Shown here: positions 1 to 64,000 of the stretch, one piece after another | How positions within the stretch are numbered: position 1 is the first letter of the stretch | Layout: every line of letters begins with the position of its first letter | Assembly: GCA_020696385.1 (NCBI GenBank) | Contig: JAEHCQ010000005.1 | Location: forward strand, 27,336-91,335 | Source: Methanobacteriota archaeon | GTDB lineage: Archaea; Thermoplasmatota; Thermoplasmata; SG8-5; JAGLSY01 | Length of the DNA stretch: 64,000 bases | Direction: 5' to 3' | Program-made: the position numbers and the translations under genes | Notes under the pieces: generated by a model | Database searches by the model: none | Told to the model about the DNA's origin: nothing | The model's input: the letters and a program-made list of their open reading frames with translations, nothing else

Positions 1-786
1 ATACCCGACAAGATATCGCATGGCAATTATGAATTCGATATAGGGACCGCGGGAAGTGTCACCCTGGCATTGCAGGCGATAATGCCAGTTCTATTTTCAG
101 TGCCTGGAACTTCAGATATTGTACTGAAGGGTGGCACGGATGTGAAATGGGCCCCTCCAGTTGATTATGTCAAGGATGTATTATTTCCATTCTTCAGATG
201 CTATGGCATCGAGTGTGAGATGGATATCATCCAGCGAGGATATTATCCGAAAGGCGGTGGCGAGATACATGTTCACCTCACAACACCATCAGAACTCTCA
301 TGGGATACTGGCAGGATAAATATGAATGGGGCAAAGGGCATCATAAACATATCCGGATTAAGCAATAAGATCGCCCAGAGAATGAAAAACTCTGTGCAGG
401 AGATCATAGACCAGACAGATATGGATATACAAATAGATGAAAGGGAGACAAATAGAAGCCCAGGTATTGGAATTGTCCTGAGCTATATCGGCCAGGGCAA
501 ATTCCTGGGAAAGGACATGCTGGGTGAGAAAGGAGTTCCGGCACAGATCATTGGCAAAAAGGTGGCCATTGAGATGAATGACATGATGAATTCCAAAATC
601 ATGATAGATGACCTGGGATGCGACCAGGTCATGCTATTGATCGCATTGGCAAGAAATGACCCACAGATAACTTTTCAGATCAAAACAAAGCATATTGAGA
701 CCAATCTTATGATCATAGATACATTCATGCCAGGCATTCTTGAGATTAATAAATCCAATGATTATTATATATTAAATAAGAATTAA
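1..786 (+). CDS. rtcA: RNA 3'-terminal phosphate cyclase (5'-truncated by the window)
   Basis: Frame open from base 1: EFDIGTAGSVTLALQAIMP, GGTDVKWAPPVDY, RGYYPKGGGE, D-x-LGCDQ motifs of RtcA. Confidence 0.9.
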   Translation: MPDKISHGNYEFDIGTAGSVTLALQAIMPVLFSVPGTSDIVLKGGTDVKWAPPVDYVKDVLFPFFRCYGIECEMDIIQRGYYPKGGGEIHVHLTTPSELSWDTGRINMNGAKGIINISGLSNKIAQRMKNSVQEIIDQTDMDIQIDERETNRSPGIGIVLSYIGQGKFLGKDMLGEKGVPAQIIGKKVAIEMNDMMNSKIMIDDLGCDQVMLLIALARNDPQITFQIKTKHIETNLMIIDTFMPGILEINKSNDYYILNKN

Positions 787-866
787 TTGAAATTTATATT
801 ATGTGATATATAATATCCATTACATAATATAAACAACATATTTATTGCAAGTGTACCGATATGAGT

Positions 867-1673
867 CTAACTGTACATCGATGGTCTTGCTGGTGTTGCT
901 GACTGCTTGGTCTTGGTCTGCTTGTGGATGAGCTTCAATTGCGATTCAATTCTTTCAGCCTCATCATACAGTGGTTTTGCATCCAGATCAATATGTAAAA
1001 GCATCTTATTGATGGTCTCTATTATCCTGGCAGCTGCTCTGGCATCAGGATAATCAGGATGTGCCTCTGCAAGTATCGTGGCGACACTGAAATCCCTTCG
1101 CCTTCCCTCATTGAGCAGAACACCCGCAACCCCGGTTATGACGCCTTCAGTGAACTCGGAGACTCCGCTTTCTTTGAGAATATCATTTGCCACTTTGGTA
1201 CTGCCAACACCGTATATCTCAAGGCCAGTGTCATCATCATCCTTCTTATCGGCCTCCACGGTCTTGCCCTCTTCATCTTCCCTGTCAATGACAAGTCCCT
1301 CTGGAGAAACGACCATCTTGCATCTCTGGTCCTCTGCCCAGTCAAGAAGTGCGCTGGCAATTGGTTTTACAAGATTTGGCGGTGGCTGGAATTCGGATAT
1401 GAAGACCACGATCTGATCTTTATTGTCATCAGAATCCCCCACTTTCTCACTGGCATATATCCGGACAGGGTTCTGTGGTTTCCCTTCACGGATCAATGAT
1501 ACCGTAGGAAAATAGACGGAATCCATTATGCCGATCTGTGTCAATTTCATTGTATTGATCAGATAGTTAGCGGCGATAGAGCTGACAAGACCAACACTGG
1601 GAAAGCCATCTATTACAGTGGCTCCTCTAACATCCGCACGCTTCAGCTCATAGATCTTAACATCTTCTGGCAT
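867..1673 (-). CDS. PAC2-family proteasome assembly chaperone
   Basis: VIDGFPSVGLVSSIAANYLI, GVITGVAGVLL, YPDARAAARII motifs. Confidence 0.88.
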   Translation of the reverse strand: MPEDVKIYELKRADVRGATVIDGFPSVGLVSSIAANYLINTMKLTQIGIMDSVYFPTVSLIREGKPQNPVRIYASEKVGDSDDNKDQIVVFISEFQPPPNLVKPIASALLDWAEDQRCKMVVSPEGLVIDREDEEGKTVEADKKDDDDTGLEIYGVGSTKVANDILKESGVSEFTEGVITGVAGVLLNEGRRRDFSVATILAEAHPDYPDARAAARIIETINKMLLHIDLDAKPLYDEAERIESQLKLIHKQTKTKQSATPARPSMYS

Positions 1674-1754
1674 CCATCGACCTCAACCCATTATTTATTA
1701 CAGCATACTTAATAACTATCACTGAAACAAATACTCTGAAATGTGATGAATATA

Positions 1755-1892
1755 AACGTATTAGTTTTTCTAATCGCTAGTAAGATGTAGAATATTGGCG
1801 ATATTGGAACAAACGCTCAGGTCATAGATAACTGTGAACGCGTTAGTTCTTCTAATCGCTAGTAATATACAAAATATAGGCGATTAGAAAAA
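1755..1892. repeat. Two degenerate ~50-bp direct repeats (period 82 bp) containing an inverted repeat, in a divergent intergenic region
   Basis: aacg..ttagtt(t/c)ttctaatcgctagtaa at 1755 and 1837; TTCTAATCGC (1850-1859) / GCGATTAGAA (1880-1889). Confidence 0.8.
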
Positions 1893-1984
1893 TTCTGAGC
1901 AACATTGGATCAAACACTTTGTTGATAAGTTAAATATAATCATCAAGATGCACAAATATAATATCAAATAGGAGCTATGACAGG

Positions 1985-2632
1985 ATGATGAGACCAGAGA
2001 TCATTGTGAACTGCGCGATGTCGGCTGATGGCAAGATCGCAGGCAGGGAACGAAAACAGGTCAAGATATCCGACCAGGCAGACTTCAAAAGAGTGCATGA
2101 ATTGAGAAATGAATGCGATGCCATTCTCATTGGCATCGGTACAGTCATTGCGGATGATCCATCGCTCATTGTCAAGGAAAAATATGTAGATGATCCAAGC
2201 CAGCCCATTAGGATTGTCCTAGATCCTAATGGCAAATGCTCGGAAGGATCACTTGTACTGGATAATACGATCGTCACCCTCATCATCACCAATGAGCAAT
2301 GCCAGCGCGAGTTCCAGGGAACCAATACCAGAAAATTATCATTCGGCAAAGATAAGGGGATCGACTTGACCCGCATGCTGGAGCATCTCTACGGTATGGG
2401 CATCAAGAAGATACTTGTGGAAGGAGGCGGGGAGACCATCTGGCATTTCTTCAAGGCCAAATGTGTTGATAGACTAAGCATCTTCGTAGGAGATATCATA
2501 ATCGGGGGCAGAACATCACCGACGCCGGTGGACGGTGATGGATTTGGTCTCGAAGAGCATGTACAACTTGTTTTCAAGAATATGAAGAGAATGGAAACTG
2601 GTATTGTTGTTGAGTATGAAATAAACTACTAG
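1985..2632 (+). CDS. arfC: 2,5-diamino-6-ribosylamino-4(3H)-pyrimidinone 5'-phosphate reductase (RibD C-terminal/Rib7 type)
   Basis: AMSADGKI, DAILIGIGTVIADDPSL, P.RIVLD, ILVEGGG motifs; no deaminase domain. Confidence 0.9.
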   Translation: MMRPEIIVNCAMSADGKIAGRERKQVKISDQADFKRVHELRNECDAILIGIGTVIADDPSLIVKEKYVDDPSQPIRIVLDPNGKCSEGSLVLDNTIVTLIITNEQCQREFQGTNTRKLSFGKDKGIDLTRMLEHLYGMGIKKILVEGGGETIWHFFKAKCVDRLSIFVGDIIIGGRTSPTPVDGDGFGLEEHVQLVFKNMKRMETGIVVEYEINY

Positions 2633-2673
2633 ACAAAGATATCCAGATCATCTATATTTCTAAATATTATAAC

Positions 2674-3639
2674 TTAAAAAGCATCCTTGCTGGAATAATA
2701 TTCCTCGCTGACAACCTTGCCAGTTGCCGCATTTATTATCATCACGCCATTGGTTCCTTCCACACACCAGACCGGCACGCTGATCACACCCTTGAGAGAT
2801 AGTGTGACATCTTCCTCCTTTGGCTTGAACTCGGTTCTTTCAGTCACGATTGTGTGTTCCTTTTCTATTATGACGTCATCGAATTCCGTGTTCAACTCGA
2901 TGACCTTGGACATGGCCATCGCGGACGCCTCGTGCTCATCGATCTTGGGCTCGATGCGAATATGCGGGATATCAAGACTATCGATGATATCCGGGACATC
3001 ATCGCACTTTGTCGCGATGCCAGTATAAGCATTGATAAGAAGTAGACCAGTGTATTTTCTCTCTGCATTTTCTTTACCTCTGAAAATGCAGAGATATTCG
3101 AAAATGAAATGAGGAATTAATTCCAATTCATACTTGAAGCCCTTCACGGTCTTCTGGGATATCTCTTTCACATCATCCAGTTGAATTATCGGTGACTGGA
3201 TGGCCTCTGTATCCCCGGCGCCGATGCTTTCGATGGTGATCGAGATCTTATCATCGAAGTCCTTGCCTTCAATGATCTCCGCCCTCACCATCTCCGTGAA
3301 CTGCAGGATCGTGGATCCTCCGTGATCATTCACATGGTCGAAGATGATCCCGCCAATCTCCCTCTCGATATCCTCGGAATCCCACAGTGTGATGCCATTC
3401 TCCTCGGCATATTCATATATACTGGGGAGTGGCTTTTTCATTGACGCGATTATCTTGGATGAGGTCGTGCCTCCCAGCTTTGACTTGAAGTCCTCGATGT
3501 AACCAATACTGCACTCATTGACAAAACCCAATGATATCAGCTGATCGCCCTTTTCTCCAGAGAGAACATCATCTTTCTCGGAGACTTCGAAACCATAGTT
3601 CTGTAATAGATGGATTAGGATTCCTTTTAGACTTACCAA
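2674..3639 (-). CDS. Conserved hypothetical protein; possible degenerate Mrr/PD-(D/E)xK-like N-terminus and PepSY-like C-terminus
   Basis: 321-aa ORF; GITLWDSEDI and VWCVEGTNGVMIINAATGKVV resemble those folds only weakly. Confidence 0.5.
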   Translation of the reverse strand: MVSLKGILIHLLQNYGFEVSEKDDVLSGEKGDQLISLGFVNECSIGYIEDFKSKLGGTTSSKIIASMKKPLPSIYEYAEENGITLWDSEDIEREIGGIIFDHVNDHGGSTILQFTEMVRAEIIEGKDFDDKISITIESIGAGDTEAIQSPIIQLDDVKEISQKTVKGFKYELELIPHFIFEYLCIFRGKENAERKYTGLLLINAYTGIATKCDDVPDIIDSLDIPHIRIEPKIDEHEASAMAMSKVIELNTEFDDVIIEKEHTIVTERTEFKPKEEDVTLSLKGVISVPVWCVEGTNGVMIINAATGKVVSEEYYSSKDAF

Positions 3640-3785
3640 GCTGATCCCTCAGTGCCAAGCTAGAGTCAAGCACTTAATTTTGATACCATTGAAATCGCAC
3701 TTGACTTTATAGTTGCACACCAGAATGATGAACATATTGTTAATCATAAGTACAAATTCTTAAGTGCGCAACTACAATCGAACAA

Positions 3786-4778
3786 ATGTATTTTAAGTTT
3801 TGTAGTGTATCCGAGGTTGTGAAGATCAGATTATCCATTGGAACAGCCATAACCCTGGGCCTTATACGAGGAAAGCAAAATGTCGACCCCACCACTACGT
3901 ACATCATGTTGGGTGATGGTTGCACTAACAATTGCTCTTTCTGCACCCAGGCTACCGAGAATGATTCGTCAAAGGATCATCTGTCGCGGGTGATGTGGCC
4001 GGAGTTCGAATGGGAAGATGTCATCGGCAAGCTGGCAGTATCAGATTCAATGAAACGAGCATGCTTTCAAACACTAACATATGATGGGATGGTGGATGAT
4101 CTACTGCAATTGGTGAAGGAATTGAAGAAGATCAATATCCCGACATCTGCGGCGGTAAAACCAATGGATGATGATGACCTTGCCAGACTCAATGATGCGG
4201 GATTGGGCAGGATCGGAATATCCATTGATGGCGCCAGCCATTCCGTGTTCGAGAATGTGAAAGGATCTTTAGTTGGTAATCCATATTCATGGGAAGAACA
4301 TCTGCGATCCCTCGAAAAGGCAAGCCAGGTATTCAAGGGGAGGACCAGCACGCATATCATTGTCGGGCTGGGAGAGACCGATGAGGACATCATGAATATT
4401 CTTGACTGGTGCAATAACCGGAATATCACTGTGGGGCTTTTTGCCTACACATCATTTCCTGGCGTGAGATGTGACGGAGAACCACCAAACCTGGATAGAT
4501 ACAGGACTATCCAGGGTCTTAGATATCTCATGCAGAATGGACATATTCAACCATCTGATACAACAATATCCGATGGTCGACTGATAAAACTGGGTAATAG
4601 CTCGAGCATACGATACAAAATAGAACCAGAGGCTTTTGAGACCTCTGGTTGTAAGGACTGCAACAGACCCTATTACAATGAAAGGGTCAGGGGGCCAGCC
4701 TATAATTATCCAAGGTCTTTGACAGATGACGAGCATACAGAATCTATAAATCTTATCAAGAGATATTTGAGAGAGTGA
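3786..4778 (+). CDS. lipS2: Radical SAM protein, LipS2-type lipoyl synthase subunit (start may be the GTG slightly downstream)
   Basis: CTNNCSFC radical SAM motif; C-terminal TSGCKDCNRP resembles the LipS2 signature; adjacent to lipoate ligase genes. Confidence 0.72.
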   Translation: MYFKFCSVSEVVKIRLSIGTAITLGLIRGKQNVDPTTTYIMLGDGCTNNCSFCTQATENDSSKDHLSRVMWPEFEWEDVIGKLAVSDSMKRACFQTLTYDGMVDDLLQLVKELKKINIPTSAAVKPMDDDDLARLNDAGLGRIGISIDGASHSVFENVKGSLVGNPYSWEEHLRSLEKASQVFKGRTSTHIIVGLGETDEDIMNILDWCNNRNITVGLFAYTSFPGVRCDGEPPNLDRYRTIQGLRYLMQNGHIQPSDTTISDGRLIKLGNSSSIRYKIEPEAFETSGCKDCNRPYYNERVRGPAYNYPRSLTDDEHTESINLIKRYLRE

Positions 4779-4793
4779 AACTGGAGCGATAAT

Positions 4794-5561
4794 ATGGCTG
4801 AGAAGTGGAGATTATTATTGACTGGCGATATGGACGCGGCCTCGAACATGGCACTTGATGAGGCCGTGCTCCGGCTGAACAAGGATAAGCATGAGGGGAC
4901 GGTACGCTTCTATTCCTGGAAGCCAAAGGCGATATCCATAGGATATTTCCAGGGAATTCAGGAAGAAACAGATATCGAAAAGTGCAATGCCAGTGGAGTG
5001 GATGTTGTGCGAAGGATAACTGGCGGCGGAGCCGTATACCACGATGATGAGCTCACCTATAGCATCATCGTGAATGAGAAGCATCCCAAGATATCCAACA
5101 ATATCCTGGAATCCTATGGCCACATCTGCAATGGCATAGTTCTCGGCCTGGAAAAACTGGGCATAAGCTCAGAGTTCAAGCCCATCAACGACATAATCAC
5201 GAATGGCAGGAAGATATCCGGAAATGCCCAGACCCGCCGTCTTGGAAATGTACTCCAGCATGGCACAATATTGCGAACAGTGGATGTCAGGACGATGTTC
5301 GACCTGCTCCTTGTCCCGGATGAGAAAATAAGGGACAAGATGATCTCCGCTGTCGAGGAAAGAGTAACATCTATATCAGACATATTAGGTGAACGACTAG
5401 AAAATGATGTAATCCAAAATGCCATGATCGAAGGGTTCTCCGAGGCTCTTGGTGTAGAATTTGATAAGAATTCTTGGTTACCCACATCGGATGAATATGT
5501 TCTTATGGATAAGATTAGGAGAGAAAAATATGGAAATCGTAAATGGAACTTCAAAAGATAA
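4794..5561 (+). CDS. lplA: Lipoate-protein ligase, catalytic domain
   Basis: NMALDEA, VVRRITGGGAVYHD, KPINDI..NGRKISGNAQ, LQHGT. Confidence 0.92.
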   Translation: MAEKWRLLLTGDMDAASNMALDEAVLRLNKDKHEGTVRFYSWKPKAISIGYFQGIQEETDIEKCNASGVDVVRRITGGGAVYHDDELTYSIIVNEKHPKISNNILESYGHICNGIVLGLEKLGISSEFKPINDIITNGRKISGNAQTRRLGNVLQHGTILRTVDVRTMFDLLLVPDEKIRDKMISAVEERVTSISDILGERLENDVIQNAMIEGFSEALGVEFDKNSWLPTSDEYVLMDKIRREKYGNRKWNFKR

Positions 5562-5859
5562 TTCGCCAGTCATCTCAAAAGGCAGTTCGATCCACAAGGT
5601 TCCGGAGGGAAAGATGATCAAGATATCATTGACCATGACGGATGATATCATAGAAGATGTTCGGATCACAGGTGATTTCTTCGCACACCCTGAAGATTCC
5701 ATCGAGCAAATAGAAAAGAATCTCAAAGGATCAAGATACCCGGACATCCCTAAAAAAATCTATGATCTCATCACTAGCCAGAAGATACAGTTAGTAGGAA
5801 TGGATAAGGATGATATCACACACGCAATAAAATTGGCCATCGAAAATATGAAAAGATGA
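5530..5859 (+). CDS. Lipoate-protein ligase C-terminal/accessory subunit (LplB-like)
   Basis: HKVPEGKMIKI and VRITGDFFAHPE; stand-alone gene overlapping the lplA end. Confidence 0.8.
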   Translation: MEIVNGTSKDNSPVISKGSSIHKVPEGKMIKISLTMTDDIIEDVRITGDFFAHPEDSIEQIEKNLKGSRYPDIPKKIYDLITSQKIQLVGMDKDDITHAIKLAIENMKR

Positions 5860-6010
5860 TTTAGACGTGCCTCATGTTAACTACTATATAATTCTAACTA
5901 ACGTAAAGTATATATATATACAGAATATTCCAACTCTCAATATTACAGAATAGAGGTATCCAGTAAGTGATAAATATCTGTTTTGTGAAATCAGTTAGGA
6001 GGAGAAAGTC

Positions 6011-8620
6011 ATGTTTGGAGAGAAGTTAGCCTCACGTGCAATGAAAGTTGGAATGGTCACCATGTTATTCGTGGCCCTGATGTTCTCAGGAATGTCAGCC
6101 ATGTTCTCAACCAATCTGGATGCAGAAGCCCAGATACTCGGTGGAGAATACGGTGGAGACCTTCGCGTTGCATTGAAGGGAGAACCTAATACGTTCAATC
6201 CGCTTAGTGATTCAGCGAATGAGCCTGCAATGCAGGTAATTGATATAATGTACGATTCACTGGGACGAATCAACCCATACACATATGCGCTTGAACCATG
6301 GATAGCAGCAGGATGGGAGATAGACCCTGATGATGACAGTATAGTGACCGTAACCTTGAGATCTGATGTCAAATGGCACGATGGCTCAATGGTCACAATT
6401 GAAGATGTAGAGTACACATTCGGGCCAAGCGGTTACAATATCGCTTACATCGATACAATGACCCTGAACACACTCAACAATTCGATAACATTTGATCTGG
6501 ATGCACCAGATTCAAGGTTCTTCAGCGAGGTCATAGGCCTCAAGCTCGTTCAGGATGGATATTCAAAGACATCCACAGAAGAAATGGGCTGTGGACCTTT
6601 CTATCTTGATGCAAGTGATTCAGACAGAGTTCTTGCCTTTGATGATTATTTCAAGGGTAGAGTATATCTGGATTCCATCACATACACATACTATGATGAG
6701 AACCTGGATGCAATATATGACATAATAACAAGCAAGATCGATTTCATAGCCTGGGACCTTACTTCCAATGACACAACTTTGATGGTGGAAGTCCCAATAG
6801 GTACTGGCGACTACACTAACCTTGTGCAGGATGCAAATGTATCTGTCGAGAGAAGCAGTGGAATGGACTACTGGTATCTTGGAATGAACTGCGATGAGGA
6901 CCATGTTCTATATGAGCCTGCATTGAGAAAGGCAATAGCACATGTCATTGACAAAGCAGCACTCACCGTCTTTGATATCGGTGGTGGATTAGAGGTATCG
7001 GATTCCATTGTTAGCAAGTACAATGTTCCATGGTACAACTCAACTATCACAACCTACCCCTTCGACACAACCGAAGCAAGCAAGATCCTCAATGATGCGG
7101 ATTATTTCGATTACAATGGTGATGGATGGAGAGATATGCCAAATGGTACATCCTTCTCTTTCAAACTTCTTGGACCACATGAGCAGGACCTGACACCAAA
7201 TGTGATGGCAGGCATAGTCGCAGAATGGTTGCAGGACATAGGCATAAACACCGAGCTCGTGGCAGACACAGATGAGAACCATCTTGTCAACATAGAAGCA
7301 AATGACTTTGACATGTTCTTATTCACAGAAGAAAGAGCAAGCATTGATCCACAGTACATCGAAACAATGTACAGCCTGGATGGAATTGCTACAAGCGATA
7401 ACCTTCTTAATTTCAAACCAGTTATCGATATAGTGGATGAGTCCATCGCAGACAAGATCGACAATACCACTTATTCATGCTATCTGAACAATACCAATGT
7501 GATAGGAGATGTTGTTCTGGAGAGCAATGGAACCATCATACCAACAGGATATACAGTGGATGACGAAACTGGCATGATCACCATAGAGGCAGCTACCTTT
7601 GATGCATTGAAACTTGAACAGGGATTGAATGTTTCATATTCATATCTCCCATTCGACCATTTAATGAGTCTCGCCAATGCACAGATGGATCCAGCAATGA
7701 GGTCAAAATACATTATGGAAACACAGGCATTGATCGCAGACTTCATGCCTTCAATACCATTATTCTCATTCCGTGTGAACCATGCTTACAACAGCTCTGG
7801 TTTCATAGGATGGACCAAAACCCTTGGTGGCGTCAATAACTTCTGGTCATTCATCAATCTCAGGAACCACATGAATGAAGGAGGCATGGGCGTGTCTATC
7901 AGCCTTCCACTTGCAGTATCAGATGATGGTATGCTTGGTGGAGAGGAGATCAATCTCCAGATCAAGGTCGAGGATATTGATGGAAACCCATTGAACATGG
8001 CAGACATTGTTCTGAGCGGAGAGGGAACCTTTGGTACCCCAGCTTATGATGTAGGTACAGGCAGTTACACTGTCTCGTACATGGCTCCAGATATCGAGAG
8101 CACACGCACTATCACCATAGTCGCAAGTGCATCAAAGGTATCATACGGCGGAGGCCAGGGTGAGATCGATGTAACCATCAGATCATTGACAAATGATTTC
8201 ACAATAGAGGTCAGTAAAGAAGAGAGCTCCATACCATCGAACAATGCCACAACGATAAGCTATCTGGTTCTGGACAGGACAACAAAGGCAGCCGTAGCAG
8301 ATGCGGATGTCACATTGACCATAACACCAACAGGACTTGGCGGATATCTGTCAGAGTACAGTGGTGTAACAGACAGTAGTGGAGAGTTCATCGTCACCTT
8401 TGGCGCAGACAATGTGACCATCGATACCACCTTCAGTATCTCAATAGAGGTAACGAAGGATTCCTACAATGCAGCAACAAAATCAACAAGCATCAATGTA
8501 GTGAAGATGGATACAGAAGCACCGGACGATGGATTACTGGGTCTCCCAGCACCATCACTGATCCTGGTACTGATCGCATTTGCTGGTCTTGCCCTTATCG
8601 TAAGGGGCAGGAAACAGTAG
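6011..8620 (+). CDS. Family 5 ABC substrate-binding protein with C-terminal Ig-like domains and membrane anchor
   Basis: Signal peptide; EPNTFNPL, VKWHDG..VTIEDVEYT, MGCGPF, ALRKAIAHVIDK; C-terminal TM plus RGRKQ. Confidence 0.85.
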   Translation: MFGEKLASRAMKVGMVTMLFVALMFSGMSAMFSTNLDAEAQILGGEYGGDLRVALKGEPNTFNPLSDSANEPAMQVIDIMYDSLGRINPYTYALEPWIAAGWEIDPDDDSIVTVTLRSDVKWHDGSMVTIEDVEYTFGPSGYNIAYIDTMTLNTLNNSITFDLDAPDSRFFSEVIGLKLVQDGYSKTSTEEMGCGPFYLDASDSDRVLAFDDYFKGRVYLDSITYTYYDENLDAIYDIITSKIDFIAWDLTSNDTTLMVEVPIGTGDYTNLVQDANVSVERSSGMDYWYLGMNCDEDHVLYEPALRKAIAHVIDKAALTVFDIGGGLEVSDSIVSKYNVPWYNSTITTYPFDTTEASKILNDADYFDYNGDGWRDMPNGTSFSFKLLGPHEQDLTPNVMAGIVAEWLQDIGINTELVADTDENHLVNIEANDFDMFLFTEERASIDPQYIETMYSLDGIATSDNLLNFKPVIDIVDESIADKIDNTTYSCYLNNTNVIGDVVLESNGTIIPTGYTVDDETGMITIEAATFDALKLEQGLNVSYSYLPFDHLMSLANAQMDPAMRSKYIMETQALIADFMPSIPLFSFRVNHAYNSSGFIGWTKTLGGVNNFWSFINLRNHMNEGGMGVSISLPLAVSDDGMLGGEEINLQIKVEDIDGNPLNMADIVLSGEGTFGTPAYDVGTGSYTVSYMAPDIESTRTITIVASASKVSYGGGQGEIDVTIRSLTNDFTIEVSKEESSIPSNNATTISYLVLDRTTKAAVADADVTLTITPTGLGGYLSEYSGVTDSSGEFIVTFGADNVTIDTTFSISIEVTKDSYNAATKSTSINVVKMDTEAPDDGLLGLPAPSLILVLIAFAGLALIVRGRKQ

Positions 8621-8645
8621 ACCGTGGAAAGGATATCAAAAATAA

Positions 8646-8670
8646 TGGGGCAGCTCGAAAGGCTGCCCCA
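8646..8670 (+). terminator. Hairpin terminator after the SBP gene
   Basis: TGGGGCAGC/GCTGCCCCA stem followed by a T-rich tract. Confidence 0.7.
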
Positions 8671-8775
8671 ACTTTTGCTTTTATGTTTTATCTGATGGAG
8701 CTTGCTCATTCAATTTGTTAGGTTGGGTGTGGAGGTGTGTCGTTTCCATTTGTTAAGACGGGTGTGGATAAAGAC

Positions 8776-9011
8776 ACCCCGCCCCTGCTTTGATCGAGGC
8801 GGGGCTTTATTTGACTCCTCGCATTGAGAGAGCGAGGTGTTTATCTTTTTGCAAGGTCATCGCTACTGTCACTCACTGAGAAAATAAAGAGAATACCCCG
8901 CCCTTGCGTCCCTCAGGATTGCTCCGTCTGGCAAATATAATAGAATGACTTCGCAACCTTCGAAATTCTGGATACTCTATCGAATATAGAACGAATTTCT
9001 TCAGGCGGGGC
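8776..9011. repeat. Two GC-rich inverted-repeat units with the same arms and different loop sizes
   Basis: ACCCCGCCC(C/T)TGC...AGGCGGGGC at 8776-8805 and 8895-9011. Confidence 0.7.
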
Positions 9012-9090
9012 ATGTTCGTACAGTTCTACTGATGAAATGATAATATCATACCATGTTAAAATTATCCAATTGATGAAAAATTGAAAAGGT

Positions 9091-9115
9091 CTGTCGGGCT
9101 TTGAAGGCCCGACAG
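9091..9115 (-). terminator. Hairpin terminator after saccharopine dehydrogenase
   Basis: CTGTCGGGC/GCCCGACAG stem; T tracts follow on the minus strand. Confidence 0.7.
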
Positions 9116-9147
9116 TATTCTTCTACTTGAGATATGAATTGATAGTT

Positions 9148-10464
9148 CTACTCATATCTCTCGATGAACTTGATACCTATGGTCTCGAGTTCATCCATGC
9201 ACGGCTCGTAGATGTTCTTCGTAACAGGAACATGAACACCAGGTTCTGTTATCTTTCCCTTTAAGATCATCTTCACACCAATCGCTGCAGGCAGTCCAAC
9301 AGTCCTCGCAATGGATGTGTCGCCATCAGGAATACCAAAGTCAAGGAAAGTGGAGGTTATCCTCTGCTTCTCGCCATCTGCCTTCACGGTGAGGAACTCG
9401 TGGAACATTACGATCATGTCTCTCTCTCCATCTCCAAGCTCCATCCTATCGAGTGATATGACATTGAGATGGTCGATCGGTGTATTTGCTCCATTTGGCA
9501 ATGGCCTGTCACTGAAAAGACCAAGCCATTTCATCCTCTTAATAGCGGTCGCATATGGTGTCAATCCAAGGAATTTAGCAGTTGCAGCCTCTGCGTCTGC
9601 ATCTGTTGAACCGATCAGATGGCGGGTGACATCAGCGTATGTTGAGCCATTGAGGCCAGTCAGCTCATCCTCTCCAAGCCAACCAAGGGCCATGACATTG
9701 CGCATTGTCTCGCACCATCCAGTCATACGGAATGTACCTCTGTAAACGGTCTCCGCGTCCCTGAGACCGTATATCTCCTTGTATGGTACGGAATCTCTGT
9801 TAGGGTAGTTCTCGAAAGCCCCCACGCCAGGGACATCGATGATATCATAATTCTCGAACAATTGCTCACCAGGATACTTCCGGACTTGGCCATTCTCCAG
9901 CCACTGGGAGGCATTCTTCGATGCGAGCAGAACTCCTCTGGGCGCCCATGAGAACTTGTAGCCAAATGGATTATTATTGGCCTCAAATGCCTGAAGCGCG
10001 CCTGTTGTGGATCTGAAGGATAATATCTTTCCGCCATTTTCCTGCACTTCATTGATTATCTTCATTGCGGACATGTGATCGATACCGGGGTCCAGTCCGA
10101 TCTCATTGAGAATTACAACGCCAGCTGCTTTTGCTTCTGCATCCAGTGCCTTCATCTCCGCGCTAACGTAGGATGTGGTGACCATGTGCTTCTTGTGTTT
10201 GATGCACAATTTGGCGACCTTGACATGGAAGACATATGGAAGAAGGCTGACAGAGACATCGTGCTTCGCAACCTGCTCTTCCAGGAGCTCGTCCTGGTCA
10301 GCAGTAAGAGCCATAGGGGTTCCATCTGGATGACCCGCGATTATCCTCTCGGCCTTGCTCACGGTCCTGCTTGCAACAGTTACCGTAACATTCTCTTGAT
10401 CCAATAAATACCTTACAAGGGGCGGGGCCACGGAGCCTGCTCCCAATACCAATACAGATGCCAT
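9148..10464 (-). CDS. Saccharopine dehydrogenase (glutamate-forming, SDH/Lys9-like)
   Basis: VLVLGAG, VSLLPY.FH, VTTSYVS, NEIGLDPGIDHM, NPFGYKFSWAPRG, YPNRDS..Y, RTVGLPAAI. Confidence 0.92.
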   Translation of the reverse strand: MASVLVLGAGSVAPPLVRYLLDQENVTVTVASRTVSKAERIIAGHPDGTPMALTADQDELLEEQVAKHDVSVSLLPYVFHVKVAKLCIKHKKHMVTTSYVSAEMKALDAEAKAAGVVILNEIGLDPGIDHMSAMKIINEVQENGGKILSFRSTTGALQAFEANNNPFGYKFSWAPRGVLLASKNASQWLENGQVRKYPGEQLFENYDIIDVPGVGAFENYPNRDSVPYKEIYGLRDAETVYRGTFRMTGWCETMRNVMALGWLGEDELTGLNGSTYADVTRHLIGSTDADAEAATAKFLGLTPYATAIKRMKWLGLFSDRPLPNGANTPIDHLNVISLDRMELGDGERDMIVMFHEFLTVKADGEKQRITSTFLDFGIPDGDTSIARTVGLPAAIGVKMILKGKITEPGVHVPVTKNIYEPCMDELETIGIKFIERYE

Positions 10465-10588
10465 TTATTCACCTCATTCGCGGCTCTCATCAAGGAGAAC
10501 CGTATTGAGAAGGGATGATAGATTCAGGCTACAAATATGTATCTATATAGTAGTGACATATAAGGAAAAAAAGTGCCATTAATAGATA

Positions 10589-11035
10589 TCATAAAGATAC
10601 AATATTGTCATAGAATTCATTGTATGAGGACATGGTCAATTTGGCAAAAGGATCACAGGACCTGTAATTGTTCAGGAAGTCATTTACAATGTCCTCGGCA
10701 GTGGTCTCGGAGACCGTCAGGATCTGGTCTCCGTTCTTAAGCTCCTGCTTCTTCGTTACCATATCACCATTTCTAAGATACTGGCTTATTGAATACAGGA
10801 TGGTTTTATTGTCATCCATAACAAGCTCGTATTTCAGTTCGAGCTTGTTCTCATTGGATGATATGGTAATGGATGCCTGGCTCTCCGTTATATTTGTGAT
10901 GATCAATTTATCATGCCTCTCTAGCTCTTCCTTTAGGTCATTGAAGGCGAGGCTGGCTATCTCCAGGAAATAACTTTGCTCAATTTCCAGGGACTGCTTG
11001 GCGGAATAACTCATCAAAGCATTATTGATTTTCAA
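10589..11035 (-). CDS. Hypothetical protein
   Basis: 148-aa ORF co-oriented between LKR and SDH; no motif recognised. Confidence 0.55.
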   Translation of the reverse strand: MKINNALMSYSAKQSLEIEQSYFLEIASLAFNDLKEELERHDKLIITNITESQASITISSNENKLELKYELVMDDNKTILYSISQYLRNGDMVTKKQELKNGDQILTVSETTAEDIVNDFLNNYRSCDPFAKLTMSSYNEFYDNIVSL

Positions 11036-11055
11036 TTTAATTAATGTTTCGAGTT

Positions 11056-11145
11056 AAGAGGCAATATCATATGGATATCCTCAGGCTCCAGCTCGAAGAG
11101 ATCTCGCTCCAGTCTATCTGTCTCGGGAGCGATATCTCGCCTCTT
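11056..11145. repeat. Nested inverted repeats in the LKR downstream spacer
   Basis: GAGATCTCGCTCC (11098-11110) / GGAGCGATATCTC (11126-11138), enclosed by AAGAGGC/GCCTCTT. Confidence 0.6.
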
Positions 11146-11167
11146 GCCAGTTTGCGAAATTCTATGC

Positions 11168-12469
11168 TCAAAGAAATTCCTGGATATATTCGAAGTCCGG
11201 TGTCAACTTGCCCTGGTGGGTGATGGTCGCCCTTTTAAGCTCAGGTGGCAAGTTCAGTGAATTGAAATCCTTCTTGAAATCCGTAGCAACGATGGCTTTC
11301 ATGAATGGCATCATCTGGCCTCCGAAAAATGTGGATGATTCTCGCGGTAGTTCTGATGGTAAGGTATCGACAGACATGACCACTGGCCCTTCGCCTTCAC
11401 AGCCGTAGACCATCTCATCTGTTTCCGGGAGATAGACATAGCATGGAGTTCCTGGCTCGGTTGCTTCCAATGTGCACTCGACAGATCCCTCGACATCACA
11501 TGTGATATCGCCAAATACCTTCATCTTGGAATCCATTGTCCAGTTATCCTTTATCCATTCCTTTGTGACAAGAATTGGATAATCCGGGGTCCAGTAGATG
11601 CAGTTGACCAGCATACTAAGATTGTCCATATATTGATTGAACATTCCCTTGTACTTTCCAGGGTTATTGAAATAATCATGAAGCTCGAATTGATGATCCA
11701 GGTCTATGGGCTCGAACATATCCTTCTCGTAAAATACTACTTTATAAACTATCTTATTTGAGTATTCTCCAGATTCAATGAAAGCTGCCAGTTCTCCTGG
11801 CTGTATCTCTTTTGTTGGCAGGATGTCCAATATTTCCTGCGCTCCCCTGGAAACATTTCCATAGCCCGCAAAACCAACGACCAATGGGCCAACAGCATCT
11901 GGCAAGCCCTCTGTCTCGATCCATTTACCAACAACTTCCAGGGCAGTCGTTGCCTCATCCAGGCTATTGTATTCCAATGGTCTCTTGAGACCCAGCATGG
12001 GTGTGGTCACACCTTCCCATTTCAGTCTCCTTCCATATGTGTAAAGGGTCTCGATCATGCCAGCCAATCCGGCATAATTGCCGAAGAATACCAGTCTCTG
12101 ATTCTTATCATTGGTCACCCTCTCATAGTCAAGAAGAGTGCCATTGGAATCCAGTATCTTCTGGAGCATGGCCATATTGTAGCTCTGCCCCTTGATCGTG
12201 TGAGAGAAGAAGATGTAAGCCTGATCGTCCACCAGAGCCGGAATGGGGAATTCCTTCACACCCAGCACGAAATCACATCCAGAAAGATCTTCCTGAACAG
12301 TCGCTCCTGCTTCTGTGTATTCCTCATTCTTGAATATTCTTATATCTGATGGCTGGACAATTATCTCCACGCCTTGCTGAACAAGTTCCTTCACATGCCC
12401 CGGTATTAGTGGAACTCTGCGCTCCCATTCGTTCTTGTCCTCTCTTCTTATTCCTATCACGTTAGTCAT
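11168..12469 (-). CDS. Lysine-2-oxoglutarate reductase-like protein (AlaDH/PNT fold; AASS N-terminal half)
   Basis: IGIRREDKNEWERRVPLIP, FFSHTIKGQSYNM, LLDYE, GYGNVSRGA, LVNCIYW, DITCD, SVDTLPSELP. Confidence 0.88.
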   Translation of the reverse strand: MTNVIGIRREDKNEWERRVPLIPGHVKELVQQGVEIIVQPSDIRIFKNEEYTEAGATVQEDLSGCDFVLGVKEFPIPALVDDQAYIFFSHTIKGQSYNMAMLQKILDSNGTLLDYERVTNDKNQRLVFFGNYAGLAGMIETLYTYGRRLKWEGVTTPMLGLKRPLEYNSLDEATTALEVVGKWIETEGLPDAVGPLVVGFAGYGNVSRGAQEILDILPTKEIQPGELAAFIESGEYSNKIVYKVVFYEKDMFEPIDLDHQFELHDYFNNPGKYKGMFNQYMDNLSMLVNCIYWTPDYPILVTKEWIKDNWTMDSKMKVFGDITCDVEGSVECTLEATEPGTPCYVYLPETDEMVYGCEGEGPVVMSVDTLPSELPRESSTFFGGQMMPFMKAIVATDFKKDFNSLNLPPELKRATITHQGKLTPDFEYIQEFL

Positions 12470-12684
12470 GGCAAAACCTCGATGGAGAGGGGATGACCGT
12501 TATAGATAAAAACTTAATGCCAATATTTTTTTATTTATATTATCGGGATTCATTATCGTTAATACACTGGCTCATAAAAAACGATGGCATAATGTAATTA
12601 TTGTCATGTAAAATCTAACACAATCGCATTTCGCGTAATAACCTATATCTATCTGGATAATGAATATAGTATAGAGGATAATTC

Positions 12685-13203
12685 ATGGAATGTCGTGGAT
12701 CTGTTATTTTGGGCTATTTCAAATACATAAAAAAGACATGGGGTCAGCTTGGCGAAGATGAATGTGCTAAAGCTGTTGGCCTGGGTCCTGGCAAGGTCAA
12801 AGAAGCCATATGGTATGATATACGATACAGTGAGAACATACTGGAATGGATATACAAGAACAAAGGTGAAGAAGCGGTTGTCAACTGCGGCACATACACC
12901 GTGAAGGATCTAGGGTTCCTATCATACATTGTCAGATTTGCCAATGTGAAAAAGATAATAGGGCGCGCATCGGAAAGCCATAAGGATGCTTTCAAAGGTG
13001 ATGGCTCCCTCAAGGTGGACATTAAGGACAATAGCGCACTGATAACAATGAAGAACACTGCGATAAGCAAATATTCCTGCCTGGCCTGGAGAGGATGTTT
13101 TATCGGCGCACTGGAGATGACGAACACAACCGGCACTGTAATAGAAAAGCAGTGCCAGCTAAAAGATGCGGACCATTGCGAATTTATTATGGAATGGTCC
13201 TAG
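12685..13203 (+). CDS. V4R-domain protein
   Basis: C-terminal GALEM...VIEKQCQLKDADHCEFIMEW typical of V4R domains. Confidence 0.7.
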   Translation: MECRGSVILGYFKYIKKTWGQLGEDECAKAVGLGPGKVKEAIWYDIRYSENILEWIYKNKGEEAVVNCGTYTVKDLGFLSYIVRFANVKKIIGRASESHKDAFKGDGSLKVDIKDNSALITMKNTAISKYSCLAWRGCFIGALEMTNTTGTVIEKQCQLKDADHCEFIMEWS

Positions 13204-13389
13204 CCACTGCAAATTTGTCATAGAGTGGGTCTGACCATTGCGAATTTATTATGGAATGGTCCTAGCCACTGCAAATTTGTCATAGAGTGGGTCTGACCAT
13301 TGCGAATTTATTATGGAATGGTCCTAGCCACTGCAAATTTGTCATAGAGTGGGTCTGACCATTGCGAATTTATTATGGAATGGTCCTAA
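13173..13389 (+). repeat. Tandem array of seven 31-bp units alternating A-B-A-B-A-B-A (62-bp period)
   Basis: A = ccattgcgaatttattatggaatggtcctag (the V4R gene end); B = ccactgcaaatttgtcatagagtgggtctga; 21/31 identical. Confidence 0.95.
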
Positions 13390-13433
13390 AAAGCCAAACA
13401 AATTAATTTTATACACTACCACCATCCCGTCCC

Positions 13434-13529
13434 ATGAATGTAATTGACCTTGTAGCCGAGCTTGTTTCTATACCCAGAGCACACCCACTTTTTTCTTTTA
13501 AACCTCGCTGTGCTGGATCGGGCTCCTAA
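13434..13529 (+). pseudogene. Truncated 5' fragment of the M20 peptidase (MNVIDLVAELVSIP then 17 unrelated codons)
   Basis: First 14 codons identical to the intact gene; stop at 13527-13529. Confidence 0.75.
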
Positions 13530-13680
13530 ATCAAGCCCATTTCATGTGCTTGATAAAATAGATGCGTGGACTTTGTCCACATCTAAAAAAGAAAAAAGAC
13601 GGACAAATTAAATCAAGCCAGCTGACTTGATCAAAATAAATGCGTGGGTTCAGTAGGTGAAGTCGCATTTAAAAAGAAAG
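13527..13680. mobile_element. Two tandem copies of a double-hairpin dispersed module (third copy at 31476-31568, opposite strand); mobility inferred
   Basis: AATCAA(G/A)C..loop..(G)(C/T)TTGAT-AAAA(T/A)A(G/A)ATGCGTGG..loop..C(GC)AT(C/T)TAAAAA. Confidence 0.6.
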
Positions 13681-13775
13681 TCGCCCGACCCTGCTCACTC
13701 GGTATTGATTGAACCGTAGATTAGTAAATGAGTAAATAAGCAAAATAATTCTATATCCTAGTGCTATTCAACCCC

Positions 13776-14852
13776 ATGAATGTAATTGACCTTGTAGCCG
13801 AGCTTGTTTCTATACCCAGTACACTTGGAAAGACCACGGATATCGAGAACTTCGTGGCTGGCCAGTTATCCGCAATTATCGATACAGAGTTCATCGAGGT
13901 CCCGGGCAAGGGCAGGTGCGTGCTTGCCCGTTCTATCGCGGATGATAAAAAGCCGACCATAATCTTCAATGGGCATCTGGATACTGTCGAGGTGTGCAAT
14001 GGGTGGACAAAGGATCCCTTCAAGCCAGTGATCGAAGGCGATAAGATGTTCGGCCTAGGAACCGCTGACATGAAAGGCGGAGTGGCAGTTGCCATGCTGG
14101 CATTTCAAGAAGCTGTAAGAAGAGGCATCAATGCGATATTTGTCGGGACCATTGATGAGGAAGGAGATTCGGCGGGTGGCTTTGCTATCAAGGATCTGGG
14201 ACTAAAAGCAGATCTGTGCCTGATAACAGAACCCAGCAATGAGAAGATAATGCAGGGCTGTCGCGGCAGGTACGTGGTGGATGTGAACGTGAGCGGAAAG
14301 AGCGCTCACGGAGCTGTGCCCGAGAAAGGGGTCAATGCGATCACAGAGGCTGGCCGCCTGCTCTCCAGATTGGATGAGTTACCCCTAATTCATCATGATG
14401 TTCTGGGAAAGGGTTCCGTATGCCCACTCAGCGTGGGTGGAGGAACCACCACATTATCGGTTCCGGAAGAATGCCGCATTGTCATCGACAGGCATGTTGT
14501 CCCAGGCGAGACAAAGGAAAGTGTGATGCAGGACATACGCAACCTGGCTGGGAAGATAGACAGCCAGGCGACATTCGATGTGGCACTGAACCAGGAAAGA
14601 CCCACACCTTTCCTGGAGCCATATATCACGCAGGATGATGAATTGACGCGCCGATTCATCAGCACAGTCAAAGGCGATATCGCCTACGGGAAGTCAGTAG
14701 GCGATTACAATATATTTGCCACCATGTGCCCCACGATAGTCCATGGGCCAGTAGGGGAGAATTGGCATTCACCAGATGAGTGGGTGTCTATTTCTTCAAT
14801 AGAAAGATGTCTGGAGAACTACATGAGATTCCTTGATGCTTTCAAGGTCTAA
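13776..14852 (+). CDS. M20 family metallopeptidase/deacylase (ArgE/DapE-like)
   Basis: FNGHLDTV, GLGTADMKGG, DEEG, ITEPS, GKSAHGA, HSPDEWV. Confidence 0.92.
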   Translation: MNVIDLVAELVSIPSTLGKTTDIENFVAGQLSAIIDTEFIEVPGKGRCVLARSIADDKKPTIIFNGHLDTVEVCNGWTKDPFKPVIEGDKMFGLGTADMKGGVAVAMLAFQEAVRRGINAIFVGTIDEEGDSAGGFAIKDLGLKADLCLITEPSNEKIMQGCRGRYVVDVNVSGKSAHGAVPEKGVNAITEAGRLLSRLDELPLIHHDVLGKGSVCPLSVGGGTTTLSVPEECRIVIDRHVVPGETKESVMQDIRNLAGKIDSQATFDVALNQERPTPFLEPYITQDDELTRRFISTVKGDIAYGKSVGDYNIFATMCPTIVHGPVGENWHSPDEWVSISSIERCLENYMRFLDAFKV

Positions 14853-15004
14853 TATCTCACATTAATCGTATATCACCATAGACTAACATATGGCTAACAT
14901 ATGATAGAATTTACCTATATATCATATATATGAAGATATATTCAATATATTAAGTAGATACATTTATCTATTAATTGTCATTCAACCACCAGATAGGTGC
15001 TAAT

Positions 15005-15238
15005 ATGAAAGCGTTCAAAGCAACCGGAACCTTCCTTATGGGCAGAGACACTCAACCATTCAGTAAAGAGGTCGCTGCCAAAGACAAGGAAGATGCAGAG
15101 GAACAGGTATACTCGATCATGGGAAGCAAGCATGGTGTCAAGAGGTTCAGGATCGATATAGATAAGATCGTACCCCTGAAGCAAGAGGACATCACGGATT
15201 CCGTGATAGCTTACAAGACAAGCAAGGGTGAACAATGA
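15005..15238 (+). CDS. rpl18a: 50S ribosomal protein L18ae (LX)
   Basis: FSKEV.A....A.EQVYSIMGSKH.VKR..I.I; conserved position before pfdA-ftsY. Confidence 0.92.
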   Translation: MKAFKATGTFLMGRDTQPFSKEVAAKDKEDAEEQVYSIMGSKHGVKRFRIDIDKIVPLKQEDITDSVIAYKTSKGEQ

Positions 15239-15654
15239 ATGAAGAAGAGATCCAGCAGGCCAGTGCTCAATTAGAGAGCTACAGGGGCCAAATGGAACAA
15301 ATGAAGCAGCAGAACGAGCTTCTCAAGAACCTCAATGATGAGTACATGAGAGCACGTGACACCCTTCTGGACCTCAGCAAGAGATCGCCTGATGACGAGA
15401 TACTGGTACCCATTGGCGGCAATTATTTTATCTTCGCCAAGGTGGATAAACCCGATAAGGCCATTGGAAGCCTGGGAATGAACCTGGCCGCAGAAGAGAG
15501 CACGGAAAAAGCAGTCGAGAGACTGGACAAGAGGATAGCCGAGCTCAGTGATGCGGGAACCAAGATGGCCCAGTCAATGCAGGATATGGATGCCAGGTCC
15601 ACGGAGCTTACCAATAAGCTCCAGGAAGAATACGCCAAGGGCAATGTACAGTAA
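15235..15654 (+). CDS. pfdA: Prefoldin subunit alpha
   Basis: Coiled coils flanking ILVPIGGNYF..K......IGSLG. Confidence 0.92.
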   Translation: MNEEEIQQASAQLESYRGQMEQMKQQNELLKNLNDEYMRARDTLLDLSKRSPDDEILVPIGGNYFIFAKVDKPDKAIGSLGMNLAAEESTEKAVERLDKRIAELSDAGTKMAQSMQDMDARSTELTNKLQEEYAKGNVQ

Positions 15655-15668
15655 GCTTGGTATTTGCC

Positions 15669-16598
15669 ATGTTCAAATTCCTTAAGGATAAGCTGGAAGG
15701 GTTCAAAAAACAGACAAAGGAAGAATTCTCAGCAGAGGCTATATCGGAAGATGACGGCAAGCGCATAAAAGAAAGCAAGCTGGACGATATACTCTGGGAT
15801 CTGGAAGTGGGGCTTCTTGAATCTGATGTGGCTATCGAGGTCATTGAGGAGCTCAAGGAGAACCTGAAGGTGGATCTCATCAATAAGCGAGTGAAAAGAG
15901 GTTCTGATTTTGAAAAGTCTATCAATGAAAGTCTGAAAGCCTCGCTCACCAAGATACTGGACACCGAGACAATTGATTTTGATGAGTTCATCAACACCCA
16001 TGAAAAACCAGTTACATTGATGTTCGTCGGAGTGAACGGAACTGGTAAGACCACTTCCATTGCAAGGATCGCCCACAGACTGAAGAAACAGGGGAAATCC
16101 TGTGTACTGGCAGCGGCCGACACATTCAGAGCTGGGGCCATAGAGCAATTGACAATTCATTCGGAAAATCTGGGATTCAAGATAATAAAACATCAATCGG
16201 GTGGAGACCCGGCTGCGGTTGCCTATGATGCAGTTGCGCATGCCAAGGCCAGGTTCCGGGATGTCGTTCTCATAGACACGGCCGGCAGGATGCAGACGAA
16301 CTCCAACCTGATGGATGAGATGAAAAAGATCAATAGGGTTGTCGAGCCAGACATGGTGATATTCGTTGGTGACTCACTAGCAGGAAATGACGCAGTGGAG
16401 CAGGCCAGGAAGTTCGAAGAGGCTATCGGATTGGATGCGGCCATACTTACGAAAATAGATGCGGACGCGAAGGGCGGAGCTGCATTATCGATCGCACATG
16501 CGGTTGGCAAGCCAATAATATTCGTGGGAACTGGCCAGGAATATGAGGACCTGGAAAAGTTCGATGCTCAATGGATGATCGATAAGATCTTTGGATAG
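15669..16598 (+). CDS. ftsY: SRP receptor FtsY
   Basis: GVNGTGKTTSIARIA, AAADTFRAGAIEQL, DTAGRMQT, TKIDADAKGG. Confidence 0.97.
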   Translation: MFKFLKDKLEGFKKQTKEEFSAEAISEDDGKRIKESKLDDILWDLEVGLLESDVAIEVIEELKENLKVDLINKRVKRGSDFEKSINESLKASLTKILDTETIDFDEFINTHEKPVTLMFVGVNGTGKTTSIARIAHRLKKQGKSCVLAAADTFRAGAIEQLTIHSENLGFKIIKHQSGGDPAAVAYDAVAHAKARFRDVVLIDTAGRMQTNSNLMDEMKKINRVVEPDMVIFVGDSLAGNDAVEQARKFEEAIGLDAAILTKIDADAKGGAALSIAHAVGKPIIFVGTGQEYEDLEKFDAQWMIDKIFG

Positions 16599-16601
16599 AT
16601 C

Positions 16602-19600
16602 TTAATTTTTAAATTTCTTAATGTTTATAAGATACATTTCCTCAGTCAAATTACCATCTTTGTAAGCCATCTCTATTTTATCTATGATCTCTTGATTAGG
16701 ATGAGGTGGCTCAGGCTCAATTGCCAGATCATCAGCACAGATCGGGCATTGTAGGCCTGGATCGATCAGGAAACCACAAACTGGGCAGATATTTTCGACC
16801 TCAGTTGCTTGTTCTTCGTATAGATCATCTTCAGATGATACATCTTCATCAAATGAGGCGTCATCTTCGACAGGTCCATCATCTTTATTTTTACGAACAA
16901 ATAGGAATGCCAGGAACAATAATATAATGAGCCAGATCAACATCCCGATGTATATCATCGGGTCTTGGTCCTTTGACACATATTCCTCTACCCCATCTTC
17001 TGTTTCATCCAGGGGAGCAGGGTCAAATTCATCGAGTACTCCGTCATTGTCATCATCAGTGTCTTCATTGTTACCAATGCCATCCCCATCAGTATCTATT
17101 GATTCATCAGCATCAAATGGGAAAACATCATCAATATCTGGAACTCCATCATTGTCATCATCAGGGTCATCCACATCAAGTATACCATCTCGATCATTAT
17201 CTCCATGAACAACAATGATCTCAATTGTCGAGTTTATATTACCGGAATAATCTTCGACCGTGAAAGTGATACGATAAGTTCCAGGGTCTTCAAAGATATA
17301 TGATATATCATTTTGATAATTATCCAGATGACCTGGATAATCAATTGACCAATAACTATTTGCAATTCCAATATTGTCTGTTGAATTTGATCCCCAGAGA
17401 TATGTTGTTTCTCCTTCGATCGTCTCTCTAGGAACATTAATGTCAATATTTGGCTTGGTTGTATCAACTACAAAAAATAGATCTGCATTCATCGGAGGGG
17501 ATTCTTGATTGCCAGATATATCCTCTGCGATAGAATAGAATTGATACCAACCATCATTTGGTGCATTGGCCTCAACATCATAATAATATGAAGGCGTATA
17601 GTTCCATTTTGCATATGTGAAATTATTATGCTCATATTTCCAGTCAGACCAGGTTATATTATCCGCACTGTACCTTGACCATAGGCTTATGCTCTCATAA
17701 TAATAATGTACGGCATAAGAATAATTGATATTGACCATTGTGTTCTGCAAACCACTTGTTGAATCAGTAGCACTCCAAGAAAAATATAGATCCCCAAGAT
17801 CATGCCAGAAATCTTCTTGAAAGGATAGCTTAGACACAGGATCTGAAGTATCAATACAAAGAGATATGGGTGGTTCAGAAGGGGATTCTTCATAATTCCC
17901 TACTACATCACGTGCTACAGAATATAATTGATAGAAGCCATCATTACTTGGCATTTTAAAAGACCAACTACCATTATTTTCCTCCGCATACCTATGTGAA
18001 AAATAATCAGTCCATGTTAGATTGTCAGAGCTACGCCTATAATAAATATTAATTTGATCCAATCCAGTCAAATTATCATGAGCATCGATTGATAGATTAA
18101 ATGAACCATTGTTATGATAATATGGTACAGGAATTATCTCTGAGCTTGGATTCAGGGTATCACGAATAGTCTTTGTCTCTGAACTATTTTTACATATCTC
18201 AAAATTCCCATAATTGTCCTCAGATAAAGAATAGAACTCATAATATCCATCACCTTCAGGGAAGTCAAAAAGCCAATTCCATTGTGAGATAGAATCCTCA
18301 TTATATTGTTTCCAGGGAGTCCATGTAATATTAAATGAGCTATGGCGATACCATAATGTAACATTCTTAAGGCCAAATCCATCCAGATCCTCTGCGGTAG
18401 AATTTATAAGTTCAGACTGAGAGTTAATATATCTGGGAATCGATCGTAAAGATGATGTTGGTTTGATATGATCGTGAACTGGGTTCATCAGTGAATAATT
18501 ATCACTACTAAATGCGGGATAAGAATCGATATCATATCCCGAATCACCGAATCCATCTGAACCGGATATATTCTGACCCGGACCAGACATCAGATCTAAG
18601 CCATCATAGTCCGACCAGTAATTTCCCCCGATCGGGTATATGTTATTCCAATAATTTGTTGAATAATAATCATAGGCACCATAATTATTATCTAAAAATG
18701 AATTATGATAGACCATGTTCCAATCTGAATGAGAGAACATTAAGCCTCGAAAGTTATTCCATATTGTATTGTTGATTATAAAATTATTAAAACAATCATA
18801 TAAATATATCCCATAATATCCATAATTATATGGATACCCATTCCCATGTATCAAATTATTAGATATGGATGAATTTCTCGTACTTTCCATGCATATCCCA
18901 TAATATTCATTTTCTATCGTATTGTTTTGTATTGTAATATTATTCGAATAACCAGCTAATATCCCACAGGATCCATCCATTAATGTGAAGTTCTGAATGA
19001 TCGAATCTGAACAATTCGCTAAAATGATCTGACCTGCATCAGATGGTATATTAACATCAGTTTGGTTTTTAAGATAATATATTGGCAACCCATTGATAGT
19101 ATTATTGATGAATGAATGAGTATTCCAATCCAATATAATATCATTATACCAGTATCTAATCATGATTCCAGTATTTATCAGAACATTGTCTTGGATCAGT
19201 ATATATTTATTGCCGCGGATACCTATACCGACATCATAGTTATCTATTGAATTATTTATTATACTATTATTATTCCCCGGTTTCATAGTGATTCCAGTAT
19301 CCCTTGTTCCAGAAAAGATATTGTTCTGTATTATGTTTCTATCACCCTGGCCTTCGATGGAGGTTTCCATAAAAAGGTTATTTTCAATTACATTATCATT
19401 ACCAGTGAATGAGACACCTCGATAACTATTATGAGCGATCTGGTTATTTACCACAGTATTATTATTCCCAGTAATAATCACTGCGTCCTCTTGATCATAG
19501 AGCTTATTATCAAATATCATAAAATTATCTGAGTTGAAAAGTTGAATTCCATTGGAACAATTCTCAATTACAATATCATTGATCTGACCATTTGTACAGA

Positions 19601-20459
19601 ATCCTAGAATGATGCTGCCGTATGTCTCTGTAAAAGTATAATTGGAGAGCACGACATTCTTGCAATCTGCATATATTATCTGGCCTGGACCAGTTACATA
19701 AGGAGGGGTGTTAGTGTTCTTGAAATAATATATCGGCAACCCTTGAACTAAATTTGTGGTGTAAATATAATGAGTATCCCATTCTTCGACTAAGGTTCCA
19801 TAGATATGAATTCCATTGCTAAGGATATTACCTGAAAATGTATTGTGTTGGGATCGCAACATACGGATATCATCCCAATTGTTGATACTCCACCAATAGG
19901 GAGAAATATGAGTCTCAATCTGATTATTGATGATCAAATTGTAATTGCTTCCATCTAGGAACAATCCATAATATACCGAACTAATTTGATTGTTTTCAAT
20001 AAGGTTATGATCTGAATGAACAGATAGATATATCCCTCTGCTGCAATTATGGATAATATTATTGATAATATCACCATAATCAGTATTCCATAGTTGAATC
20101 CCAGCAGCTTCCCAATATAATCCACTCCAATTAGAATAAGGAAACATCAATGTACAATTTCGGATAATGAAGTTATCTGTCACGTTCCCCAAGTAAATGC
20201 AGGGTCCAAAAATGGTTCCATTGATCTCCCAGTTCTCGATCACCCAGGGATTGCCAGCACTCCCATTCCCACTAGATACTCCATTAGCAAGGGTAAAATC
20301 AGCATTTGAATTTATTCGGATCTCACCGCGAGGTGTAGTTGTAATCACATATGTAGACACATCCTTGGCTTCCGTATTATTAGCATTTGGTTCGGTAAAT
20401 AATATGATGGAACTAAATATCAATAGTACCGATAGCCAAACAGTAAATGCCTTTCTCAT
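16602..20459 (-). CDS. Large cell-surface protein: NosD/PbH1 beta-helix repeats, Ig-like/PKD domains, TSP3-like Ca repeats, TM, Zn ribbon
   Basis: Signal peptide; Asn/Ile-rich NN.I.NN repeats, GGNYWSDY; DNDRDGILD..D.DDDNDG repeats; TM; CPVC..CPIC. Confidence 0.85.
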   Translation of the reverse strand: MRKAFTVWLSVLLIFSSIILFTEPNANNTEAKDVSTYVITTTPRGEIRINSNADFTLANGVSSGNGSAGNPWVIENWEINGTIFGPCIYLGNVTDNFIIRNCTLMFPYSNWSGLYWEAAGIQLWNTDYGDIINNIIHNCSRGIYLSVHSDHNLIENNQISSVYYGLFLDGSNYNLIINNQIETHISPYWWSINNWDDIRMLRSQHNTFSGNILSNGIHIYGTLVEEWDTHYIYTTNLVQGLPIYYFKNTNTPPYVTGPGQIIYADCKNVVLSNYTFTETYGSIILGFCTNGQINDIVIENCSNGIQLFNSDNFMIFDNKLYDQEDAVIITGNNNTVVNNQIAHNSYRGVSFTGNDNVIENNLFMETSIEGQGDRNIIQNNIFSGTRDTGITMKPGNNNSIINNSIDNYDVGIGIRGNKYILIQDNVLINTGIMIRYWYNDIILDWNTHSFINNTINGLPIYYLKNQTDVNIPSDAGQIILANCSDSIIQNFTLMDGSCGILAGYSNNITIQNNTIENEYYGICMESTRNSSISNNLIHGNGYPYNYGYYGIYLYDCFNNFIINNTIWNNFRGLMFSHSDWNMVYHNSFLDNNYGAYDYYSTNYWNNIYPIGGNYWSDYDGLDLMSGPGQNISGSDGFGDSGYDIDSYPAFSSDNYSLMNPVHDHIKPTSSLRSIPRYINSQSELINSTAEDLDGFGLKNVTLWYRHSSFNITWTPWKQYNEDSISQWNWLFDFPEGDGYYEFYSLSEDNYGNFEICKNSSETKTIRDTLNPSSEIIPVPYYHNNGSFNLSIDAHDNLTGLDQINIYYRRSSDNLTWTDYFSHRYAEENNGSWSFKMPSNDGFYQLYSVARDVVGNYEESPSEPPISLCIDTSDPVSKLSFQEDFWHDLGDLYFSWSATDSTSGLQNTMVNINYSYAVHYYYESISLWSRYSADNITWSDWKYEHNNFTYAKWNYTPSYYYDVEANAPNDGWYQFYSIAEDISGNQESPPMNADLFFVVDTTKPNIDINVPRETIEGETTYLWGSNSTDNIGIANSYWSIDYPGHLDNYQNDISYIFEDPGTYRITFTVEDYSGNINSTIEIIVVHGDNDRDGILDVDDPDDDNDGVPDIDDVFPFDADESIDTDGDGIGNNEDTDDDNDGVLDEFDPAPLDETEDGVEEYVSKDQDPMIYIGMLIWLIILLFLAFLFVRKNKDDGPVEDDASFDEDVSSEDDLYEEQATEVENICPVCGFLIDPGLQCPICADDLAIEPEPPHPNQEIIDKIEMAYKDGNLTEEMYLINIKKFKN

Positions 20460-20530
20460 CTTCCTCTTCCTCAGCCTAGTTTAAGAGTTTAGAGTATTTT
20501 AGGGTTGTGGAATATAAGAAAAGAAATAAG

Positions 20531-20788
20531 ATGCGGGGAACCGTGTGAACGATATGCCCTTGGCATGATGTTCACATCGTAGGCCATAAACCCAATTCTC
20601 GAAGCTTACGTCTTGCTTCGAGTCCAGATGAAACATAATGGTGGGTTTACGGCAACCGTTTACTACTTTCGAATCCTATAATGAAAAATGCGGGGAACCG
20701 GATTTCGCACCTACACTTCATTGCGGTGCTCTCTCGAATTTACAAGTAAATTCTCGATCGAACTTCGTTCGAATCCTATAATGAAAAA
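20531..20788 (-). mobile_element. Two tandem structured units (157 and 100 bp), each ending in a copy of the tRNA-Leu 3' end; mobility inferred
   Basis: 37-bp exact repeat at 20668-20704 and 20768-20804; 13-bp copy at 20531-20543; several internal hairpins. Confidence 0.75.
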
Positions 20789-20872
20789 TGCGGGGAACCG
20801 GATTCGAACCGGCGAATCACTAAGAACTAGACCCTGAATCTAGCGCCGTTGACCAGGCTTGGCTATCCCCGC
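20789..20872 (-). tRNA. tRNA-Leu (CAG)
   Basis: GCGGGGATAGCC...CTAGA-TTCAGGG-TCTAG...GGTTCGAATCC...CCCCGCA; long variable arm; CCA not encoded. Confidence 0.95.
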
Positions 20873-20970
20873 ATGGTGTTATGGATAAGCCCTGTAAATT
20901 CAAGAGGTTTATAAAATCTTTGATTGGATTGTATAATTTTCCGCCGATATCCTTATATCATGAAATTATC

Positions 20971-22014
20971 ATGCCGAATACAATGGCCTCACTTGGCGCA
21001 CTCAAAAGGAGCATGGCTCTCACCCTGATCATGATATTCGGACTTCTGTTCGTGTTCATCATGCTGATATTCGAATTCATGATGTGGTACTACAATGGAA
21101 CTATCAATATTATCGGCCAGCTTATTTTGATATTCTTCTTTGTCGGCATCTTCATGCTCATACAATGGGCGGTCTCCCCCGGTATAATAAGATGGGGGTC
21201 CAAACTTCAGTATCTAAAGCCCGGAGAATACCAGTGGCTGGAGCAGGAAGTTAGTCAATTGTCAAAACAGGCGGATATCCCCATGCCGCGATTGGCCATC
21301 TCCCGAGACCCAACACCCAATGCCTTCGTGTTCGGAAGATCAAGAAAGAGTTCCACACTGACTGTCCACACCGGGCTATTGGAGAAGCTCAATCAGAACG
21401 AGATAAGAGGCGTTCTGGCGCATGAGATAGGACATCTGCGTCACAATGATGTCGTTGTCATGACGGTTGTAAGCGCAATACCCATGCTGGCCTGGATGCT
21501 GGCCCGAAGCTTCCTCTGGGGAGGAAGGCGCAACAGGGATGCTGGTGCGATCATCATAGTTGCCATTATCAGTTATGTGGTCTACTTCATATCCCAATTA
21601 CTTATATTGAAGCTGTCAAGACAGAGAGAGTTCTATGCTGATTCTTACTCGGCTGTCGCTACTGGTGATCCGCACAGCCTCAGCTCGGCACTTGCCAAGA
21701 TAACATTCGGACTATCACTATCAAATGAAAAGCCAGGGGCTGCCAGGGCCTTTTATATCGGGGATCCAGTTAGCGCGAAGAGGGAGATCGCCAGCATCAT
21801 GCAGAATAAGAACAAGTACGATCTGGATGGAGATGGGGTTCTGGACGAAGGAGAGCTACAGAAGGCCATGGAGGAGCAGGCGAAGAGTGGGCGCGCCAGG
21901 ATGGAGTTCATGTCCACCCATCCGTCCACATTCAAGAGGATACTGCTTCTCAAACAGATAGAAACTGACATTGGCCATGGTGGGGCCAATGCGAATATCT
22001 ATGATCATATTTGA
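20971..22014 (+). CDS. htpX: HtpX-like M48 zinc protease with an EF-hand insertion
   Basis: PNAFVFG, VLAHEIGHL, SRQREFYAD, STHP; DLDGDGVLDEGE loop. Confidence 0.9.
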   Translation: MPNTMASLGALKRSMALTLIMIFGLLFVFIMLIFEFMMWYYNGTINIIGQLILIFFFVGIFMLIQWAVSPGIIRWGSKLQYLKPGEYQWLEQEVSQLSKQADIPMPRLAISRDPTPNAFVFGRSRKSSTLTVHTGLLEKLNQNEIRGVLAHEIGHLRHNDVVVMTVVSAIPMLAWMLARSFLWGGRRNRDAGAIIIVAIISYVVYFISQLLILKLSRQREFYADSYSAVATGDPHSLSSALAKITFGLSLSNEKPGAARAFYIGDPVSAKREIASIMQNKNKYDLDGDGVLDEGELQKAMEEQAKSGRARMEFMSTHPSTFKRILLLKQIETDIGHGGANANIYDHI

Positions 22015-22105
22015 TCTTTTATTGTTATACAAAACTCTGTACCAATTTCCTTATATAATTGAATTTACAATATATTCATTTAATAACATTGTGGGAGATG
22101 AGTTC

Positions 22106-22471
22106 ATGTTGATCAAGATATATGCAAGAAGGATAAAGGTCTATACAGGCAGGAAGATGGAGCGCAGGGGAAAGTGGGAAAGATATGCCTGCCATGGTGG
22201 AATGTGGGCCGCAGAGGATGGATTCTTATTATACACAAATGATTTTGACATGATAAGCAGGAAGGCTATCTTGCTTATCAAAGAGCTGGCGGAAGAAAAT
22301 GCACATATTGAGGATATTGAAATAAGAATAATGGACATAATGCAGAACAAGCCAGCTATCAACGCCCTGCTTGATAATATCAAAACGATCCCCACGGTGA
22401 AGATCGGGAAGCACAAGCTGGAGGGTGTCCCCAAGAAAGAAGACCTCAGGAAGGCTTTTGGGAATAGCTGA
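22106..22471 (+). CDS. Hypothetical protein, possibly thioredoxin-like fold without CxxC
   Basis: IKTIPTVKIG...EGVP resembles the thioredoxin cis-Pro region; weak. Confidence 0.5.
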   Translation: MLIKIYARRIKVYTGRKMERRGKWERYACHGGMWAAEDGFLLYTNDFDMISRKAILLIKELAEENAHIEDIEIRIMDIMQNKPAINALLDNIKTIPTVKIGKHKLEGVPKKEDLRKAFGNS

Positions 22472-22535
22472 ACTACCTACAAAATAAATTGTACATACAA
22501 ATAGTTTAATATACACTTGTGTCTGGTCACTATCA

Positions 22536-23242
22536 ATGACATCGATCAAAGATAATGATATAGTATTGGCGATAGAGGATCTGAAGAAGGGTAAGCCAGT
22601 CTTCATCTATGATGCCGATGGGCGAGAGGAAGAGACTGACATCGTCATGGTATCTGAATTTATGAAACCAGATGATATCATGCTGCTCAGAAAGGACGGT
22701 GGAGGGCTTATATGCTCCACCGTGACTGATGAGATAGCAGACAAGATGGGGCTTCCATTCATGGTGGATGTTCTCAGAGGAGCGAAGGCCGAGATGCCAC
22801 TTCTGGAAAGAATGATACCAGACCATCTTCCTTATGATACAAAATCCGCTTTTTCACTGACCATAAATCACAAGGATAATTATACTGGCATCACCGACAA
22901 GGACAGGTCTATGACCGCGTCCGAATTTGGAAAACTAGTAAAGCTTATAGGCGATGATGGTTTAGTTACAGGAAGCGGTGTGGATGAGTTCACCAGCAGG
23001 TTCAGAACTCCCGGACACTTGCATTTGCTGAGGGCGGCCAAAGGTCTTTTGGACAATAGAAAAGGCCACACGGAATTGGCAACAGCTCTTTGTCTGATGG
23101 GAAAAATATCACCATCTGCCACCATCTGTGAGATGATGGGGAATGATGGAAATGCCCTTCAGCGACCAGATGCGATGAAATATGCCCAGGACAGGGGCTT
23201 CATCTATCTGGATGGTAAACAGATAATAGAGGAATGGAAAAT

Positions 23243-23255
<13 letters not shown>
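22536..23255 (+). CDS. ribB: 3,4-dihydroxy-2-butanone-4-phosphate synthase
   Basis: DADGREEETD, GGLIC, TGITDKDR, FRTPGHL, GHTE, ICEM. Confidence 0.95.
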
Positions 23256-24198
<943 letters not shown>

Positions 24199-24292
24199 TG
24201 CAGCCAATATATGATAGTATAAATATAATTCACAATATTAAAATAATAATATTAAATTCAAAGAATAATAAAAAGTAAAGGAGGAGTAAAAA

Positions 24293-24694
24293 ATGAAAAT
24301 AGGAATTGTGGTATCGGAATTCAATTACGACATAACCATGAGTATGCTGGAAAGGGCCAAGGCCCATGCGGATTTCCTTGGCGCGAAGGTCGGAGAGATC
24401 ATCCACGTCCCAGGGGTCTATGATATGCCCCTGGCGGTCAAGAAATTGCTTGCAAAGAAGGATATCGATGGTGTAGCCGCTCTTGGAGCAGTCATCGAGG
24501 GCGAGACAGATCATGATGATGTCGTGATCAATCAGGCCAGCAGAAAGTTGACAGATTTGTCATTGGAATTTGACAAGCCTGTTGGCCTTGGAATAACTGG
24601 ACCTGGCATGTCGAGGCTTCAAGCAGAGGCAAGGATAGAGAGAGCGAAGTCTGCTGTCGAATCCATTGTCAAGATGCACAAAGCATTGAAATAA
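24293..24694 (+). CDS. ribH: 6,7-dimethyl-8-ribityllumazine synthase
   Basis: IVVSEFN, VPGVYDMP, LGAVIEGETDHD, KPVGLG. Confidence 0.96.
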   Translation: MKIGIVVSEFNYDITMSMLERAKAHADFLGAKVGEIIHVPGVYDMPLAVKKLLAKKDIDGVAALGAVIEGETDHDDVVINQASRKLTDLSLEFDKPVGLGITGPGMSRLQAEARIERAKSAVESIVKMHKALK

Positions 24695-24705
24695 ACAATA
24701 GGAAA

Positions 24706-24731
24706 AAGCCAGCCATTTGAAAGGCTGGCTT
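24706..24731 (+). terminator. Hairpin terminator of the rib operon
   Basis: AAGCCAGCC/GGCTGGCTT followed by GTTTTT. Confidence 0.7.
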
Positions 24732-24872
24732 GTTTTTATATTTGCTTAATTTATATTATTGTCTATATAATATTGGATATATTATATTGATTAAATATAT
24801 CTGAATATATATTTAATTCAAATTAATATTAAGATAGCGATGTGGTCGAAAGCCAAATGCCCGATCCCTTAT

Positions 24873-25559
24873 CTATTCCTGAATGACTTCGAATCCATCT
24901 TGATCGAATATCAGTGGGAAGTATCCCCTGGCATGGTTGGATTTTCTCATCTTCGCAACACCCAGGAACAGATTGACATTATTATCATCCCTCTTGAGAT
25001 CAAGGTGAATTATTCCATCACTAAGGAAGTCCTCATCCCGGTTCAGATCACCCTGTCTGCTATCTTCTGAAATAATAAATACAGTAACACCCAGCTCTCT
25101 AAGCCAGCCGAAGAATCTGAATAATTCCGCACGCTTGTTCTTAACATCTGCCATGACCTCGATAGCAGGCAATGAATCTGCAACCAAGATCTCATATTCC
25201 ATGCTGGCCTGGATATTCTCCGCATACATCTTGAATATCCTCATCCAGCTCTGCCCTTCCTCGGATGTGTCCACATTGGATTTCAAATATCCCATGTCCA
25301 CTATATTGACCATGTTCTCCACAGCAATATGATCCATTCCAAGCTCGGCCATATGCTCAAGCAGTGAATCTCGTCCTTGCTCGAGGGACATGTATATCCC
25401 TTTCTTACCTTCCTTTAAAGCGTTTTGATAAAGTATATTGTAGCCTATGGATGATTTCATTGTTCCTGGCTTTCCAGCCAGTAAGACCACGTGGCCCTTT
25501 GGTATTCCACCATTCAATTGCTCGTCAAGTCCCTTTATATAAGTTTTCAAACGTTCCAT
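24873..25559 (-). CDS. KaiC-like/RAD55 RecA-superfamily ATPase
   Basis: TYIKGLDEQLNGGIP, GKPGTMKS, DSL, DGIIHL, KMR. Confidence 0.88.
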   Translation of the reverse strand: MERLKTYIKGLDEQLNGGIPKGHVVLLAGKPGTMKSSIGYNILYQNALKEGKKGIYMSLEQGRDSLLEHMAELGMDHIAVENMVNIVDMGYLKSNVDTSEEGQSWMRIFKMYAENIQASMEYEILVADSLPAIEVMADVKNKRAELFRFFGWLRELGVTVFIISEDSRQGDLNRDEDFLSDGIIHLDLKRDDNNVNLFLGVAKMRKSNHARGYFPLIFDQDGFEVIQE

Positions 25560-25738
25560 GGTATTATCCCCTACTGACGTGGTAAATATCTGTTTGTGTA
25601 TAAATATTATCACCATCATTGACGATCTATTAGCGATATTGATGGATTTCAAAAACCATATTACTCAATAGATGATCTTCATCGCACTCTACCGATTGCA
25701 TAAATACTCCTTTTATATTCCCATTATGAGGTCGTGTA

Positions 25739-26851
25739 TTGGTTCCAGGCTCCAAAAAAAGGCTAATCACCATGTTATTGTTGATGGTGATCGTTTTCAG
25801 CATAGGTAATCTTATCTTCAATGTTGAGAGACTGGACATGGGCGACGAGATAATTCTAGATAACCCAGAAGCAGAGGGAGGGGGATCGTACATAGCCTCC
25901 AGCAGCACGATGGCCGAAACTGTCAGATACATGATGATAGGATTCATGGCCATCGGGATCATCATAACCATAGGCGGTATCGTCTATGGCACAGCCACCA
26001 AAGACAAGGAATTCATGAAATCCATCATGTATCCTCTGATAGGTGGTGGGTTGGCAATCCTGCTCATTGTTGGAACATTCGCCTATCTGGAGATCGAGAA
26101 GAGTGAATACACCCAGAATGAGCTTCTGGAAGAAGGCTATACATCATCCAATAGCACAGGAGGCTCTGGAAATTACACAGAGCCATCAAATGTGAAGCCA
26201 GACGGCATGGACATGGCAGTATCTGTTATGTTGGCCATAGGGGCTGTTGCGGGGATAGCTATTGCCATATTCGCCATCAGCCAGATAACCCAACTCAGAA
26301 CTGAATCTTTATCTGGAATAGATATGGAAGCAATGACCGAAGAAGTGGGGCAAACCATCCAGAAAGCGATGGACGATATGACGAGTGGGACTGATGTCAG
26401 ATCGTCCATAATGAGATGTTACAGTGATATGTGCAAGCTGGCGTCCAAGCATGGCATTTCCGATGAAGAGCATCTGACACCCCGTGAATTTGAATCAATG
26501 GTCGGCTCCAGGCTTCCCATAGAAGATGAGAAATTACATGATCTTATACTGATATTCGAGGAAGCCAGATACAGCGACCATGATCTGTCAGAAGAAATGC
26601 GTAATAAGGCCATTATCGCCCTTGGCAGCATAAAGGACGATCTTGTGATCGAGGAAGAAATAGATATAGAGACAGTAGATGAGATTGAGAAAGTGGATGA
26701 CAAAAAGGTAGAGAAGGATAAGAACAAGAAAATAGAAACGGAGAAGAACAAGAGGATAGAGGGGGAGAAAGACAAGGAGAAAGAGAATGACGATGATCAC
26801 GACACGCCCTCGGTCGTGATGATCCAGGTAGGTGATGATAATGGCAAATAA
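25739..26851 (+). CDS. DUF4129-type membrane protein of the MoxR operon
   Basis: Three to four TMs; RCY..M, HLTPREF, LIFEEARYS; charged low-complexity tail. Confidence 0.8.
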   Translation: MVPGSKKRLITMLLLMVIVFSIGNLIFNVERLDMGDEIILDNPEAEGGGSYIASSSTMAETVRYMMIGFMAIGIIITIGGIVYGTATKDKEFMKSIMYPLIGGGLAILLIVGTFAYLEIEKSEYTQNELLEEGYTSSNSTGGSGNYTEPSNVKPDGMDMAVSVMLAIGAVAGIAIAIFAISQITQLRTESLSGIDMEAMTEEVGQTIQKAMDDMTSGTDVRSSIMRCYSDMCKLASKHGISDEEHLTPREFESMVGSRLPIEDEKLHDLILIFEEARYSDHDLSEEMRNKAIIALGSIKDDLVIEEEIDIETVDEIEKVDDKKVEKDKNKKIETEKNKRIEGEKDKEKENDDDHDTPSVVMIQVGDDNGK

Positions 26852-27536
26852 TAATGAAGCCGCTCTTGACAGATCATCATATGTTTCCACACACGTGGAG
26901 ATCACACCATCCGATACCTTGAAACTTGTTGAGGGAAAGCTGATAGGCGAGAGTTTGCTTGGGCCTACTGGCATTAGGGAATTGTTCATCAATGCCCTGG
27001 TTCTCGTGTTCTATCTGGTCCTGCTTTCTATTCCATTTGTTTCATTTGCCTTTGTCAGTGGGGGGATGAGGTGGATAATTGTTGTCATGGTGGTGACAAC
27101 AATCGCCCTCTACACTGTCTATGTTATGAACATGGGCATCCAGAAGAAGGCATGGAAAAAGACGATCATGGAAAAGAAATACTTCTCGGGTGATCTTTCA
27201 CGAGCGAATGACATAATCACAAGGGGAGCTGGCGGATATAGCTACAGCCAGCAGTTGATGAGAGAGATGATGGCGGAAGCCATGATAGAGAAGATCAGAC
27301 TGGGAAGAGGAATGACCACCAGAGAGATCGAGATGGCCATTGATGAGCCTGAAAGATTCAGGGATATCGTTGATGATGAGATTATAGCGACCTTCATACT
27401 GGCCAATCAGAAAAAGGCAGAGGGATGGAGCGATAGGATCTCCCGAAAGAAGAGTGATCGGGAGAAGACCGAGAGCGGTCGTAAATTCATGTTAGAGATC
27501 AAAGATATATTAGAAAGAGTGGAGGACTGGGAGTGA
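26832..27536 (+). CDS. Membrane protein of the MoxR operon
   Basis: Two TMs; overlaps both neighbouring genes. Confidence 0.7.
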   Translation: MMIMANNNEAALDRSSYVSTHVEITPSDTLKLVEGKLIGESLLGPTGIRELFINALVLVFYLVLLSIPFVSFAFVSGGMRWIIVVMVVTTIALYTVYVMNMGIQKKAWKKTIMEKKYFSGDLSRANDIITRGAGGYSYSQQLMREMMAEAMIEKIRLGRGMTTREIEMAIDEPERFRDIVDDEIIATFILANQKKAEGWSDRISRKKSDREKTESGRKFMLEIKDILERVEDWE

Positions 27537-28483
27537 ATATTAATGAACTGGCAGAAAAGTGCAATGGAATAAAGACGGAGGTGGCCAAGGCCATCGTTGG
27601 AAAGGATGATGTCATCGATAAGGTGATACTGGCCACCCTGGCAAATGGCCACATACTATTCGAGGATTTTCCTGGATTGGCAAAGACCCTATTGGCCAAT
27701 ACATTCTCAAGGGCATTGGGCTGTGGCTTCAGAAGAGTGCAGTTCACCCCGGATCTACTTCCTGCGGATATTACTGGATCATATATCCTGAACAGGCAGA
27801 CCAATGAGTTCGAGCTGAGAAAAGGGCCGGTGTTCACGAACATACTGCTGGCGGATGAGATCAACAGAGCCCCACCAAAGACTCAATCCGCTCTGTTAGA
27901 GGCAATGCAGGAGCGCCAGACGACTCTGGAAGGAGATACACACAAACTACCAGCTCCTTTCATCGTTATAGCCACGCAGAACCCCATCGAGTACGAGGGA
28001 ACATACCCGCTCCCTGAAGCTCAGATAGATCGATTCATAATGCGACTGGATATTGGCTATCCAACTCTCAAAGGGGAAGCCGAGATACTTAGAAGAAGGC
28101 GAACCAGGAAGAAAGAGGAAGTTGACATATTAGCTGTCAGCTCACCTCAGGAGATCATCTCGATGCAGGCGGCCATCGAGGAAGTGCATGTTGAATCAGA
28201 TATAGAGGAATACATAGCACAGATCGTGCAGAACACAAGAAAACACGGTCAGGTGGAGGTCGGAGCCAGTCCAAGAGGTTCACTGGCCCTTATGCAGTTG
28301 GCAATGGCACGTGCGGCCATGAATGGAAGAGACTATGTTCTTCCGGATGACATTAAGGGGATGTGTGTGCCGGCTTTGGCCCATAGAATAATCCTCAAGC
28401 CAGATCCATGGATAAAGGGCATCAAGACAGAGGTCATTGTTGACAAGGTCGTCTCTGATATTCCTGTCCCGAAGGTGAAATAA
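27533..28483 (+). CDS. moxR: MoxR family AAA+ ATPase
   Basis: EDFPGLAKT, RVQFTPDLLPADI, DEINRAPPKTQSALLEAM, ATQNPIEYEGTYPLPEAQ.DRF. Confidence 0.96.
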   Translation: MNINELAEKCNGIKTEVAKAIVGKDDVIDKVILATLANGHILFEDFPGLAKTLLANTFSRALGCGFRRVQFTPDLLPADITGSYILNRQTNEFELRKGPVFTNILLADEINRAPPKTQSALLEAMQERQTTLEGDTHKLPAPFIVIATQNPIEYEGTYPLPEAQIDRFIMRLDIGYPTLKGEAEILRRRRTRKKEEVDILAVSSPQEIISMQAAIEEVHVESDIEEYIAQIVQNTRKHGQVEVGASPRGSLALMQLAMARAAMNGRDYVLPDDIKGMCVPALAHRIILKPDPWIKGIKTEVIVDKVVSDIPVPKVK

Positions 28484-28502
28484 CTGAGATGAGTGAATCT
28501 AA

Positions 28503-29774
28503 ATGAGATCGAGAAAAGGATTCTGGATAGTGGCTTCCGCCATAGCCTGTATAGTCATGGGTGTATGGCTTCGCAGTGGTAGCCTTATTGCCATATCCTT
28601 GCCCCTGATAATTTATCTGGTGGTATCGATCACGATGTTCAAGGACCCCAATTACTCGCTGAATATCAGCCGCTCGATAGATGAGAGCAGGGTGATGACG
28701 GGTGACAATATCCAAGTCACGCTTCATTTGAAGAACACCGGAGCAGCTATCCAGTGTTTGGAGATCGAGGATCTCATCCCGCCTTATGTAAAGGTGTCCG
28801 AGGGAAGCAATAAGGCCATTCTGACACTGAAGGAACTCGAGGAATATGATCTCGAGTATCAGATAGTCTGCCCATACAGAGGAAGGTTTGAGTTCAAGGG
28901 TGTGTGGATCAGAGCAAAGGATTTCATGGACTTCTACACACAACAGATGGAGATCAAGCTTCTGACAACGATCTCTGTCACATCCGAGATAGAATCCTCC
29001 AAGGGACTGAAGATCGCACCCAGAAAGACCAGGAACTGGATCGGCATGATCAAGGCTCGCAGAGTGGGTGTGGGTACCGAGTTCTATGGAATTCGGGAAT
29101 ACATTGCTGGAGACGAGCTCAGAAAGATCAATTGGAAAGCATCTGCCAAACGCGACGTGTTAATGACAAATGAATTCGAGAGCGAGTGCAGTGGTGATGT
29201 CACCATCATGCTCGATGCCAGAACAGAAACGAATGTTGGCAATACAGACAAGAACACGGTGGAACATGGAGTGAGAGCCGCCTCCACGATAGCCTCTCAC
29301 ATACTCATGGACAAGAACCGTGTTGGACTTATTGTATTGAGGGACATAATCGACGAGGTATATCCTGCCTTTGGGAAGAGGCAGTATTATCGCATCTCTG
29401 AAAAGCTGATGGATGTCCAGCCAGGAGGGAGCATGCCCTTTGATGATGCTCGCTGGATGGTGACCCGGCATTTCCCACTTGAATCACAGATAATCGTCAT
29501 AAGCCCGCTTGTGGATTACAAGATCGTGCAGAGCATCGCGGATCTCTGTGCCAGAGGGTATGACGTAGTAGTTGTCTCGCCATCTCCGATCAAGGTCGAG
29601 GGGCAGATAATCGAGGCCTCGAATGAGTTGGAAATGGCCAAGAACCTGAAGAGATTGGAAAGAGACAATCTCATTTCAGAACTATATCGATATGCCAGGG
29701 TGGTGGATTGGGATCCATCAGAGCCACTGGCAAAAGCATTGAAGGGGGTGGAAAGATTAAGAGCGAGGTTCTAG
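28503..29774 (+). CDS. DUF58 domain protein
   Basis: EFYGIREYIAGDELRKINWKASA, MLDAR. Confidence 0.92.
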   Translation: MRSRKGFWIVASAIACIVMGVWLRSGSLIAISLPLIIYLVVSITMFKDPNYSLNISRSIDESRVMTGDNIQVTLHLKNTGAAIQCLEIEDLIPPYVKVSEGSNKAILTLKELEEYDLEYQIVCPYRGRFEFKGVWIRAKDFMDFYTQQMEIKLLTTISVTSEIESSKGLKIAPRKTRNWIGMIKARRVGVGTEFYGIREYIAGDELRKINWKASAKRDVLMTNEFESECSGDVTIMLDARTETNVGNTDKNTVEHGVRAASTIASHILMDKNRVGLIVLRDIIDEVYPAFGKRQYYRISEKLMDVQPGGSMPFDDARWMVTRHFPLESQIIVISPLVDYKIVQSIADLCARGYDVVVVSPSPIKVEGQIIEASNELEMAKNLKRLERDNLISELYRYARVVDWDPSEPLAKALKGVERLRARF

Positions 29775-30436
29775 AGGAACAGACAGACTATGAAACTGAA
29801 ATATCTGTTGATGGATATTCCACCCTCGGAACAAATGGACATGCCAAGCCAGGTATCAATCCCATGGCCATCATTTCCCTTTCCATACTTATTTGCCTGT
29901 CAATGTGGCATCTTCTGCAAACATATGAAGCAGGAGCGGATATGAATGATCATATTACCGCAATAGCATTGAGCATTATCATTGGTGTGACTGGCCTTTT
30001 CATAAATGTTCCAGGAAAAGGAGAGTTGAGAGATTACCTGACAAACAAGCTGGAGCGCAATCGCCATCTATTGTTGGGCATCTCCTGTGTCATAATGGGA
30101 GGCATTCATTTCATGACATTCGCAAAGGCGACTGACATCGTGCCCATGTTCGGCTTCATGGTCATGCTGATCGCCTATTATGACCTGGGATCATTGGCCA
30201 TCCGTACCGCGCCTTATTTGATCCTGAATGATACGAATGATAGCACCAGGCGGTTCATAAGATACTCGGGAGGCAAGATACTTGTAGCCCTCGGGATCAC
30301 CTTCCTCATGTCCACATTCATGCTGTTCATATCCCTCATGGGCATAATTGGATTTACAGGGGTCTGGACTGTTCTTATTCTGGCAGCCATGCTAATGGGA
30401 TCACTTGGCATGATAGTCCGGTCTGGCAATGTGTGA
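29708..30436 (+). CDS. Multi-TM hypothetical membrane protein (start uncertain)
   Basis: About six hydrophobic segments; last gene of the operon. Confidence 0.65.
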   Translation: MGSIRATGKSIEGGGKIKSEVLEEQTDYETEISVDGYSTLGTNGHAKPGINPMAIISLSILICLSMWHLLQTYEAGADMNDHITAIALSIIIGVTGLFINVPGKGELRDYLTNKLERNRHLLLGISCVIMGGIHFMTFAKATDIVPMFGFMVMLIAYYDLGSLAIRTAPYLILNDTNDSTRRFIRYSGGKILVALGITFLMSTFMLFISLMGIIGFTGVWTVLILAAMLMGSLGMIVRSGNV

Positions 30437-30515
30437 ATTCGGTAAACACAATAGTTTTCGGTAAGCCGAAATTTATATATACACAATTATCATTAGGTAA
30501 ATTGCAGGTGAGAAT

Positions 30516-31304
30516 TTGGAAAGCGTGACATTCGCATTATTACTGACCACCATAGCGGGTCTATCCACTGGATTGGGCGGAGCAGTCGTACTGCTACAGA
30601 AAAAGCCCAATAAAACCCTCCTCACCTTTTCCCTGGGGCTTTCAGCCGGGGTCATGGTATATGTTTCTTTCATGGAGCTTTTACCCGATGCGATCGAGGG
30701 CATTGGAGAGGTTGCTGGCATACTGGCCTTCTTCGTCGGAGTTATGTTCATAGCTCTGATCGATGCCCTTCTACCGAAACAGCTGAATCCTCATCATTTC
30801 AGCAGGATCACTGGCAGAAAATGTGAAAAGAAAAAGAAGAGAAGTGAAGCAGAATGCCGCCTAATGAGGGTGGGCACCTTCACAGCAATTGCCATAACGA
30901 TCCATAATTTCCCAGAGGGAATAGCGACCTTTAGCGCGAGCCTGACGGACATCAGACTTGGGATGGTCATTGCCATCGCGATAGCCTTACATAATATTCC
31001 AGAGGGCATCTCGGTAGCCGCCCCCATATTCGCAGCCACAGGTGATAAGATCAAGGCCTTCAAGTACGCCTTTCTATCTGGAATAGCAGAGCCCATTGGT
31101 GGTATATTCAGTTTTATCGTGCTCTACAATTTCATGTCTGATTCCCTTTTGGCAGGATTACTGGCCTTTGTGGCTGGAATAATGATCTACATATCTCTTG
31201 ATGAGATATTACCCACAGCCCATAGCTATGGCAAGAGCCATGTTGTGCTGGCAGGTGTTATGCTGGGTATGTTCATAATGGCAATGAGCTTACTTATGTT
31301 GTGA
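30516..31304 (+). CDS. zupT: ZIP family zinc transporter
   Basis: AITIHNFPEG, IALHNIPEGISVAAP, SLDEILP. Confidence 0.95.
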   Translation: MESVTFALLLTTIAGLSTGLGGAVVLLQKKPNKTLLTFSLGLSAGVMVYVSFMELLPDAIEGIGEVAGILAFFVGVMFIALIDALLPKQLNPHHFSRITGRKCEKKKKRSEAECRLMRVGTFTAIAITIHNFPEGIATFSASLTDIRLGMVIAIAIALHNIPEGISVAAPIFAATGDKIKAFKYAFLSGIAEPIGGIFSFIVLYNFMSDSLLAGLLAFVAGIMIYISLDEILPTAHSYGKSHVVLAGVMLGMFIMAMSLLML

Positions 31305-31398
31305 ACTGCCAGATATCCTGAAAATTTCCATAGATATTATGCACAAATCTAAACCAAGCTTTTATTATGGGTATTGCATTCTCGATAAAATTACCAAA

Positions 31399-31473
31399 GG
31401 GCGCGTAGCCTAGCCAGGATATGGCGCTAGCCTTCTAAGCTAGAAGCCAGGGGTTCGAATCCCCTCGCGTCCG
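31399..31473 (+). tRNA. tRNA-Arg (TCT)
   Basis: GGGCGCG/CGCGTCC acceptor stem, CTAGC-CTTCTAA-GCTAG anticodon arm, GGGGTTCGAATCCCC T arm. Confidence 0.95.
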
Positions 31474-31700
31474 CTCTTTTATTTTTTTAAGATGCGACTT
31501 TATCATTTGATCCCACGCATCTTTTTTATCAAACAAATTTGTAAAAGATTCAGGTAATGAGTTTGATTCGATATGTTTAGAGGACGCGAGGTGGATGAGA
31601 ACGGAGTTCGACGAGATTTTTCTGAATATAATGAAGAAAAAGCGAGCAAGACCTGGATGCTGAAAGCAGACAGGTTGCTGATCCCCTCGCGTCCGCTCTT
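31474..31700 (+). mobile_element. 222-bp structured unit ending in a direct copy of the tRNA-Arg 3' end; mobility inferred
   Basis: atcccctcgcgtccgctctt at 31459-31478 and 31681-31700; inverted degenerate copy from 31582; double-hairpin module at 31476-31568. Confidence 0.75.
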
Positions 31701-31796
31701 ATTTTATTATCTTAATAAATGCGAAGTGTTGTAAACAAAACACTTATCTATTCTCTTTTGATTACTATACTATAGTTAATCCAGGGATGGACCTTA

Positions 31797-34700
31797 ATGA
31801 CCAAAATACTGAACAACCTTATCGTGCTAGTTATTTCAATTGTATTATTATCATCATCATTGACATTTGTTGGAGGGTTACAGCCTGCTGAAGATATCAC
31901 ACCAGCAGCAGAGCCAGAATCTCCTGGACTTGATTTGTTTGACCCATGGCCGACCTTCACAGGAACGACCGTCTACCATTCATGGGATGAGGCAGAGGCC
32001 GAGATGCTACAGATCGCTCTGGACCATCCAGACATCGTACAGCTTACCAGCCTTACCAAGACCTGGGAGAACAGGGATGTCTGGGCCTTCAAGATATCCG
32101 ACAATCCTACAGTGGAAGAGTCGGATGAGCCAGAGGTATTCTTCAATTCCCTACACCATGCCAGAGAGTGGATGACCATCGAGATCGCGCTCTATGCGAT
32201 CCATTTCCTGACTGACAATTATGGTATAAATGCCACAGTTACCGATATCGTGGACAATCGACAGATCTGGATAATACCTGTCGTCAATCCAGATGGAAGA
32301 GTGATCGACAGCCCAGGGGATGATCCAGCAGACCATACAGCTCAACCGTATGGTTGGAGGAAGAATGCCAGGGACAATAATGGTGACATGGTCTTCAATG
32401 AGGCGGATGATGGTGTGGATCTCAATAGAAATTATGACTGGCTATGGGGATCTTCAGGCCAGCAATCGGATCCAACGAACTACCTATATGGTGGGCCAAC
32501 AGCCTTCTCTGAACCAGAGAGCATCGCGATACGGGACCTTTGCATAGAGCATGATTTTGTCTTTGCAGTTAACTATCACACTTACAGCCAGCTCATTCTT
32601 TACCCATGGGGCTGGACATTTGAAGATACAGAGGATCATGATCTACTGGTCACTGTCGCATGGGATCTCGAAAGCAGGATCACCAATCTAGCGGGAAGCG
32701 CGCATGATGGTTATGTTCCCGAGCAGGGTGCGGATCTTTACCCCACTTCTGGTGGAACTGATGACTGGATGTACGGCAATCAGGGTATTCTTTCCTACAC
32801 CATCGAGGCCTATCCATATTATGACTGGGGTGGCGGCGGACCTGAGAGCAGCGCGGCCATTCAGGAGCCATACGACCTTTTCCATCCAAGAGAGGATAAG
32901 GTTCTGCCAGTCTGCCAGGATAATCTGCCAGCGATCATTCGATTATGCGAGATCGCTGATAATCCCTTCCAGGTGATGGATCATATAGAGATATCCACAG
33001 TTGATGAAGAACTGGTCATCGAGAAGGGAACTGGGGATTCAACGACAATTGATCTTCTAAACAATGGCCAGGGAGATGGTGACTACACGATAACAACCAG
33101 CTCGATAGCTGGCTGGTCGATAACTCCTTCCCCGGCAGCCAACAATATACTGAAAGATCAGACTGTACAGTCAACACTGAGCATCACGGTGCCAGGAGCA
33201 GCAACACCCGGTGAATATACCATCTGGGTGAATGTGTCGATGGATACGAATTCCAGCTGCACGGACTCATGCGAGGTCACCGTCATCGTGCCTTATTCCG
33301 ATGACGTTGGCGTGGATTCCATATATCCCTTCGAGGAAATGGGGATCTACCCGATGGGCGAGTACCTGATCGATGGAACTGTCAAGAATTATGGCGAGTT
33401 CCAGGTTCCATCCTTTGACACCACCTGCACGATAACCCGATTTGGTGGTGGAACTAATTACAATCTATTCTCGGATGACATGGAGAGCGGCATGACCCAG
33501 TGGGTGACTGAGGACTGGGATGGCACTCTTACTAATGACTACTGGCATACTGTATCATCCCGCAGCAATTCTCCATCCAACAGTATGTTCTGTGGCCCGG
33601 CTACCAGCGGCTACACGATATATTCAAATCAATTCCTTACCATTGCTGACCCAATTGACTTAAGGGATGCGGAGACCGCGACTCTCACCTACTGGACATG
33701 GCATGAGCTTGTGAACGATGGTTACGATGCGGACTTCTGTGTGGTAGAAGGCTCTGTGGACGGTGGCCATACGTGGAGCTTTATCGACCGCTACACAGGC
33801 GATGATATGACATGGAGGGAGCGAACTAATGACCTCACCAATTTCACTGGCTACCCCGAATTCCTGCTTCGATACAGGTTCACATCAGACAATATGGATT
33901 ATGGGGATACAGGTTTCTATTTCGATGACATAAGTATAGACGCGTTCATACCCGGCGAGACCGTGGTATTCGGCCCCACCATCCAGACCACAAGCGCACC
34001 ACTGGACACGCAACTTACCGAGGATCTGCAATGGCAATATAACTTCGATCAGAGTGGCACATACAGAGTGTCCATGGAGACCCAGTATGGTGCAGATGGC
34101 AATACAGCGAATGACCTGTTGGATGTCATATTCGATATAGGCAGCACACACCTGCCAGATTTCACAGGTGTGGATGATGTCATCAATATCGGAACTGGGG
34201 ATCAGCTTGACATTTACTGGAGCGCGGCAAATGATCCGAATTTGCCGATAACCTACAGCCTTTACAGATTTGACAATTTACCAAACGAAGCGGAGGTTAA
34301 CGCTTCGTCCGCCATATGGACTGGCACAGCTCTTTCCTACAGTGATAACAGTGTGACTGCCGGGGAGACCTATTTCTACATCGTGAGGGCGAGCGACGCC
34401 CTCGGCCAGGAGGAATGGAACATGCTGGCAATAGATGGGACACCATCCATTCAGTTATTGTTCCAGGTACAATCGCCAATGGCTGGCTTCCGCGATCTCA
34501 ATCAAGATACCTTTGAATCATCCATACAGATTGCGACCAGCCCGGACATAACAGGCCCGGGACAGTATCAGGTCGGAGGGGCTGATGACCATTGGCTTTC
34601 CGAAGTTTATACCAATGCCCAGCAAATGGACGGCACATGGAAATTCAATATCTGGGGACAGATGAGCAATGACATGGCCAACTCGAACCTTTATGCAAGG

Positions 34701-36023
34701 GTTTACAGATACAGCGATGATGGCCTTCTTTTCCAGACCGTACTGGATGATGAAGATACCAGTGCCTTCGCAGGTGCCTATCACGAATTCTCATGGGAGC
34801 ATACGGTGGCAGGCGTCACATTGCCCGCCAGTGACAGGTTCTATGTGGAGATATGGCTGGATGCCTCAAGTGGCGCGGCAGGTCAGTCCGGGGAGACATT
34901 GAACCCGGACTTTACCGGAAGTGCCAGCAGCTGGACATATTATGATTGGGAAGATACAGGAGGAGGAGATTCTACAGGAGCCTGGGCTGGCTCATATATC
35001 AATGTCAGACTGGATGATGCAAATACAGGAGGTTCATCCGAGCAGACATACTCAGGATACTGGGAGCAATCCTTCGACACTGGCACAGTTCCCAATTCAG
35101 CTTATATCGAGCTTGATTGGAGCTGTACGGAATTCGATGGTGGAACTGCGAACCTTATCGCATATGCCTTCATAGATACCGCATCAGGCTTACCATCTGT
35201 CGGAACACAGGTCTGGAGCAGCGGCCAGATAACTGGAACTACTACATGGGCCTCAACTGCTCAGATCGATGTGAGCAGTGTGATGGGAACCGGCACCACT
35301 TATTATCTCAAGGTGGGTCTCAGAGATACAAATCTTGCAAAGAATGAGGGGCAGAGAGAGGTTGGCTTTGACAATGTGAAAGTCGTTTACGGCACACCAG
35401 CGCCTGTCTTCACATTTGCTTTCGACCATCAAGCAACACCGTCCGGCATAGAGGCCGCCCTCACTTCCATAGGCGGCGGCATAACCTATGACATTGACCT
35501 TACTGGCATAGCCGCAGATACCTGGGTGATGGCATCCTTCCCGATATTTGCGACTGGAAACCCGACCACGATCATCGATGATGCACTTCACGGGGACGCG
35601 AACACCACATGGGATATCATCATGTGGTATGATGCCAATGATACAGACCACTGGAAGTCATATGATAAGACGCAGGCAGCTGCCGGAATTCCACAGGATC
35701 TACTAACCATTGACAATCAATATGGATTCTGGATACACATCACGTCCAATTCAGGTGATGAGCTACTGTCCATCGGAACGGGCAATCAACCCGCAACATC
35801 CAGCATAATTCTGGAAGCTGGATGGAACCTTGTTGGATATCCATCCGCCACCCCAAGGCAGGCAGATGCAACACTGCCTGGCGAGGTAACTATGATCGCC
35901 TTCTACAACGATGCACAGGCATATTCTATACAGGAATTGCCACTTGCCTCGGTGACAATGGAAAGTGGAAATGCATACTGGGTGTATTCGACAGTGATGG
36001 TGCAGTGGGATGTGGACTGGTAA
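31797..36023 (+). CDS. Secreted M14 zinc carboxypeptidase with multiple beta-sandwich accessory domains
   Basis: HHAREW, NPDG, GVDLNRNY, FSEPES, NYHTYSQLILYPW, YTIE; Ig/Fn3-like repeats; C-terminal GWNLVGYP domain. Confidence 0.9.
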   Translation: MTKILNNLIVLVISIVLLSSSLTFVGGLQPAEDITPAAEPESPGLDLFDPWPTFTGTTVYHSWDEAEAEMLQIALDHPDIVQLTSLTKTWENRDVWAFKISDNPTVEESDEPEVFFNSLHHAREWMTIEIALYAIHFLTDNYGINATVTDIVDNRQIWIIPVVNPDGRVIDSPGDDPADHTAQPYGWRKNARDNNGDMVFNEADDGVDLNRNYDWLWGSSGQQSDPTNYLYGGPTAFSEPESIAIRDLCIEHDFVFAVNYHTYSQLILYPWGWTFEDTEDHDLLVTVAWDLESRITNLAGSAHDGYVPEQGADLYPTSGGTDDWMYGNQGILSYTIEAYPYYDWGGGGPESSAAIQEPYDLFHPREDKVLPVCQDNLPAIIRLCEIADNPFQVMDHIEISTVDEELVIEKGTGDSTTIDLLNNGQGDGDYTITTSSIAGWSITPSPAANNILKDQTVQSTLSITVPGAATPGEYTIWVNVSMDTNSSCTDSCEVTVIVPYSDDVGVDSIYPFEEMGIYPMGEYLIDGTVKNYGEFQVPSFDTTCTITRFGGGTNYNLFSDDMESGMTQWVTEDWDGTLTNDYWHTVSSRSNSPSNSMFCGPATSGYTIYSNQFLTIADPIDLRDAETATLTYWTWHELVNDGYDADFCVVEGSVDGGHTWSFIDRYTGDDMTWRERTNDLTNFTGYPEFLLRYRFTSDNMDYGDTGFYFDDISIDAFIPGETVVFGPTIQTTSAPLDTQLTEDLQWQYNFDQSGTYRVSMETQYGADGNTANDLLDVIFDIGSTHLPDFTGVDDVINIGTGDQLDIYWSAANDPNLPITYSLYRFDNLPNEAEVNASSAIWTGTALSYSDNSVTAGETYFYIVRASDALGQEEWNMLAIDGTPSIQLLFQVQSPMAGFRDLNQDTFESSIQIATSPDITGPGQYQVGGADDHWLSEVYTNAQQMDGTWKFNIWGQMSNDMANSNLYARVYRYSDDGLLFQTVLDDEDTSAFAGAYHEFSWEHTVAGVTLPASDRFYVEIWLDASSGAAGQSGETLNPDFTGSASSWTYYDWEDTGGGDSTGAWAGSYINVRLDDANTGGSSEQTYSGYWEQSFDTGTVPNSAYIELDWSCTEFDGGTANLIAYAFIDTASGLPSVGTQVWSSGQITGTTTWASTAQIDVSSVMGTGTTYYLKVGLRDTNLAKNEGQREVGFDNVKVVYGTPAPVFTFAFDHQATPSGIEAALTSIGGGITYDIDLTGIAADTWVMASFPIFATGNPTTIIDDALHGDANTTWDIIMWYDANDTDHWKSYDKTQAAAGIPQDLLTIDNQYGFWIHITSNSGDELLSIGTGNQPATSSIILEAGWNLVGYPSATPRQADATLPGEVTMIAFYNDAQAYSIQELPLASVTMESGNAYWVYSTVMVQWDVDW

Positions 36024-36044
36024 TGCTAGCGATGAAGATATAGC

Positions 36045-36794
36045 TCAAACATTAATATGCTGACAATCGCCTGCTAAAACAATTTCAGTAGAACCATCTT
36101 CCAGCTCCAGAATAAGCGCGCCTTTATCATCAATGTCCTTCGCAGTACCAGCAAGCTCATCCATCTGCCTCAGTATTAGGACCTTCTTGCCGAGGGTGTC
36201 GGCCATATCCCTCCACTCATTCAGTATCTCTTTGTCTTTACCTTCAAGAGCCATATTGTAAAAACGCTCCAGCTCGCAAATAAGCTGGATCTCCAATTGC
36301 TTGATCTCGGTCTGGCTGCCTTTTTCCTCGATGATAGAGGTGGATACCGGGCTGAACTCATAACCTTCTTGAACATTATTATTGACATTGATGCCCATTC
36401 CGATGATGACCCAGCGATTATCCTCGTGTAATATCGACTCTGCCAGTATCCCGGACATCTTTTTCCCGTTTATCATAACATCATTGGGCCATTTTAATCT
36501 GGCATCAAGGCCGGACACTGCATTCACTGCCCTTGCGACTGCACAGCCAGCCATCAATGGGAGAATACCGAGCTTATCGCCTACAAGGCCGCCTTTCGGC
36601 TTGAGAGCCACCGACACCCAGAGTCCACCCTTGGGAGACTCCCAGACGCGCTCCAGACGTCCTTTACCACCCGTCTGGATTTCGGATATGACCAGGGTGC
36701 CTTCCTCCGCACCCTGGCCTATCAGCTCTTTGGCGTATTCATTGGTCGAACCAACCTCCTCGAGGCGCACAACTATCTTGCCGATCTCGGTCAT
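36045..36794 (-). CDS. birA: Biotin-protein ligase (no HTH domain)
   Basis: GSTN, QTGGKGRLER.W.SP.GG, KWPNDV, KMSGIL, GININ-like GMGINVN. Confidence 0.95.
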   Translation of the reverse strand: MTEIGKIVVRLEEVGSTNEYAKELIGQGAEEGTLVISEIQTGGKGRLERVWESPKGGLWVSVALKPKGGLVGDKLGILPLMAGCAVARAVNAVSGLDARLKWPNDVMINGKKMSGILAESILHEDNRWVIIGMGINVNNNVQEGYEFSPVSTSIIEEKGSQTEIKQLEIQLICELERFYNMALEGKDKEILNEWRDMADTLGKKVLILRQMDELAGTAKDIDDKGALILELEDGSTEIVLAGDCQHINV

Positions 36795-36818
36795 GGAAAA
36801 CCACCTTTCATTCAGATA

Positions 36819-37181
36819 CTATTTCTTTTTCTTCTCTTCTTTATTGAAGATACTGAATGTTCCTGGTGTGGAGACAGTTATGAATATTGCTTCACTGGTT
36901 CCCTTGTTCTTAGCCCAATGTGTGTCATCCGAATGGTGGAAGAGCGTGTCCCCTTCCTGGAAGATGAACTTCTCATCTCCAACATGGTATTCTAATTCTC
37001 CTTTTACCATAAATTTTATCTCTTTACCTTTGTGGGAAAAACCCTGGGTCTTGCATTGAGGTAGAATATGAGTGACAGTGGCTTCCATCTTTTCCTTCAT
37101 CACGATATTCCTGTAAAGCACACCTGTTCTCTTCTCATCCTTCAATGACTCCCCTTTCTTCATAAGTACTGTATTTGCCAT
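36819..37181 (-). CDS. Cupin domain protein
   Basis: SHKGKEIKFMVKGELEY...EGDTLFHHSDDTH. Confidence 0.8.
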   Translation of the reverse strand: MANTVLMKKGESLKDEKRTGVLYRNIVMKEKMEATVTHILPQCKTQGFSHKGKEIKFMVKGELEYHVGDEKFIFQEGDTLFHHSDDTHWAKNKGTSEAIFITVSTPGTFSIFNKEEKKKK

Positions 37182-37316
37182 AAAATCTTCACCTTGTATG
37201 TATATGGATGCCGAATTATTTAAATGTTAAGCATGCACGCCCTAATTTAGTGAGTGGTAAATATATTAAAATAAATATAATGTTAAATAAATATTTATTA
37301 GATTATTATTTTAATC

Positions 37317-37427
37317 TCAGTAACGAGCCAGCGCCCTGGATCCACATTCGGGACATTTGCCCATGCCACTGATGTATTCCTTCCAATTATTGCGCATCCA
37401 TGTATGTTTACATTTTAGACATTTCAT
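37317..37427 (-). CDS. 36-aa zinc-ribbon microprotein (below the ORF-track cutoff)
   Basis: MKCLKCKHTWMRNNWKEYISGMGKCPECGSRALARY; TATA-like ttatatata about 30 bp upstream. Confidence 0.75.
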   Translation of the reverse strand: MKCLKCKHTWMRNNWKEYISGMGKCPECGSRALARY

Positions 37428-37571
37428 AGTATCATATTCAAAGTTATGTATATTCTTATATATAAGGATGGCTTGGGAATTCCCAGATGTACCCACTGAT
37501 GTATTCCTTCCAATTATTGCGCATCCATGTGTGTTTACATTTTAGACATTTCATAGTATCATATTCAAAGT
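37366..37571. repeat. 79-bp direct repeat (37366-37444 and 37493-37571; one mismatch) covering the microprotein leader and first 21 codons
   Basis: Offset 127 bp; the mismatch is a synonymous CAT/CAC. Confidence 0.93.
37456..37554 (-). pseudogene. Chimeric or truncated second copy of the microprotein (32 aa, only one CxxC)
   Basis: MKCLKCKHTWMRNNWKEYISG followed by YIWEFPSHPYI. Confidence 0.6.
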
Positions 37572-37578
37572 AAAATTT

Positions 37579-37606
37579 ATGAAAGGCCAGTTATCTGGCC
37601 TTTCAT
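37579..37606 (-). terminator. Hairpin after pycA
   Basis: ATGAAAGGCCAG/CTGGCCTTTCAT perfect 12-bp stem. Confidence 0.7.
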
Positions 37607-37623
37607 ATTATTCATGGTATAGA

Positions 37624-39069
37624 TCATCCCTGGCTTGCAGCTATCACAGTCTGAACAGCGGCCATTGCGGCGGCAGTTTTCTTATTGCCACCCTGTGCCC
37701 GCTTTTCTTCCATGTACTTGGCCACCTTAGCCATGATGTCATTGTTCTCGATATAGCTGGTATTATAGATACCGGCTTTGAACACTGGGTCATTCATGAC
37801 GACCTCGTGGAATGGTATATTCGTTTTCATTCCACCTATCTGGTATTCCCAAAGTGCGCGCTTCATCCTCTCGATAGCACGTGGGCGATCTTCTGCCCAA
37901 ACAATTAGCTTGGCTGCCATTGAATCGTAGTATGGTGGGAAATCCAATCCCTGATAGACACCGGAGTCCACCCTAACACCTGGCCCTGATGGCTCGGCGT
38001 ATTTGACGATCTTGCCAGGTGATGGCATGAAGCCATTCGCTGGATCTTCAGCATTTATACGGCATTCTATGGAATGACCCCTGCATATGATATCAGATTG
38101 CTCGTATTCCAGCTCCAGACCTGAAGCAACTCTCAGTTGTTCCCTGGCCAGGTCCACACCTGTTATCATCTCGGTTATAGGATGCTCGACCTGAAGCCTT
38201 GTGTTCATTTCCAGGAAGTAGAATTGTCCATCCTTGTACATGAACTCACAAGTTCCTGCATTCCAATATCCTGCGGTCTTGGCGGCCAGAACTGCCTGCT
38301 TCCCCATTTCCTCGCGTATTTCCTCAGATATCGCCTGGCTGGGGGTTTCCTCAATGAGCTTCTGGTTCCTTCTCTGGACACTGCATTCTCTGTCAAGGAC
38401 ATGGATGATATTACCTTGTTTGTCTCCGATCACCTGGAATTCAACGTGATGAGGCTCGTGAATGTATTTCTCGATAAATACAGAATCATCCCCGAAAGAG
38501 CTTTTTGCCAGTCTTCTGACCTTTGCCAGCTCTTCTTCAATGTCCTCTGCTCGATCCACTCTGACTATACCGATCCCTCCGCCGCCAGCACTTGCCTTGA
38601 GCATCAATGGGAATCCGATCTCATGGGCTATATCCAATGCCTTTTGATGGTCGGTTATAGCCTCGGTGACACCTGCCACCACGCTAACACCTGCCTTGAT
38701 CATACTCTTTTTTGAATCTATCTTCGAGCACATGAGTTCCATGGATGGCACTGGAGGTCCAATGAATTCGATATTGTTCTTCGCACACATGGTGGCGAAT
38801 TCAAAATCCTCGGCCATGAAACCATAGCCAGGGTGAATACCATCGGCCCCTGTGTCGAGTGCGGCCTGGATTATCTTATCCTTGACAAGGTAGCTCTGAG
38901 CTGCTGGTGCAGGCCCTATGTGAACCTTCTCATCAGCGTATCTTGTAAAAAGAGCTGACTTGTCTGCATCGGAGTAAACTGCAACTGTTGGTATACCCAA
39001 TTCCTTGCAGGCCCTCATTATCCTTATCGCTATTTCTCCTCGGTTCGCGATGAGTACTTTGCTGAGCAT
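37624..39069 (-). CDS. pycA: Biotin carboxylase subunit (pyruvate carboxylase A)
   Basis: ANRGEIA, HPGYGF, GGGGIG, RECSVQRRNQK, EMNTRLQVEHP, RINAED, YYDSM. Confidence 0.93.
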   Translation of the reverse strand: MLSKVLIANRGEIAIRIMRACKELGIPTVAVYSDADKSALFTRYADEKVHIGPAPAAQSYLVKDKIIQAALDTGADGIHPGYGFMAEDFEFATMCAKNNIEFIGPPVPSMELMCSKIDSKKSMIKAGVSVVAGVTEAITDHQKALDIAHEIGFPLMLKASAGGGGIGIVRVDRAEDIEEELAKVRRLAKSSFGDDSVFIEKYIHEPHHVEFQVIGDKQGNIIHVLDRECSVQRRNQKLIEETPSQAISEEIREEMGKQAVLAAKTAGYWNAGTCEFMYKDGQFYFLEMNTRLQVEHPITEMITGVDLAREQLRVASGLELEYEQSDIICRGHSIECRINAEDPANGFMPSPGKIVKYAEPSGPGVRVDSGVYQGLDFPPYYDSMAAKLIVWAEDRPRAIERMKRALWEYQIGGMKTNIPFHEVVMNDPVFKAGIYNTSYIENNDIMAKVAKYMEEKRAQGGNKKTAAAMAAVQTVIAASQG

Positions 39070-39078
39070 GTGGCTCCC

Positions 39079-40920
39079 TCACTCGATTCTCATCATGACA
39101 TCGCCAGTTTTGACCATGTCACCTTCATTGGCGTAGATCTCTTTGACCTCACCATCGAAGTCCGATTCGATATTAGATTCCATTTTCATGACCTCGAGGA
39201 TAGCGACAACATCGCCCTTCTTGACCTTGTCACCGACCTTGACGGTCAGCTTCCAGAGATTTCCCTGGCATCCAGTCTTCTGCATTCCGATTGCATTTGG
39301 ATCAGGTCCGCCTGTTGCACATGGTGCTCCAGCGGCTCCACCAGCAGATGTGACGTAACCGCCTGTTGGCTCAACCTTTACCTCAAAGAAGTCTCCGTCA
39401 ACCTCGACATTGAACTCGGTTGGGATAGGTGCTGGTCCTGCGACAGTTCTTGCCTCTGGTGGTTCGGTCTCAAGGTAAACAGCTGGCAATTCGGGGAAGA
39501 AGGACTTCACCATGGCTCTGGTAGCATCATGATCCTTGTTGAGTGGAAGCTGGTCTGATGTGAATTCTGGTATAGCCTCACCCTTCAGGAATTTGAGCCC
39601 AACTTCAGGGAACAAAGTGTATGTCATTATGTTCTCGTCGGTCATATCGATACTTGGAGCAAGCTCTGCCAGTTCTTTCTTTCTGATATCCCACATGTCC
39701 TTTGCCACAAGGTCTGCCGGCCTGCAATCGATTACCTGATCTTTCCAATCAGGTCCGAGAACCAATTCCATGATCTCTGGTTTTATTGGTGCTGGTGATT
39801 TGCCATACATACCCTTACAGTAATCGATTGTCTCCTTGGGTATTTTCTTATATCTTCCGAAAAGAACGTTCATAACAGACTGGACTCCAACAACCTGACT
39901 CGTTGGTGTAACAAGTGGTGGGTATCCCATTTCCTCACGTACGCGGGCTGTTTCATCAAGAACATCATAATATTTGTCAGTCGCACCCTGCATTTCCAGC
40001 TGGCTGACCAGATTGGAAAGCATTCCACCTGGTATCTGATGTACCATAACGGATGGATCGACCTTCATAGCTTCCTGGCGTATCAGATGTCTGTATTTGT
40101 GCCAGATCTCCATGAAATATTTTCTGATCTCGATAAGCTGGTGCATATCGTATCCGGTGTCATATTTTGTGCCTTTAAGTGCAGCCACAACACTCTCTGT
40201 TGGAACTCCACCTGTCCCGCCAGATATAGGTGACATGGACGTGTCGAGCACATCGACGCCTGCCTCACAGGCTGCCCAATATGCCATACCAGTCATTCCA
40301 CTGGTGTAATGGCTGTGCAGATCGATAGGAGCTTTTGCTCCAGAATCCTTGTAACCCTTGATTATATCATATGCAACCTGTGGAGCTATCATTCCAGCCA
40401 TGTCCTTTATACAAACACTCTGGCAACCCCATTTGTCAAGCTGAATAAGATCTTGAACATACCTCTCCACAGTGTGAACCGGAGAGATCGTGTAGCTGAC
40501 ACATCCCTGTGCGTGACCTCCGACCTCCAATGTGGCCTCTATCGGGGTCTTCATGTTCCTAAGATCGTTCAGAGCATCGAATATACGGAAATAATCACAT
40601 CCATTCTTCTTTGCCAATCCGATGAACTTATGAACTACCTCATCAGGGAAATTCCAATATGCCACGATATTCATGGCTCTCTCAAGCATCTGTAGTTTTG
40701 TATTTGGCATGGCCTCTCGGAGAGCTCTCAAGCGCTCCCAGGGATCCTCATTAAGGAACCTTATCGGAACATCATATGTTGCTCCGCCCCATACTTCCAT
40801 GGACCAGAATCCTATCTCATCCATTTTCTGTGCTATTGGAAGCATGTCTTCCGTTCTCATTCTCGTTGCCAAAATAGATTGGTGCGCATCCCTCAGTGTC
40901 TGATCGTGTAGTTGTACCAT
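39079..40920 (-). CDS. pycB: Pyruvate carboxylase subunit B (carboxyltransferase plus biotin carrier)
   Basis: LRDAHQS, WGGATYD, IKDMAG, HSH, HQIPGGMLSN, LVTPTSQ, EVMKM. Confidence 0.93.
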   Translation of the reverse strand: MVQLHDQTLRDAHQSILATRMRTEDMLPIAQKMDEIGFWSMEVWGGATYDVPIRFLNEDPWERLRALREAMPNTKLQMLERAMNIVAYWNFPDEVVHKFIGLAKKNGCDYFRIFDALNDLRNMKTPIEATLEVGGHAQGCVSYTISPVHTVERYVQDLIQLDKWGCQSVCIKDMAGMIAPQVAYDIIKGYKDSGAKAPIDLHSHYTSGMTGMAYWAACEAGVDVLDTSMSPISGGTGGVPTESVVAALKGTKYDTGYDMHQLIEIRKYFMEIWHKYRHLIRQEAMKVDPSVMVHQIPGGMLSNLVSQLEMQGATDKYYDVLDETARVREEMGYPPLVTPTSQVVGVQSVMNVLFGRYKKIPKETIDYCKGMYGKSPAPIKPEIMELVLGPDWKDQVIDCRPADLVAKDMWDIRKKELAELAPSIDMTDENIMTYTLFPEVGLKFLKGEAIPEFTSDQLPLNKDHDATRAMVKSFFPELPAVYLETEPPEARTVAGPAPIPTEFNVEVDGDFFEVKVEPTGGYVTSAGGAAGAPCATGGPDPNAIGMQKTGCQGNLWKLTVKVGDKVKKGDVVAILEVMKMESNIESDFDGEVKEIYANEGDMVKTGDVMMRIE

Positions 40921-41101
40921 ATTACATACCTTCAGGTCTATTGTAAGTCCCCTATGGGGACCTTTCTGAACAGGGGCGTATCCATCATTGTATGTTTAAG
41001 CTTTTCTGTAATTATAATTATATATATGTGTGTAAAAATTATATGCATTTATTTATCGCACCTATGAAAAAGAATATAATACATTAACTTATTACAGAGG
41101 A

Positions 41102-41560
41102 TTGGTGGTAAGTATCTCATCAGAGGAGGAGAATGCAATTTTATCGGAGAAGATAGAGGCAGATGACGATCAGTCATTATGCCCCATGTGCGGAGCAGAT
41201 CTATCGATAGATGCGATAGAATGTCCGGAATGTGGTGAACCATTTTCCCCAGAGGCTTTCCATAAAGACCCAGAAGCGGAAAAGAAAAAGAAGACCAATA
41301 AGAAAATGTTCATAACGGGCGTTATCTTGGTCCTGATAGGCGGCCCAGGGGTATCTTTTGGTTCATGGTTGCATGATCTATTGCAGATCCCATTCCCATC
41401 AGGATACGATGCCTGGACTACCTTTGGATGGGTCAATAAAACAGTTGCCACTGTCGGAATTGTTATATTAGTGATTGGTATTATACTGCTGATATTATCC
41501 ATATCCAGGGAGAGGCCTGAGGATTTCGTAGAGGATCAAGAGCTCTACGGAGGAAACTAG
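41102..41560 (+). CDS. Zinc-ribbon membrane protein (paralog 1)
   Basis: CPMC..CPEC plus a two-TM module. Confidence 0.8.
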   Translation: MVVSISSEEENAILSEKIEADDDQSLCPMCGADLSIDAIECPECGEPFSPEAFHKDPEAEKKKKTNKKMFITGVILVLIGGPGVSFGSWLHDLLQIPFPSGYDAWTTFGWVNKTVATVGIVILVIGIILLILSISRERPEDFVEDQELYGGN

Positions 41561-41596
41561 GGAGAGGTTATTATTCCAGAAGACGAGACGAGTGAA

Positions 41597-43021
41597 ATGG
41601 AATATGCATGTCCAGTGTGCGGTGCAGGTGTTAGCGGAGACGCTACAGAATGTGCTAGCTGTGGTGAGAGTTTTGCCACAAATGGTTACACAGACGAGAT
41701 TGTCGCAAATGGCAATATCGGTGACGATACCACAGATGGCATTGACACGGACAGCATTGAGGGAGCAAGCGAGGAAGACTCTATGGCAGAGATATCTGCC
41801 ATAGATGATGAGTTGGCTGAGCTTGAAGATGATTCTGAATTTTCAGAAGAGGTCACTGTAGAGGAGACCTCCGAGTTAGAGATCCTTCCTGCAGATGATA
41901 TTGATGACCCAGATGAACTCTCCGTGGGCGACCAGGATGATCTTGAGATCCCGGAAGATGATGAGATAGCCCCTGACGACCTGGGTGAGTTACCTGTAGA
42001 CTATCTAGATAAGAATACCTGCGAGGGATGTGGAGCATCATTGGGTTCGGATGATGTCGCCTGTGAGAAATGTGGAGATGCAGTTGGTGAAGTTGCAGAA
42101 GGTGATGTATGTCCCAGCTGTGGCAGCAAGGACTACACACTCCAGAAGGGTGATCTAGTATCCTGCGATAATTGTGGTAATGTTTATATTCATGAGAACA
42201 AAATAGATGGCCCAGACAATAGCTGGAAATGGAAGTTCTGGGGAGGACTTATTCTCATTCTGGTCGGGGACTTTGGATTTGCCCTGGCATCATATTTGCA
42301 TAATGCTCTCAGATGGTCACCATTGGGTGACATGTATCTGGGATACGGATGGATGGACTCCATGCTCGGAGGATTAGGTGTGGTCATATTCATAGTAGGA
42401 CTTGTATTATTTGCCTGGTCCTTCAAAAGGGACAGAGAGGTCGATTGCCCAAGTTGTGGCGTCCACATAAAAGAGAGTGATCTTCTCCCAATACCAGACG
42501 AGGATGAGATCGAGCCAGAGGACGAGATTAAACTATCAGATGTGATGGGCGAGATAGAGGATGTCGCGGAATGCCCACAGTGTGGAGCACCTTCCACGAT
42601 ATTTGATATCGAATGCAGTGATTGTGGAGCTTTATTCGACACTGAAGAATTCGATGAGGATATAATCGAAGATGAATTCATGGAAGATGAGTTCACAGAT
42701 GACGTAATTTCTGAAACTATAATAGAAGAAGAAGTTGTAGAAGAAGAAATTGCAGAGATCGAGGAATTAACAGAAGAGCAGATGATAATTGACAGCCTGG
42801 AGCTCAAAGATGATTCCGCTCTGGAACCGGAAACGGAAATTCCACTCAATGGGAAAAGCCAAGAGGTCCTTGAGGAAATGGAATCCGAGCTTGAATTAGA
42901 TGAAGATGGACTTGACCTTGGCGAGGACTCAGGATATGAATGTCCTGAATGCAGTTCCGTAATTGACAAAGGCGCGAAAGAGTGTCCAGTATGTGGTAAT
43001 TCAATGGCAGGAGGTGAATGA
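41597..43021 (+). CDS. Acidic multi-zinc-ribbon membrane protein (paralog 2)
   Basis: Five 4-Cys ribbons plus one lone CxxC, D/E-rich linkers, two-TM module. Confidence 0.85.
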   Translation: MEYACPVCGAGVSGDATECASCGESFATNGYTDEIVANGNIGDDTTDGIDTDSIEGASEEDSMAEISAIDDELAELEDDSEFSEEVTVEETSELEILPADDIDDPDELSVGDQDDLEIPEDDEIAPDDLGELPVDYLDKNTCEGCGASLGSDDVACEKCGDAVGEVAEGDVCPSCGSKDYTLQKGDLVSCDNCGNVYIHENKIDGPDNSWKWKFWGGLILILVGDFGFALASYLHNALRWSPLGDMYLGYGWMDSMLGGLGVVIFIVGLVLFAWSFKRDREVDCPSCGVHIKESDLLPIPDEDEIEPEDEIKLSDVMGEIEDVAECPQCGAPSTIFDIECSDCGALFDTEEFDEDIIEDEFMEDEFTDDVISETIIEEEVVEEEIAEIEELTEEQMIIDSLELKDDSALEPETEIPLNGKSQEVLEEMESELELDEDGLDLGEDSGYECPECSSVIDKGAKECPVCGNSMAGGE

Positions 43022-46000
43022 TCATGGCTGGAGAAATGGAATCAAAGACATGCCCAGCATGTGGAGCCTTTGTTGACCAACACGACTCATCATGTTCAAT
43101 TTGTGGTGCTGCAATAGAGGAAGTATTTGATGCACCAGATGCTATTATAGAGCCAATACAGGATGAGATAGAATGCCCATCTTGCGGTGCTCATATAGCT
43201 GCTGGTTCAGAGAACTGTCCCATATGCGGAGATGACATTGACATAGTGATAGAAGAGGTCAAGGTAGAGGATGAGCCAGAGGAAGTTCATAATGAATGTC
43301 CTGAGTGTGGGGCATTGCAGGAAAATGGCTCGGACGAGTGTTTCCTATGCGGCGCAGAGATCCCAACAGTTCCTGTCGAGATCGATGAACCTATAGAGGA
43401 AGAAACTCCAGATACGGAAGCTCCTGGAGAGTCTCCGGAACTGGATGTACCAGAAGAAGCAGAGCCTGCCGAGGCGGAGATACTGGAAGACGTGCCGGAA
43501 GAAGCACCACAGGAAGAACACAATGAGTGTCCAGAGTGTGGAGCATTGCAGGAAAATGGTTCCGATGAATGCTTCCTGTGTGGTGCAGCCATTATCAAAA
43601 CAGTTTCAATTTCAACAGAAGAAACAATAGAAGTTACTACAGAAGCAGAAATAGCTCCTGAAGAAGAGCTATTGGAAGAGGGTATCCCAGAGGAAGAGCC
43701 AGAAATAGAAATCGAAGAGGAAGCTCCTGTGGATATCGAGGAAACTGTAGAACCTGAGCCAGTAGAGGCAAAGATGGAAGAACCAGTTGAGGAAGAAGTT
43801 ATGGAAACCGAGACCATAACAGAACCCACAGAGGAAGTTCATATTGAATGCCACGACTGCGGAGCTTCACTTGATACAGATGCGAAAGATTGTTTCCTAT
43901 GCGGCACAGTGGTTATCGCGGACGGAGGAGACGCTCTGGTTGAAGAAGCAGAGCCAGACATCATTGAGGAAGAGACCTTGGAAGAAGTTGAGACCATAGA
44001 GGAAGTCATTACAATTGAAGAGGAAACAATTGAAGAGGTCTTCATAGAATCAAATGACGACCTTCCACCGCTCGAGGCAGCCCCACCAGAGGATATCAGC
44101 GAGGAGGTCGAAGAGGTTGTGGACGATATCATCGAAGAAGAGGTTTCACAGCTTGCAGAGGATGAGATGCACTGTCCATCATGTTCAAGTATTATCAAAA
44201 AGGACAATGAGAAATGTACAGAATGTTGGACCGATCTCTCATTGTATATCAATTGCGGATCATGTGATTGCCCACTGCCAGTGGATTCCGAAACATGTCC
44301 AAATTGTTTCGCAGTGATCGAGCTTATCATCGAAGAGGAAGTTGTGGATGAATATACCCTGGAGCCCATGGAAGAAGTGGATGCTCTCATGGACATTGAC
44401 CTGGATGAGACCGAGGTCACAGCCGAACTGGAACAAGAGATGTCTATTCTGGACCAGGAAGATGAGGATGACAAAGAATGTCTTGTCTGTGGAGCTCATT
44501 TCGGCCCGGATGATGATGAGTATTGCCCGATATGTGGTGTCGAGTATGGTATTGAGATAGCCGAGGAGATAGAACCCGAGAAGGAATGGGATGGACTCGA
44601 AGCACTTGTGCAGCCAACAGCATATATCTGCCCAAGTTGTGGCGAGAAGGTCATTGGTCTTGATCGAACACCAAGAAAGGTAGAGGAAGAGACCTGGTTC
44701 TACAGAGGGATCATTACCATATTCATTGGAATATTCGCTACTTCATTTTCAGTATGGCTAAGAGGAATTGCCATGGAAAGCCAGGCGACTGGCGTAAGAG
44801 CGCCGCCTTTTGATATTGTCGCAGGCCTTGCGGGATGGGTATTGGTGCTTATCGGATTCACCTTCTGGTTCATATCATACAGGATCGGCCAGGAGCTCAT
44901 AGAATGCCCACAATGCAGTATCGAGGTCACACAGGATATGACCAACTGTATAAACTGCAACCTCACTCTGATCGAGCCTGAGGAAGGAGAGGATATCGAG
45001 CAGGAAGAAGAGAGAGAAGAATCCCTGCCAGAAGATGCTGACATGGAGGCCTTCACGGAACAGATCCTTGCAGATGAGGAATTCGAGGAAGAGATCATTG
45101 AGGAAGTGGAGCCAGAGCCAGCTATAGAGTTCACAGAAGAAGATGATCTTGACGTCATAGAGGATGAACTTGGACTCGACCTTCCCGAGGAATTGGGCGA
45201 TGAGCCTGAACTCGAAGAACCTGAAGATCTGGAGATCCCTGAAGAGGTAGAGCCTGAAATGGAAATTGAAGAAGAACCATTGATGGAAGAAGCTACACTT
45301 GATGAGGACATTCCAATTGAAGAGCCTTTGGCAGAAGAGCCAGAGATCACGATAGATGAACCGCTTACAGAGGATGATCTGTCTGCTTCTTTCGAGGTAG
45401 ATGAGCCAATTGAGGCTGAGCCTGAAATGGAAATTGAAGATGAAGCTCCACTTGAAGCAGAAATTGCAGATATCGAGGAAGTTGTAGAACCAGAGCCAGT
45501 GGAGGCAGATATAGAAGAACCTGCCGAAGCCGAAGTTCTGGAAGCTGAGCCAGCCATCATGGAGGAACCTATCGAGACAGAGTCCATCATGGAGGACACA
45601 ACAGAAGTTGAAGAGCACATCGAATGTGCAAGTTGTGGCGCATCCCTTGAAACTGGTTCAACAGACTGCTTCCTTTGTGGAGAGATCGTAGTTGCTGCAG
45701 CTCCAGAAACTGATGAATTACCTATCGAAGCAGATACTGACATCCCTGATGTGGATGACGATATGGGTGCAGAGCTTCCAACCGAGCATGAGGATCACAA
45801 GAAATGCCCAGGATGTGGAATATTCGTAGATCTGGATGCGGCAGAGTGTCCAGTATGTGACACACTATTCGATGAGGCTGATGTTCCACAGGAGAACGGC
45901 ATTGAGGTTCCAGTCATCGAGGCAGAGCCCGATATGAGCATTGAGGAATCCGCCGTTGTAGAGGCAGAGGAAGAAGAGCATATCGAGTGCTCGGAATGTG

Positions 46001-46185
46001 GGGCAAGTGTTGAATCAGATTCCACAGAATGCTTCCTATGTGGTGCCGAGCTTGCAGCTGTAGATGCAGAGGGACTTTCAGACATATCTGATGATGGAGA
46101 AGAGAAGAAAGAATGCCCCGCTTGCGGAGCAATAGTCGGATCCTCAGATATCATATGCCCAATATGCGATGAAGCTCTTGTGTGA
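43018..46185 (+). CDS. Giant hyperacidic poly-zinc-ribbon membrane protein (paralog 3)
   Basis: Thirteen 4-Cys ribbons plus one lone CxxC by manual count, E/D/P-rich linkers, two-TM module; ATGA overlap with the previous gene. Confidence 0.88.
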   Translation: MIMAGEMESKTCPACGAFVDQHDSSCSICGAAIEEVFDAPDAIIEPIQDEIECPSCGAHIAAGSENCPICGDDIDIVIEEVKVEDEPEEVHNECPECGALQENGSDECFLCGAEIPTVPVEIDEPIEEETPDTEAPGESPELDVPEEAEPAEAEILEDVPEEAPQEEHNECPECGALQENGSDECFLCGAAIIKTVSISTEETIEVTTEAEIAPEEELLEEGIPEEEPEIEIEEEAPVDIEETVEPEPVEAKMEEPVEEEVMETETITEPTEEVHIECHDCGASLDTDAKDCFLCGTVVIADGGDALVEEAEPDIIEEETLEEVETIEEVITIEEETIEEVFIESNDDLPPLEAAPPEDISEEVEEVVDDIIEEEVSQLAEDEMHCPSCSSIIKKDNEKCTECWTDLSLYINCGSCDCPLPVDSETCPNCFAVIELIIEEEVVDEYTLEPMEEVDALMDIDLDETEVTAELEQEMSILDQEDEDDKECLVCGAHFGPDDDEYCPICGVEYGIEIAEEIEPEKEWDGLEALVQPTAYICPSCGEKVIGLDRTPRKVEEETWFYRGIITIFIGIFATSFSVWLRGIAMESQATGVRAPPFDIVAGLAGWVLVLIGFTFWFISYRIGQELIECPQCSIEVTQDMTNCINCNLTLIEPEEGEDIEQEEEREESLPEDADMEAFTEQILADEEFEEEIIEEVEPEPAIEFTEEDDLDVIEDELGLDLPEELGDEPELEEPEDLEIPEEVEPEMEIEEEPLMEEATLDEDIPIEEPLAEEPEITIDEPLTEDDLSASFEVDEPIEAEPEMEIEDEAPLEAEIADIEEVVEPEPVEADIEEPAEAEVLEAEPAIMEEPIETESIMEDTTEVEEHIECASCGASLETGSTDCFLCGEIVVAAAPETDELPIEADTDIPDVDDDMGAELPTEHEDHKKCPGCGIFVDLDAAECPVCDTLFDEADVPQENGIEVPVIEAEPDMSIEESAVVEAEEEEHIECSECGASVESDSTECFLCGAELAAVDAEGLSDISDDGEEKKECPACGAIVGSSDIICPICDEALV

Positions 46186-46314
46186 ACTACCAGGCCATAA
46201 AAGACAGGAAGTTCCCATTCAAAGCCATTAGGCCAGCAAACTCATATCACAGCCCAGGATCACTCTGGTAAATTGAACATATCTTTTTATACCACCAGTT
46301 CTACGTCCGAACTG

Positions 46315-47142
46315 ATGGACACCCTATTGTTCCTGGTATCGGTTATAGGATTCTCTCCAGCTCTTGGAGTGGTATGGTATAGCCTCAGGAAGTACGACCA
46401 TCCTTATGTGAAAGGAACATGCTTCGATGATAGGCGAGTGTTCTTTCTTTTAGCCATTGGCATGGTGGCTGGTACCATCCTTCTCATGATGGAAAGGCTG
46501 GTTTACCCGCTCTTCAAGGTCCCGATGGACGACGGAACCGTATATTTCAGCCCCCTCTGGTTCGTCGTGTTCTATGTTGTCGCACTGGGGCTTGTGCACA
46601 CACTGACAAAATATGTGATACTGAACTTCCCCTCCATTCAGGGCAGGATAGATTCTCAGTTCTACGGTGTGTCACTTGGAGCCGGGATATCCGCAACCTG
46701 GATAGTTGGTTTCAGTTATATCCAGCTCACCGTGCAGGGTGGATCCAATGATATCGCGATCCTCACCTCACTGATATTGCTATCCTTGAACACAGCATTG
46801 ATACATGCGTCGGTTGGCGCAGTTCTCGGTGTAAGCACTGCGAATAATGAGGGGATGAGAGGCATCATAGGCGGCCTTGTTCCGCATTTGATATTCGGTA
46901 TGATGATGTTGCCATGGTTCTATTACGATGTCATCTGGTATACTCTTCTATTGGCAACACCCATCACCATCGTCATCTACAGAGAAGTTTATCTGAACAT
47001 AATTCCCAAGTCATTGCCTGAAGAGATCCAGCATGAGATCATGGAGAATAAGGCAAAGGCATTGAAAGCAAAAGAAGCTAAAGCAGAGGCAAAAGTAGAG
47101 ACTGAAGCTGAAGCTGAAACAGAATTGGAAGAAACAGAATAG
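46315..47142 (+). CDS. Multi-TM protein, PrsW-like
   Basis: About seven TMs; N-terminal P.....W......D..., G..LGAG, HA..G and H motifs; EExxK degenerate. Confidence 0.55.
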   Translation: MDTLLFLVSVIGFSPALGVVWYSLRKYDHPYVKGTCFDDRRVFFLLAIGMVAGTILLMMERLVYPLFKVPMDDGTVYFSPLWFVVFYVVALGLVHTLTKYVILNFPSIQGRIDSQFYGVSLGAGISATWIVGFSYIQLTVQGGSNDIAILTSLILLSLNTALIHASVGAVLGVSTANNEGMRGIIGGLVPHLIFGMMMLPWFYYDVIWYTLLLATPITIVIYREVYLNIIPKSLPEEIQHEIMENKAKALKAKEAKAEAKVETEAEAETELEETE

Positions 47143-47198
47143 TCTGGATGTCCTGGATCAAGATTTTTCTGTATCAAGATATTGGGTTTTAGAAATTA

Positions 47199-48128
47199 TC
47201 AGTGAGAGATATACATCCCGCAATTGCTCTTGATCTGATTTTCCTCAACTTCTCCAATGCTTAGCAATACCTCGAAACCCAGTGCTTCGAATTCATCGAT
47301 CAGCCTTTTCAAATTATGCTGATGTTCATGACCCTCCTCATCGATCAGACTTTCCAGCAGATTGGCCTTGGAATTGTTAGTTGGGTTGATAGGTGTCAGT
47401 TTGATCAGGAATTTGTCTGTTGGGAACATGTCCGCGATCTTATGGGGGCTGACGGGATATCCCTGAGCCATCGCAAAGTTAAGTGTCACTTTGCGGTCAC
47501 CCTCTTTGCAGAACCTCTGGCCAAATTCAGATATCTGCTCCAGGCTCATTTTATTGATTGGCATGAGCTCATCACGCTTTTCATCATCGGTCGTGTGGAT
47601 GGAGAATTGCATCTGAAACTTGCCATCGGGATAAAGCTCGTCCTTGATCTCCAATAGCTCTTCGAAGAAGGGCCAGGCTCCTGCTGGAGCCACAGTCGAT
47701 ATGCACGGCAGAAGCCCGGGAGCATCCAGATGTTCCGGCAGCATTCTGAGAGTCTGAAGCACATTCGGATTGAGGGCGGGCTCGCCCATTCTGGCAAATT
47801 GGATCTTGAACTTTGGGACAGGTACTTTGCCATCCGGAAATCGCGTTCTTATCAGATAATCGATCTGAGCCAGCATTTCCTCGGCTTCCAGTTTACCACT
47901 GTAATTACCACCCGCATCGCACATCCTACACCTCACCGGGCATCCGAATAGCGAGGAGATGATTATCACCCACTTCTCCTCCCTCGGGACAGGAGGCTGG
48001 ATGGATTCTGCGAATTCAACAAGATAGGGATCTTTCACATTTGAGCCAGCGGTATCTTCTTCCTCTCGGAATCTCGCGACATACACCTTGGCCAGTCCCT
48101 CATTGCCGTGCTCGGATATTATTTTCAT
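47199..48128 (-). CDS. RlmN/Cfr-like radical SAM protein, atypical
   Basis: SSLFGCPVRCRMC, ARMGEP, SIHT, LMPIN, C-terminal NCG. Confidence 0.85.
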   Translation of the reverse strand: MKIISEHGNEGLAKVYVARFREEEDTAGSNVKDPYLVEFAESIQPPVPREEKWVIIISSLFGCPVRCRMCDAGGNYSGKLEAEEMLAQIDYLIRTRFPDGKVPVPKFKIQFARMGEPALNPNVLQTLRMLPEHLDAPGLLPCISTVAPAGAWPFFEELLEIKDELYPDGKFQMQFSIHTTDDEKRDELMPINKMSLEQISEFGQRFCKEGDRKVTLNFAMAQGYPVSPHKIADMFPTDKFLIKLTPINPTNNSKANLLESLIDEEGHEHQHNLKRLIDEFEALGFEVLLSIGEVEENQIKSNCGMYISH

Positions 48129-49027
48129 ATGATATCCTCCTGATTATCCGAGATACTTTCCAGAAATTTCATAATGCCCATCGCGGCCTTGATACCGTCC
48201 CCGACAGCTATGCCCATTTGGCGATAACTGCCCTGCTGCACATCCCCCGCGATGTAGAGGCCCGGGAGTGCGTTCGCGCCCGTATCGCGTTGTAAGGGCA
48301 CGATTAACTCATCGGATGGTCGCCTTCCAATGGCGACCAGTACGATATCTGCTTTTATCTGCATGTGGGGGCATTTGATAACCAGACGGCCTCCATGCAT
48401 CTCGAAGGAGGCCGGATTACAATCCTGGTATATCTGGATACTTGGATCATTCTCTGCCCTTTCATAAAGCAAGGGCAGGCATCTTGGCTTGTCGGATCTC
48501 ATCGCGATTCGAACACTGGCTCCCTTTTCGGAAAGATTGAGCGCATAGTCAAAGGCCGCGTCCCCGCCTCCGATGACAACCACTTCCTTCCCGGAAATAT
48601 TGTCTGGCAGGTCGGCTATCTCGTAAAAAAGATGCTTCCCCTCGATGATATCAGAGCCATCGAGGTCCAATTTGAGAGGAATAGTGCCAGTGGCGATAAT
48701 AACAGTGCGGGCATCCAGTTCCTTAGGTTCGGGGTCTTCCAAGCGCACGCGGAACCCGACATCATTCCTTTCGATGTCGGTCACTTCCGCCATCTCCACC
48801 TCGATATCCCATCTGGCAAGCTGGCCTTCCATCTCTTCCACCAGTTTCTTGCCAGGCAGTCCGTCAAAGCCAGGATAGTTCTCCACAAGGTGGGCATTAT
48901 GAAGAAGCCCACCAGTTCGCTTTCTCTCGAATATCTTGAATTTAATTCCCGCTCGTTTTAGAAAGACCGCGGCGGATATTCCAGCCGGGCCAGCACCCAC
49001 GATAATGGTGTCCAAGCTCTCGGTCAT
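48125..49027 (-). CDS. Thioredoxin-reductase-like FAD/NAD(P) oxidoreductase without CxxC
   Basis: GAGPAG, VENYPGF, IATG, GGGDAA, AGDV; FYEIA at the usual CxxC position. Confidence 0.85.
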   Translation of the reverse strand: MTESLDTIIVGAGPAGISAAVFLKRAGIKFKIFERKRTGGLLHNAHLVENYPGFDGLPGKKLVEEMEGQLARWDIEVEMAEVTDIERNDVGFRVRLEDPEPKELDARTVIIATGTIPLKLDLDGSDIIEGKHLFYEIADLPDNISGKEVVVIGGGDAAFDYALNLSEKGASVRIAMRSDKPRCLPLLYERAENDPSIQIYQDCNPASFEMHGGRLVIKCPHMQIKADIVLVAIGRRPSDELIVPLQRDTGANALPGLYIAGDVQQGSYRQMGIAVGDGIKAAMGIMKFLESISDNQEDII

Positions 49028-49737
49028 TGGTCATCCTCCTCTATCTCCATCATCTCAATTATCTCGGAGGTTGTCACAGGTACTGCGAAACCATCAGCCA
49101 GTGTTCGTAAGGCCGACATGTGCAGTTCTTCAGTATCGGATGCTGTAGCATCGACCACCGCATAGACCTCCAGGTCCTGCATGAAGGCATCACGGCATGT
49201 TGATTCCACACATAGGTGGGTCTGCACGCCAGCTACTATTATTGAGCGGATTCGCATACCTGCCAATACAGAGGCCAGTGCCGTCCCTTTAAAGGCACTG
49301 TATCTTGATTTTCGTATCACCAGCTCATCGCCTTCCGGCTGCAGCTCGGGAGCTATCTGGCTCATTGTATCTGAGCCCCGGAGAACATCACCCCACCAGC
49401 GGCCCATTATTCCGGGTTCCTCGTCATCTGTGAGGGCATGTCGGGTGTAGATCACCGACATGTCATTCTGCCTGGCTATTTCGATCAACCGGGCAATATT
49501 AGGCAGAATCGCCTTCGAGGTTGGAACGAAGGCATGGCATTTTTCATCCAAAAAGAAGGACTGGCAGTCGATTATAAGAAGAACTGAATTACTTTTATCC
49601 AGGGCGAATCTCTTCTTCGCCCTGCAATAAGATTCCAGTTCGGATATCCACCCACTGGCCTTATCCTGAATATTGCCGAGATTAGCGTACTCCTCATCCT
49701 TAATGTATCCAATATCCTTGTCTGAAACCATGTACAT
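49024..49737 (-). CDS. Isochorismatase-family cysteine hydrolase
   Basis: IIDCQSFF, IRKSRYSAF, GVQTHLCVESTCRDA (D-K-C triad). Confidence 0.9.
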   Translation of the reverse strand: MYMVSDKDIGYIKDEEYANLGNIQDKASGWISELESYCRAKKRFALDKSNSVLLIIDCQSFFLDEKCHAFVPTSKAILPNIARLIEIARQNDMSVIYTRHALTDDEEPGIMGRWWGDVLRGSDTMSQIAPELQPEGDELVIRKSRYSAFKGTALASVLAGMRIRSIIVAGVQTHLCVESTCRDAFMQDLEVYAVVDATASDTEELHMSALRTLADGFAVPVTTSEIIEMMEIEEDDQ

Positions 49738-49892
49738 TCCTTCATGGTTTCCTGGTTTAGGGAGCTGGAAACTCTAAAACATTGCTCCGTATCCAGGGGT
49801 AAAATGAAACGGGTTAAAATATATTTTGGATAATATGAGGTGCGGATAAGTTTTAACTATCAATTCCACCATCACATCTGGAGAGTGACCAA

Positions 49893-51677
49893 ATGGCAGT
49901 AAGTTATCAGAACAAATATCTATCAATTGACTTGACAAGTGGAACAGTGGAAACAGGGGAGCCAGACCCCGCCGAGCTAGAGAAATTCCTCGGCGGCAAG
50001 GGCCTTGGCCTATCCCTGCTTTGTAAACTAGATACATCCACGGATGCGCTGGATCCTGATAATCCAATGATATTCCTTACTGGCCCGCTCACAGGCACGA
50101 CCATGACCACATCCAATCGGTCATGCATTGTCACACGCTCTCCACTCACAGGCGGCTTCCTGGATTCCCATGCTGGAGGAAAATATGGAACCGCGATCAA
50201 GGGTGCTGGCTATGATTATATAATTATCAAGGGCAAGTCTCAAAAACCAGTCTATATCCACGTGACTCCCGAAGGAACCGAGATACTGGATGCAGATGGA
50301 TTATGGGGAAAGGGATGCTTCGAGACAGAGGACATCATCAAGGAATCCTATCCAAAGGCAGAGATCGCCAGCATAGGACCGGCTGGCGAGAATCTTGTTA
50401 AATTCGCCTGCATCAGCACCGACAAATCGCGTCAGTTCGGCCGCGGAGGAACCGGGGCTGTCATGGGCTCGAAGAATCTTAAAGCACTTGTCATCGAGGG
50501 CAGGGAACTTACAAATTATCACAATTCTGACAAGTTCAGGGAGCTATCGAAGACCCTGACGAAAGACGTACTGGCACATCCAGGCAAGATCAAAAGAAAT
50601 GACCTCGGCACCATGATGTGGGTGCGCATGGGGCATGAAGATGGACATTTCCTGCCAACCCGTAATTTCCAGAAGGGACAGTTCGATGGCTATGAGGGCA
50701 TAACCTCCGAGGCGATGAAAAATGAACTCGGAGGATGGAAGAACACTGGATGTTTCAATTGTGCCATCCAGTGCTCGAAGGTCGCCGTCTGGGACGGCTA
50801 TGAATTCGAGGGCCCAGAGTACGAGACAACGGCCTACCTAGGATCTGGCTGCGAGATAGGGGATGCCAAGGCGGTCGCGAAGGCCAATTACATGTGCGAT
50901 GATCTTGGCCTGGATACGATCTCCGCAGGTGTTACGATATCCTTCGCGATGGAGGCTGCTGAGAAAGGGCTCCTGCCAGAGGAAGATAATGCCAGCATCA
51001 AATTCGGCAGCATTGAGAGCCTGCATGAGACCATACGGAAAATTGCATATCGTGAAGGCATCGGCGACATACTGGCTGAGGGCACACGCCTTGCCTCCAG
51101 AAAAATAGGCAAGGGCAGTGAGTATTTCGCCATCCAGATAGGCGGAATGGAACTGAGCGGTGTGAACCCACTGGGCAGTTATTCCATGGCACTGGCACTG
51201 GCGACATCGGACTTCGCCAGTCATACAAGATTATGGAGTTGCTCGGATGAGATGGCGGGCAACCTGGAACTGGACACGCTGCCGAATTATATTGCGGCTG
51301 GCCAGGATGATGTCAATATACGAAATTGCTTGATAGCCTGCGATTTCCTACCCTTTGGACTTGACAGGCTGGCTCCTCTGGTGGAAGAAGCTACTGGCTT
51401 CAGGACAACGAAGGAAAGCCTGCTTGCAATTGGTGAGAGGGTGCATAATCTGGCCAGAGAATACAATATGAGAACTGGTCGGACGCATGATGATGATATC
51501 CTGCCAGGGAGATTCCACGAGGAAGAATCTATCGCGGGTCTGATGAATGGGCAAAGGATCTCTAAAGAATTCTTCGAAAGCCAGCTTCAGGATTATTACA
51601 AGCTCAGAGGTTGGGATGATAAAGGCAGACCGACCAGGGAGACCATGGAAAAGGCTGATCTTGGCTCATATATTTGA
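49893..51677 (+). CDS. aor: Aldehyde:ferredoxin oxidoreductase family protein (W/Mo-pterin)
   Basis: LGGKGLG, SPLTGG..DSHAGG, SIGPAGENLV.FA, GRGGTGAVMGSKNLKA, C..C...C, GPEYET, DDLGLDTIS. Confidence 0.92.
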   Translation: MAVSYQNKYLSIDLTSGTVETGEPDPAELEKFLGGKGLGLSLLCKLDTSTDALDPDNPMIFLTGPLTGTTMTTSNRSCIVTRSPLTGGFLDSHAGGKYGTAIKGAGYDYIIIKGKSQKPVYIHVTPEGTEILDADGLWGKGCFETEDIIKESYPKAEIASIGPAGENLVKFACISTDKSRQFGRGGTGAVMGSKNLKALVIEGRELTNYHNSDKFRELSKTLTKDVLAHPGKIKRNDLGTMMWVRMGHEDGHFLPTRNFQKGQFDGYEGITSEAMKNELGGWKNTGCFNCAIQCSKVAVWDGYEFEGPEYETTAYLGSGCEIGDAKAVAKANYMCDDLGLDTISAGVTISFAMEAAEKGLLPEEDNASIKFGSIESLHETIRKIAYREGIGDILAEGTRLASRKIGKGSEYFAIQIGGMELSGVNPLGSYSMALALATSDFASHTRLWSCSDEMAGNLELDTLPNYIAAGQDDVNIRNCLIACDFLPFGLDRLAPLVEEATGFRTTKESLLAIGERVHNLAREYNMRTGRTHDDDILPGRFHEEESIAGLMNGQRISKEFFESQLQDYYKLRGWDDKGRPTRETMEKADLGSYI

Positions 51678-51823
51678 GCTTGTTAGAGATCTGGCATAGA
51701 ATAATGCCTTTGGAGTTTGTACAGGTCTCACAAAATATGAAAATGTACTTTTAATGTATGAATATTCGATATATTTATATACGGATAATACACAGCTTTA
51801 TATATTCAATTGTTAATTCAGGC

Positions 51824-52066
51824 GTGATGATGATCAGAGATGGTTATTATGGACGGGATAGCGACCATATTTTATTTGATATTGTAAAAGATCGTATGCT
51901 TAGGTCCGACCTATCCAGTTCAGAAAATCATCCCCGAATGGAAACAACCGAGATCGGCATGCTTTACCTGAAGTCCTTCCTGAACAACCTTGAGGAGAAG
52001 GGAATGGGAGACAAGGATTATTCTCTCGCATTGGCAAAGGCATTTTTGACATCCGTGGCCGCATAA
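51824..52066 (+). CDS. Small hypothetical protein
   Basis: About 80-aa ORF with a TATA-like ctttatata roughly 20-25 bp upstream. Confidence 0.5.
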   Translation: MMMIRDGYYGRDSDHILFDIVKDRMLRSDLSSSENHPRMETTEIGMLYLKSFLNNLEEKGMGDKDYSLALAKAFLTSVAA

Positions 52067-52175
52067 GAACTGTCTGGCATTTGTCTCAGACAGTTAACTA
52101 AGAGCATAACAATTGACAATCAATCTTTAGTTAAAATTATATATCCTACTGACTTCCCACATCAAAGGTGATATT

Positions 52176-53222
52176 ATTACTCTCAAGATAGCGATCATAG
52201 GATGCGGTGTTGTAGGCCAGGGACTCATGAAGATACTTCGTGACAAGAAAGAATTTTTGAAAGAGAGATACGGATTCGATGCAGAGGTCGTGGCCATATC
52301 CGACAAGTTCAAAGGCTCGATACTGGTCAAGGATGGAATTGACCTGGATGCCCTTATCAAACACATGGAAAGCACCGGCAAGGTGGATGGATTCGAGGCC
52401 ACTGGCGCCATAACTGGCCTGGAGCCAATCGAGACCATCAGACAATCCGGAGCAGACATTATTGCAGAAGCTTCTTTCACAGACATCAAAACAGGCGAGC
52501 CAGCAACTTCCCATGTCAGAGAAGCACTGGGAAGCGGAAAGCATGTCGTGACAACGAACAAGGGACCAGTTGCCTTGTTCGTGAGAGAATTGGAGACATT
52601 GGCAAAACAGAACAATGTCCAGTTCAGATACGAGGGCGCGGTAATGTCCGGAACTCCCATCTTCAACCTTATCGAATTCTGCCTCGCTGGAAATGATATC
52701 CGCGAGGTTAAAGGAATCCTCAATGGAACAACCAACTTCATCCTCACTAAAATGGAAGAGGATGACATGGCATACGAGGATGCACTGACACTTGCTCAGA
52801 GTCTCGGATATGCAGAGGCAGACCCAACCGGCGATGTGGAAGGATACGATGCACTGGCCAAGGTCATGCAATTATCCAATATTGTTCTTGGTGGAAGTCT
52901 GACCGAAAGCGATATTGAGCGCGAGGGAATAACTGGCATCACATCAGATATGATTAAAGCCGCAGCTTCGGAAGGCATGAGGTACAAGCTCATTGGATCA
53001 ACACGAAAAGAGGGCGGTAAGATAATCGCCTATGTGAAACCGGTCAAGATGCCACTCAGTGACCCGCTGGCAGGAGTAGGCGGTGCGATAAACGCCCTCA
53101 CATTCAGTTGTGACCTATCCGGTGATGTTACTATTCAAGGGCCGGGCGCAGGTCAGATGGAAACTGGATTCGCATTGCTCATTGACATACTGGCCATAAA
53201 CTCGGCTGTCAACTGTTGCTGA
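52176..53222 (+). CDS. hom: Homoserine dehydrogenase (apparent ATT start)
   Basis: KIAIIGCGVVG upstream of the first ATG; HVVTTNKGP, EGAVMSGTP, GILNGTTNFIL, GYAEADP..DVEG.DA..K. Confidence 0.92.
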   Translation: MTLKIAIIGCGVVGQGLMKILRDKKEFLKERYGFDAEVVAISDKFKGSILVKDGIDLDALIKHMESTGKVDGFEATGAITGLEPIETIRQSGADIIAEASFTDIKTGEPATSHVREALGSGKHVVTTNKGPVALFVRELETLAKQNNVQFRYEGAVMSGTPIFNLIEFCLAGNDIREVKGILNGTTNFILTKMEEDDMAYEDALTLAQSLGYAEADPTGDVEGYDALAKVMQLSNIVLGGSLTESDIEREGITGITSDMIKAAASEGMRYKLIGSTRKEGGKIIAYVKPVKMPLSDPLAGVGGAINALTFSCDLSGDVTIQGPGAGQMETGFALLIDILAINSAVNCC

Positions 53223-53353
53223 ACTCCGAGCACCAGGATATACTATACAGAATGGAGATCATGCTTCGATCCGATAGCCAATTAGAATAGATATCAATAA
53301 AGGGATTTAGGGCATAATGTTAATAATGTACCTGTCAATGGACACAAGGAGGA

Positions 53354-54337
53354 ATGTGGATGAATATTCTGATAGTTGAAGATTATGAGCCGTCGATAGA
53401 CAAGCTGGGAGCGATCTTGACCAAAGCAGGTCATGAGGTCATGTCCGCCAAGAATGGAAATGACGGACTTGAGAAATACAGAAAGGACGTGTATGATGTC
53501 GTATTCATGGACTGGACACTCCCTGACATGGATGGAAACAGGCTTGCCAGTGATATGCGTGATACCGATACAATGAGACAGAGGAATTCCTATCTCATCA
53601 TGACCACTGGAAGGTCCAAAAAACATGATATGTTGGAGGCCATGGAGGCTGGCATTGATGATTTCATGCTCAAGCCCTATGATAAGGCAGTTGTAATGTC
53701 CAGGTTGACCATTGCCAAGCAGATAATGGATGCCAGGGATAATAAGACAGTCGGAGCCCCAGATATCATGGACATATTCGAGAAGGAGCATGAGCTGGTC
53801 AGCAGGGTGACTGGCATAATGGAGATGACATACAATATGCTGGATGAATCACGCCCCATACCCCAGAAACTCCTGACATGGTGCACATCCTCTGCTTTCC
53901 TTTTGGACTTCCAAGTGCATGAGAGGAAAGAGGATTTCTATATCGAAAGATTCATTGAAAGAGCCAAGGAAGAGCATGGCAAGACCTCGGAATTATTTTC
54001 CAGATCGTCAATGGCACAGATAATGAAGGAGCATGAGATAATCAAGAGGCTCCTCATAAATATGCAGAAGACCATCAATAATAAGAATACTGATGGAGAA
54101 TTTGACATACAGAAATTAATGAAATTCATTGGCCAGTATGTGGAATTGATAAGAATGCATAAGGCCCGTGAGGACGATATCTTCTTCCCCTTTACGATGA
54201 GATATCTAAATGATGATGATATCGAGTATTTGAAGGGTGAGTTCCAGAAGATAGACGAGAAGGTGGGCATTGAAAAGATAGATGCCAGGATTAAGACACT
54301 GGGTCACCTTGAGGACGTCCTAAAGATCAAGGTATGA
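53354..54337 (+). CDS. Response regulator: receiver domain plus hemerythrin-like domain
   Basis: ILIVED, VFMDWTLPDMDG, GIDDFMLKP; HE...H..KE..EH...H..RED..FP. Confidence 0.85.
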   Translation: MWMNILIVEDYEPSIDKLGAILTKAGHEVMSAKNGNDGLEKYRKDVYDVVFMDWTLPDMDGNRLASDMRDTDTMRQRNSYLIMTTGRSKKHDMLEAMEAGIDDFMLKPYDKAVVMSRLTIAKQIMDARDNKTVGAPDIMDIFEKEHELVSRVTGIMEMTYNMLDESRPIPQKLLTWCTSSAFLLDFQVHERKEDFYIERFIERAKEEHGKTSELFSRSSMAQIMKEHEIIKRLLINMQKTINNKNTDGEFDIQKLMKFIGQYVELIRMHKAREDDIFFPFTMRYLNDDDIEYLKGEFQKIDEKVGIEKIDARIKTLGHLEDVLKIKV

Positions 54338-54422
54338 ACCAATCCAAGATTTGATTAATGTCTTCCCAAGCATTTATCCATCTCCACTAATCGTTAAGTA
54401 AGATGGAGTATTTTCCAGTTCT

Positions 54423-55427
54423 ATGAAGGCCGACATCAATGGGAATATAGAGGATATAAGAGCAGTGTGGATGGAAGGAAAAACCGTCCAGATGATCGAG
54501 CAGAGACTACTTCCACATAAACTTGAGATATTCACTGCCAGGACAGTGGACGAGGTATGTTATTCCATAAAGGAAATGGTTACTCGCGGTGCTCCAGCAA
54601 TAGGTGTCACAGCAGCCTACGGCATGGCACTGGCAGTTCTCACAGGCGAAGATATTGATGATGCAGCAAAGAGATTGAAGGCCACACGCCCCACAGCATA
54701 CGACCTTTTTCATGCTGTGGATCACATGCTGGACAAACTGGCTAATGGCGAGGAAGCTGTTAGCGTGGCAGAGGAATATGCAAACTCCATCGTGGAAAAA
54801 TGCAGGCTGATCGGAGAATATGGTGAGCCACTAATACCAGATGGAGGAGTTGTTCTCACACACTGCAATGCAGGTGCACTGGCCACCGTGGACCACGGGA
54901 CCGCACTCGCACCCATGAGAGCGGCCCATAACAAAGGAAAGAAGATCTTTGTGTTCGCGGATGAAACGCGCCCCAGACTTCAGGGCGCGGCATTGACATC
55001 CTGGGAACTGGTGCAGGAAGGCATTGACCATGCGATAATCGCTGACAATGCAGCTGGCCATTATATGCTGAGAAAGGAGGTCGACCTGTGCATAACAGGA
55101 GCAGACAGGATAACAGCCAATGGAGACTTTGCCAATAAGATAGGGACCTATGAGAAGGCGGTTGTGGCAAAGGAGAATGGGATACCGTTCTATGTAGCGG
55201 CTCCTGTGAGCACATTTGATTTCAACCTGGCATCTGGTATGGACATCCCAATTGAAGAGAGAGATCAAGACGAGGTAAGGATTGTCAATGGCGGGCTTAT
55301 CTGCCACAAGGACGCGAAAGCCAGGAATCCTGCTTTCGATGTCACACCAGCTAAATTCGTAGCTGGCTTCATAACCGAGATCGGTGTGTTGAAACCGGAT
55401 GAGATCCACAAGTTAAAAGTAAAGTGA
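54423..55427 (+). CDS. mtnA: S-methyl-5-thioribose-1-phosphate isomerase (eIF2B-like family)
   Basis: RGAPAIG, TRPTA..L, THCNAGALAT, ETRPRLQG, GADRI, NKIGTY, NPAFDVTP. Confidence 0.92.
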   Translation: MKADINGNIEDIRAVWMEGKTVQMIEQRLLPHKLEIFTARTVDEVCYSIKEMVTRGAPAIGVTAAYGMALAVLTGEDIDDAAKRLKATRPTAYDLFHAVDHMLDKLANGEEAVSVAEEYANSIVEKCRLIGEYGEPLIPDGGVVLTHCNAGALATVDHGTALAPMRAAHNKGKKIFVFADETRPRLQGAALTSWELVQEGIDHAIIADNAAGHYMLRKEVDLCITGADRITANGDFANKIGTYEKAVVAKENGIPFYVAAPVSTFDFNLASGMDIPIEERDQDEVRIVNGGLICHKDAKARNPAFDVTPAKFVAGFITEIGVLKPDEIHKLKVK

Positions 55428-55558
55428 GAAAGATCAACTCAGAAATGGGTAGATATTAGAAAACTTCTTAATAAGCCAGAGACTTATGCGACTGTATTAA
55501 CCATTGTTAATAAGAACGTTAATATTTAATAATAGTTAACATATTCACAATCGATAAT

Positions 55559-55825
55559 ATGGCGAGCGAAGTGTATCAACTGGTAGAGAAAGAACTTGAT
55601 TTTTTAGGTGACATACTTTGTGCCGGAATAATCAAAAAAGGATTGAGCAAGGTTCCGGCATCTCCGGATGATGCCTGTGTCGATGACATGATGATGGCAT
55701 TGGACCTCCACATAAAAACAGCTCTGGTAACTTTTGTAGGTGTAGATGAGGCAAATTTGAAGATCCTCAACCTGAAAAAGAAACTGGCAGGCCTCAATGG
55801 CGGAGGTGTTTCCAATGGAAGCTAA
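55559..55825 (+). CDS. Small helical hypothetical protein
   Basis: 88-aa ORF overlapping the next gene. Confidence 0.65.
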   Translation: MASEVYQLVEKELDFLGDILCAGIIKKGLSKVPASPDDACVDDMMMALDLHIKTALVTFVGVDEANLKILNLKKKLAGLNGGGVSNGS

Positions 55826-56900
55826 AGAGTTCCTTAAAAATCCAATGATCCTTCTTCTTATCATTTTTGGGATAATATCTACAATTGTGTATCTGGGTAT
55901 TCCCGAAGACAGTGACAATTTCATTTCCATGACCTACCTTGTCTACCTTGCCTCAACATACATCAGCACAGTGATGTTGTTCTATGTCGTCAAATTCTAT
56001 GGTACGAAGAGCTTTGAGGGGAAGGTCTGGCTACTAATCTCAGTAGGTATGCTCCTTTGGGCTCTGGGTGAGACCATTTGGTATTACTACGATGCAGTTG
56101 CTGGAGTGGATCCGTTTCCATCCATTGCGGATGTGGCCTACATTGTCGCCTATCTGCCAATTGCATTCGCCTTCATCTATAAGGCGAAGTTCACAAAGGC
56201 AAAGTTCGATATGAAAAAGACCGCGGCGATCGCCATAATTCTAATTCTCATAGCCTTGCCCACAGCGATATATGTCGCAGGCCCGATATTGGCTGATGAA
56301 GGTGTTCTGGACATGGATGGAAATGCTATGGACGATGCCCCCTATTATTACTTCATGACTGCCGAAGATGGCGTGATGCCAGATACTTTCATTGTGGCTG
56401 ATGAAGAAGTTTATGACGTTGCCGTCAATGCGACCATCGTGATGGAGCTGGACCCAAGTGTTGATATTGACAGTGTGGAGGAGATGTTCGGCCTCTATGA
56501 TATTGACTGGGAATACATTGATGGAACATTCGAATGGAATGGGACCACTGTGACATTCACACCTGACGAAGCACTTGAGCCAGGCGCGGAATATGAAGCC
56601 GAGGTTTACATCGGATATGGTTCATTGGAAAAAGGCATAAGTCTGCTATACCCCATGCTTGACCTGGTATTGCTGGCCTTCGCGTTGTTCATCGCATTCT
56701 ACTGGGGCTCATCTGTATCTGGTGGGTGGTACATTGTTTCCATCGCTATTGCTCTCACCACATTGGCTGATATTGGCTTTACTTTCTTGGATTGGCAGGG
56801 ATTATCCTTCCCGCCTATGGATCTTCTATGGGTGGCCAGCTACCTGGCCTTCGCCATGGGCGGAATATACCAGAAGATGCTGCATGAATCATTCATGTAA
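55815..56900 (+). CDS. Multi-TM MASE-like membrane protein with an extracellular Ig-like insert
   Basis: WALGETIW.YY...PFPSIAD..Y and LAD..F...D TM motifs; acidic beta insert with TVTFTPDEALEPG..Y. Confidence 0.75.
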   Translation: MEAKEFLKNPMILLLIIFGIISTIVYLGIPEDSDNFISMTYLVYLASTYISTVMLFYVVKFYGTKSFEGKVWLLISVGMLLWALGETIWYYYDAVAGVDPFPSIADVAYIVAYLPIAFAFIYKAKFTKAKFDMKKTAAIAIILILIALPTAIYVAGPILADEGVLDMDGNAMDDAPYYYFMTAEDGVMPDTFIVADEEVYDVAVNATIVMELDPSVDIDSVEEMFGLYDIDWEYIDGTFEWNGTTVTFTPDEALEPGAEYEAEVYIGYGSLEKGISLLYPMLDLVLLAFALFIAFYWGSSVSGGWYIVSIAIALTTLADIGFTFLDWQGLSFPPMDLLWVASYLAFAMGGIYQKMLHESFM

Positions 56901-57154
56901 AGGATCTGGACAATCAAAAGATCCGCATACAAAACAATATGGACAATTCAATTCATAATAGAGGTAGAGCCGGATAAGTTGTCAGGAATTAAGTAAATCA
57001 GTGATCCTCTAGCCTTTACCGGCTCCAGTATTATTATACGTGTCTTGTCCTTATAATACTTTTGGATGAATAATCCAGCTTTTGTAACTTTGGATGAGCC
57101 TTCCATTTCCACAATAACCTTTTAAACAATCAGGTTTATCATCGCCCTGATATC

Positions 57155-58348
57155 ATGAAGCTGGTAACTACCTGGTTTGGCGTTTTCATCCTGGATGAGG
57201 ACGAAATAGTCGAGAAGATCCTATTCCCCAAGGAAGCAGAGGAGATCGCCAAGAGGATGAAGACCATCCAGAACAAGCGCATACTGGCCGAAGAAGAAGA
57301 AATGGCTGGTGGCAAACAGGTGTTCGTCTTCGATGAAAGGCTGGTCATGATCGGAGAGATGTTATTTGACAATCCACCCTTTATTTCACCAGATGACCAT
57401 GATTTTTCCAGCCAATTACTAAATCAAGCAATGATAATAGTCGGCAAGGACATGGTCAGAACCAGTGGTTCTCCCGACCAGCAAATACTCCAGGCCATAA
57501 GGGCGATGGATGACTTTGACAAAACCATCAATCTTCTTTCAGAAAGATTGCATGAATGGCATGAGATCAATTTTCCAGAACTATCAAAGCTGGTCTCTGA
57601 AAAGGATTATTTCAATTTAATAGCCGAGCATGGCGACCGTGAGAGCATTCTGGCCAACTCCAAGATAGATATCCCGGATTCAATGGGCTCGGAGATAGAG
57701 CCAGAGGATGCCGAGGCCATGAAGATGATGGCCGGTAATATCCTGAAGGCGATTGAAACCAGAGAGGATCTGGAGAAGTTCGTTCAGAAACGCATGGAGG
57801 CCTTCGCACCCAATACAACTCAGATTGCTGGCCCTCTGATAGGGGCCCGATTGATATCTCTTGCTGGCAGCATGGAAAAATTGGCAAAAATGCCGACCAG
57901 TACAGTTCAGATACTGGGAGCTGAAAAAGCATTCTTCAAGCACATTAGGGAGAAGGTCAACCCACCAAAACACGGGATCATTTTCCAGAATCCCGTGATA
58001 CACCGCGCTCCATACTGGCAGAGAGGGAATATATCCCGGGCATTGTCAAGTAAGATATCCATGGCCGTGAAAGTTGATTTCTTCGGCGATGGAAAGATGA
58101 TCGCCGATGAATTGCAAAAGGACCTGGAAAGAAAAGTGGCGGAGATAAAGAAGAAGTATCCGGAAGCTCCTGCAAAGAAGAGGAATCCAACTCCAAGCCA
58201 CAGAACGGGGCAGAAGCCAGGAGGACGCCCTGGTGGAAATAGACAGGGCGGGCATGACAATCGCAGGGACAGTAGAGGTGGTGGCGATAGGAGAAAAGGA
58301 CAGTCTGGCCAGGGTCGAAAGTATGATTCCAGGCGCAAGAAGAATTGA
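57155..58348 (+). CDS. nop5: Nop5 (Nop56/58) box C/D sRNP protein
   Basis: ERLHEWH...FPEL, APN...AGPLIGARLI, STVQILGAEKA, PKHGIIF, RGNISR.L. Confidence 0.95.
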   Translation: MKLVTTWFGVFILDEDEIVEKILFPKEAEEIAKRMKTIQNKRILAEEEEMAGGKQVFVFDERLVMIGEMLFDNPPFISPDDHDFSSQLLNQAMIIVGKDMVRTSGSPDQQILQAIRAMDDFDKTINLLSERLHEWHEINFPELSKLVSEKDYFNLIAEHGDRESILANSKIDIPDSMGSEIEPEDAEAMKMMAGNILKAIETREDLEKFVQKRMEAFAPNTTQIAGPLIGARLISLAGSMEKLAKMPTSTVQILGAEKAFFKHIREKVNPPKHGIIFQNPVIHRAPYWQRGNISRALSSKISMAVKVDFFGDGKMIADELQKDLERKVAEIKKKYPEAPAKKRNPTPSHRTGQKPGGRPGGNRQGGHDNRRDSRGGGDRRKGQSGQGRKYDSRRKKN

Positions 58349-58491
58349 GCTTTAGGACGATCCACTCCAGTTTCACTCACCTATTGGTCAATATACAGCC
58401 GGTATTTTCAAGTAGAGCTTTGCATAGTTCCAAAAGCTTAATTACCTTCAAGGTATTTCCAAAATATAATCCGAGCGAGGGAAGTGAGTTC

Positions 58492-59538
58492 ATGAGAGCT
58501 ACAAAGAAAGACATGGGGCCAGGTGGAAGAGACAGCATATTCTTCAAGCAGAATTTGGACAGACCGTCCAATCCAGGGCAGATATCATACTACCCACCGG
58601 AACCTTCTGATGACCTGAAGAAACAGGTGAAGAAGGACAAGACTGGCGGGATAGTATTCTACGTCATCGGATTCGTAATCACGATGATGGGACTCGGGGC
58701 CGCTCTTAGTGATTCAGCAGACTTGGAAGTATATTCCGTGCTGATACCCGTATGTTTGATCATCGGGCTTTTGGCCGCTTTCTTCTATCTTTACAATAAC
58801 AATGTCGCTCTGGCAAAGCTTTCACGCACTTTGCCATTGATCCTGATGGTTGCCCTACTTCTTCTTTACATCGTGGGGATCATTGGCGCGGTCATGAGCC
58901 TTGCCTCACTAGGCGGAGGTTTTGATGAACCTCAGATGCCAGATAATCCATCTCCAGAGCAGATCGCGGAATATGAGAACCTGATGGATCAATACGATCA
59001 GGACATAGAGGACATGATGAACGATATCCAGGATGGATTCGATGACCTCATGAACAGTTTACTGGCTCCTGCCTTTTTCTTCATATCAGCAGGTCTTGTA
59101 ATAGCAAGAGCCGGCGGAACTCAATTATGGACATCTACAAGGATCGTTCATCAGTATATGCCAGCCACCATAATTCTGGAAGCTCCATTTGAAGCAACTG
59201 TAGCTATGCCAGTAGCAGCTGCTTCACCAGTAATAGCAACAGCACCAACAGTTGCACCTGCACCCGCTGCAGCTCCACCAGAAGACCCATGTTCAAAATG
59301 CGGACAGCCAATGAGCTTCATAGAGGAGTATGGCAGATTCTACTGTTATTCATGTCAGGATTACGAACCACTGCAAGCATCGGCAGAGCCAGCAGCAACC
59401 CCAACTGCCCCAGCTCCTATTGTTGAGGAGGAGCCAGCAGAGCCAGAAGGCCCAAAATGCAAGCATTGCGAGGGTGAATTAGAACATATTGAGGAATACG
59501 ACAGATCATATTGCTATGATTGCAAAAAGTATGACTGA
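58492..59538 (+). CDS. Membrane protein with two C-terminal zinc ribbons
   Basis: Four TMs, Pro/Ala linker, CSKC..CYSC and CKHC..CYDC. Confidence 0.75.
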   Translation: MRATKKDMGPGGRDSIFFKQNLDRPSNPGQISYYPPEPSDDLKKQVKKDKTGGIVFYVIGFVITMMGLGAALSDSADLEVYSVLIPVCLIIGLLAAFFYLYNNNVALAKLSRTLPLILMVALLLLYIVGIIGAVMSLASLGGGFDEPQMPDNPSPEQIAEYENLMDQYDQDIEDMMNDIQDGFDDLMNSLLAPAFFFISAGLVIARAGGTQLWTSTRIVHQYMPATIILEAPFEATVAMPVAAASPVIATAPTVAPAPAAAPPEDPCSKCGQPMSFIEEYGRFYCYSCQDYEPLQASAEPAATPTAPAPIVEEEPAEPEGPKCKHCEGELEHIEEYDRSYCYDCKKYD

Positions 59539-59591
59539 ACATTCAATGCCAGCATAACTGCCAATCAGTAATCTCAAACCAAATAGATAGA

Positions 59592-60608
59592 TCATTCTTG
59601 ATCAAATGGGTTGATGATGAGATTCAGGTCTGCGCCACAATTCTTGCATTTGCCATTGTTATGCAATAACTTGATGACATGATATCCGATCCTCTTGATA
59701 GCTATCTGGCCGCAATCGGGACAGTAGGTGCTTTCTTCATCCCTCTGTGGCACATTTCCCATGTACACGAACTTGACCCCGGCTTCCTTGGCTATCTTGT
59801 ATGCCCTTTCAAGTGTCTTGACAGGTGTTCGCCTTATGTCCAGTGCCTTATAGTCTGGATGAAATGCAGAGAAGTGAAGTGGGGTATCGGCTCCAAGCTC
59901 ATCCATCACCCATTGAGTGTATCGACCCAGCTCTTCCGGGCTGTCATTCCTTCCAGGTATGAGCAATGTGACAAGCTCGATATGGATCCCAAGCTCCTTG
60001 GCCAGCATGCATGTGTCCAGAACTGGTTGCAGTCGAGCCTTGGAATATTTTCTATAAAATTCATCTGTGAAGGCCTTCACATCTATGTTCATCGCATCCA
60101 GATGTGGTGACAACTCTCTCATGGCCTCTTCCGTGATGTAGCCATTGGTAACATAACTGGTTGCAAGGCCTGCTTGATGCGCCTGTTTGCATCCATCCAG
60201 CATGAACTCGTACCAGATGGTCGGCTCATTGTATGTCCATGAAACACTCTGGCAGTCATATTTCTCTGCCAGAAGAGGAACTTCAATGGGGGTTATTCGC
60301 TTCAATCCTCTTGTGCTGAACTGCTGGGATATCGAGAAGTTCTGACAGAAATCACATCTGAAATTACATCCAATACTGCCAAATGAAAATGCTCTGGTGC
60401 GGGGCATGAAGTGATTGAGCGGTTTCTTCTCTATAGGGTCAGGTCCCATAGAGGATACCAGGCCATAACTGGATGCAATGAGAACATTTTTATTATTCTC
60501 CCTCACACCGCATATGCCTGACTTTCCATTGGGGATCTTACATCGGTGGGAGCAGAGACTGCATTCGATATTCCCATCCTCCAATAACTTCCACATCCTC
60601 GCCTCCAT
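59592..60608 (-). CDS. AmmeMemoRadiSam-type radical SAM enzyme
   Basis: C.LC.H.C.I..G..G.CGVR, DPIEKKPL.HF, GCNFRCDFCQN, TYNEPT, NIDVK. Confidence 0.9.
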   Translation of the reverse strand: MEARMWKLLEDGNIECSLCSHRCKIPNGKSGICGVRENNKNVLIASSYGLVSSMGPDPIEKKPLNHFMPRTRAFSFGSIGCNFRCDFCQNFSISQQFSTRGLKRITPIEVPLLAEKYDCQSVSWTYNEPTIWYEFMLDGCKQAHQAGLATSYVTNGYITEEAMRELSPHLDAMNIDVKAFTDEFYRKYSKARLQPVLDTCMLAKELGIHIELVTLLIPGRNDSPEELGRYTQWVMDELGADTPLHFSAFHPDYKALDIRRTPVKTLERAYKIAKEAGVKFVYMGNVPQRDEESTYCPDCGQIAIKRIGYHVIKLLHNNGKCKNCGADLNLIINPFDQE

Positions 60609-60609
60609 C

Positions 60610-61545
60610 TCATCGCCCCCTGAAATGTTCATAGCCCTTGTCTTCCAGAACGATATGCTGGCCACCGGATGAGATGTGCACGATACTATCATCGACCACC
60701 CGACCAATTGGAGTCACCTTGGTTCCAGCCAGGCCATTTGATGAAATGGATCCCAGCTTCTTAGGGTCTGCGGTGAACAGAAGCTCGAACTCCCCACCCA
60801 GATGAAGACATTTCTGTTGGTCCTCATCAGATAATCCACCAATAAAAGGAATGCTTTCCATATCCAGCTCGAAACCCACATTACCAGCCTTCTTCAGATG
60901 ATGGATCGACGTGCTCAATCCATCAGAAAGATCAATGCAGGATGTCACGGCCCCGCTCTGTGCCAGCATCTGTCCTTCCCGAACTCTGGGCTGAACTCTT
61001 AGAAGGGATTCAATATCCAATTCGGCCTTTGTCTTGTACCAACCGAGTTGGCTTCCCAGCTCCCCGGTGAGGAATACTATATCACCAGGTTTCGCCCCGC
61101 TTCGCCTCATGATATCTTTCTTTCCGACCAGCCCCAGCGCGGTTCCAGTAATGCTGATAGTATCATTTTCCTTGGTATCTCCACCGAGGACCCTGGCTCC
61201 ATGTGCCTTACAGCAATCGTCTATTCCTTTGGAAATATCATCAAGAAAGTCAATGTCCATGTCCGTAGGCAGACCCAGGGCGAATAGCATGCCCAGGGGA
61301 AATCCACCCATACTGGCAATATCACTCAGATTGATAGCTGTCACATACCATCCAATAAGCCAACCACGAGTTCCATCGGGTATGTGTGTTCTCTGATTGA
61401 TCATATCAGTTGTGGCAAGCAGGTATTCTTTTCCAAGATCCACCATCGCACAATCATCGCCGATCAGCATCTGGCCATCGGGATCGAATGTCTCCATAAG
61501 TTTTAGGATAGCCTGTTTTTCCCCCATATCGCCTAGGATGGTCAT
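60610..61545 (-). CDS. thiL: Thiamine-monophosphate kinase
   Basis: IGDDCA, INLSDIASMGG, GGDT, DLSDGL, GGEFELLF. Confidence 0.93.
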   Translation of the reverse strand: MTILGDMGEKQAILKLMETFDPDGQMLIGDDCAMVDLGKEYLLATTDMINQRTHIPDGTRGWLIGWYVTAINLSDIASMGGFPLGMLFALGLPTDMDIDFLDDISKGIDDCCKAHGARVLGGDTKENDTISITGTALGLVGKKDIMRRSGAKPGDIVFLTGELGSQLGWYKTKAELDIESLLRVQPRVREGQMLAQSGAVTSCIDLSDGLSTSIHHLKKAGNVGFELDMESIPFIGGLSDEDQQKCLHLGGEFELLFTADPKKLGSISSNGLAGTKVTPIGRVVDDSIVHISSGGQHIVLEDKGYEHFRGR

Positions 61546-61634
61546 TGACTGGATAATGTAAGAGGATGATAAATAATTTGTCAGCCTGGCAAACATTTAA
61601 ATAAAGACAATCTTATAATTGTGTTGGTGAAAGT

Positions 61635-62738
61635 ATGGTTCAGGCAAGAAAGGTCAGACCGAAGTTCTTTCGGAAAAGATCGCAGAAGCCCTTCGAGCTA
61701 AGGCAAGAGGAAGTTGGCTCCCCCCCAGGCACACTGCTGCCATCCAGATTTCCTCGAAAGGAAAAGGCCAAGATCACGATAATCGATTATTCACAAGATG
61801 AGTACAATGAATCCACGACCTACGATGTGGAGGATTGTGCCAAATACAAGGATTCCAAATCAGTCACATGGATAAACATCGACAGCGTGGATGATGTGAA
61901 CACTCTATCCAAACTTGGAGAGTATTTTAATGTACATCCACTGGCATTGGAAGATATCCAGGATACGGACCAGAGACCAAAACTGGAGGAATATGATGAC
62001 CTATACCTCATCGTGACAAAGTTGCTGAGGTTCAGGGATATAATCGTCAGTGAACAGGTCAGCATGCTTCTTGGCAAGAAATATGTGATCACTATCCAGA
62101 TGACGGAAGAGGATTGCTTCGATCCTATCAGAGATCGTCTAAGAAGCGGGACTGGGAGGATAAGATCAATGGGCCCGGATTATCTCGCATATTCCTTAAT
62201 GGATGTACTAACTGATGAATATTACCCGATACTTCAGATATATGGAGATGAGCTTGAAAGACTTGAGGACACTGTCTTCAAAGATCCTCGACCTCACATG
62301 CTTCAGAAGATCCAAAGAGGAAAAAGAGATCTCCTGCTTATTCGAAGGTCCATCTTGCCAAATCGTGAGATCCTTGGCAAGCTGATGAGAGACGATGAAA
62401 CTGGCCTGATAGCCGAGTCCACCAAAAGATATCTCAGGGACTGCCAGGACAATACCATCCAGATAAGTGATATCATCGAGACATACAGAGATATGAGCTC
62501 ATCACTTCAAGACCTGTATCTATCCAGCATAAGCCACAGGATGAACGAGGTCATGAAGGTCCTTACCATCATTGCCACGATATTCATACCTCTAACTTTC
62601 ATCACCGGTCTTTATGGAATGAACTTCGATGCCATGCCAGAGCTTCACTGGGAATGGGGATATTATGCTTCACTAACGGCCATGTTTATGGTATCAATAT
62701 CCATGCTGATATACTTCAAAAGGAAGAGATGGCTTTAA
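61635..62738 (+). CDS. corA: CorA magnesium/cobalt transporter
   Basis: HPLALEDI...QRPK.E, MKVLTIIATIFIPLTFITGLYGMNF..MPEL. Confidence 0.96.
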   Translation: MVQARKVRPKFFRKRSQKPFELRQEEVGSPPGTLLPSRFPRKEKAKITIIDYSQDEYNESTTYDVEDCAKYKDSKSVTWINIDSVDDVNTLSKLGEYFNVHPLALEDIQDTDQRPKLEEYDDLYLIVTKLLRFRDIIVSEQVSMLLGKKYVITIQMTEEDCFDPIRDRLRSGTGRIRSMGPDYLAYSLMDVLTDEYYPILQIYGDELERLEDTVFKDPRPHMLQKIQRGKRDLLLIRRSILPNREILGKLMRDDETGLIAESTKRYLRDCQDNTIQISDIIETYRDMSSSLQDLYLSSISHRMNEVMKVLTIIATIFIPLTFITGLYGMNFDAMPELHWEWGYYASLTAMFMVSISMLIYFKRKRWL

Positions 62739-62780
62739 GTCAAAGGGAAATAATGCCTGCTCGAAAATGGAGATGTCATT

Positions 62781-63221
62781 GTGAATTCAGATCGATACAC
62801 GAACTTGATCAGATACAATAGGCTCAAACTGCTTTTTTCAAGAGTGCTTTTCATATCTGGCGCTTTCTTTTTATTGCTCGATTTATATTTTATTTTTAAT
62901 ATAAAATATTGGGAATTAAATATATTGTGGATGAACTTCTTATTGGGGTGTGCTCTGGTAATATTATCCTTCTCAAGCAAGCTGGGTCGTATGTTCAAGT
63001 CCTTCAGAAAGTCTGTGAACCCTTACACAAGAAAAGGAGATTGCAATGAATGCGGTACATGCTGTCGCCTTCCAGTCCCATGCCTTTTCTTCTTCGGGAA
63101 TCGCTGTCTCATCCACAAAATAAGGCCAAAGCAATGCAAGGAATTCCCGGACGAACCGAAACAACTGGTCAGCTATAAATGTGGATATTATTTTGATAAA
63201 GATGATAGTGCCCGCGAATGA
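62781..63221 (+). CDS. Membrane protein with a YkgJ/CxxCxxCC-type Cys cluster domain
   Basis: Two TMs then CNECGTCC...C.....C.IH..RP..C..FP. Confidence 0.75.
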   Translation: MNSDRYTNLIRYNRLKLLFSRVLFISGAFFLLLDLYFIFNIKYWELNILWMNFLLGCALVILSFSSKLGRMFKSFRKSVNPYTRKGDCNECGTCCRLPVPCLFFFGNRCLIHKIRPKQCKEFPDEPKQLVSYKCGYYFDKDDSARE

Positions 63222-63310
63222 TTTATATCAACTATAATGTTCGATTCATAGACATCATAAAAGAGCATATCAGCCCAAATATTATTAAGCAAAATGCCAA
63301 TGGTCTTCCA

Positions 63311-64000
63311 ATGACCATTATCAAGGTTCTTGACAATGATACAATTGACAAAATTGCTGCTGGCGAGGTTATAGAAAGGCCAGCCTCTGCTGTGAAGGAA
63401 CTGGTAGAGAACTCCCTGGACGCAGGTGCGAAGGAGATAGATATAAAGATACTAAGCGCGGGCAAGAAACTAATTCAGATAGTGGATGACGGCCAGGGCA
63501 TGATGCCGGAAGATGCGGAACTGGCATTCCAAAGACATGCGACATCCAAGCTGTCAAGCATCGATGATCTTGACACCATAGCCACCATGGGATTCCGGGG
63601 TGAGGCACTTTCCAGTATCGCATCTGTTTCCGAGGTGACCATAGCCACAAGGCATGAGAGCCAGGATTCCGGAACAAGAATTGTGTTCCGGAACGGTAAG
63701 GTCATCGAAAAAGGAGAGCTGGGCATGGATACTGGGACCAGCATCAAGATCGCGAACCTCTTCTCCAATGTTCCAGCCAGACTTAAATTTCTAAAGAGCG
63801 ACAGAGTTGAAATGTCGCATATCATCAAGGTGGTCACCGAGAGAGCGCTGGCCAATCCGGATGTGTCCTTCACCCTGCAGAATGGAGAAGTTGAGATTCT
63901 CAATTGCAGGGCCAGCCAGCATCTGGAAGATAGGTTCCTTGACATATTCGGGAGAAAAGCAGCGAAGGCCAGCGTGAAGATAGACGCTGGCCATGATGAT
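63311..64000 (+). CDS. mutL: DNA mismatch repair protein MutL (3'-truncated by the window)
   Basis: KIAAGEVIERPASAVKELVENSLDAG, DDGQGM, RHATSKL, GFRGEALSSI; missing from the supplied ORF track because it runs off the end. Confidence 0.96.
   Translation, partial: MTIIKVLDNDTIDKIAAGEVIERPASAVKELVENSLDAGAKEIDIKILSAGKKLIQIVDDGQGMMPEDAELAFQRHATSKLSSIDDLDTIATMGFRGEALSSIASVSEVTIATRHESQDSGTRIVFRNGKVIEKGELGMDTGTSIKIANLFSNVPARLKFLKSDRVEMSHIIKVVTERALANPDVSFTLQNGEVEILNCRASQHLEDRFLDIFGRKAAKASVKIDAGHDD

Follow-up and report, generated by a model that had tools for sequence, protein, structure and literature searches.

In silent and orphan C-terminal cassettes, such as those of the pilS type and the orphan Rhs and CdiA-CT segments, an unexpressed alternative segment is located just downstream of the expressed one. 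Tandem repeats are another feature of gene boundaries, and mycobacterial MIRUs are generally described as 40–100-bp tandem units in the intergenic regions of operons (PMC12548453, in part). Archaeal mobile elements use tRNA genes and the 3'-distal parts of protein-coding genes as integration sites, and those with tyrosine recombinases form arrays through the re-use of one such site (PMC6563490).

An uncultured archaeon of the Thermoplasmata lineage, whose nearest species representative is the MAG SF.bin51 (91% protein identity), carries a locus that shares features with each of these systems. In the 64-kb window (the whole stretch of DNA that was analysed), the last codons of a gene for a small V4R-like protein are repeated in alternation with a second, related gene end. 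The array lies behind the gene's real stop codon and is probably a young and likely unstable minisatellite, to which a recombination scar gave rise by amplification.

Two gene ends in alternation

Tandem Repeats Finder reports a tandem repeat at 13171–13388 with a period of 62, 3.5 copies, 100% matches, 0 indels, and a score of 436. The original prediction, made from the letters of the sequence, had recognized the array itself and placed its limits at 13173–13389, a shift of 2 nt. With head-to-tail copies of high identity and a period above the 10-bp minimum, the array has the make-up of a minisatellite. When the array is cut into 31-bp pieces, the order of the pieces is A B A B A B A, i.e., three AB pairs and a final A, in which unit A is GACCATTGCGAATTTATTATGGAATGGTCCT and unit B is AGCCACTGCAAATTTGTCATAGAGTGGGTCT (starts in Table 1). 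Ten of the 31 positions distinguish A from B, nine of them by a transition; the units match in register at 21/31 (68%), and the longest in-register stretch that they share is 5 nt. The repeat finder and the unit cut thus reproduce the order and the numbers of differences given in the original prediction. A degenerate 25-mer that fits both A and B has seven matches in the window, all of them in the array, and none in 100 shuffles.

The open reading frame of the gene terminates within the first A unit, as ...DADHCEFIMEWS-TAG, with the peptide DHCEFIMEWS*. In the same register, B reads SHCKFVIEWV-TGA, and the B-type gene end is written as AGCCACTGCAAATTTGTCATAGAGTGGGTCTGA. The reading frame and the frame translations therefore agree with the earlier claim that A is the real gene end and that B, in the same register, has a stop codon of its own. 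From A to B, the codons change D to S, E to K, I to V, M to I, and S to V, while the His codon and the second Glu codon change synonymously and the stop codon remains a stop codon. The stop codon of each unit takes its last two bases from the start of the unit that follows (T plus AG for A, T plus GA for B), where the same two bases also open the Ser or Asp codon. Since three units make 93 nt, the second B unit at 13264 is in frame with the gene, behind its TAG.

Table 1. Coordinates of the host gene, the array with its seven units, and the features downstream of it (positions in the window)
Feature	Position	Strand	Basis
172-aa host gene (V4R-like sequence, H-NOX-like predicted fold); A1 contains its final 10 codons and stop	12685..13203	+	ORF, Pfam, AlphaFold, Foldseek
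Whole array, (A B)x3 + A	13171..13388	+	62-bp period, 3.5 copies, 100% identical
Unit A1, native gene terminus DHCEFIMEWS by its likeness to relatives; TAG completed by B1	13171..13201	+	ORF; A-type ends in L005 and L001
Unit B1, probable fossil terminus SHCKFVIEWV; TGA completed by next A; frame +1 relative to gene	13202..13232	+	Unit cut, profile score
Unit A2, same as A1, untranslated	13233..13263	+	Unit cut
Unit B2, frame 0 with gene, behind TAG	13264..13294	+	Frame translations
Unit A3	13295..13325	+	Unit cut
Unit B3	13326..13356	+	Unit cut
Unit A4, last unit, reads into downstream flank, where the stop is TAA	13357..13387	+	Unit cut
Second, diverged M20 promoter copy (igX), then a 47-nt copy (13431–13477) of the M20 gene start	13396..13477	+	Self-comparison
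263-nt insert between the M20-start copies, hairpin-rich, absent from L005 and L001	13478..13740	.	Comparison with relatives
Promoter igY (orthologous to L005 and L001) and intact M20/ArgE-type peptidase gene, ATG 13776	13741..14852	+	

The gene that ends in the array

Against the Pfam V4R family (PF02830), the host protein scores 17.4 bits, which is under the gathering cut-off of 31. Among its relatives, 6 of 11 match V4R at E≤0.01, with a best value of 1.4e-5, and two match DUF2378. The AlphaFold model of the protein (pLDDT 89.6) aligns in Foldseek over its full length with solved H-NOX domains, with a TM score of 0.73–0.79, E of ~1e-7, and ~183 columns, as compared to a TM score of ~0.5 for TRAPPC3/Bet3, which has the V4R-related fold. 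A terminal beta-strand spans residues 165–171 of the model. The alignment and the model together identify the last ten residues, i.e., those repeated in the array, as the terminal core beta-strand with a near-invariant C165 and W171.

H-NOX domains bind haem by means of a proximal histidine and a Y-x-S-x-R motif. In the alignment of the host family, H99 is found in close relatives only, and the sequence Y130-S-C-L-A-W-R stands where Y-x-S-x-R would be expected, without fitting it. Conservation falls instead on C132, C157, C165, and W171. A search of 1.84 billion representative proteins at E≤0.001 gave 429 family members, which usually end in C-x-[FY]-x-x-x-W-x-stop. The host protein may belong to an unstudied archaeal family of small H-NOX-like/V4R sensors.

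Where did unit B come from?

The closest relatives of the gene have A-type ends, identical to A at 26/33 nt in L005 and at 27/33 nt in L001, so on this comparison A is the native gene terminus. The status of B was examined with a position-specific score, for which 71 family members supplied their C-terminal 10 residues. On this scale the A terminus has 23.9 bits and the B terminus 21.0, while the family mean is 20.2. The next question is how often mutation of A alone would give such a score. In 400,000 trials in which A received 10 random substitutions (nine transitions and one transversion), 0.10% of the mutants reached the score of B or exceeded it, and 0.045% did so when both stop codons were required. 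When the simulation was conditioned on the 5-bp stem being kept, the probability of B's score was 0.17%, so a neutrally decayed duplicate of A was rejected even with retention of the stem imposed. Another candidate, template switching at a quasi-palindrome of A, was rejected from a by-eye comparison, in which B was no nearer to the reverse complement of A than to A itself.

Because its family-like score is reached by only about 0.1% of mutated A sequences, B is best regarded as the gene end of a diverged homolog. The score supports the view that B would once have served as the translated C-terminus of a functional, unsampled homolog and come to its present place later; the first description of the array had already suggested a diverged homolog as its source. 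The score also means that B encodes a plausible alternative to the expressed segment (21.0 bits against the family mean of 20.2, P ~0.001). The nearest real terminus to B is that of P0005/L003, SHCEFLIEWV, at 25/33 nt, as compared to 21/33 nt between the A and B termini.

Several searches for the donor of B came back empty. A degenerate pattern (H-C-[KE]-F-x-I-E-W-V-stop) had no match in viral contigs. Among 21 loci from one genome per species and three loci from JGI metagenomes, no B-type end was nearer than 25/33 nt, and no array was found. A protein search with a B-ended chimera against a collection of 5.8 billion proteins returned the same 10 relatives and no donor, and the 64-kb window holds no paralog of the host gene.

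How old is the array, and how long?

A tandem repeat at the gene end is absent from all 27 of the other homolog loci, including those of the 91% and 87% relatives. In the two relatives just mentioned (L005 with 91% identity and L001 with 87%), the gene has a single terminus, and its stop codon is followed within 13–70 nt by the promoter and gene of the M20 peptidase, with no repeat. Identity between the 62-bp copies is 100%, against 68% between A and B, which indicates that an older heterologous pair was amplified recently. This distribution indicates an array that is young and specific to the lineage.

The origin of such an array can be pictured in two steps. Recombination or repair would first have put B, 31 bp from the gene end of a homolog, in register between two native A's, producing A-B-A. 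A template switch onto foreign homologous DNA and a decayed integration at the 3' end of the gene are candidate events. The junctions would have needed only 1–2 nt of microhomology, AG and GA, which also complete both stop codons. The anatomy of the array then suggests that, with identical A's 62 bp apart, slipped-strand mispairing or unequal recombination could have extended the trio to (AB)3A. The 29-nt quasi-palindromic units would favor either process. Of the two options in the original prediction, a switchable C-terminus and an amplified recombination scar, it is the second that the evidence supports.

The length of the array differs between two assemblies of the same strain. The second one (JAEHCP010000070.1, locus L004) encodes an identical protein and is 100% identical over 5.6 kb, but it has ABA, i.e., 1.5 copies instead of 3.5. 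One could read this disagreement as a sign that an assembler made the array or set its length. However, the A-to-B and B-to-A junctions are common to both assemblies, and the merging of two alleles cannot give these, so the ABA core is real. Tandem repeats also tend to be collapsed, not inflated, by short-read assemblers, and ABA is on a 6-kb contig, much more fragmented than the window, which would make ABA the likelier artefact of the two. An artefact of assembly is therefore highly improbable. The 3.5 and 1.5 copies reflect either real variation or a short-read collapse at L004, and collapse is likely because the L004 contig has 6 kb and the window at least 64 kb.

Does the array change the protein?

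It had been proposed that slippage could switch the C-terminus of the protein, and recombination could in principle do the same. The strand DHCEFIMEWS would be swapped for SHCKFVIEWV, and the properties of the sensor would be altered. As a bona fide terminus of the family, B retains H164, C165, F167, and W171, and the strand it would replace is a core strand with a near-invariant Cys, so that a swap could matter. The arithmetic behind the proposal was also correct, since a deletion of 31 bp that put B1 in the place of A1 would be in frame.

The geometry of the array argues against this, however. Slippage between identical copies proceeds in steps of 62 bp, A1 is never displaced, and the reading frame of the gene stays intact. 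The protein is invariant to copy number because A1, with its stop codon, always remains first. Gain or loss of units thus leaves the expressed product unaltered, in contrast to phase-variable frame switching. Homologous recombination between A and B would have at most 5 identical bases in a row, in register, to work with, which is insufficient. There is only one type of alternative cassette, and no homology block, upstream or otherwise, is shared that would permit the exchange of silent cassettes. A is also first in the only other assembly, L004, in which no B-first or chimeric variant is found. The idea of a switch by slippage thus fails, and a C-terminus switched by any route is very hard to credit.

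A related candidate is the decoding of the TAG, by read-through or as pyrrolysine, into the in-frame B2. It was rejected, as TAG is an ordinary stop codon here that ends 10 of the 45 long open reading frames, and recoding to B2 is unlikely for the same reason. It follows directly from the sequence that a change in copy number would alter only the length and the folding of 3' untranslated or intergenic DNA, and not the protein. Any effect of the array would be incidental, for example that of a long hairpin in a read-through transcript.

Folding of the array

Each unit is a 29-nt quasi-palindrome, with the unit boundaries at the foot of the stem. In unit A, a 7-bp stem (GACCATT/AATGGTC) encloses 15 nt, with a predicted energy of -9.2 kcal/mol (z -2.8). 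The 5-bp stem of unit B reaches -5.7 kcal/mol (z -0.3), so that its hairpin alone is no better than those of shuffled sequences. The whole array is predicted to fold into one long hairpin of -88.7 kcal/mol (z -5.5). The two synonymous changes from A to B (CAT/CAC and GAA/GAG) do lie opposite each other in a CCAYT/ARTGG stem, as had been claimed; as a compensatory pair they carry little evidential weight, since two synonymous changes have a roughly even chance of such a placement.

Across 20 homologous termini, 67.9% of the cells in the stem alignment are paired, as compared to 62.3% in shuffles, the sequences being related. Pair 6-24, which is synonymous, is CG in six of the termini, UA in six, UG in three, and unpaired in five. 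The covariation score was attained by 1 of 500 shuffles, a control that relatedness alone is known to exceed, and for four of the seven stem pairs the His-Cys and Glu-Trp codons leave no choice. The covariation of the stem across homologs is thus suggestive only.

These values raise the question of whether the array is a structured 3' element, in which a long hairpin in the V4R transcript, or a cruciform in the DNA, would act as a stabilizer, a terminator, or an insulator before the M20 gene. The energy of the array and the covariation of the stem in homologous gene ends would fit such a role. On the other hand, tandem quasi-palindromes of any kind fold in this way, the lone B hairpin is unremarkable, and the covariation is subject to the kinship and codon constraints just given. 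A search of Rfam with positions 12400–14000 at E≤1 gave no match. The array is present in no relative, which means that nothing conserved depends on it. A structural role of this kind is accordingly quite improbable. The placement of the unit boundaries at the stem foot fits slippage promoted by a hairpin, and it fits a dyad-symmetric target for recombination as well. This placement and the borderline covariation count against the amplification of a mere scar, as they leave room for a sequence- or structure-specific process or a function; the same is true of a fold far stronger than that of shuffled sequences, which pure neutrality does not require.

Duplicated ends in the neighborhood

Within ~7 kb, the neighbors of the array encode a saccharopine dehydrogenase, a LOR/AlaDH-like protein, the M20 peptidase, L18Ae, a prefoldin, and FtsY, and there are no integrase or element genes among the annotated ones. 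Among the points in favor of an amplified scar is the presence of other short-range duplications of gene ends, both in the same intergenic region and in the wider window.

In the duplication just downstream of the array (13396–13822), the copy of the M20 start is identical to 13773–13819, and the preceding 35–38 nt of the two copies are ~60% alike. The upstream copy would open a short, dead-end open reading frame at 13434. The 263-nt insert between the two copies consists of two ~78-nt modules with two hairpins each. On the minus strand, the insert has a folding energy of -75.2 kcal/mol (z -4.1) and terminator-like hairpins followed by T-runs, and it has no match in Rfam. One 50-nt module of the insert is 80% identical to the hairpin and T-run just 3' of a tRNA-Arg gene (31484–31532), and a compensatory change of the stem distinguishes the two (AGATGCG/CGCATCT versus AAATGCG/CGCATTT).

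Two tRNA genes in the window have repeated 3' ends. For tRNA-Leu(CAG), on the minus strand at 20788–20873, a stretch made up of the 3' 17 nt and 26 nt of flanking DNA recurs at a distance of 100 nt (20662–20704 and 20762–20804, 95%), and a further partial copy lies near 20531. The whole set (20531–20873) looks like att-type remnants. The 3' end of tRNA-Arg(TCT) at 31459–31486 is repeated 222 nt away at 31681–31708 (89%), and a 56-codon open reading frame from near 31574 spans the second copy. This region (31399–31760) may be the remnant of an integrated element.

Gene starts are duplicated as well. For a small, zinc-ribbon-like open reading frame of the minus strand (ATG 37424, MKCLKCKHTWMRNNW...), a second copy of the promoter and of the first 59 nt lies 127 nt upstream (37493–37580, one mismatch; region 37317–37580), in the same architecture as the M20 duplication. 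Two other features of the window deserve a mention. At 10589–11035, between the saccharopine dehydrogenase and LOR/AlaDH-like genes, a minus-strand open reading frame of 148 aa has a weak match to LAGLIDADG (19 bits, under the cut-off). In L002 the homologous interval has different genes, and the 6-kb contig of L004 begins within this reading frame. At 1723–1892, in a divergent promoter region, there are two tandem 80-nt units, 73% identical and 82 nt apart, each with the motif TCTAATCGCTAGTAA and together forming a 38-nt inverted repeat. These could be operator sites.

Is the array a used attachment site?

One could also consider the 29-nt dyad-symmetric gene end, with its 7-bp arms and 15-nt spacer, as a site on which a site-specific recombinase acts. 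In that case a mobile element from another host would have brought B, its own copy of the site, and repeated rounds of integration, excision, and decay would have left the array behind. The palindrome foot falls on the unit boundaries, and the direct A...A repeats flank B as the repeats of an integrated element would, while close relatives (L005 and L001, at 91% and 87%) have the single terminus of an empty site. Archaeal elements use the 3' ends of protein-coding genes and build arrays by the re-use of sites (PMC6563490), and several att-like duplications, at tRNA 3' ends and gene starts, are found in the window.

The contents of the array argue the other way. What lies between the A repeats is a 31-bp insert that is homologous to the target, with no element genes or recognizable remnants, and neither an integrase nor element genes are found between or beside the units. 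The units are pure A or pure B, not the hybrids expected from a crossover in a central core, and three identical B's suggest amplification rather than three separate events. On mobile elements, neither A nor the M20 start had a match in 2.9 million viral contigs or in the phage and plasmid collections, and B-type ends were equally unmatched in these sets. A match of the hairpin motif in the viral contig L029 was rejected as a chance match within a coding sequence. An attachment site used repeatedly is therefore an unlikely source of the array, and amplification of a recombination scar is the reading we retain.

A bolder version would make the dyad-symmetric last 29 nt of the gene family a recombination target of which B is a copy, carried by a mobile element or a system for the exchange of gene ends. 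In that case the array would be the trace of repeated exchanges at the terminal strand, with its Cys, of an H-NOX/V4R-like sensor, and rare exchange between A and B could yield functional variants. This is very unlikely. If it did hold, it would amount to a new means of varying a sensor domain's core strand.

What can be learned from the array

As an amplified scar, the array would be an evolutionary record. It holds what is probably a 31-bp fossil of a homolog's gene end, inserted in register and with a coding nature that can still be recognized. Along with the duplications of the M20 start and of tRNA ends in its vicinity, it suggests that integration or repair often leaves scars at the gene ends of this uncultured Thermoplasmata lineage. 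If its copy number varies in nature, the array would be a convenient strain marker. It also calls for caution in annotation. CRISPR finders may call such an array, assemblers disagree on its copy number, and its layout tempts one toward a reading as phase variation, which the geometry excludes.

Comparison with known systems

The likeness to CRISPR is that of partly palindromic 31-bp repeats alternating with 31-bp intervening segments. However, the "spacers" of this array are all identical and are 68% identical to the "repeat," and a conserved gene terminates in the first repeat. No cas genes or leader are found within ~7 kb of the array, where the neighbors are metabolic and housekeeping genes. 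A CRISPR array was rejected because the three B's are identical to each other and homologous to A (21/31 in register).

As in pilS and the Rhs and CdiA-CT systems, B is an unexpressed alternative C-terminal coding segment located directly downstream of the expressed one. The cassettes of those systems have hundreds of bases, come in several kinds, and share conserved blocks for exchange, and the toxin cassettes are accompanied by immunity genes. The array, in contrast, has a single 10-codon cassette without a recombination handle.

The archaeal attL and attR sites resemble the array in that the last tens of bases of a gene form a direct repeat, relatives have an empty site, and the site may be re-used (PMC6563490). 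They differ from it in what the repeats enclose, which here is 31 bp homologous to the repeat itself and free of element genes, and in the three identical B's that point to amplification.

The MIRUs and similar VNTR loci offer the last comparison. MIRUs are dispersed and apparently mobile, with many loci per genome, whereas the unit of this array occurs once in the window and nowhere else that was searched. A MIRU is a repeat unrelated to its gene, while the array unit is composed of the gene's own terminus and that of a homolog. In both systems, units of tens of bases are joined head to tail at a gene boundary, every unit brings a stop codon that is in register with the adjacent gene, and slippage is expected to change the number of copies.

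Follow-up and report, generated by a model that had tools for sequence, protein, structure and literature searches.

A folded DNA cassette between two copies of a gene start in a Thermoplasmata archaeon belongs to a dispersed family flanked by direct target repeats

Introduction

Viruses, plasmids and cryptic elements of archaea that integrate by means of a tyrosine integrase are flanked by att repeats of 8–69 bp and occupy tRNA genes or, in protein genes, the 3′-distal part (Krupovic et al. 2019, PMC6563490; see also She et al. 2002 on archaeal integrated elements, as cited therein). Among the small elements, prokaryotic MITEs have been reviewed (PMC10969869), as have the REP/REPIN elements with their RAYT transposases of the Y1 HUH type (PMC3116915).

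Here we describe a structured cassette, termed E, that lies between two copies of the start of an M20 peptidase gene. The locus is part of the window, i.e. the whole stretch of 64,000 nucleotides that was analysed, from a metagenome-assembled genome (MAG) of the Thermoplasmata (G000). A literature search found no description of an E-like element. E resembles the att-flanked archaeal elements in that direct repeats of the target end flank it and keep the gene intact, that it occurs at tRNA ends as well as protein-gene ends, that it can be stacked in tandem and that one of the repeat copies looks foreign. However, those elements are several kb long and a family of them would be expected to use one specific att target, while E measures 92–218 nt, carries no gene and has a core that is found at about 40 targets. 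Its repeats reach 318 bp as compared to 8–69 bp, it also uses gene 5′ ends together with their promoters, and no integrase accompanies it.

Like MITEs, E is small, non-coding, multi-copy, mostly intergenic, polymorphic among close relatives and flanked by direct repeats. In contrast to MITEs its ends are asymmetric: the leader plus CCTCGCTGTGCTGG on one side and CTGCTCGCTCGG on the other are not reverse complements, and the repeat search detected no terminal inverted repeat. The short, fixed duplications of MITEs are replaced by repeats that are long, length-variable and often non-identical, and no parent IS or transposase was found. With REP/REPIN elements E shares a hairpin stem that is free to vary between conserved flanks, a high copy number per genome and the presence of a single-copy Y1_Tnp gene in many E-positive genomes. 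REPs, however, cause no target duplications whereas long repeats as a rule border E; with about 92 nt or more and a long A-rich loop, E differs from the short REP palindromes; and in 12 genomes the Y1 gene has no E beside it.

Integrons are said to occur in archaea too, Ghaly et al. reportedly having described them in 2022. Like the attC sites of integrons, E looks like a recombination site with conserved ends, a variable stem constrained by structure and a variable length, but it is dispersed rather than arrayed beside an integrase and attI, and it bounds no ORF cassette. Copies of adjacent gene ends, which border E, are not a feature of attC sites. Compared with SINE-like retroposons, E read on the minus strand finishes with an A-rich tail and has repeats of variable length; the repeat copies are allele-like and not of the identical-then-decayed kind, and the reverse transcriptase domain RVT_1 gave no match in G000 or in the same-genus genomes G001, G002 and G003, control genomes being positive.

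Results

The M20 locus is made up of the following features.

12685–13203, plus strand: upstream gene, an ORF of 172 aa with a weak V4R-like C-terminus
13171–13388, plus strand: tandem array of 3.5 units of 62 bp, units 100% identical (TRF and repeat search)
13396–13482, plus strand: displaced repeat copy c1, length 87, 72 identical
13434–13529, plus strand: dead-end ORF of 31 aa, MNVIDLVAELVSIPRAHPLFSFKPRCAGSGS*, M20 codons 1–15 followed by read-through into the cassette
13485–13702, plus strand: cassette E, this copy 218 nt, delimited by dispersed copies, motif scan, covariance model and fold
13703–13737, plus strand: spacer of 35 bp from the cassette 3′ end to c2, missing in G002
13738–13824, plus strand: repeat copy c2, contiguous with the intact M20 gene
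13776–14852, plus strand: intact M20 gene, ArgE/DapE-family deacylase of 358 aa (Pfam Peptidase_M20 and M20_dimer)

An earlier note on this DNA had reported an exact 47-bp repeat in the context of the ATG, diverged sequences at equal spacing before each copy, a 31-aa dead-end ORF issuing from the upstream copy and a 295-bp insert, all of which proved correct. The exact blocks are located at 13431–13477 and 13773–13819, with the ATGs at 13434 and 13776, and the DNA separating them (13478–13772) measures 295 bp. Around these blocks the repeat search extended the direct repeat to 87 nt with 83% identity (13396–13482 versus 13738–13824). By hand count, 22 of the 35 positions 5′ of the exact block are identical, in register and ungapped; since a chance identity of ~30% for AT-rich DNA here would give only ~10 matches in 35, the promoter-like parts are homologous beyond mere similarity. 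c1 comprises its promoter-like part (13396–13430), the exact block and five further bases, and abuts the T-rich leader of the cassette with a 2-nt gap. In c2 the promoter-like part (13738–13772) contains a TATA-like TTCTATAT and is followed by the exact block. The spacer in front of c2 begins with TATTGATTGAACCGTAG and bears, by eye only, a faint likeness to the 3′ end of the upstream gene.

The M20 protein is 88% identical to its G002 orthologue; a large protein collection yielded no protein 88–100% identical to it, and the NCBIfam DapE-ArgE subfamily match stays below that model's cut-off. The upstream gene matches Pfam V4R below cut-off (E=0.0049). Its final 31 bp form unit A of the 62-bp array, which thus corresponds to the native 3′ end of the gene including the stop codon, while unit B, alternating with A, is a divergent form of that gene end and has a stop of its own. 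This A/B array upstream of the M20 cassette contains no E. Both junctions of the insert recur with 100% identity in a second assembly that is publicly available (GCA_020714265.1, contig JAEHCP010000070.1), in which the array has only 1.5 units against 3.5, so the copy number of the array is either polymorphic or was not resolved by assembly.

Orthologues of the upstream gene lie directly 5′ of M20 in G002, G001 and G003. Alignment of these loci confirmed the proposed insertion: the two genes are just 34–68 bp apart there, without an insert, and the site is therefore empty in all three genomes of the same genus. The suggestion of a miniature insert at a protein-gene end likewise held, the insert being non-coding except for the dead-end ORF and situated at the 5′ end of M20. 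It contains no integrase fragments. A residual or one-off integrative element had to be abandoned, as the cassette belongs to a family with a 92-nt core that has about 41 members at different targets and for which no accompanying integrase was found.

Within the M20 copy the following parts of E can be recognized.

13485–13502, plus strand: T-rich leader
13503–13516, plus strand: 5′ motif CCTCGCTGTGCTGG (motif scan)
13515–13523, plus strand: stem arm GGATCGGGC (fold, stem covariation)
About 13527–13682, plus strand: two nested hairpin-pair modules, with hairpins near 13530–13554, 13559–13585, 13612–13631 and 13637–13671
13683–13691, plus strand: stem arm GCCCGACCC (fold, stem covariation)
13691–13702, plus strand: 3′ motif CTGCTCACTCGG (motif scan)

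The covariance model matches this copy at 13486–13553 and 13641–13702. In the family as a whole the 92-nt core consists, in order, of the T-rich leader, CCTCGCTGTGCTGG, a 9-bp stem whose two arms enclose an A-rich loop, and CTGCTCGCTCGG. This loop has 40 nt in the core and optionally holds one or two hairpin-pair modules, the M20 copy having two; minimal copies of 92 nt already display the complete architecture. The stem sequence is free to vary as long as the arms remain complementary: 87.8% of the cells are paired compared to 66.7% in shuffled controls, and 44 cells carry a double change compared to 14.8, values that were not reached in any of 500 shuffles. With 5 G.T and 6 A.C wobble pairs, there is no sign of an RNA strand preference. 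Folding is somewhat more favourable for the minus strand (z −3.6 versus −2.3), and T-runs are present on both strands. No curated covariance model of Rfam 15 matched positions 12500–14500 on either strand at E<=1. Module 2 of the M20 copy has a related hairpin module in a tRNA-Arg cassette of the same genome; the small structured tRNA-end cassettes of this genome gave no match to the E core model.

The covariance model gave 41 matches in G000. The copies are spread over 13 contigs, either alone or as groups of two or three separated by target copies, and E-T-E-T arrays occur. Eight families of the class yielded E, and the other families sampled gave no match; the same architecture is present in a closed single-contig genome from another family. 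The same-genus genome G002 harbours 20 or more copies. When ten other G000 insertions were compared with G002, nine sites were empty, a single G002 sequence there matching both repeat copies, and one insertion was common to both genomes, with its repeats, at the orthologous site. Conversely, G002 has insertions of its own with flanking repeats, at least one of which (L064) corresponds to an empty site in G000, and G001 has an independent insertion in the same intergenic region as C33:252806 that keeps to the polarity rule described below. These comparisons show E to be an insertion polymorphism between congeneric species. At orthologous sites of G000 and G002 the module content of E differs, which suggests in-place replacement or gene conversion, and we have consequently dropped E-E identity as a clock of insertion age. 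The two most similar E copies share 97.9% identity at unrelated targets while the flanking repeats are just 81–94% identical; an alternative reading is that E could be homogenised by gene conversion.

Direct target repeats of 17–318 bp with 75–100% identity flank 31 of 40 E copies (repeat score of at least 17, flanks of 400 nt), and in 18 of 27 cases they exceed the 95th percentile of 1000 random controls; strong local repeats also occur at about 1% of random positions in the genome. In several copies a perfect repeat (17, 22, 24, 32, 47 or 64 bp) directly abuts E, and in family f4 flanking repeats are missing from some copies. The targets of the ~40 copies are differing protein genes and tRNAs, each with its own repeat. 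E usually sits just outside a gene terminus or tRNA end, with a truncated copy of the terminus against its leader. By hand tally the intact gene end or tRNA is on the 3′ side of E at 16 loci and on the opposite side at one, and it is because the intact gene sits on the CTCGG side of E that the gene survives the insertion.

Differences between the coding parts of the repeat copies are distributed over codon positions 1, 2 and 3 as 18, 10 and 75 (n=103; chi-square p ~1e−16), with 66 synonymous and 22 non-synonymous codon differences. Since 75 of the 103 differences are in third positions, the copies look like two functional alleles and not like a gene end and its decayed duplicate. They often consist of a perfect central block with diverged inner edges. 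The outer part of each copy tends to be G002-like while the inner part deviates, a mosaic whose positional component is partly inflated by the alignment of non-homologous edges. At the M20 locus this pattern of a native outer and an imported inner part is not clean, and the data are weak either way: by eye, the gene-proximal promoter matches G002 at 26 of 34 positions and the displaced one at 22 of 34, a difference resting on 7 versus 4 informative sites, and in a BLAST search against the orthologous G002 site the downstream block (c2) was matched and c1 was not. The proposal that the element replaced the promoter of the gene is thus unsupported, because the gene-proximal promoter appears to be nearer to that of the relative. 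The more general claim that the element brings its own copy of the target end fared in two ways: the allele-like copies are in keeping with it across the family, and the M20 locus itself, on its few informative sites, points in the other direction. A survey of 40 relatives revealed no donor lineage for either of the repeat copies, nor did metagenome contigs supply one, with no match that included both junctions or the 35-nt gene start. At the junction, leader and target show 4.62 matches per 16 nt against 4.17, a microhomology that is not significant (p=0.064).

The search for a mobilising enzyme covered several candidates. Reverse transcriptase was rejected because no RVT_1 match was found in the genus. 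A dedicated tyrosine integrase was rejected as well, since the single Phage_integrase match of G002 is a XerA-like enzyme despite the many E copies in this genome. Y1_Tnp is present as a single-copy gene in G000, G001 and G002, and one E of G000 is about 320 bp away from it. In the genomes of 12 relatives no E lies within about 2.5 kb of Y1_Tnp, and an intact gene is present in none of seven E-positive f12/f15 genomes, with fragments in one only; a RAYT-like Y1 transposase was discarded on these grounds. No longer element with E ends was seen and no parent IS with a matching transposase was found. Viral contigs of IMG/VR gave no match to the exact E end motifs, searched as a minimal-length pattern.

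Discussion

We think it probable, though by no means certain, that the 47-bp repeat together with the diverged promoter copy makes up the two halves of one long direct target repeat flanking a dispersed structured cassette, and that E moves together with a copy of the target terminus by way of host recombination. E would travel joined to this terminus copy, and homologous recombination of the host within the terminus would install it and spread it between diverged lineages, either by an ends-in (Campbell-type) event or by a double crossover. At M20 the perfect 47 bp would then represent the recombination block. The stranded upstream promoter would drive the 31-aa ORF only, and its transcript probably ends at the T6 run of E (13489–13494). 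Homologous recombination alone cannot explain how E reached about 40 targets of which, among those compared, one in ten is common to G002.

A rival account is a transposon-type mechanism in which a trans-acting enzyme joins the ends of E at widely staggered positions, creating target-site duplications of variable length, while the allele-like differences are acquired later by homologous exchange. Such a scheme would accommodate the perfect repeats of 17–64 bp that directly abut several copies, the near-identical copies at unrelated targets and the low proportion of sites common to G002. We nevertheless regard it as unlikely. The third-position bias far exceeds what duplication followed by decay would produce, and the microhomology between leader and junction is not significant (p=0.06). 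As to the enzyme, no reverse transcriptase was found in the genus, the tyrosine recombinase of G002 is only XerA-like, and the Y1 transposase is missing in E-positive f12 and not beside E in the 12 other genomes. To our knowledge, no transposase gives duplications of 17–318 bp.

It is very improbable, in our opinion, that E is an immobile hairpin of the host, for example a bidirectional terminator, around which template switching during replication generated local tandem duplications. The deep conservation across families, the T-runs on either strand, the E-T-E-T arrays with an E-less tandem array close by and the background of strong repeats at random positions would be compatible with this idea. 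However, the empty sites have neither E nor the duplication, slippage should yield identical copies with random decay instead of synonymous-type differences, and the 16-to-1 polarity would be unexpected.

Even less credible is a remnant of an integrase-borne virus or plasmid that entered the 5′ end of M20 by attP x attB recombination and has since shed almost all of its DNA. Elements integrated in archaea are indeed found in tRNA genes and in the distal portions of protein genes, with short att repeats and tandem stacking (PMC6563490), but this hardly fits one core of 92 nt at ~40 targets, each with a repeat of its own, or minimal copies that are already architecturally complete, and neither integrase fragments in the insert nor viral contigs with the exact end motifs (minimal-length pattern) came to light. 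An assembly artefact, in which strain variants of one region were concatenated around a dispersed repeat, can practically be dismissed even though G000 is a 50-contig MAG, the array copy number differs between the two assemblies and contigs of relatives often end in repeats, because the junctions are identical in the second assembly and lack a k-mer-length overlap able to mislead an assembler, the architecture recurs in G002, which was assembled independently, and in a genome made up of a single contig, and one insertion with its repeats is common to G000 and G002 at the orthologous site.

Taking the reading of a cassette that moves with a copy of its target terminus one step further, E might represent a new class of 'gene-end cassettes' that depend on homology and are enzyme-free, each a conserved folded core joined to a permuted copy of a gene terminus that integrates ends-in at this terminus in other lineages, by the homologous recombination of the host. 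We put this forward tentatively, as a possibility that is open to considerable doubt. The unit would be roughly 100–500 bp of DNA, and its integration would put a foreign gene end or promoter in place and leave the native one stranded.

If the reading preferred here is true, this uncultured Thermoplasmata group harbours a very small folded DNA cassette in dozens of copies, which lands at gene termini without breaking genes since an extended part of the terminus flanks it on either side. The spare copies would bear the signature of functional genes of other lineages, and E would therefore mark the exchange of gene ends and promoters between species on a scale of tens to hundreds of bases. This would bear on how archaeal genomes gain insertions without obvious transposases or integrases, on the rewiring of promoters and terminators, and on the origin of the odd duplicated tRNA ends in this lineage. 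For annotation it would mean that short dead-end ORFs and 'duplicated gene starts' are footprints and not genes. Gene-end cassettes, should they exist as a class, would constitute a route of fine-scale horizontal exchange that has so far gone unrecognised in archaea, and may be a source of tRNA-end cassettes and introns.

Results

The upstream gene and the M20 gene are 572 bp apart here, as against 48 bp, 68 bp and 34 bp in the same-genus genomes G002, G001 and G003, whose M20 orthologues are 88%, 72% and 69% identical. The earlier note had read the locus as an M20 5′ end duplicated around an insert and had suggested looking for an empty allele in relatives. The orthologous site is indeed empty in all three genomes (gaps of 34–68 bp) and, judged by this comparison, the extra DNA at the M20 5′ end is an insertion. 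The layout is as follows.

Ending at 13203: upstream gene, 172 aa
13171–13388: perfect tandem 62-bp array, units A and B alternating
End of the array: last A unit, leading into 42 nt of intergenic sequence
13396–13482: c1, the displaced repeat copy
13485–13702: E, the folded non-coding cassette
13703–13737: spacer, 35 nt between the CTCGG end of E and c2
13738–13824: c2, the repeat copy contiguous with the intact M20 gene

An exact 47-bp direct repeat (13431–13477 and 13773–13819) holds an ATG in each copy (13434 and 13776), and a repeat search extends it to the 87 nt of c1 and c2 at 83% identity. By manual count, 22 of the 35 nucleotides 5′ of the exact block are identical, gapless and in register, where about 10 would be expected in AT-rich DNA. 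The downstream ATG starts the intact M20 gene (358 aa, ArgE/DapE-type) and the upstream one a 31-aa ORF (13434–13529) reading into the insert. The exact repeat, its diverged in-register 5′ parts and the dead-end ORF first noticed by the sequence-only reading were thus all found again. From the last A unit through the 42-nt intergenic sequence to c1, the order is colinear with the ancestral gene-to-gene layout seen in G002. A T6 run in the E leader lies directly 3′ of the stranded gene start; it would presumably act as an archaeal oligo-T terminator, so that transcripts from the stranded promoter would be short dead ends. Just 3′ of the M20 stop codon, at 14883–14954, lie two short tandem repeats with periods of 11 and 19.

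It had also been proposed that an integrative element replaced the M20 promoter. Compared by eye with G002, the promoter part of c2 matches at 26/34 positions and that of c1 at 22/34 (7 versus 4 informative sites), and by BLAST only the c2 block matches the orthologous site. Since c2 is the closer copy, replacement finds no support; if anything, the stranded upstream promoter copy appears to be the odd one.

The central 218 bp of the insert belong to a family dispersed in this 2.28-Mb, 50-contig Thermoplasmata MAG (G000). The minimal E measures about 92 nt and consists, in order, of:

Part 1: T-rich leader, CCACTTTTTTCTTTTAA or GAAGCCTTTTCTTTTAA
Part 2: motif CCTCGCTGTGCTGG
Part 3: 9-bp stem arm
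Part 4: TCC and an A-rich loop
Part 5: complementary stem arm
Part 6: motif CTGCTCGCTCGG

The stem varies in sequence between copies with its complementarity kept: 87.8% of cells pair (66.7% in shuffles) and 44 have changed on both sides (14.8 in shuffles), values reached by 0 of 500 shuffles, and sliding the 3′ partner by one column makes the pairing collapse. G·T and A·C mispairs are equally frequent and therefore indicate no RNA strand. Longer copies carry one or two hairpin-pair modules within the loop; that at the M20 locus has two and folds into a closing stem enclosing four hairpins. Module content differs at orthologous sites of G000 and G002 (C11:492508-492666 versus C11:675800-675892, 159 versus 93 nt; C33:199745-199946 versus C22:239286-239377, 202 versus 92 nt), so modules are gained or lost in place, or one E is replaced by another. 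A hairpin module resembling module 2 of the M20-locus copy (13609–13682) is found in the tRNA-Arg trailer at 31483–31533; the two agree at 39/50 positions, but the trailer module is reversed in orientation and lacks the E core. Different cassette types of G000 seem to have hairpin modules as common building blocks.

Searching with a covariance model of 22 minimal copies gave 41 matches in G000, just one of them within the window. Full-length matches occur in families f1 (4/4 genomes), f4 (9/9), f2 (2/2), f3 (1/2), f6 (5/5), f12 (7/7), f15 (2/2) and f19 (1/1). None were obtained from the remaining families sampled in the class, among them f7 (0/15), f9 (0/16), f11 (0/10), f13 (0/15), f18 (0/17) and f20 (0/12), and an Rfam search of 12500–14500 returned no match.

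A flanking direct repeat is a habit of the family. For flanks of 250 nt, the repeats at 18 of the 27 motif-paired copies exceeded the 95th percentile of 1000 randomly chosen control positions; for flanks of 400 nt, 31 of 40 scored ≥17. The repeats are 17–318 bp long and 75–100% identical; the upstream copy lies against the T-rich leader, 0–9 nt away, and the downstream copy starts 0–49 nt past CTCGG (35 nt at the M20 locus). Of 1000 random G000 positions, about 1% had a local direct repeat with a score >44 spanning a gap of ~100–200 bp; additional gene-end duplications without a recognisable E core may be among them.

The arrangement is polar. In a manual tally of loci with an assignable long ORF or tRNA, 16 had the intact gene end or tRNA on the CTCGG side and 1 had it on the leader side, the repeat copy against the leader being the truncated one. 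Gene 3′ ends account for ten, each antiparallel to E, with C11:299751 a probable eleventh (its ORF stop apparently lies within the spacer); four, including the M20 locus, are 5′ ends, all parallel to E, and the remainder are tRNA ends. The rule is also obeyed by an independent G001 insertion (L038 1230-1480, contig C459) in the convergent intergenic region that holds C33:252806 in G000. The two insertions are oppositely oriented, and the G001 one targets the other gene, whose last 23 codons are duplicated; on manual reading, all five differences within these codons are synonymous or stop-to-stop. At G000 C50:1230-2030, outside the window, a ~318 bp repeat (81% identity) flanks E C50:1552-1692. 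Each repeat copy holds a whole tRNA-Phe gene and the 3′ end of the Y1 (IS200-type) transposase gene, of which the genome has just one. Two diverged tRNA-Phe genes therefore stand in tandem with E at their junction.

A second public assembly (GCA_020714265.1, contig JAEHCP010000070.1, 6 kb) encodes an identical upstream protein and is 100% identical over 5 kb, including both insert junctions, the number of array units being the sole difference; no further assembly of the locus was found in the protein collection or metagenome contigs. Array unit A corresponds to the final 31 bp of the upstream gene in native form, stop included (ending HCEFIMEWS), and unit B a diverged version with its own in-frame stop (ending HCKFVIEWV), with no E between units. 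Since the window has 3.5 units and the second assembly of the same strain 1.5, either the array is polymorphic or assembly failed to resolve it.

Discussion

Several explanations for the paired repeats were weighed. An assembly artefact is very unlikely because repeats around E recur in the MAG G002, which has a separate accession series (JAEHCO01) and contigs named in SPAdes-style NODE fashion, and at 2/3 E copies of a single-contig f6 genome, and because one of ten checked insertions is common to G000 and G002, repeats included. The other nine correspond to a single uninterrupted G002 sequence to which both repeat copies map; G002 in turn carries repeat-flanked insertions of its own, and for at least one of them (L064) the corresponding G000 site is empty.

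The excess of third-position changes argues against decay of a simple duplicate. Coding-part differences between repeat copies fall 18/10/75 on codon positions 1/2/3 (chi-square p ~1e-16), counts to which the M20 locus contributes 3, 5 and 5 with a "coding" part over-extended into the promoter; without this locus the bias is stronger. The third-position share is 73%, compared with ~46% expected, by our own estimate, for duplication and neutral decay, and codon differences comprise 66 synonymous and 22 non-synonymous ones. In three-way comparisons with G002, the outer part of each copy is G002-like and the inner part deviant, often around a perfect central block (positional test p ~3e-7, partly inflated by possibly non-homologous edges). 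Synonymous changes separate the intact gene at C33:252806 from both the stranded copy and G002 in nearly all of its last nine codons, and at C3:2427 a Gly-His extension in the stranded copy is also present in G002. Taken together, the third-position bias and these comparisons indicate that one part of each repeat pair is from a functional gene of another lineage. Such pairs would result if a unit composed of E and a target copy recombined ends-in (Campbell-type), and equally if a double crossover imported the filled allele of a diverged relative; by either route a perfect block would be expected at the exchange point, which at the M20 locus would be the 47 bp. No donor for either M20-locus copy was found among 40 relatives or in metagenome contigs.

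Homologous recombination can spread an existing E insertion. It cannot explain arrival at new targets: just 1 of the 10 G000 sites checked is common to G002, and near-identical copies (97.9%) occupy unrelated loci. No candidate mobilising enzyme emerged among those examined. No reverse transcriptase was found in the genus, the only tyrosine recombinase of G002 is XerA-like, and the single-copy Y1 transposase is not beside E in 12 other genomes and is intact in 0 of 7 E-positive f12/f15 genomes tested. Microhomology at the leader junction was not significant, and a search of viral contigs with the exact E end-motif pattern found no copy.

E has neither the terminal inverted repeats nor the short fixed duplication of a MITE, and it fails the defining tests of a REP/RAYT element, an integron attC array and a retroposon. 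Like integrated elements (PMC6563490), it keeps its target intact, uses tRNA and protein-gene ends and stacks; unlike them, it is geneless, has ~40 targets and is flanked by repeats of up to 318 bp. We rate E as an integrative, non-autonomous element, with an appreciable though lesser chance that it represents a categorically new, recombination-driven type. What had been a single duplicated gene start thus becomes one member of an E family defined genome-wide, with protein-gene ends among its targets.

Follow-up and report, generated by a model that had tools for sequence, protein, structure and literature searches.

The double-hairpin modules carried by the window (the whole 64,000-nt stretch of Thermoplasmata DNA analysed here) form a small, previously undescribed family of ~70–85-base DNA repeats that recurs in no fewer than four further assemblies from related Thermoplasmata. 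The module is a discrete unit of about 68–85 nt, which sites that are collinear apart from it either carry or lack, and its occurrence does not depend on the surrounding att-like duplications. It is probably, though far from certainly, a lineage-specific palindromic element of the REP/PATE kind, with T-rich trailers as its landing sites and the capacity to serve as a terminator.

Structure and distribution of the module

The original prediction described three copies with shared flanks and two bounding target duplications; all of these were recovered where it had placed them, far above chance. The string ATGCGTGGG-N11-AAGTCGCAT occurs exactly at 13640–13668 (forward strand) and 31492–31520 (reverse strand) and has no third match in the window even with up to three mismatches permitted (0.08 expected by chance). 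Hairpins of the form ATCAARC..GYTTGAT were found in the window scan at 13530–13554 and 31528–31567 (0.08 expected), and a version without the G, ATCAAGCCAGCTGACTTGAT, lies at 13612–13631. In copy 1, on the forward strand, hairpin 1 (13530–13554, ATCAAGC-N11-GCTTGAT) is followed by a shorter second hairpin (13560–13584, AGATG-CG-TGGAC ttt GTCCA-CATCT) and by an A run (13585–13598), which is a T run on the reverse strand. Copy 2, also on the forward strand, combines the G-less hairpin 1 (13612–13631, ATCAAG-C-CAG/CTG-A-CTTGAT) with a hairpin 2 at 13638–13670 (AAATGCG-TGGG..-..AAGT-CGCATTT, then TAAAAAG). Copy 3, on the reverse strand, has hairpin 2 at 31490–31522 (AGATGCG..CGCATCT) and hairpin 1 at 31528–31567 (ATCAAAC-N26-GTTTGAT); a forward-strand T run at 31479–31489 directly follows tRNA-Arg and precedes hairpin 2. 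The arms of hairpin 1 are thus separated by 6/7, 11 or 26 nt, depending on the copy.

A covariance model (R1) trained on eight copies, with copy 2 left out, gave exactly three hits over the 64 kb: 31479–31571 (reverse, 87 bits), 13526–13595 (forward, 80 bits) and 13608–13681 (forward, 60 bits). The last is copy 2, recovered at an E-value of about 1e-9; the remaining matches, none better than E of about 0.01, are reverse-strand echoes of palindromes. An assembly artefact was ruled out because the M20 insert recurs with 100% identity on the contig of an independent NCBI assembly (L001) and the related genome SF.bin51 contains homologous arrays.

On the T-run strand, the module opens with a T run; hairpin 2 comes next and is joined by a YTATTTT linker to hairpin 1, after which TCG usually follows. 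Hairpin 2 has the consensus RATGCG ... CGCATY with a conserved internal loop, and hairpin 1 the consensus ATCAARC ... GYTTGAT with a free inner part. In the stems, 97% of cells are paired, a share that falls to 22–39% once the partners are shifted against each other. One compensatory pair occurs in each helix (G-C↔A-T in hairpin 1, A-T↔G-C in hairpin 2); two such pairs among 8–10 related sequences are weak statistics, and quasi-palindrome correction could produce them without functional selection. The stem pairing and the further copies described below bear out the proposal of a dispersed, conserved cis-element with paired stems and free loops. The suggested likeness of CCCACGCA to a tRNA-Leu 3' end (TCCCCGCA) is weak (6/8 bases) and gained no further support.

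A strict pattern search over 596 Gb of sequence, in which about 0.2 chance matches were expected by our own estimate, matched seven loci, all in three Thermoplasmata bins and at a modest 2–3 per bin. The 3' arm and the A run, which the pattern did not require, are present at every one of the seven, and locus L014 is an additional, variant copy. The hosts belong to a clade of uncultured sediment Thermoplasmata represented by cold-seep and deep-sea metagenome bins. In a cold-seep run the module is multi-copy, with several contigs of different flanks piling up on the module only. The metagenome scan returned only three matches, chance-like and in coding sequence; no module was found in the viral, plasmid and phage collections scanned, and Rfam gave no match to it. 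A lack of additional copies had been named as evidence against the original prediction; further copies exist in related assemblies.

The module is separable from the duplications around it

At the M20 locus, the promoter and first 15 codons of an M20 peptidase gene form the distal copy (13431–13477, forward) of a 47-nt exact duplication, the proximal copy of which (13773–13819, forward) is continuous with the intact gene (ATG at 13776). The similarity extends to 87 nt at 83% identity (13396–13482). Copies 1 and 2 lie in tandem in a composite element (13479–13700, forward), enclosed by a stem (13515–13523 with 13683–13691) and by a T run (13488–13499) paired with an A run (13587–13598). In SF.bin51 it is another locus (L006) that matches this composite, at 81% identity, the homology beginning exactly where the duplicated target ends. 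The region upstream of the M20 gene is empty of the module in SF.bin51 and RS_8_37.

Copy 3 lies behind tRNA-Arg(TCT) (31399–31474, forward). The last 16 nt of this tRNA, from the T loop on, and four trailer nucleotides (31459–31478) are repeated exactly at 31681–31700. An empty-site allele defines the insertion as 31480–31570 (reverse): a cold-seep contig is identical to the window over 85 nt up to 31479, has ATTTTT in place of 91 nt, and resumes at 31571. SF.bin51 likewise lacks 31480–31570, yet it has the tRNA-Arg insert and both repeats. The ~120-nt unit beyond the module (31579–31700, forward) ends in the second tRNA 3'-end copy, with which AGAGGACGCGAGG (31579–31591) pairs in a 10–13-bp stem; it is shared with SF.bin51 and was therefore in place before the module inserted. 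The unit has no conserved ORF, the frame across the repeat having stop codons in SF.bin51. Such nearby units ending in a tRNA 3'-end copy, chiefly unit X with its ten covarying pairs, are a more intriguing by-product of the analysis.

The tRNA-Leu arrays show the same separation. In unit 3 of SF.bin51, CATT and ATAGG are separated by exactly 68 nucleotides that three other copies, paralogous or orthologous and uninterrupted, do not have, and at L014 the module stands at the same point behind a genuine tRNA-Leu, where the window and SF.bin51 have none; tRNA-Leu duplication units therefore occur with or without the module, at an identical insertion point. In three independent cases the module is flanked by a T-rich trailer on one side and an ATA triplet on the other, just a few bases past a tRNA 3' end or its copy. 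No repeats flank the copies in RS_9_71 and RS_8_37; those of RS_9_71 include a composite present at three loci with 82–95% identity, which is absent from the orthologous intergenic region of the window. The window also has duplication-bounded inserts that lack the module, namely its tRNA-Leu units and those at 37366–37580 and 13171–13388. Module copies show neither target-site duplications nor terminal inverted repeats and occur singly, as tandem pairs, or within larger mosaics of unrelated hairpins. The proposal that the module is a component of one duplication-bounded insert family is thus not supported, as module and duplications separate cleanly. Precise deletions that recur, or gene conversion among similar trailers, might nevertheless give the appearance of site-specific insertion.

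Orientation, spread and rival explanations

T runs of 5–7 nt follow each hairpin on one strand, and a simple terminator scan calls two of these T-run hairpins. In this orientation the module stands directly after the window's tRNA-Arg, the tRNA-Leu of L014, the tRNA-Leu end copy of L008, the gene for a 1038-aa protein at L005 and the protein gene of L006, that is, behind a gene or tRNA end at about half of the loci (five of about ten). At the M20 site and at all three sites in RS_9_71 the T orientation faces away from a gene start, so termination is not the sole reason for its placement. Among the cis-acting roles originally suggested, a tandem terminator or an ssDNA signal is still plausible.

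A REP/PATE-like element would have spread by a hairpin-dependent route, most likely through ssDNA and an HUH/Y1 transposase of the IS200/IS605–REP type, or alternatively by short-homology recombination between T-rich trailers, and its persistence may be due to tolerance at trailers and gene boundaries. In the T orientation, its hairpin-plus-oligo-T units might bring archaeal transcription to an end or shield the 3' ends of RNAs, making it a candidate stop signal behind tRNA-Arg and, ahead of the M20 gene, one that blocks antisense or divergent transcription. In the window, it would coincide with duplicated targets because module and inserts both favour tRNA trailers and gene ends rather than because they share an ancestor. 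Against this reading, no transposase or recombinase was linked to the module, the scanned parts of the window containing only housekeeping genes; the copy number per genome looks modest, the two hairpins differ from each other, and the flank preference (T run before, ATA after) is loose.

In a model along the lines of the original prediction, the module would be the att-adjacent arm (terminator, recombinase-binding site or ssDNA recombination signal) of a single family of integrative elements that insert at gene ends and at the 3' ends of tRNAs, duplicating the target, the present inserts being stripped remnants or non-autonomous mini-versions. Such an origin would account for the position of all three window copies within duplication-bounded intervals, for tRNA duplications that span the T loop to the 3' end like a classical tyrosine-integrase att footprint, for a module abutting the tRNA-side junction at tRNA-Arg, L014 and L008, and for a composite that begins exactly at the end of the duplicated M20 target; a variable low-GC gene adjoining the tRNA-Leu array suggests an integration hot spot. 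We nevertheless consider it unlikely, given the module-free tRNA-Arg insert with both repeats in SF.bin51 and the cold-seep contig, the tRNA-Leu units and other inserts without the module, and the repeat-free copies of RS_9_71 and RS_8_37. Moreover, no integrase was seen among the scanned window genes and no integrase fragment within the inserts, the tRNA-Arg ORF is interrupted in SF.bin51, copies of X differ by frameshifting indels, and the viral, plasmid and phage collections gave no match. It is slightly less likely still that the module belongs to a structured non-coding RNA system, as promoter, leader or 5' domain of units X, Y and the tRNA-Arg unit, or as a small RNA itself. The order tRNA end, module, structured unit, tRNA-end copy and T run recurs at three loci, unit X has 37 predicted pairs (10 compensatory) with G-U pairs conserved on the tRNA-sense strand, the inserts fold better than shuffled sequence (z from -3 to -4.4), and the AT-rich linkers look by eye like archaeal TATA boxes. 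However, units X and Y exist without the module and the module without the units (L005, L006, L007 and the M20 site), the X-like part in RS_9_71 runs opposite to the module, G-T wobbles are oriented inconsistently among copies, and Rfam has no counterpart.

Ordinary, immobile gene-end terminators, inherited vertically and similar through convergence or constraint, would explain the T runs, the five loci in terminator orientation and the position of L005 between convergent genes. They would not be expected to have about 60 nt of specific sequence, unpaired linkers and internal loop included, in common at non-homologous loci, nor to face away from the gene start at four of them. The module occupies only two loci in a 64-kb window with about 53 ORFs of at least 90 aa, so it does not serve this genome as its general terminator; this improbable reading is already largely refuted by collinear sites that differ cleanly in whether the module is present. 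A relation to attC sites of an archaeal integron is very improbable. By eye, ATCAAAC/GTTTGAT fits the RYYYAAC/GTTRRRY core sites at six of seven positions each, and conserved stems around a variable centre are attC-like, but hairpin 1 measures 20–42 nt as opposed to about 57–141 nt for attC, neither cassette arrays nor an integron integrase were found nearby among the scanned window genes, and the copies lie behind tRNAs and between housekeeping genes, always with a second, unrelated hairpin attached.

Comparison with known systems

The duplications that surround the module resemble tyrosine-integrase att sites in the T-loop sublocation, or leftover tRNA fragments, in running from the T loop to past the 3' end and in forming arrays beside a variable gene, in one case within a segment inverted between relatives. 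This att likeness belongs to the context, not to the module. The inserts differ in being only 57–260 nt long, non-coding and hairpin-built, with no integrase remnant, and unit X is structurally conserved across genomes.

In following two genuine tRNA genes and two protein genes directly, with T runs of 5–7 nt, the module is similar to archaeal oligo-T/hairpin terminators, from which it differs in its specific sequence at unrelated loci, its polymorphic presence and the half of its loci that face away from a gene end. Like MITEs such as the Sulfolobus SM elements, it is small, non-coding, dispersed and non-autonomous, but it has no IS-matching terminal inverted repeats and no target-site duplication. 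With PATEs and other IS200/IS605 miniatures it shares subterminal hairpins, the lack of duplication on insertion, a short preferred target and plausible ssDNA intermediates. However, its two hairpins are dissimilar, whereas the left and right ends of IS608 are alike; its flanks are only loosely preferred, as opposed to the fixed 4–5-nt target of IS200/IS605; no tnpA or tnpB was seen near it; and, at about 70 nt, it is smaller than typical PATEs.

REP elements and their BIME mosaics are bacterial and owe their mobility to RAYT, an IS200/IS605-superfamily TnpA. In contrast, the module has an archaeal host, consists of two different hairpins in fixed pairing with a conserved A/T linker between them, carries no GTAG or CGTC tag, has AT-rich rather than GC-rich stems, apparently numbers tens rather than hundreds of copies, and has no RAYT-like gene known to accompany it. 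Like REP/BIME, it consists of short imperfect palindromes outside genes, occurs singly, in tandem or in mosaic clusters such as the RS_9_71 composite, inserts without target duplication or terminal inverted repeats, often lies behind genes, where such elements can terminate transcription or stabilise RNA, and varies in presence between close relatives.

The double-hairpin module and its distribution

The window represents an archaeal chromosome (about 45% GC) that encodes housekeeping genes and archaeal-type tRNAs. The nearest relatives of its M20 peptidase gene come from metagenome bins labelled Thermoplasmata, Thermoplasmatota or Methanobacteriota, and a 6-kb NCBI contig (L001, GCA_020714265.1) is 100% identical to positions 10613–16791, except that a 62-bp tandem repeat is shorter there by two units. 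All three copies of the double-hairpin module claimed in the original prediction were found exactly where it had placed them. Copy 1 (hairpin 1, 13530–13554; a short hairpin 2, 13560–13584) and copy 2 (hairpin 1, 13612–13631; hairpin 2, 13638–13670) lie on the forward strand upstream of the M20 gene, and copy 3 (hairpin 2, 31490–31522; hairpin 1, 31528–31567) lies on the minus strand at a tRNA-Arg gene. The arrangement ATGCGTGGG-N11-AAGTCGCAT shared by copies 2 and 3 occurs only in these two places in the window with up to three mismatches allowed (0.08 expected), and the number of ATCAARC..GYTTGAT hairpins expected by chance in the window is likewise 0.08.

The window holds other repeated sequences as well. 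The large acidic proteins encoded in 41100–47200 abound in internal repeats (E/D-rich blocks) and in recurring zinc-ribbon motifs of the form CxxC...CxxC; these repeats fall in repeat families D2–D4, D8, D12, D15 and D20. Two adjacent intergenic 80-nt copies at 1723–1884 (repeat family D9) are 73% identical and 82 nt apart from start to start. Beside other riboflavin-pathway genes, DMRL (lumazine) synthase is the match for each of the adjacent ORFs 23713–24195 and 24293–24691, which are perhaps paralogues, or else riboflavin synthase and lumazine synthase.

In its A orientation, the module reads (TCGA)-ATCAARC-inner part-GYTTGAT-(C)AAAAWAR-ATGCGTGG...TCGCAT-YTAAAAA; the T orientation, its complementary strand, presents a T run, hairpin 2, YTATTTT and hairpin 1, in that order. 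On these stems 97% of cells are paired, as opposed to 22–39% when the partners are slid, and each hairpin has a single pair whose two partners both change, from G-C to A-T in hairpin 1 and from A-T to G-C in hairpin 2 (compare AAATGCG/CGCATTT with AGATGCG/CGCATCT). Hairpin 1 is 20–42 nt long and has a free inner part of 6–28 nt, which in some copies forms a small palindrome of its own. Hairpin 2 possesses a second short stem (TTCA/TGAA type) past a conserved asymmetric internal loop, with TGGG opposite GT. There is no sequence relation between hairpin 1 (ATCAAAC/GTTTGAT) and hairpin 2 (ATGCG/CGCAT), and the strand favoured by G-T wobbles differs from copy to copy. The proposed resemblance of a module arm to a tRNA acceptor end turned out to be weak.

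A pattern fitting all three window copies was run against 185,579 species genomes, for which about 0.2 chance matches were estimated. It recovered seven loci, all within three Thermoplasmata bins (three in RS_9_71, two in RS_8_37 and two in SF.bin51), and every one of them also has two features that the pattern does not demand, namely the A run and, for hairpin 2, the 3' arm; additional copies of the predicted motif thus exist. A variant copy (ATGCGTAGG) was identified behind tRNA-Leu in a fifth assembly (locus L014), and the module is now represented by about ten independent loci in five related assemblies, all of them intergenic; the family is confined to a single clade of archaea. A covariance model (R1) built from eight copies without copy 2 regains copy 2 at 60 bits, and its scan of the window and about 107 kb of related loci detected no more-diverged or further copies beyond the known ones.

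No module matches were obtained in pattern scans of IMG/VR or in BLAST collections of phages and plasmids, so a viral or plasmid origin of the module is without support. Three matches in a scan of JGI metagenomes all lie in coding sequence and lack the rest of the module, which is consistent with chance. Among Rfam matches to the inserts, only two tRNAs reached the gathering threshold and the next best was no better than E ~0.26; C/D box RNAs, group II introns, omega-RNA-type molecules and all other Rfam families were considered and none matched. No RNA run was found to contain the locus; the sole public run listed with related sequence is one cold-seep metagenome (DNA), in which contig depth climbs on the module alone and several short contigs exit from it into different flanks, indicating that the module is multi-copy in that community. 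The strict pattern yields 2–3 copies per bin, and the 64-kb window has two loci; the bins are fragmented, and repeats break assemblies. The tandem module pair of SF.bin51 is on a separate 686-bp contig (L006).

Filled and empty sites

The key result is that the module is a separable insertion, as four site comparisons demonstrate. Behind tRNA-Leu, the window has, in tRNA orientation, tRNA - Y - core - X - core and no module, X and Y being structured units and the core a copy of the tRNA 3' end. SF.bin51 has tRNA - Y - core - X - core - module - X' - core, and L014 has tRNA - module - Y - core. The SF.bin51 module consists of exactly 68 extra bases between ...TTTTTCATT and ATAGGATTCGAA, a junction that is unbroken in three other copies; the L014 module is found at an identical point, yet behind a genuine tRNA. 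For tRNA-Arg, SF.bin51 possesses the same duplication-bounded unit without the module, in the order core, T-rich stretch, AGAGGGCGCTAGG..., core. A cold-seep contig (X1) is identical to window positions 31395–31479, carries ATTTTT in place of 31480–31570 and resumes at 31571; it is an empty-site allele with both repeats present. These two alleles contradict the view that the module is part of the duplication-bounded inserts.

In RS_9_71, the module resides inside a mosaic of seven hairpins, 235–330 bp long and 82–95% identical at three loci (L002, 2079–2411; L003, 5679–5917; L004, 6756–7063), whose end with an extra hairpin (CCAGGCC..GACCTGG) is always 0–90 nt from a gene start. The window intergenic region orthologous to an RS_9_71 site (about 51.65–52.17 kb) is without the module. 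The region upstream of the M20 gene is, in turn, empty in SF.bin51 (48-nt spacer) and RS_8_37 (68 nt). We found no flanking direct repeats around the module copies of RS_9_71 and RS_8_37, so the module does not always lie within a repeat-bounded interval, as had been proposed. What stands of the original prediction is a family of cis-elements, for which a role as terminator or single-stranded-DNA signal is possible; membership in the same insert family does not stand.

Comparison of filled and empty sites in three pairs, at tRNA-Leu and tRNA-Arg, revealed neither duplicated bases nor terminal inverted repeats. In the three clean cases the module lies between a T-rich stretch to its left and ATA to its right. 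Overall, module flanks comprise a T run on one side and ATA, ATT or ACT on the other; the clean cases are too few, and the flanks too loose, to call a fixed 4–5-nt target either way.

Duplicated targets and units closed by tRNA ends

The duplications predicted to bound the module are real at both sites. At the M20 gene, a 47-nt exact repeat (13431–13477 and 13773–13819) spans the first 15 codons together with promoter-proximal bases and, at 83% identity, reaches 87 nt; at tRNA-Arg(TCT), a 20-nt exact repeat (31459–31478 and 31681–31700) is the tRNA 3' end from the T loop onward. An assembly artefact is ruled out by the independent assembly, which is identical across the M20 insert, and is countered also by the homologous tRNA-Leu and tRNA-Arg arrays in SF.bin51. 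The tRNA-Leu 3' end is present three times in the window (20532, 20689 and 20789). The module is found at two of the five duplication sites in the window; this genome has such duplications more generally, as a feature apart from the module. At the M20 site alone, insert and module may have arrived together. The composite there (13479–13700) is a tandem pair enclosed by the stem 13515–13523/13683–13691 and by a T run with its matching A run. It shares 81% identity with SF.bin51 at another locus (L006), and this similarity begins precisely where the duplicated target ends.

Two further repeats adjoin genes in the window. At 13171–13388 there are 3.5 periods of 62 nt made of tandem 31-nt hairpin units in two alternating variants, the first unit being the last 10 codons and stop codon of a 172-aa gene (12685–13203); it is this array that has two fewer 62-nt units in L001, and SF.bin51 instead has this gene in two whole tandem copies (L009, 2755–3273 and 3434–3952). 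An 88-nt direct repeat (37366–37453 and 37493–37580; 94% identity), with only 39 nt of filler and no module between its copies, duplicates a small zinc-ribbon gene on the minus strand (MKCLKCKHTW...) from its promoter through codon 21.

The tRNA duplications of the window begin at the T loop and run beyond the tRNA 3' end, which is the classical footprint of tyrosine-integrase att sites. An integration hot spot fits the low-GC gene beside the tRNA-Leu array, the tRNA-Arg inversion and the N gaps at the duplications. The gene in question (16602–20459, minus strand, about 33% GC) encodes a 1285-aa beta-helix/NosD/PKD protein and has ftsY on one side and the tRNA-Leu array on the other; in SF.bin51 two small ORFs take its place, and the segment looks like a variable island at such a hot spot. 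The tRNA-Arg(TCT) segment and its unit (window about 31350–31740, L017 5790–6060) are inverted in SF.bin51, with the flanking ZIP-transporter and M14-peptidase genes keeping their order; in RS_9_71 (L019) the segment is oriented as in SF.bin51 and lacks the duplication. The scaffolds of L016 (about 5826–5926, tRNA-Leu) and L018 (about 5871–5970, tRNA-Arg) have N gaps precisely where two copies of a tRNA 3' end adjoin them on either side. Duplicated tRNA 3' ends and module repeats break short-read assemblies, and the module family bears on why MAG assemblies break or gap exactly at such repeats. These loci also call for caution, as a repeat co-located with att-like duplications need not be the same element.

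An SSV-type integrase remnant in the inserts was considered and rejected. The ORF over the second tRNA-Arg repeat has stop codons in SF.bin51, and the apparent one in unit X is broken by frameshifting indels between X copies; the inserts are non-coding. Casposon-type target duplication is opposed by repeat lengths that are not fixed (12–16, 20, 43, 47 and 88 nt) and by the lack of terminal inverted repeats.

The units behind tRNA-Leu(CAG), one to three by genome, each end in a copy of the tRNA 3' end (CGGTTCCCCGCA); the arrays occupy 20532–20800 of the window (minus strand), L008 6803–7330, L014 3373–3552 and L016 5805–6300. Unit X (window about 20532–20676, minus strand, about 145 nt) has a consensus fold from five copies in three genomes with 37 pairs, 10 of them with compensatory changes, and its G-U pairs are conserved on the tRNA-sense strand. 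In its closing helix, GGATTCG/CGGTTCC, the 3' strand is the duplicated tRNA 3' segment. The tRNA-Arg unit (about 120 nt) is closed likewise, by GGACGCGAGG/CCTCGCGTCC. An X-like hairpin is one component of the dispersed RS_9_71 mosaic, and unit X has no match in Rfam. Interpreted as a pseudo-tRNA or intron-bearing tRNA, neither X nor the tRNA-Arg unit yielded anything credible in ARAGORN with introns allowed.

Covariation gives unit X good support as a candidate for a new structure in RNA or DNA. Unit X and the tRNA-Arg unit may be RNAs with a defined structure, structures formed by the DNA or additional mobile palindromes, and quasi-palindrome correction could produce compensatory changes without functional selection. 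It is a rather improbable idea that the module, X, Y and the tRNA-Arg unit constitute an as yet undescribed archaeal class of mobile units that are structured and wholly non-coding; X, Y and the tRNA-Arg unit are each closed by a helix in which a duplicated copy of the T-stem/acceptor segment of the tRNA supplies the 3' strand. Such units would colonise tRNA trailers, make a copied tRNA 3' end part of the fold that they adopt and accumulate in arrays, either as miniature integrative or single-stranded-DNA elements mobilised in trans or as a new tRNA-linked family of structured RNAs, with the double hairpin as their portable terminator or entry module. We rank these units above the module in novel possibility.

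Placement, putative mobility and likeness to known elements

Intrinsic or oligo-T terminators have a hairpin, a T run or both shortly past the 3' end of a transcription unit, on the sense strand. The T orientation is found directly behind the window tRNA-Arg, the L014 tRNA-Leu, the tRNA-Leu end copy of L008 and a gene end in L006. In L005 it directly follows the stop codon and a GC hairpin of a 1038-aa gene, with a convergent gene ending about 10 nt past the module. A simple terminator scan called two module hairpins, on the T-orientation strand. This position behind gene and tRNA ends, seen at about half of the loci, suggests that the module can serve there as a terminator. The T orientation faces away from a gene start less than 100 nt off at the M20 site and at all three loci of RS_9_71, and in L007 it faces toward a gene start; at these remaining loci, judging by orientation, the module would at best stop divergent or antisense transcription. 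Overall, its placement is better explained by tolerated, perhaps targeted, insertion at T-rich trailers and gene boundaries than by termination.

The module is a discrete unit of paired stems and free loops that inserts without duplication, forms mosaics and tandems, and is present or absent between close relatives. It might be mobilised as single-stranded DNA through recognition of its hairpins, as in REP/RAYT or IS200/IS605 systems; alternatively, short-homology recombination between similar T-rich trailers could spread it. To our knowledge, bacteria are the source of most small dispersed REP/BIME-type palindromes characterised so far. An archaeal family with clean filled and empty sites would let hairpin-dependent, duplication-free insertion and the enzyme that drives it be tested, and would allow one to ask whether tRNA and protein genes in compact genomes obtain their terminators ready-made from such repeats.

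With REP/BIME elements, the module shares a short imperfect extragenic palindrome repeated at many unrelated loci. Genomes with REP sequences carry hundreds of copies and a gene for the cognate RAYT, a Y1 HUH transposase; no RAYT, transposase or integrase genes were detected among the window genes scanned. REP palindromes have a conserved GTAG or CGTC tetranucleotide at one foot (PMC3733652). Both module hairpins lack it; in the RS_9_71 composite, GTAG stands at the start of a hairpin next to the module, and there alone. Like PATEs, which derive from IS200/IS605, the module inserts without target duplication or terminal inverted repeats. PATEs have a fixed 4–5-nt target immediately 5' of the left end and similar subterminal hairpins recognised by one TnpA; the two hairpins of the module are unlike each other, and its target preference is loose. 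MITEs are defined by terminal inverted repeats and a target-site duplication of fixed length; the module has no target-site duplication in the three filled/empty pairs, and its ends are not mutual inverted repeats. Integron attC sites are imperfect palindromes of 57–141 nt at the 3' end of each cassette, in arrays next to intI. An attC-like site was rejected, as hairpin 1 measures only 20–42 nt and neither a cassette array nor an integrase was found among the scanned window genes. Strict membership in the REP, PATE or MITE class is not established: in the way it works the module resembles these elements, and it fits under none of them. On balance, we cautiously favour its interpretation as a miniature palindromic insertion element that is specific to its lineage, is REP/PATE-like and has properties of a terminator.

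Follow-up and report, generated by a model that had tools for sequence, protein, structure and literature searches.

The window (the whole 64-kb stretch analysed) carries two intact tRNA genes, for tRNA-Leu(CAG) and tRNA-Arg(TCT), each followed by small DNA units (88–178 nt) without any coding remnant. One to three such non-coding, folded units trail tRNA genes in this uncultured Thermoplasmata archaeon and its relatives; each closes with a copy of the last 12–15 bases of its host tRNA, and the presence or absence of units varies between close relatives. They appear to form a new family of very small insertion cassettes without an integrase. At tRNA-Leu, a mini unit and a long unit lie in tandem:

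20788..20873, minus strand: tRNA-Leu(CAG), intact and intron-less (ARAGORN; Rfam tRNA, 49.6 bits)
20789-20803, minus strand: first repeat copy, the last 15 nt of tRNA-Leu (direct reading)
20758..20787, minus strand: trailer TTTTTCATTATA and then the fold-back, the 5' part of the Leu mini unit (direct reading)
20758-20776, minus strand: Leu fold-back GGATTCGAAC-GAA-GTTCGA (direct reading)
20704..20757, minus strand: 54-nt body (insert) of the Leu mini unit (direct reading)
20736-20753, minus strand: hairpin 1 of this body, with a C-G to T-A double change in relative B
20707-20729, minus strand: hairpin 2 of this body
20689-20703, minus strand: second tRNA-Leu 3'-end copy, ATCCGGTTCCCCGCA (15 nt)
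20668..20703, minus strand: this second copy plus trailer, a perfect 36-nt direct repeat with 20768-20803
20532..20676, minus strand: long unit, 145 nt (162.7 bits; fold z = -4.0)
within 20532..20676, minus strand: long-unit 5' motif GGATTCGAA
20643-20653 with 20583-20593, minus strand: long-unit helix P1
20598-20622, minus strand: long-unit hairpin P2
20545-20575, minus strand: long-unit composite hairpin P3
20532-20543, minus strand: third copy of the tRNA-Leu end, within the long-unit 3' end ACGGTTCCCCGCA

The 36-nt direct repeat (20768-20803 and 20668-20703) joins the tRNA end to a trailer that includes GGATTCGAA, the motif with which long units also begin, and the mini body has at its 3' end GGTGCGAA, a sequence similar to the 5' half of the T-arm. 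The third copy of the tRNA end, absent from the initial annotation, closes the long unit. The tRNA-Arg locus reads:

31356..31707, plus strand: cassette of promoter, tRNA-Arg, module and mini unit (from alignment)
31399..31474, plus strand: tRNA-Arg(TCT), intact (ARAGORN, Rfam)
31459-31478, plus strand: first repeat copy, the last 15 nt of tRNA-Arg plus CTCTT
31490..31572, plus strand: spacer module of hairpin AGATGCG..CGCATCT, T-run, hairpin ATCAAAC..GTTTGAT and TCGAT
31582..31611, plus strand: inverted copy GGACGCGAGGTGGATGAGAAC of tRNA-Arg positions 53-72, running into the fold-back (direct reading)
31599-31611, plus strand: Arg fold-back GAAC-GGA-GTTCGA
31612..31680, plus strand: 69-nt body (insert) of the Arg mini unit
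31617-31641, plus strand: hairpin 1 of this body
31646-31678, plus strand: hairpin 2 of this body
31681..31700, plus strand: second tRNA-Arg 3'-end copy, ATCCCCTCGCGTCCG (15 nt, 31681-31695), plus CTCTT

The inverted copy GGACGCGAGGTGGATGAGAAC (31582-31602) matches the reverse complement of tRNA-Arg positions 53-72 except for two mismatches and an additional T, and pairs with 31681-31694 as a 14-bp stem. Compared with genomes B and C, the cassette at 31356..31707 is inverted and the flanking ZIP and M14 genes are colinear; at both loci, the orientation of the tRNA cassette is reversed between relatives. The spacer module is missing from the corresponding tRNA-Arg locus of B, lies 5' of units in L014 and L148, and occurs in two copies at window positions ~13530-13690, away from any tRNA.

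The fold-back and tRNA-copy pattern behind both tRNAs is confirmed and greatly exceeds chance expectation. The 64 kb contain GAAC-GNA-GTTCGA exactly twice, once per tRNA, and each occurrence is followed by a perfect 15-nt copy of the 3' end of the respective tRNA. Within the window, exact GAACGNAGTTCGA is confined to the two tRNA loci, and a tolerance of up to 2 mismatches yields 10 matches, compared with 2.7 ± 1.5 in shuffled sequences. Mini-unit repeats span the same positions (59–73) in two different tRNAs, the long-unit repeat is 12 nt in length (positions 62–73), and a T-run follows every copy. Direct reading and coordinates agree with the fold-back elements and sequences first described at both tRNAs. 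The GNA triloop reported then holds for both window units, but in a relative's Arg unit it is AGG and the long stem is not kept; similarly, inserts start with CGAGA and TCGAGA, as stated, but a TGAGA start also exists. The initial annotation had further allowed that the pattern might be absent from relatives or arise from misassembly. A second public contig, L013, has an identical Leu array, and homologous units are present in independent assemblies of other genomes; the units are therefore no assembly artefact.

We compared the tRNA-Leu(CAG) locus across seven related genomes, A–G:

Genome A (the window): mini unit and long unit
Genome B: mini unit, long unit, module, long unit
Genome C: gap, then two long units
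Genome D: no unit
Genome E: module and mini unit
Genome F: no unit
Genome G: one long unit

The loci of D and G, which have the same flanks, differ by a 178-nt insertion that is bounded by a 12-nt direct repeat and ends in its copy CGGTTCCCCGCA, providing empty and occupied Leu alleles with a precise junction. For tRNA-Arg of genome C, one assembly has no unit and another has a second 3'-end copy past a scaffold gap, such that this 'empty' allele could be an assembly collapse. Of the initial interpretation, a family of discrete non-coding units is upheld: they are bounded by tRNA 3'-end copies, are present or absent between close relatives and stand in tandem arrays of differing composition.

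Unit 3' ends mirror acceptor-stem substitutions of their own tRNA. For Leu, the units of A, B, E and G carry CCCCGCA at the end and those of C carry CCCTGCA, with the 5' strand compensated; for Arg, A and B share GCGTCCG, and the sequence in C is GCGCTCG. The Leu mini unit is 94–97% identical in three genomes (A, B and E), with the same boundaries and different neighbours. Between A and E the identity is 97%, compared with 76% for ftsY and 56% for the 80 nt upstream of the tRNA, a difference that points to recent spread or very strong constraint. This value exceeds that of A and B (95%) although A and B are closer relatives, which vertical descent does not explain. The Arg mini unit, ~83% identical between the window and B, diverges at about the neutral rate (87% for ftsY).

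Covariation, for which the initial annotation had called, is strong for the long unit, with its three-helix fold: 95% of cells are paired, 16 of 37 pairs show double changes, none of 500 shuffles scores as high and slid controls score 0–4. The alignment has 22 G.U cells compared with 6 A.C cells, which places the fold on the sense strand, and the compensatory changes in three helices indicate that the long unit is under selection. Mini-unit fold stability is uneven (z = -1.7 for Leu and -7.7 for Arg in the window; -0.7 for Arg in the relative). Long-type copies also occur at unrelated intergenic sites, away from tRNAs, with different 3' flanks and without the tRNA-end repeat; either insertion is not strictly tRNA-bound or those copies have decayed. 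The initial annotation had envisaged attachment-site-only mini-elements tailored to each host tRNA. A discrete family tailored per tRNA stands and mobility of that kind may apply, but the conserved three-helix fold and the tRNA-distant copies imply that 'attachment site' does not describe the units in full.

Among the ORFs of the window there is no recognisable integrase, transposase, Cas1, TnpB or reverse transcriptase, and no recombinase domain was found in these ORFs, as first reported, or in the genes that flank the arrays in B, C and F; no integrase-gene remnant adjoins any array examined. In Rfam only the tRNAs match, with no family at or near gathering score for the units. Neither tRNA 3' end is present in viral contigs, the units have no match in phage and plasmid collections, and no circular form or attP-bearing parent element was found in viral, phage or plasmid collections. 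The genome scan gave no further members among the matches listed, in which chance matches dominate, and the metagenome scan gave five chance matches and no further members.

Among the closest known systems are the attachment-site repeats of archaeal plasmids and viruses that integrate at tRNA genes through SSV- and pNOB8-type integrases, together with a model of tRNA intron gain through such elements (Sugahara et al. 2012; PMC3293823). Shared features are direct repeats of the tRNA 3' part that bound the inserted DNA and leave an intact tRNA upstream, T-arm similarity that decays upstream of the perfect repeat, loci that are heterogeneous between close relatives, and a sister-genome intron in the corresponding tRNA region. 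In contrast to such elements, the intervening DNA is only ~70–165 nt in length and gene-less, the units are conserved as discrete entities, secondary structure is under selection in one type, and neither an integrase gene inside or beside the units (window ORFs; array flanks in B, C and F) nor a parent was found. Integron cassettes, including ORF-less cassettes with a folded attC, are likewise small promoter-less units stacked beside a fixed site, each ending in a recombination-site-like repeat, with structure kept over sequence and strain-variable arrays; here, however, the anchoring site is a tRNA gene. An attC site comprises R''/R' core sites (RYYYAAC ... GTTRRRY) in one bulged hairpin, acted on by IntI. 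We rejected this assignment: TTCGAAC / GTTCGAA misfit the consensus, the long unit has three helices and there is no IntI in the window. We also rejected a MITE, as the unit ends show neither the terminal inverted repeats nor the short, fixed target-site duplication of such elements. Bacterial CIMEs (cis-mobilizable elements) keep flanking att sites without integration genes, pile up in tandem at the 3' end of one target gene and use a recombinase from another element (PMC5704250). The units are alike in their retained att-like flanks, lack of integration genes and tandem stacking, but CIMEs are kilobase-sized decayed bacterial ICEs or IMEs (PMC5704250), whereas the units are archaeal, ~100–180 bp in length and without decayed genes.

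The mini-unit interruption falls at 58/59 of a T-loop copy. The split T-loop copy of the initial annotation agrees with direct reading and is one of two possible parses; in the other, a contiguous, slightly mutated T-arm copy (GGTGCGAAATCC compared with GGTTCGAATCC) adjoins the repeat. Archaeal bulge–helix–bulge introns consist of a helix, a 3-nt bulge, a 4-bp helix, a 3-nt bulge and a helix, and cleavage restores the mature tRNA. Those at non-canonical positions share with the mini units an interruption in the T-loop, but in the mini units it is a partial tRNA copy that is interrupted rather than a tRNA. The closest natural counterpart is in sister genome F, which has no units: the T-loop of its tRNA-Leu contains a true 35-nt bulge–helix–bulge intron at 59/60 (L150, 2935-2969), in which the central helix UUCG/CGGA has 4 bp and both bulges are in register. 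From their folds, the mini inserts were rejected as introns of this type (the outer T-stem is missing and the bulges are out of register), and comparison by eye found no evident sequence similarity to the intron of F.

The reading that we tentatively favour, at a little short of an even chance, is that the units are non-autonomous cassettes of about 90–180 bp put into the T-loop-to-3'-end segment of tRNA genes by a trans-acting recombinase, with a structured RNA in at least the long type. Insertion would set a cassette directly behind the tRNA and leave a copy of the last 12–15 nt of the tRNA at its far end. The protein-less cassettes would be moved by a recombinase encoded elsewhere, the simplest candidate being a tyrosine integrase specific for the T-loop or the 3' end. 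Its recognition sites would be the T-arm-like motifs that occur in either orientation, namely GGATTCGAA(C) 5' in the cassette and GTTCGA, GTTCAC or GGTGCGAA ahead of the repeat. Tandem arrays could grow and shrink by repeated insertion, loss or unequal exchange between repeats, and the long cassette, at least, may form a structured RNA or a single-strand fold on the tRNA-sense strand. The recombination mechanism, the role of the T-arm-like motifs, mobilisation in trans and any RNA product are inferred. Several observations weigh against such cassettes. The mini units behind the two tRNAs are homologous and each is matched to its own tRNA, which in a simple integrase model would require attachment-site switching and for which a target-duplication mechanism would account more directly; a pure DNA recombination model has no need of a three-helix fold; and the window, the flanking genes and the viral, phage and plasmid collections revealed no recombinase or attP-bearing parent.

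Alternatively, the units could be non-mobile chromosomal genes for structured small RNAs that terminate, or are processed at the 3' side, by means of a borrowed tRNA 3' end and a T-run, with copies that multiply by local tandem duplication and vanish by deletion between repeats. The strong covariation, sense-strand G.U bias and fold stability of the long unit are consistent with such genes, as are the T-run after each repeat copy and the A/T-rich TATA-like boxes ~20–25 nt upstream of GGATTC in C, G and module-preceded units. In A and B, however, the box lies immediately beside the unit, so the start site would be inconsistent. This explanation is also made unlikely by the dispensability of the units between close relatives, the fold stability of two of the three mini units, which does not exceed that of shuffled sequences, the near-neutral divergence of the Arg mini unit, the higher identity of A with E than with B, and the lack of any Rfam match.

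We consider it equally doubtful that the units are inert fossils, that is, displaced original tRNA 3' parts (attR-type junctions) from integrations of larger plasmids or viruses, later trimmed by deletion. The interruption of the T-loop copy would then represent an earlier T-loop intron or a leftover piece of the element, following the model of Sugahara et al. (2012), in which an att site bearing an intron exchanges with the tRNA gene (PMC3293823). The tRNA 3'-part repeats with upstream-decaying T-arm similarity are a classical att signature (PMC3293823), and the intron without units in F, the units without an intron in C and the inverted tRNA cassettes at both loci also suit this history. By contrast, random deletion would hardly give a mini unit with identical boundaries and 94–97% identity in three genomes. 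The compensatory changes in three long-unit helices, the mini inserts that neither form a bulge–helix–bulge in the right register nor resemble the intron of F, and the lack of integrase-gene remnants beside the arrays also argue against fossils.

It is highly unlikely that the long unit derives from an IS200/IS605-type element as its non-coding end, in miniature form with a guide-RNA-like scaffold and the flanking tRNA 3' end as the guide segment. The dispersed copies with differing 3' flanks, the structured scaffold directly followed by a single-stranded tail identical to the flank, and a TTC-containing motif on the 5' side of all copies resemble such an end. We nevertheless rejected it, as no TnpA or TnpB partner lies in the window or near any long-type copy, the 5' motif is a conserved internal part of the element and not flanking sequence, and the units are bounded by 12–15-nt repeats with the tRNA intact, whereas IS200/IS605 transposition proceeds without target duplication. 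Least probable of all are casposon-like or other transposase insertions, with the repeat as a 15-bp target-site duplication: mini-unit repeats do occupy the same 15 positions in two different tRNAs, and casposons (Aciduliprofundum boonei, Methanosarcina mazei), which in Thermoplasmata relatives are guided by the T-loop region of a tRNA gene and produce 14–15-bp duplications, can stack in tandem at tRNA genes (PMC5137440; PMC4779613), but the units lack terminal inverted repeats, Cas1 (in the window) and PolB, the long-unit repeat is 12 nt rather than 15, and the repeat lies inside the tRNA (59–73 or 62–73), whereas casposon duplications overlap it by only ~4–5 bp and extend downstream (PMC5137440; PMC4779613).

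A bolder form of the cassette reading, which we regard as improbable, is that these are undescribed active mini-cassettes, recombinase-dependent or RNA-mediated, that home to the T-loop or 3' end of archaeal tRNA genes, and that exchange between unit and tRNA brings the interruption into the real T-loop. The units may bear on how archaeal tRNA genes acquire introns; if the exchange is real, it would be intron gain caught in the act, with units and no intron in genome C and an intron and no units in its sister F.

ARAGORN called two tRNA genes in the window, tRNA-Leu(CAG) and tRNA-Arg(TCT), and each is followed by a small folded non-coding unit (mini unit) that ends in a copy of the 3′ end of that tRNA. 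These fold-back units were described in the initial annotation and their sequences were confirmed here. Read from the sequence in tRNA-sense order, the Leu locus consists of tRNA, trailer (TTTTTCATTATA), fold-back, body and 3′-end copy, and the Arg locus of tRNA, 83-nt spacer, fold-back, body and 3′-end copy. The tRNA-Leu array also contains a structured unit of 145 nt (long unit) that had not been described.

Features of the two tRNA loci in the window
20788-20873, minus, tRNA-Leu(CAG) (ARAGORN)
20758-20776, minus, Leu fold-back, GGATTCGAAC-GAA-GTTCGA
20704-20757, minus, Leu mini-unit body, 54 nt
20689-20703, minus, Leu tRNA-end copy, ATCCGGTTCCCCGCA
20532-20676, long unit, 145 nt, behind the Leu 36-nt repeat
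31399-31474, plus, tRNA-Arg(TCT) (ARAGORN)
31582-31611, plus, Arg fold-back, GGACGCGAGGTGGATGAGAAC-GGA-GTTCGA
31612-31680, plus, Arg mini-unit body, 69 nt
31681-31695, plus, Arg tRNA-end copy, ATCCCCTCGCGTCCG

The repeat at the Leu locus spans 36 nt and comprises the tRNA end and the trailer, including GGATTCGAA. Exact copies of GAACGNAGTTCGA occur at two sites in 64 kb, the Leu and Arg fold-backs, and a second public contig (L013) carries a Leu array identical to that of the window, which excludes both chance and an error of assembly. Homologous units in the assemblies of other genomes also rule out an assembly artefact.

In both mini units a closing stem joins the 5′ motif to the 3′ end derived from the tRNA, and a small GAAC/GTTC hairpin and two further hairpins complete a four-way junction. 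The Leu and Arg units have this layout in common. The triloop is AGG in the Arg mini unit of genome B, where the long Arg stem is also weaker than in the window. Pairing had been reported to persist despite differing stem sequences. There is one double change (C-G to T-A, in hairpin 1); the other changes lie in loops or hairpin flanks. Fold stability is uneven (z = −1.7, −7.7 and −0.7). The case for selection on mini-unit structure is thin. Neither ARAGORN nor the Rfam tRNA model calls the units, which dismisses a pseudo-tRNA reading, and by our own reading the box spacing of the inserts is unsuitable for a C/D-box sRNA.

A T-loop copy split at GTTCGA^ATCC, as initially annotated, is one of two possible parses of the units. 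When a unit is aligned locally with its own tRNA, the best alignment stays on one side of the insert (in the Leu case continuing as GGTGCGAAATCCGG against GGTTCGAATCCGG), and the long units have GTTCACA-CGG ahead of the tRNA-end repeat. The 3′ portion of a unit may therefore be an uninterrupted tRNA copy that begins around position 52 and has a mutated T-loop. Under this parse, the upstream palindrome would be a separate T-loop-like site.

The long unit starts with GGATTCGAA, as in the trailer, and its last bases, ACGGTTCCCCGCA, repeat the tRNA-Leu end for the third time. RNAalifold places a 12-bp helix (P1) around an 8-bp hairpin (P2); a composite hairpin (P3) comes next, and the single-sequence fold agrees with this consensus (z = −4.0). 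A covariance model was built for this unit and its covariation was tested. Across eight copies, 95% of cells are paired and 16 of 37 pairs have changes on both sides; the observed values were reached by none of 500 shuffles, and slid controls gave 0–4 double-change pairs. The fold is selected, and the excess of G.U over A.C cells (22 versus 6) assigns it to the tRNA-sense strand. The covariance model found every tRNA-linked copy (85–166 bits). It matched the mini units weakly (18.5 bits, E = 0.014), a match that disappeared when the model was re-run on a short stretch, and it recovered copies that are not linked to tRNA genes.

Long-unit copies not linked to tRNA genes
L150 (genome F) 4664-4797, 70.8 bits, absent at the same site in genome C
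L148 (genome E) 1358-1523, minus, 41.5 bits
L133 (genome C, Leu scaffold) 5640-5777, weak match

These copies are intergenic, have no tRNA-end repeat and score lower than the tRNA-linked ones. All copies, linked or not, have a T-arm-like motif (GGATTC, GGGTTC or AGTTC) at a fixed distance ahead of P1.

Loci from relatives were retrieved via flanking proteins, and the comparison covered two tRNAs and seven genomes (A, the window, to G). The pattern recurs: units follow tRNA-Leu in B, C, E and G, and none do so in D and F.

Elements behind tRNA-Leu(CAG) in seven related genomes
A, window: mini + long
B, GCA_020697715.1: mini + long + module + long
C, ERZ23498405: 100-N gap + two long units
C, MAG version: one long unit
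D, Logan SRR15671255: nothing
E, GCA_054043565.1: module + mini
F, Logan SRR22936141: nothing; the tRNA itself is interrupted
G, JGI 3300023196: one long unit

Genomes D and G have common flanks; what separates them is an insertion of 178 nt with the 12-nt repeat CGGTTCCCCGCA at its end. Behind tRNA-Arg, genome B has a mini unit 24 nt from the tRNA and without the module; for genome C, one assembly has a second 3′-end copy past a gap, whereas no unit is present in the other. In the ENA scaffolds of this genome, gaps of 100 N fall precisely at the expected positions of mini units (L133 863-962 and, at the Arg locus, L140 10871-10970), and the versions in the NCBI MAG from the same sample (L134 and L141) are shorter, with no Arg unit and a single Leu long unit, reflecting either assembly collapse or real population heterogeneity. 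In practical terms, assemblies break at such arrays, so that scaffolds contain gaps and MAG contigs are collapsed.

The 3′ end of each unit follows its own tRNA. Leu units end in CCCCGCA in A, B, E and G and in CCCTGCA in C, where the acceptor pair of tRNA-Leu is changed on both strands; the Arg copy of genome C reads GCGCTCG, as in its tRNA. In its Leu mini unit, A matches B at 95% identity and E at 97%; the corresponding nucleotide identities of ftsY are 87% and 76%, and the 80 nt upstream of tRNA-Leu are only 56% alike between A and E. Simple vertical descent does not fit, because the unit is more alike in the more distant pair. The Arg mini unit is around 83% identical between A and B, a roughly neutral level. 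At both loci, relatives carry the promoter–tRNA–unit cassette in opposite orientations between colinear flanks (Arg, A versus B and C; Leu, A, B and E versus C, D, F and G).

Inverted cassettes
window 31356-31707
L139 10797-11060
L148 (genome E) 3360-3690

At the right inversion junction of the window is a hairpin, AAGTGTT-GTAAACAA-AACACTT (31724-31745), the left arm of which is missing in B.

The spacer between tRNA-Arg and its mini unit is a separate two-hairpin module (AGATGCG..CGCATCT, a T-run and ATCAAAC..GTTTGAT) that lies ahead of units in two other genomes (B versus E, 95% identity).

Module copies
window 31490-31572
L014 (genome B) 9468-9535
L148 (genome E) 3463-3530
window ~13530-13690, minus, two tandem copies downstream of ORF 13751-14095, no tRNA near

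The module is a dispersed intergenic repeat.

We tentatively favour, short of calling it probable, a reading in which the units are non-autonomous cassettes that a recombinase supplied in trans would insert into the T-loop-to-3′-end segment of tRNA genes. Each insertion event would be marked by a tRNA-end repeat, T-arm-like motifs in both orientations may serve as recognition sites and the long type would carry a structured RNA. The repeats, alleles, arrays and fold are observed directly. The enzyme, an intermediate and any transcript would be predictions of this reading. Fixed small-RNA genes that duplicate locally, a reading to be set beside both the selected long-unit fold and the poor fit of vertical descent, seem unlikely.

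The tRNA-Leu gene of genome F, which is sister to C, reads ...CCGGTTCGAA, 35 nt, TCCGGTTCCCTGCA, with the insert at L150 2935-2969.

Interrupted gene in genome F
L150 2865-2984, tRNA-Leu(CAG), T-loop intron at 59/60

The insert is a hairpin with a 4-bp central helix (UUCG with CGGA) in a near-canonical bulge-helix-bulge, the two bulges of which put the cut sites exactly 3′ of A59 and 5′ of U60. With the intron removed ARAGORN calls tRNA-Leu(CAG); the interrupted gene is missed by ARAGORN and the Rfam tRNA model, and a T-loop intron can in practice conceal a tRNA gene from standard finders. Genome C has units and an intron-less tRNA-Leu, whereas F has the intron and no units behind it. This contrast bears on the old question of where the introns and fragments of archaeal tRNA genes come from, and provides a concrete population-level test of whether mobile elements seed tRNA introns. 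The mini-unit bodies form no bulge-helix-bulge in register and by eye have no sequence similarity to the intron of F; an intron reading of the mini inserts was rejected on the absence of the outer stem and register. That the units are inert att fossils, possibly including a former intron (compare the model of PMC3293823), we regard as unlikely.

No integrase, transposase, Cas1, TnpB or reverse-transcriptase domain was found among the tested window ORFs of at least 100 aa, in line with the integrase-free window initially annotated. An IS200/IS605-type scaffold for these folded units appears highly improbable, and a casposon-like target duplication marginally more so, as it fails on the lack of inverted repeats and Cas1 and on the wrong position of the repeat. 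The pattern GAACGNAGTTCRAN{0,1}CGAGA was too loose, with at least 118 loci in the genome collection, all chance among the matches listed. In the metagenome collection, GGATTCGAACNNNGTTCGAN{0,2}GAGA gave five chance matches with no tRNA nearby. In viral contigs, the 12 matches to the fold-back pattern were all chance and both tRNA 3′ ends had no match. No Rfam family matched, either at the gathering score or with E values as high as 10, and blastn of the Leu array gave no match in plasmids or phages.

Bacterial CIMEs (PMC5704250) and ORF-less integron cassettes are likewise att-flanked and integrase-less and accrete at one target, and by analogy the units appear to behave most like these. As the units fail the defining tests of each compared family, they lie outside every named family. 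If trans-mobilised, they would be the smallest known site-specific insertion units at tRNA genes and would parallel, in archaea, integron cassettes or CIMEs. The long unit would represent a new family of structured RNA or single-strand element.

The neighbouring genes are housekeeping genes (M48/HtpX protease, FtsY, riboflavin synthesis, KaiC-like and MoxR-like ATPases, a ZIP transporter and an M14 peptidase), with closest relatives in uncultured Thermoplasmata of the SG8-5 or Proteinoplasmatales kind. The tRNA-Leu array adjoins a variable region: the gene at its far end differs in every genome (window 16602-20459, minus; L014 8771-9437; L133 1403-2629), being a 1285-aa beta-helix/PKD surface protein in A, ORFs of 147 and 76 aa in B, and proteins of 408–424 aa in C and F; the ORFs of B, C and F have no Pfam match. 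Upstream of the M48/HtpX gene, several genomes have a motif, TTTCCGCCGA(C/T)A(G/T)CC followed by TTATAT, that probably serves as a promoter or a regulator site (window ~20920-20945; L133 ~2940-2965; L150 ~4790-4815). The long-unit copy at L150 4664-4797 adjoins the upstream side of this gene's promoter region.
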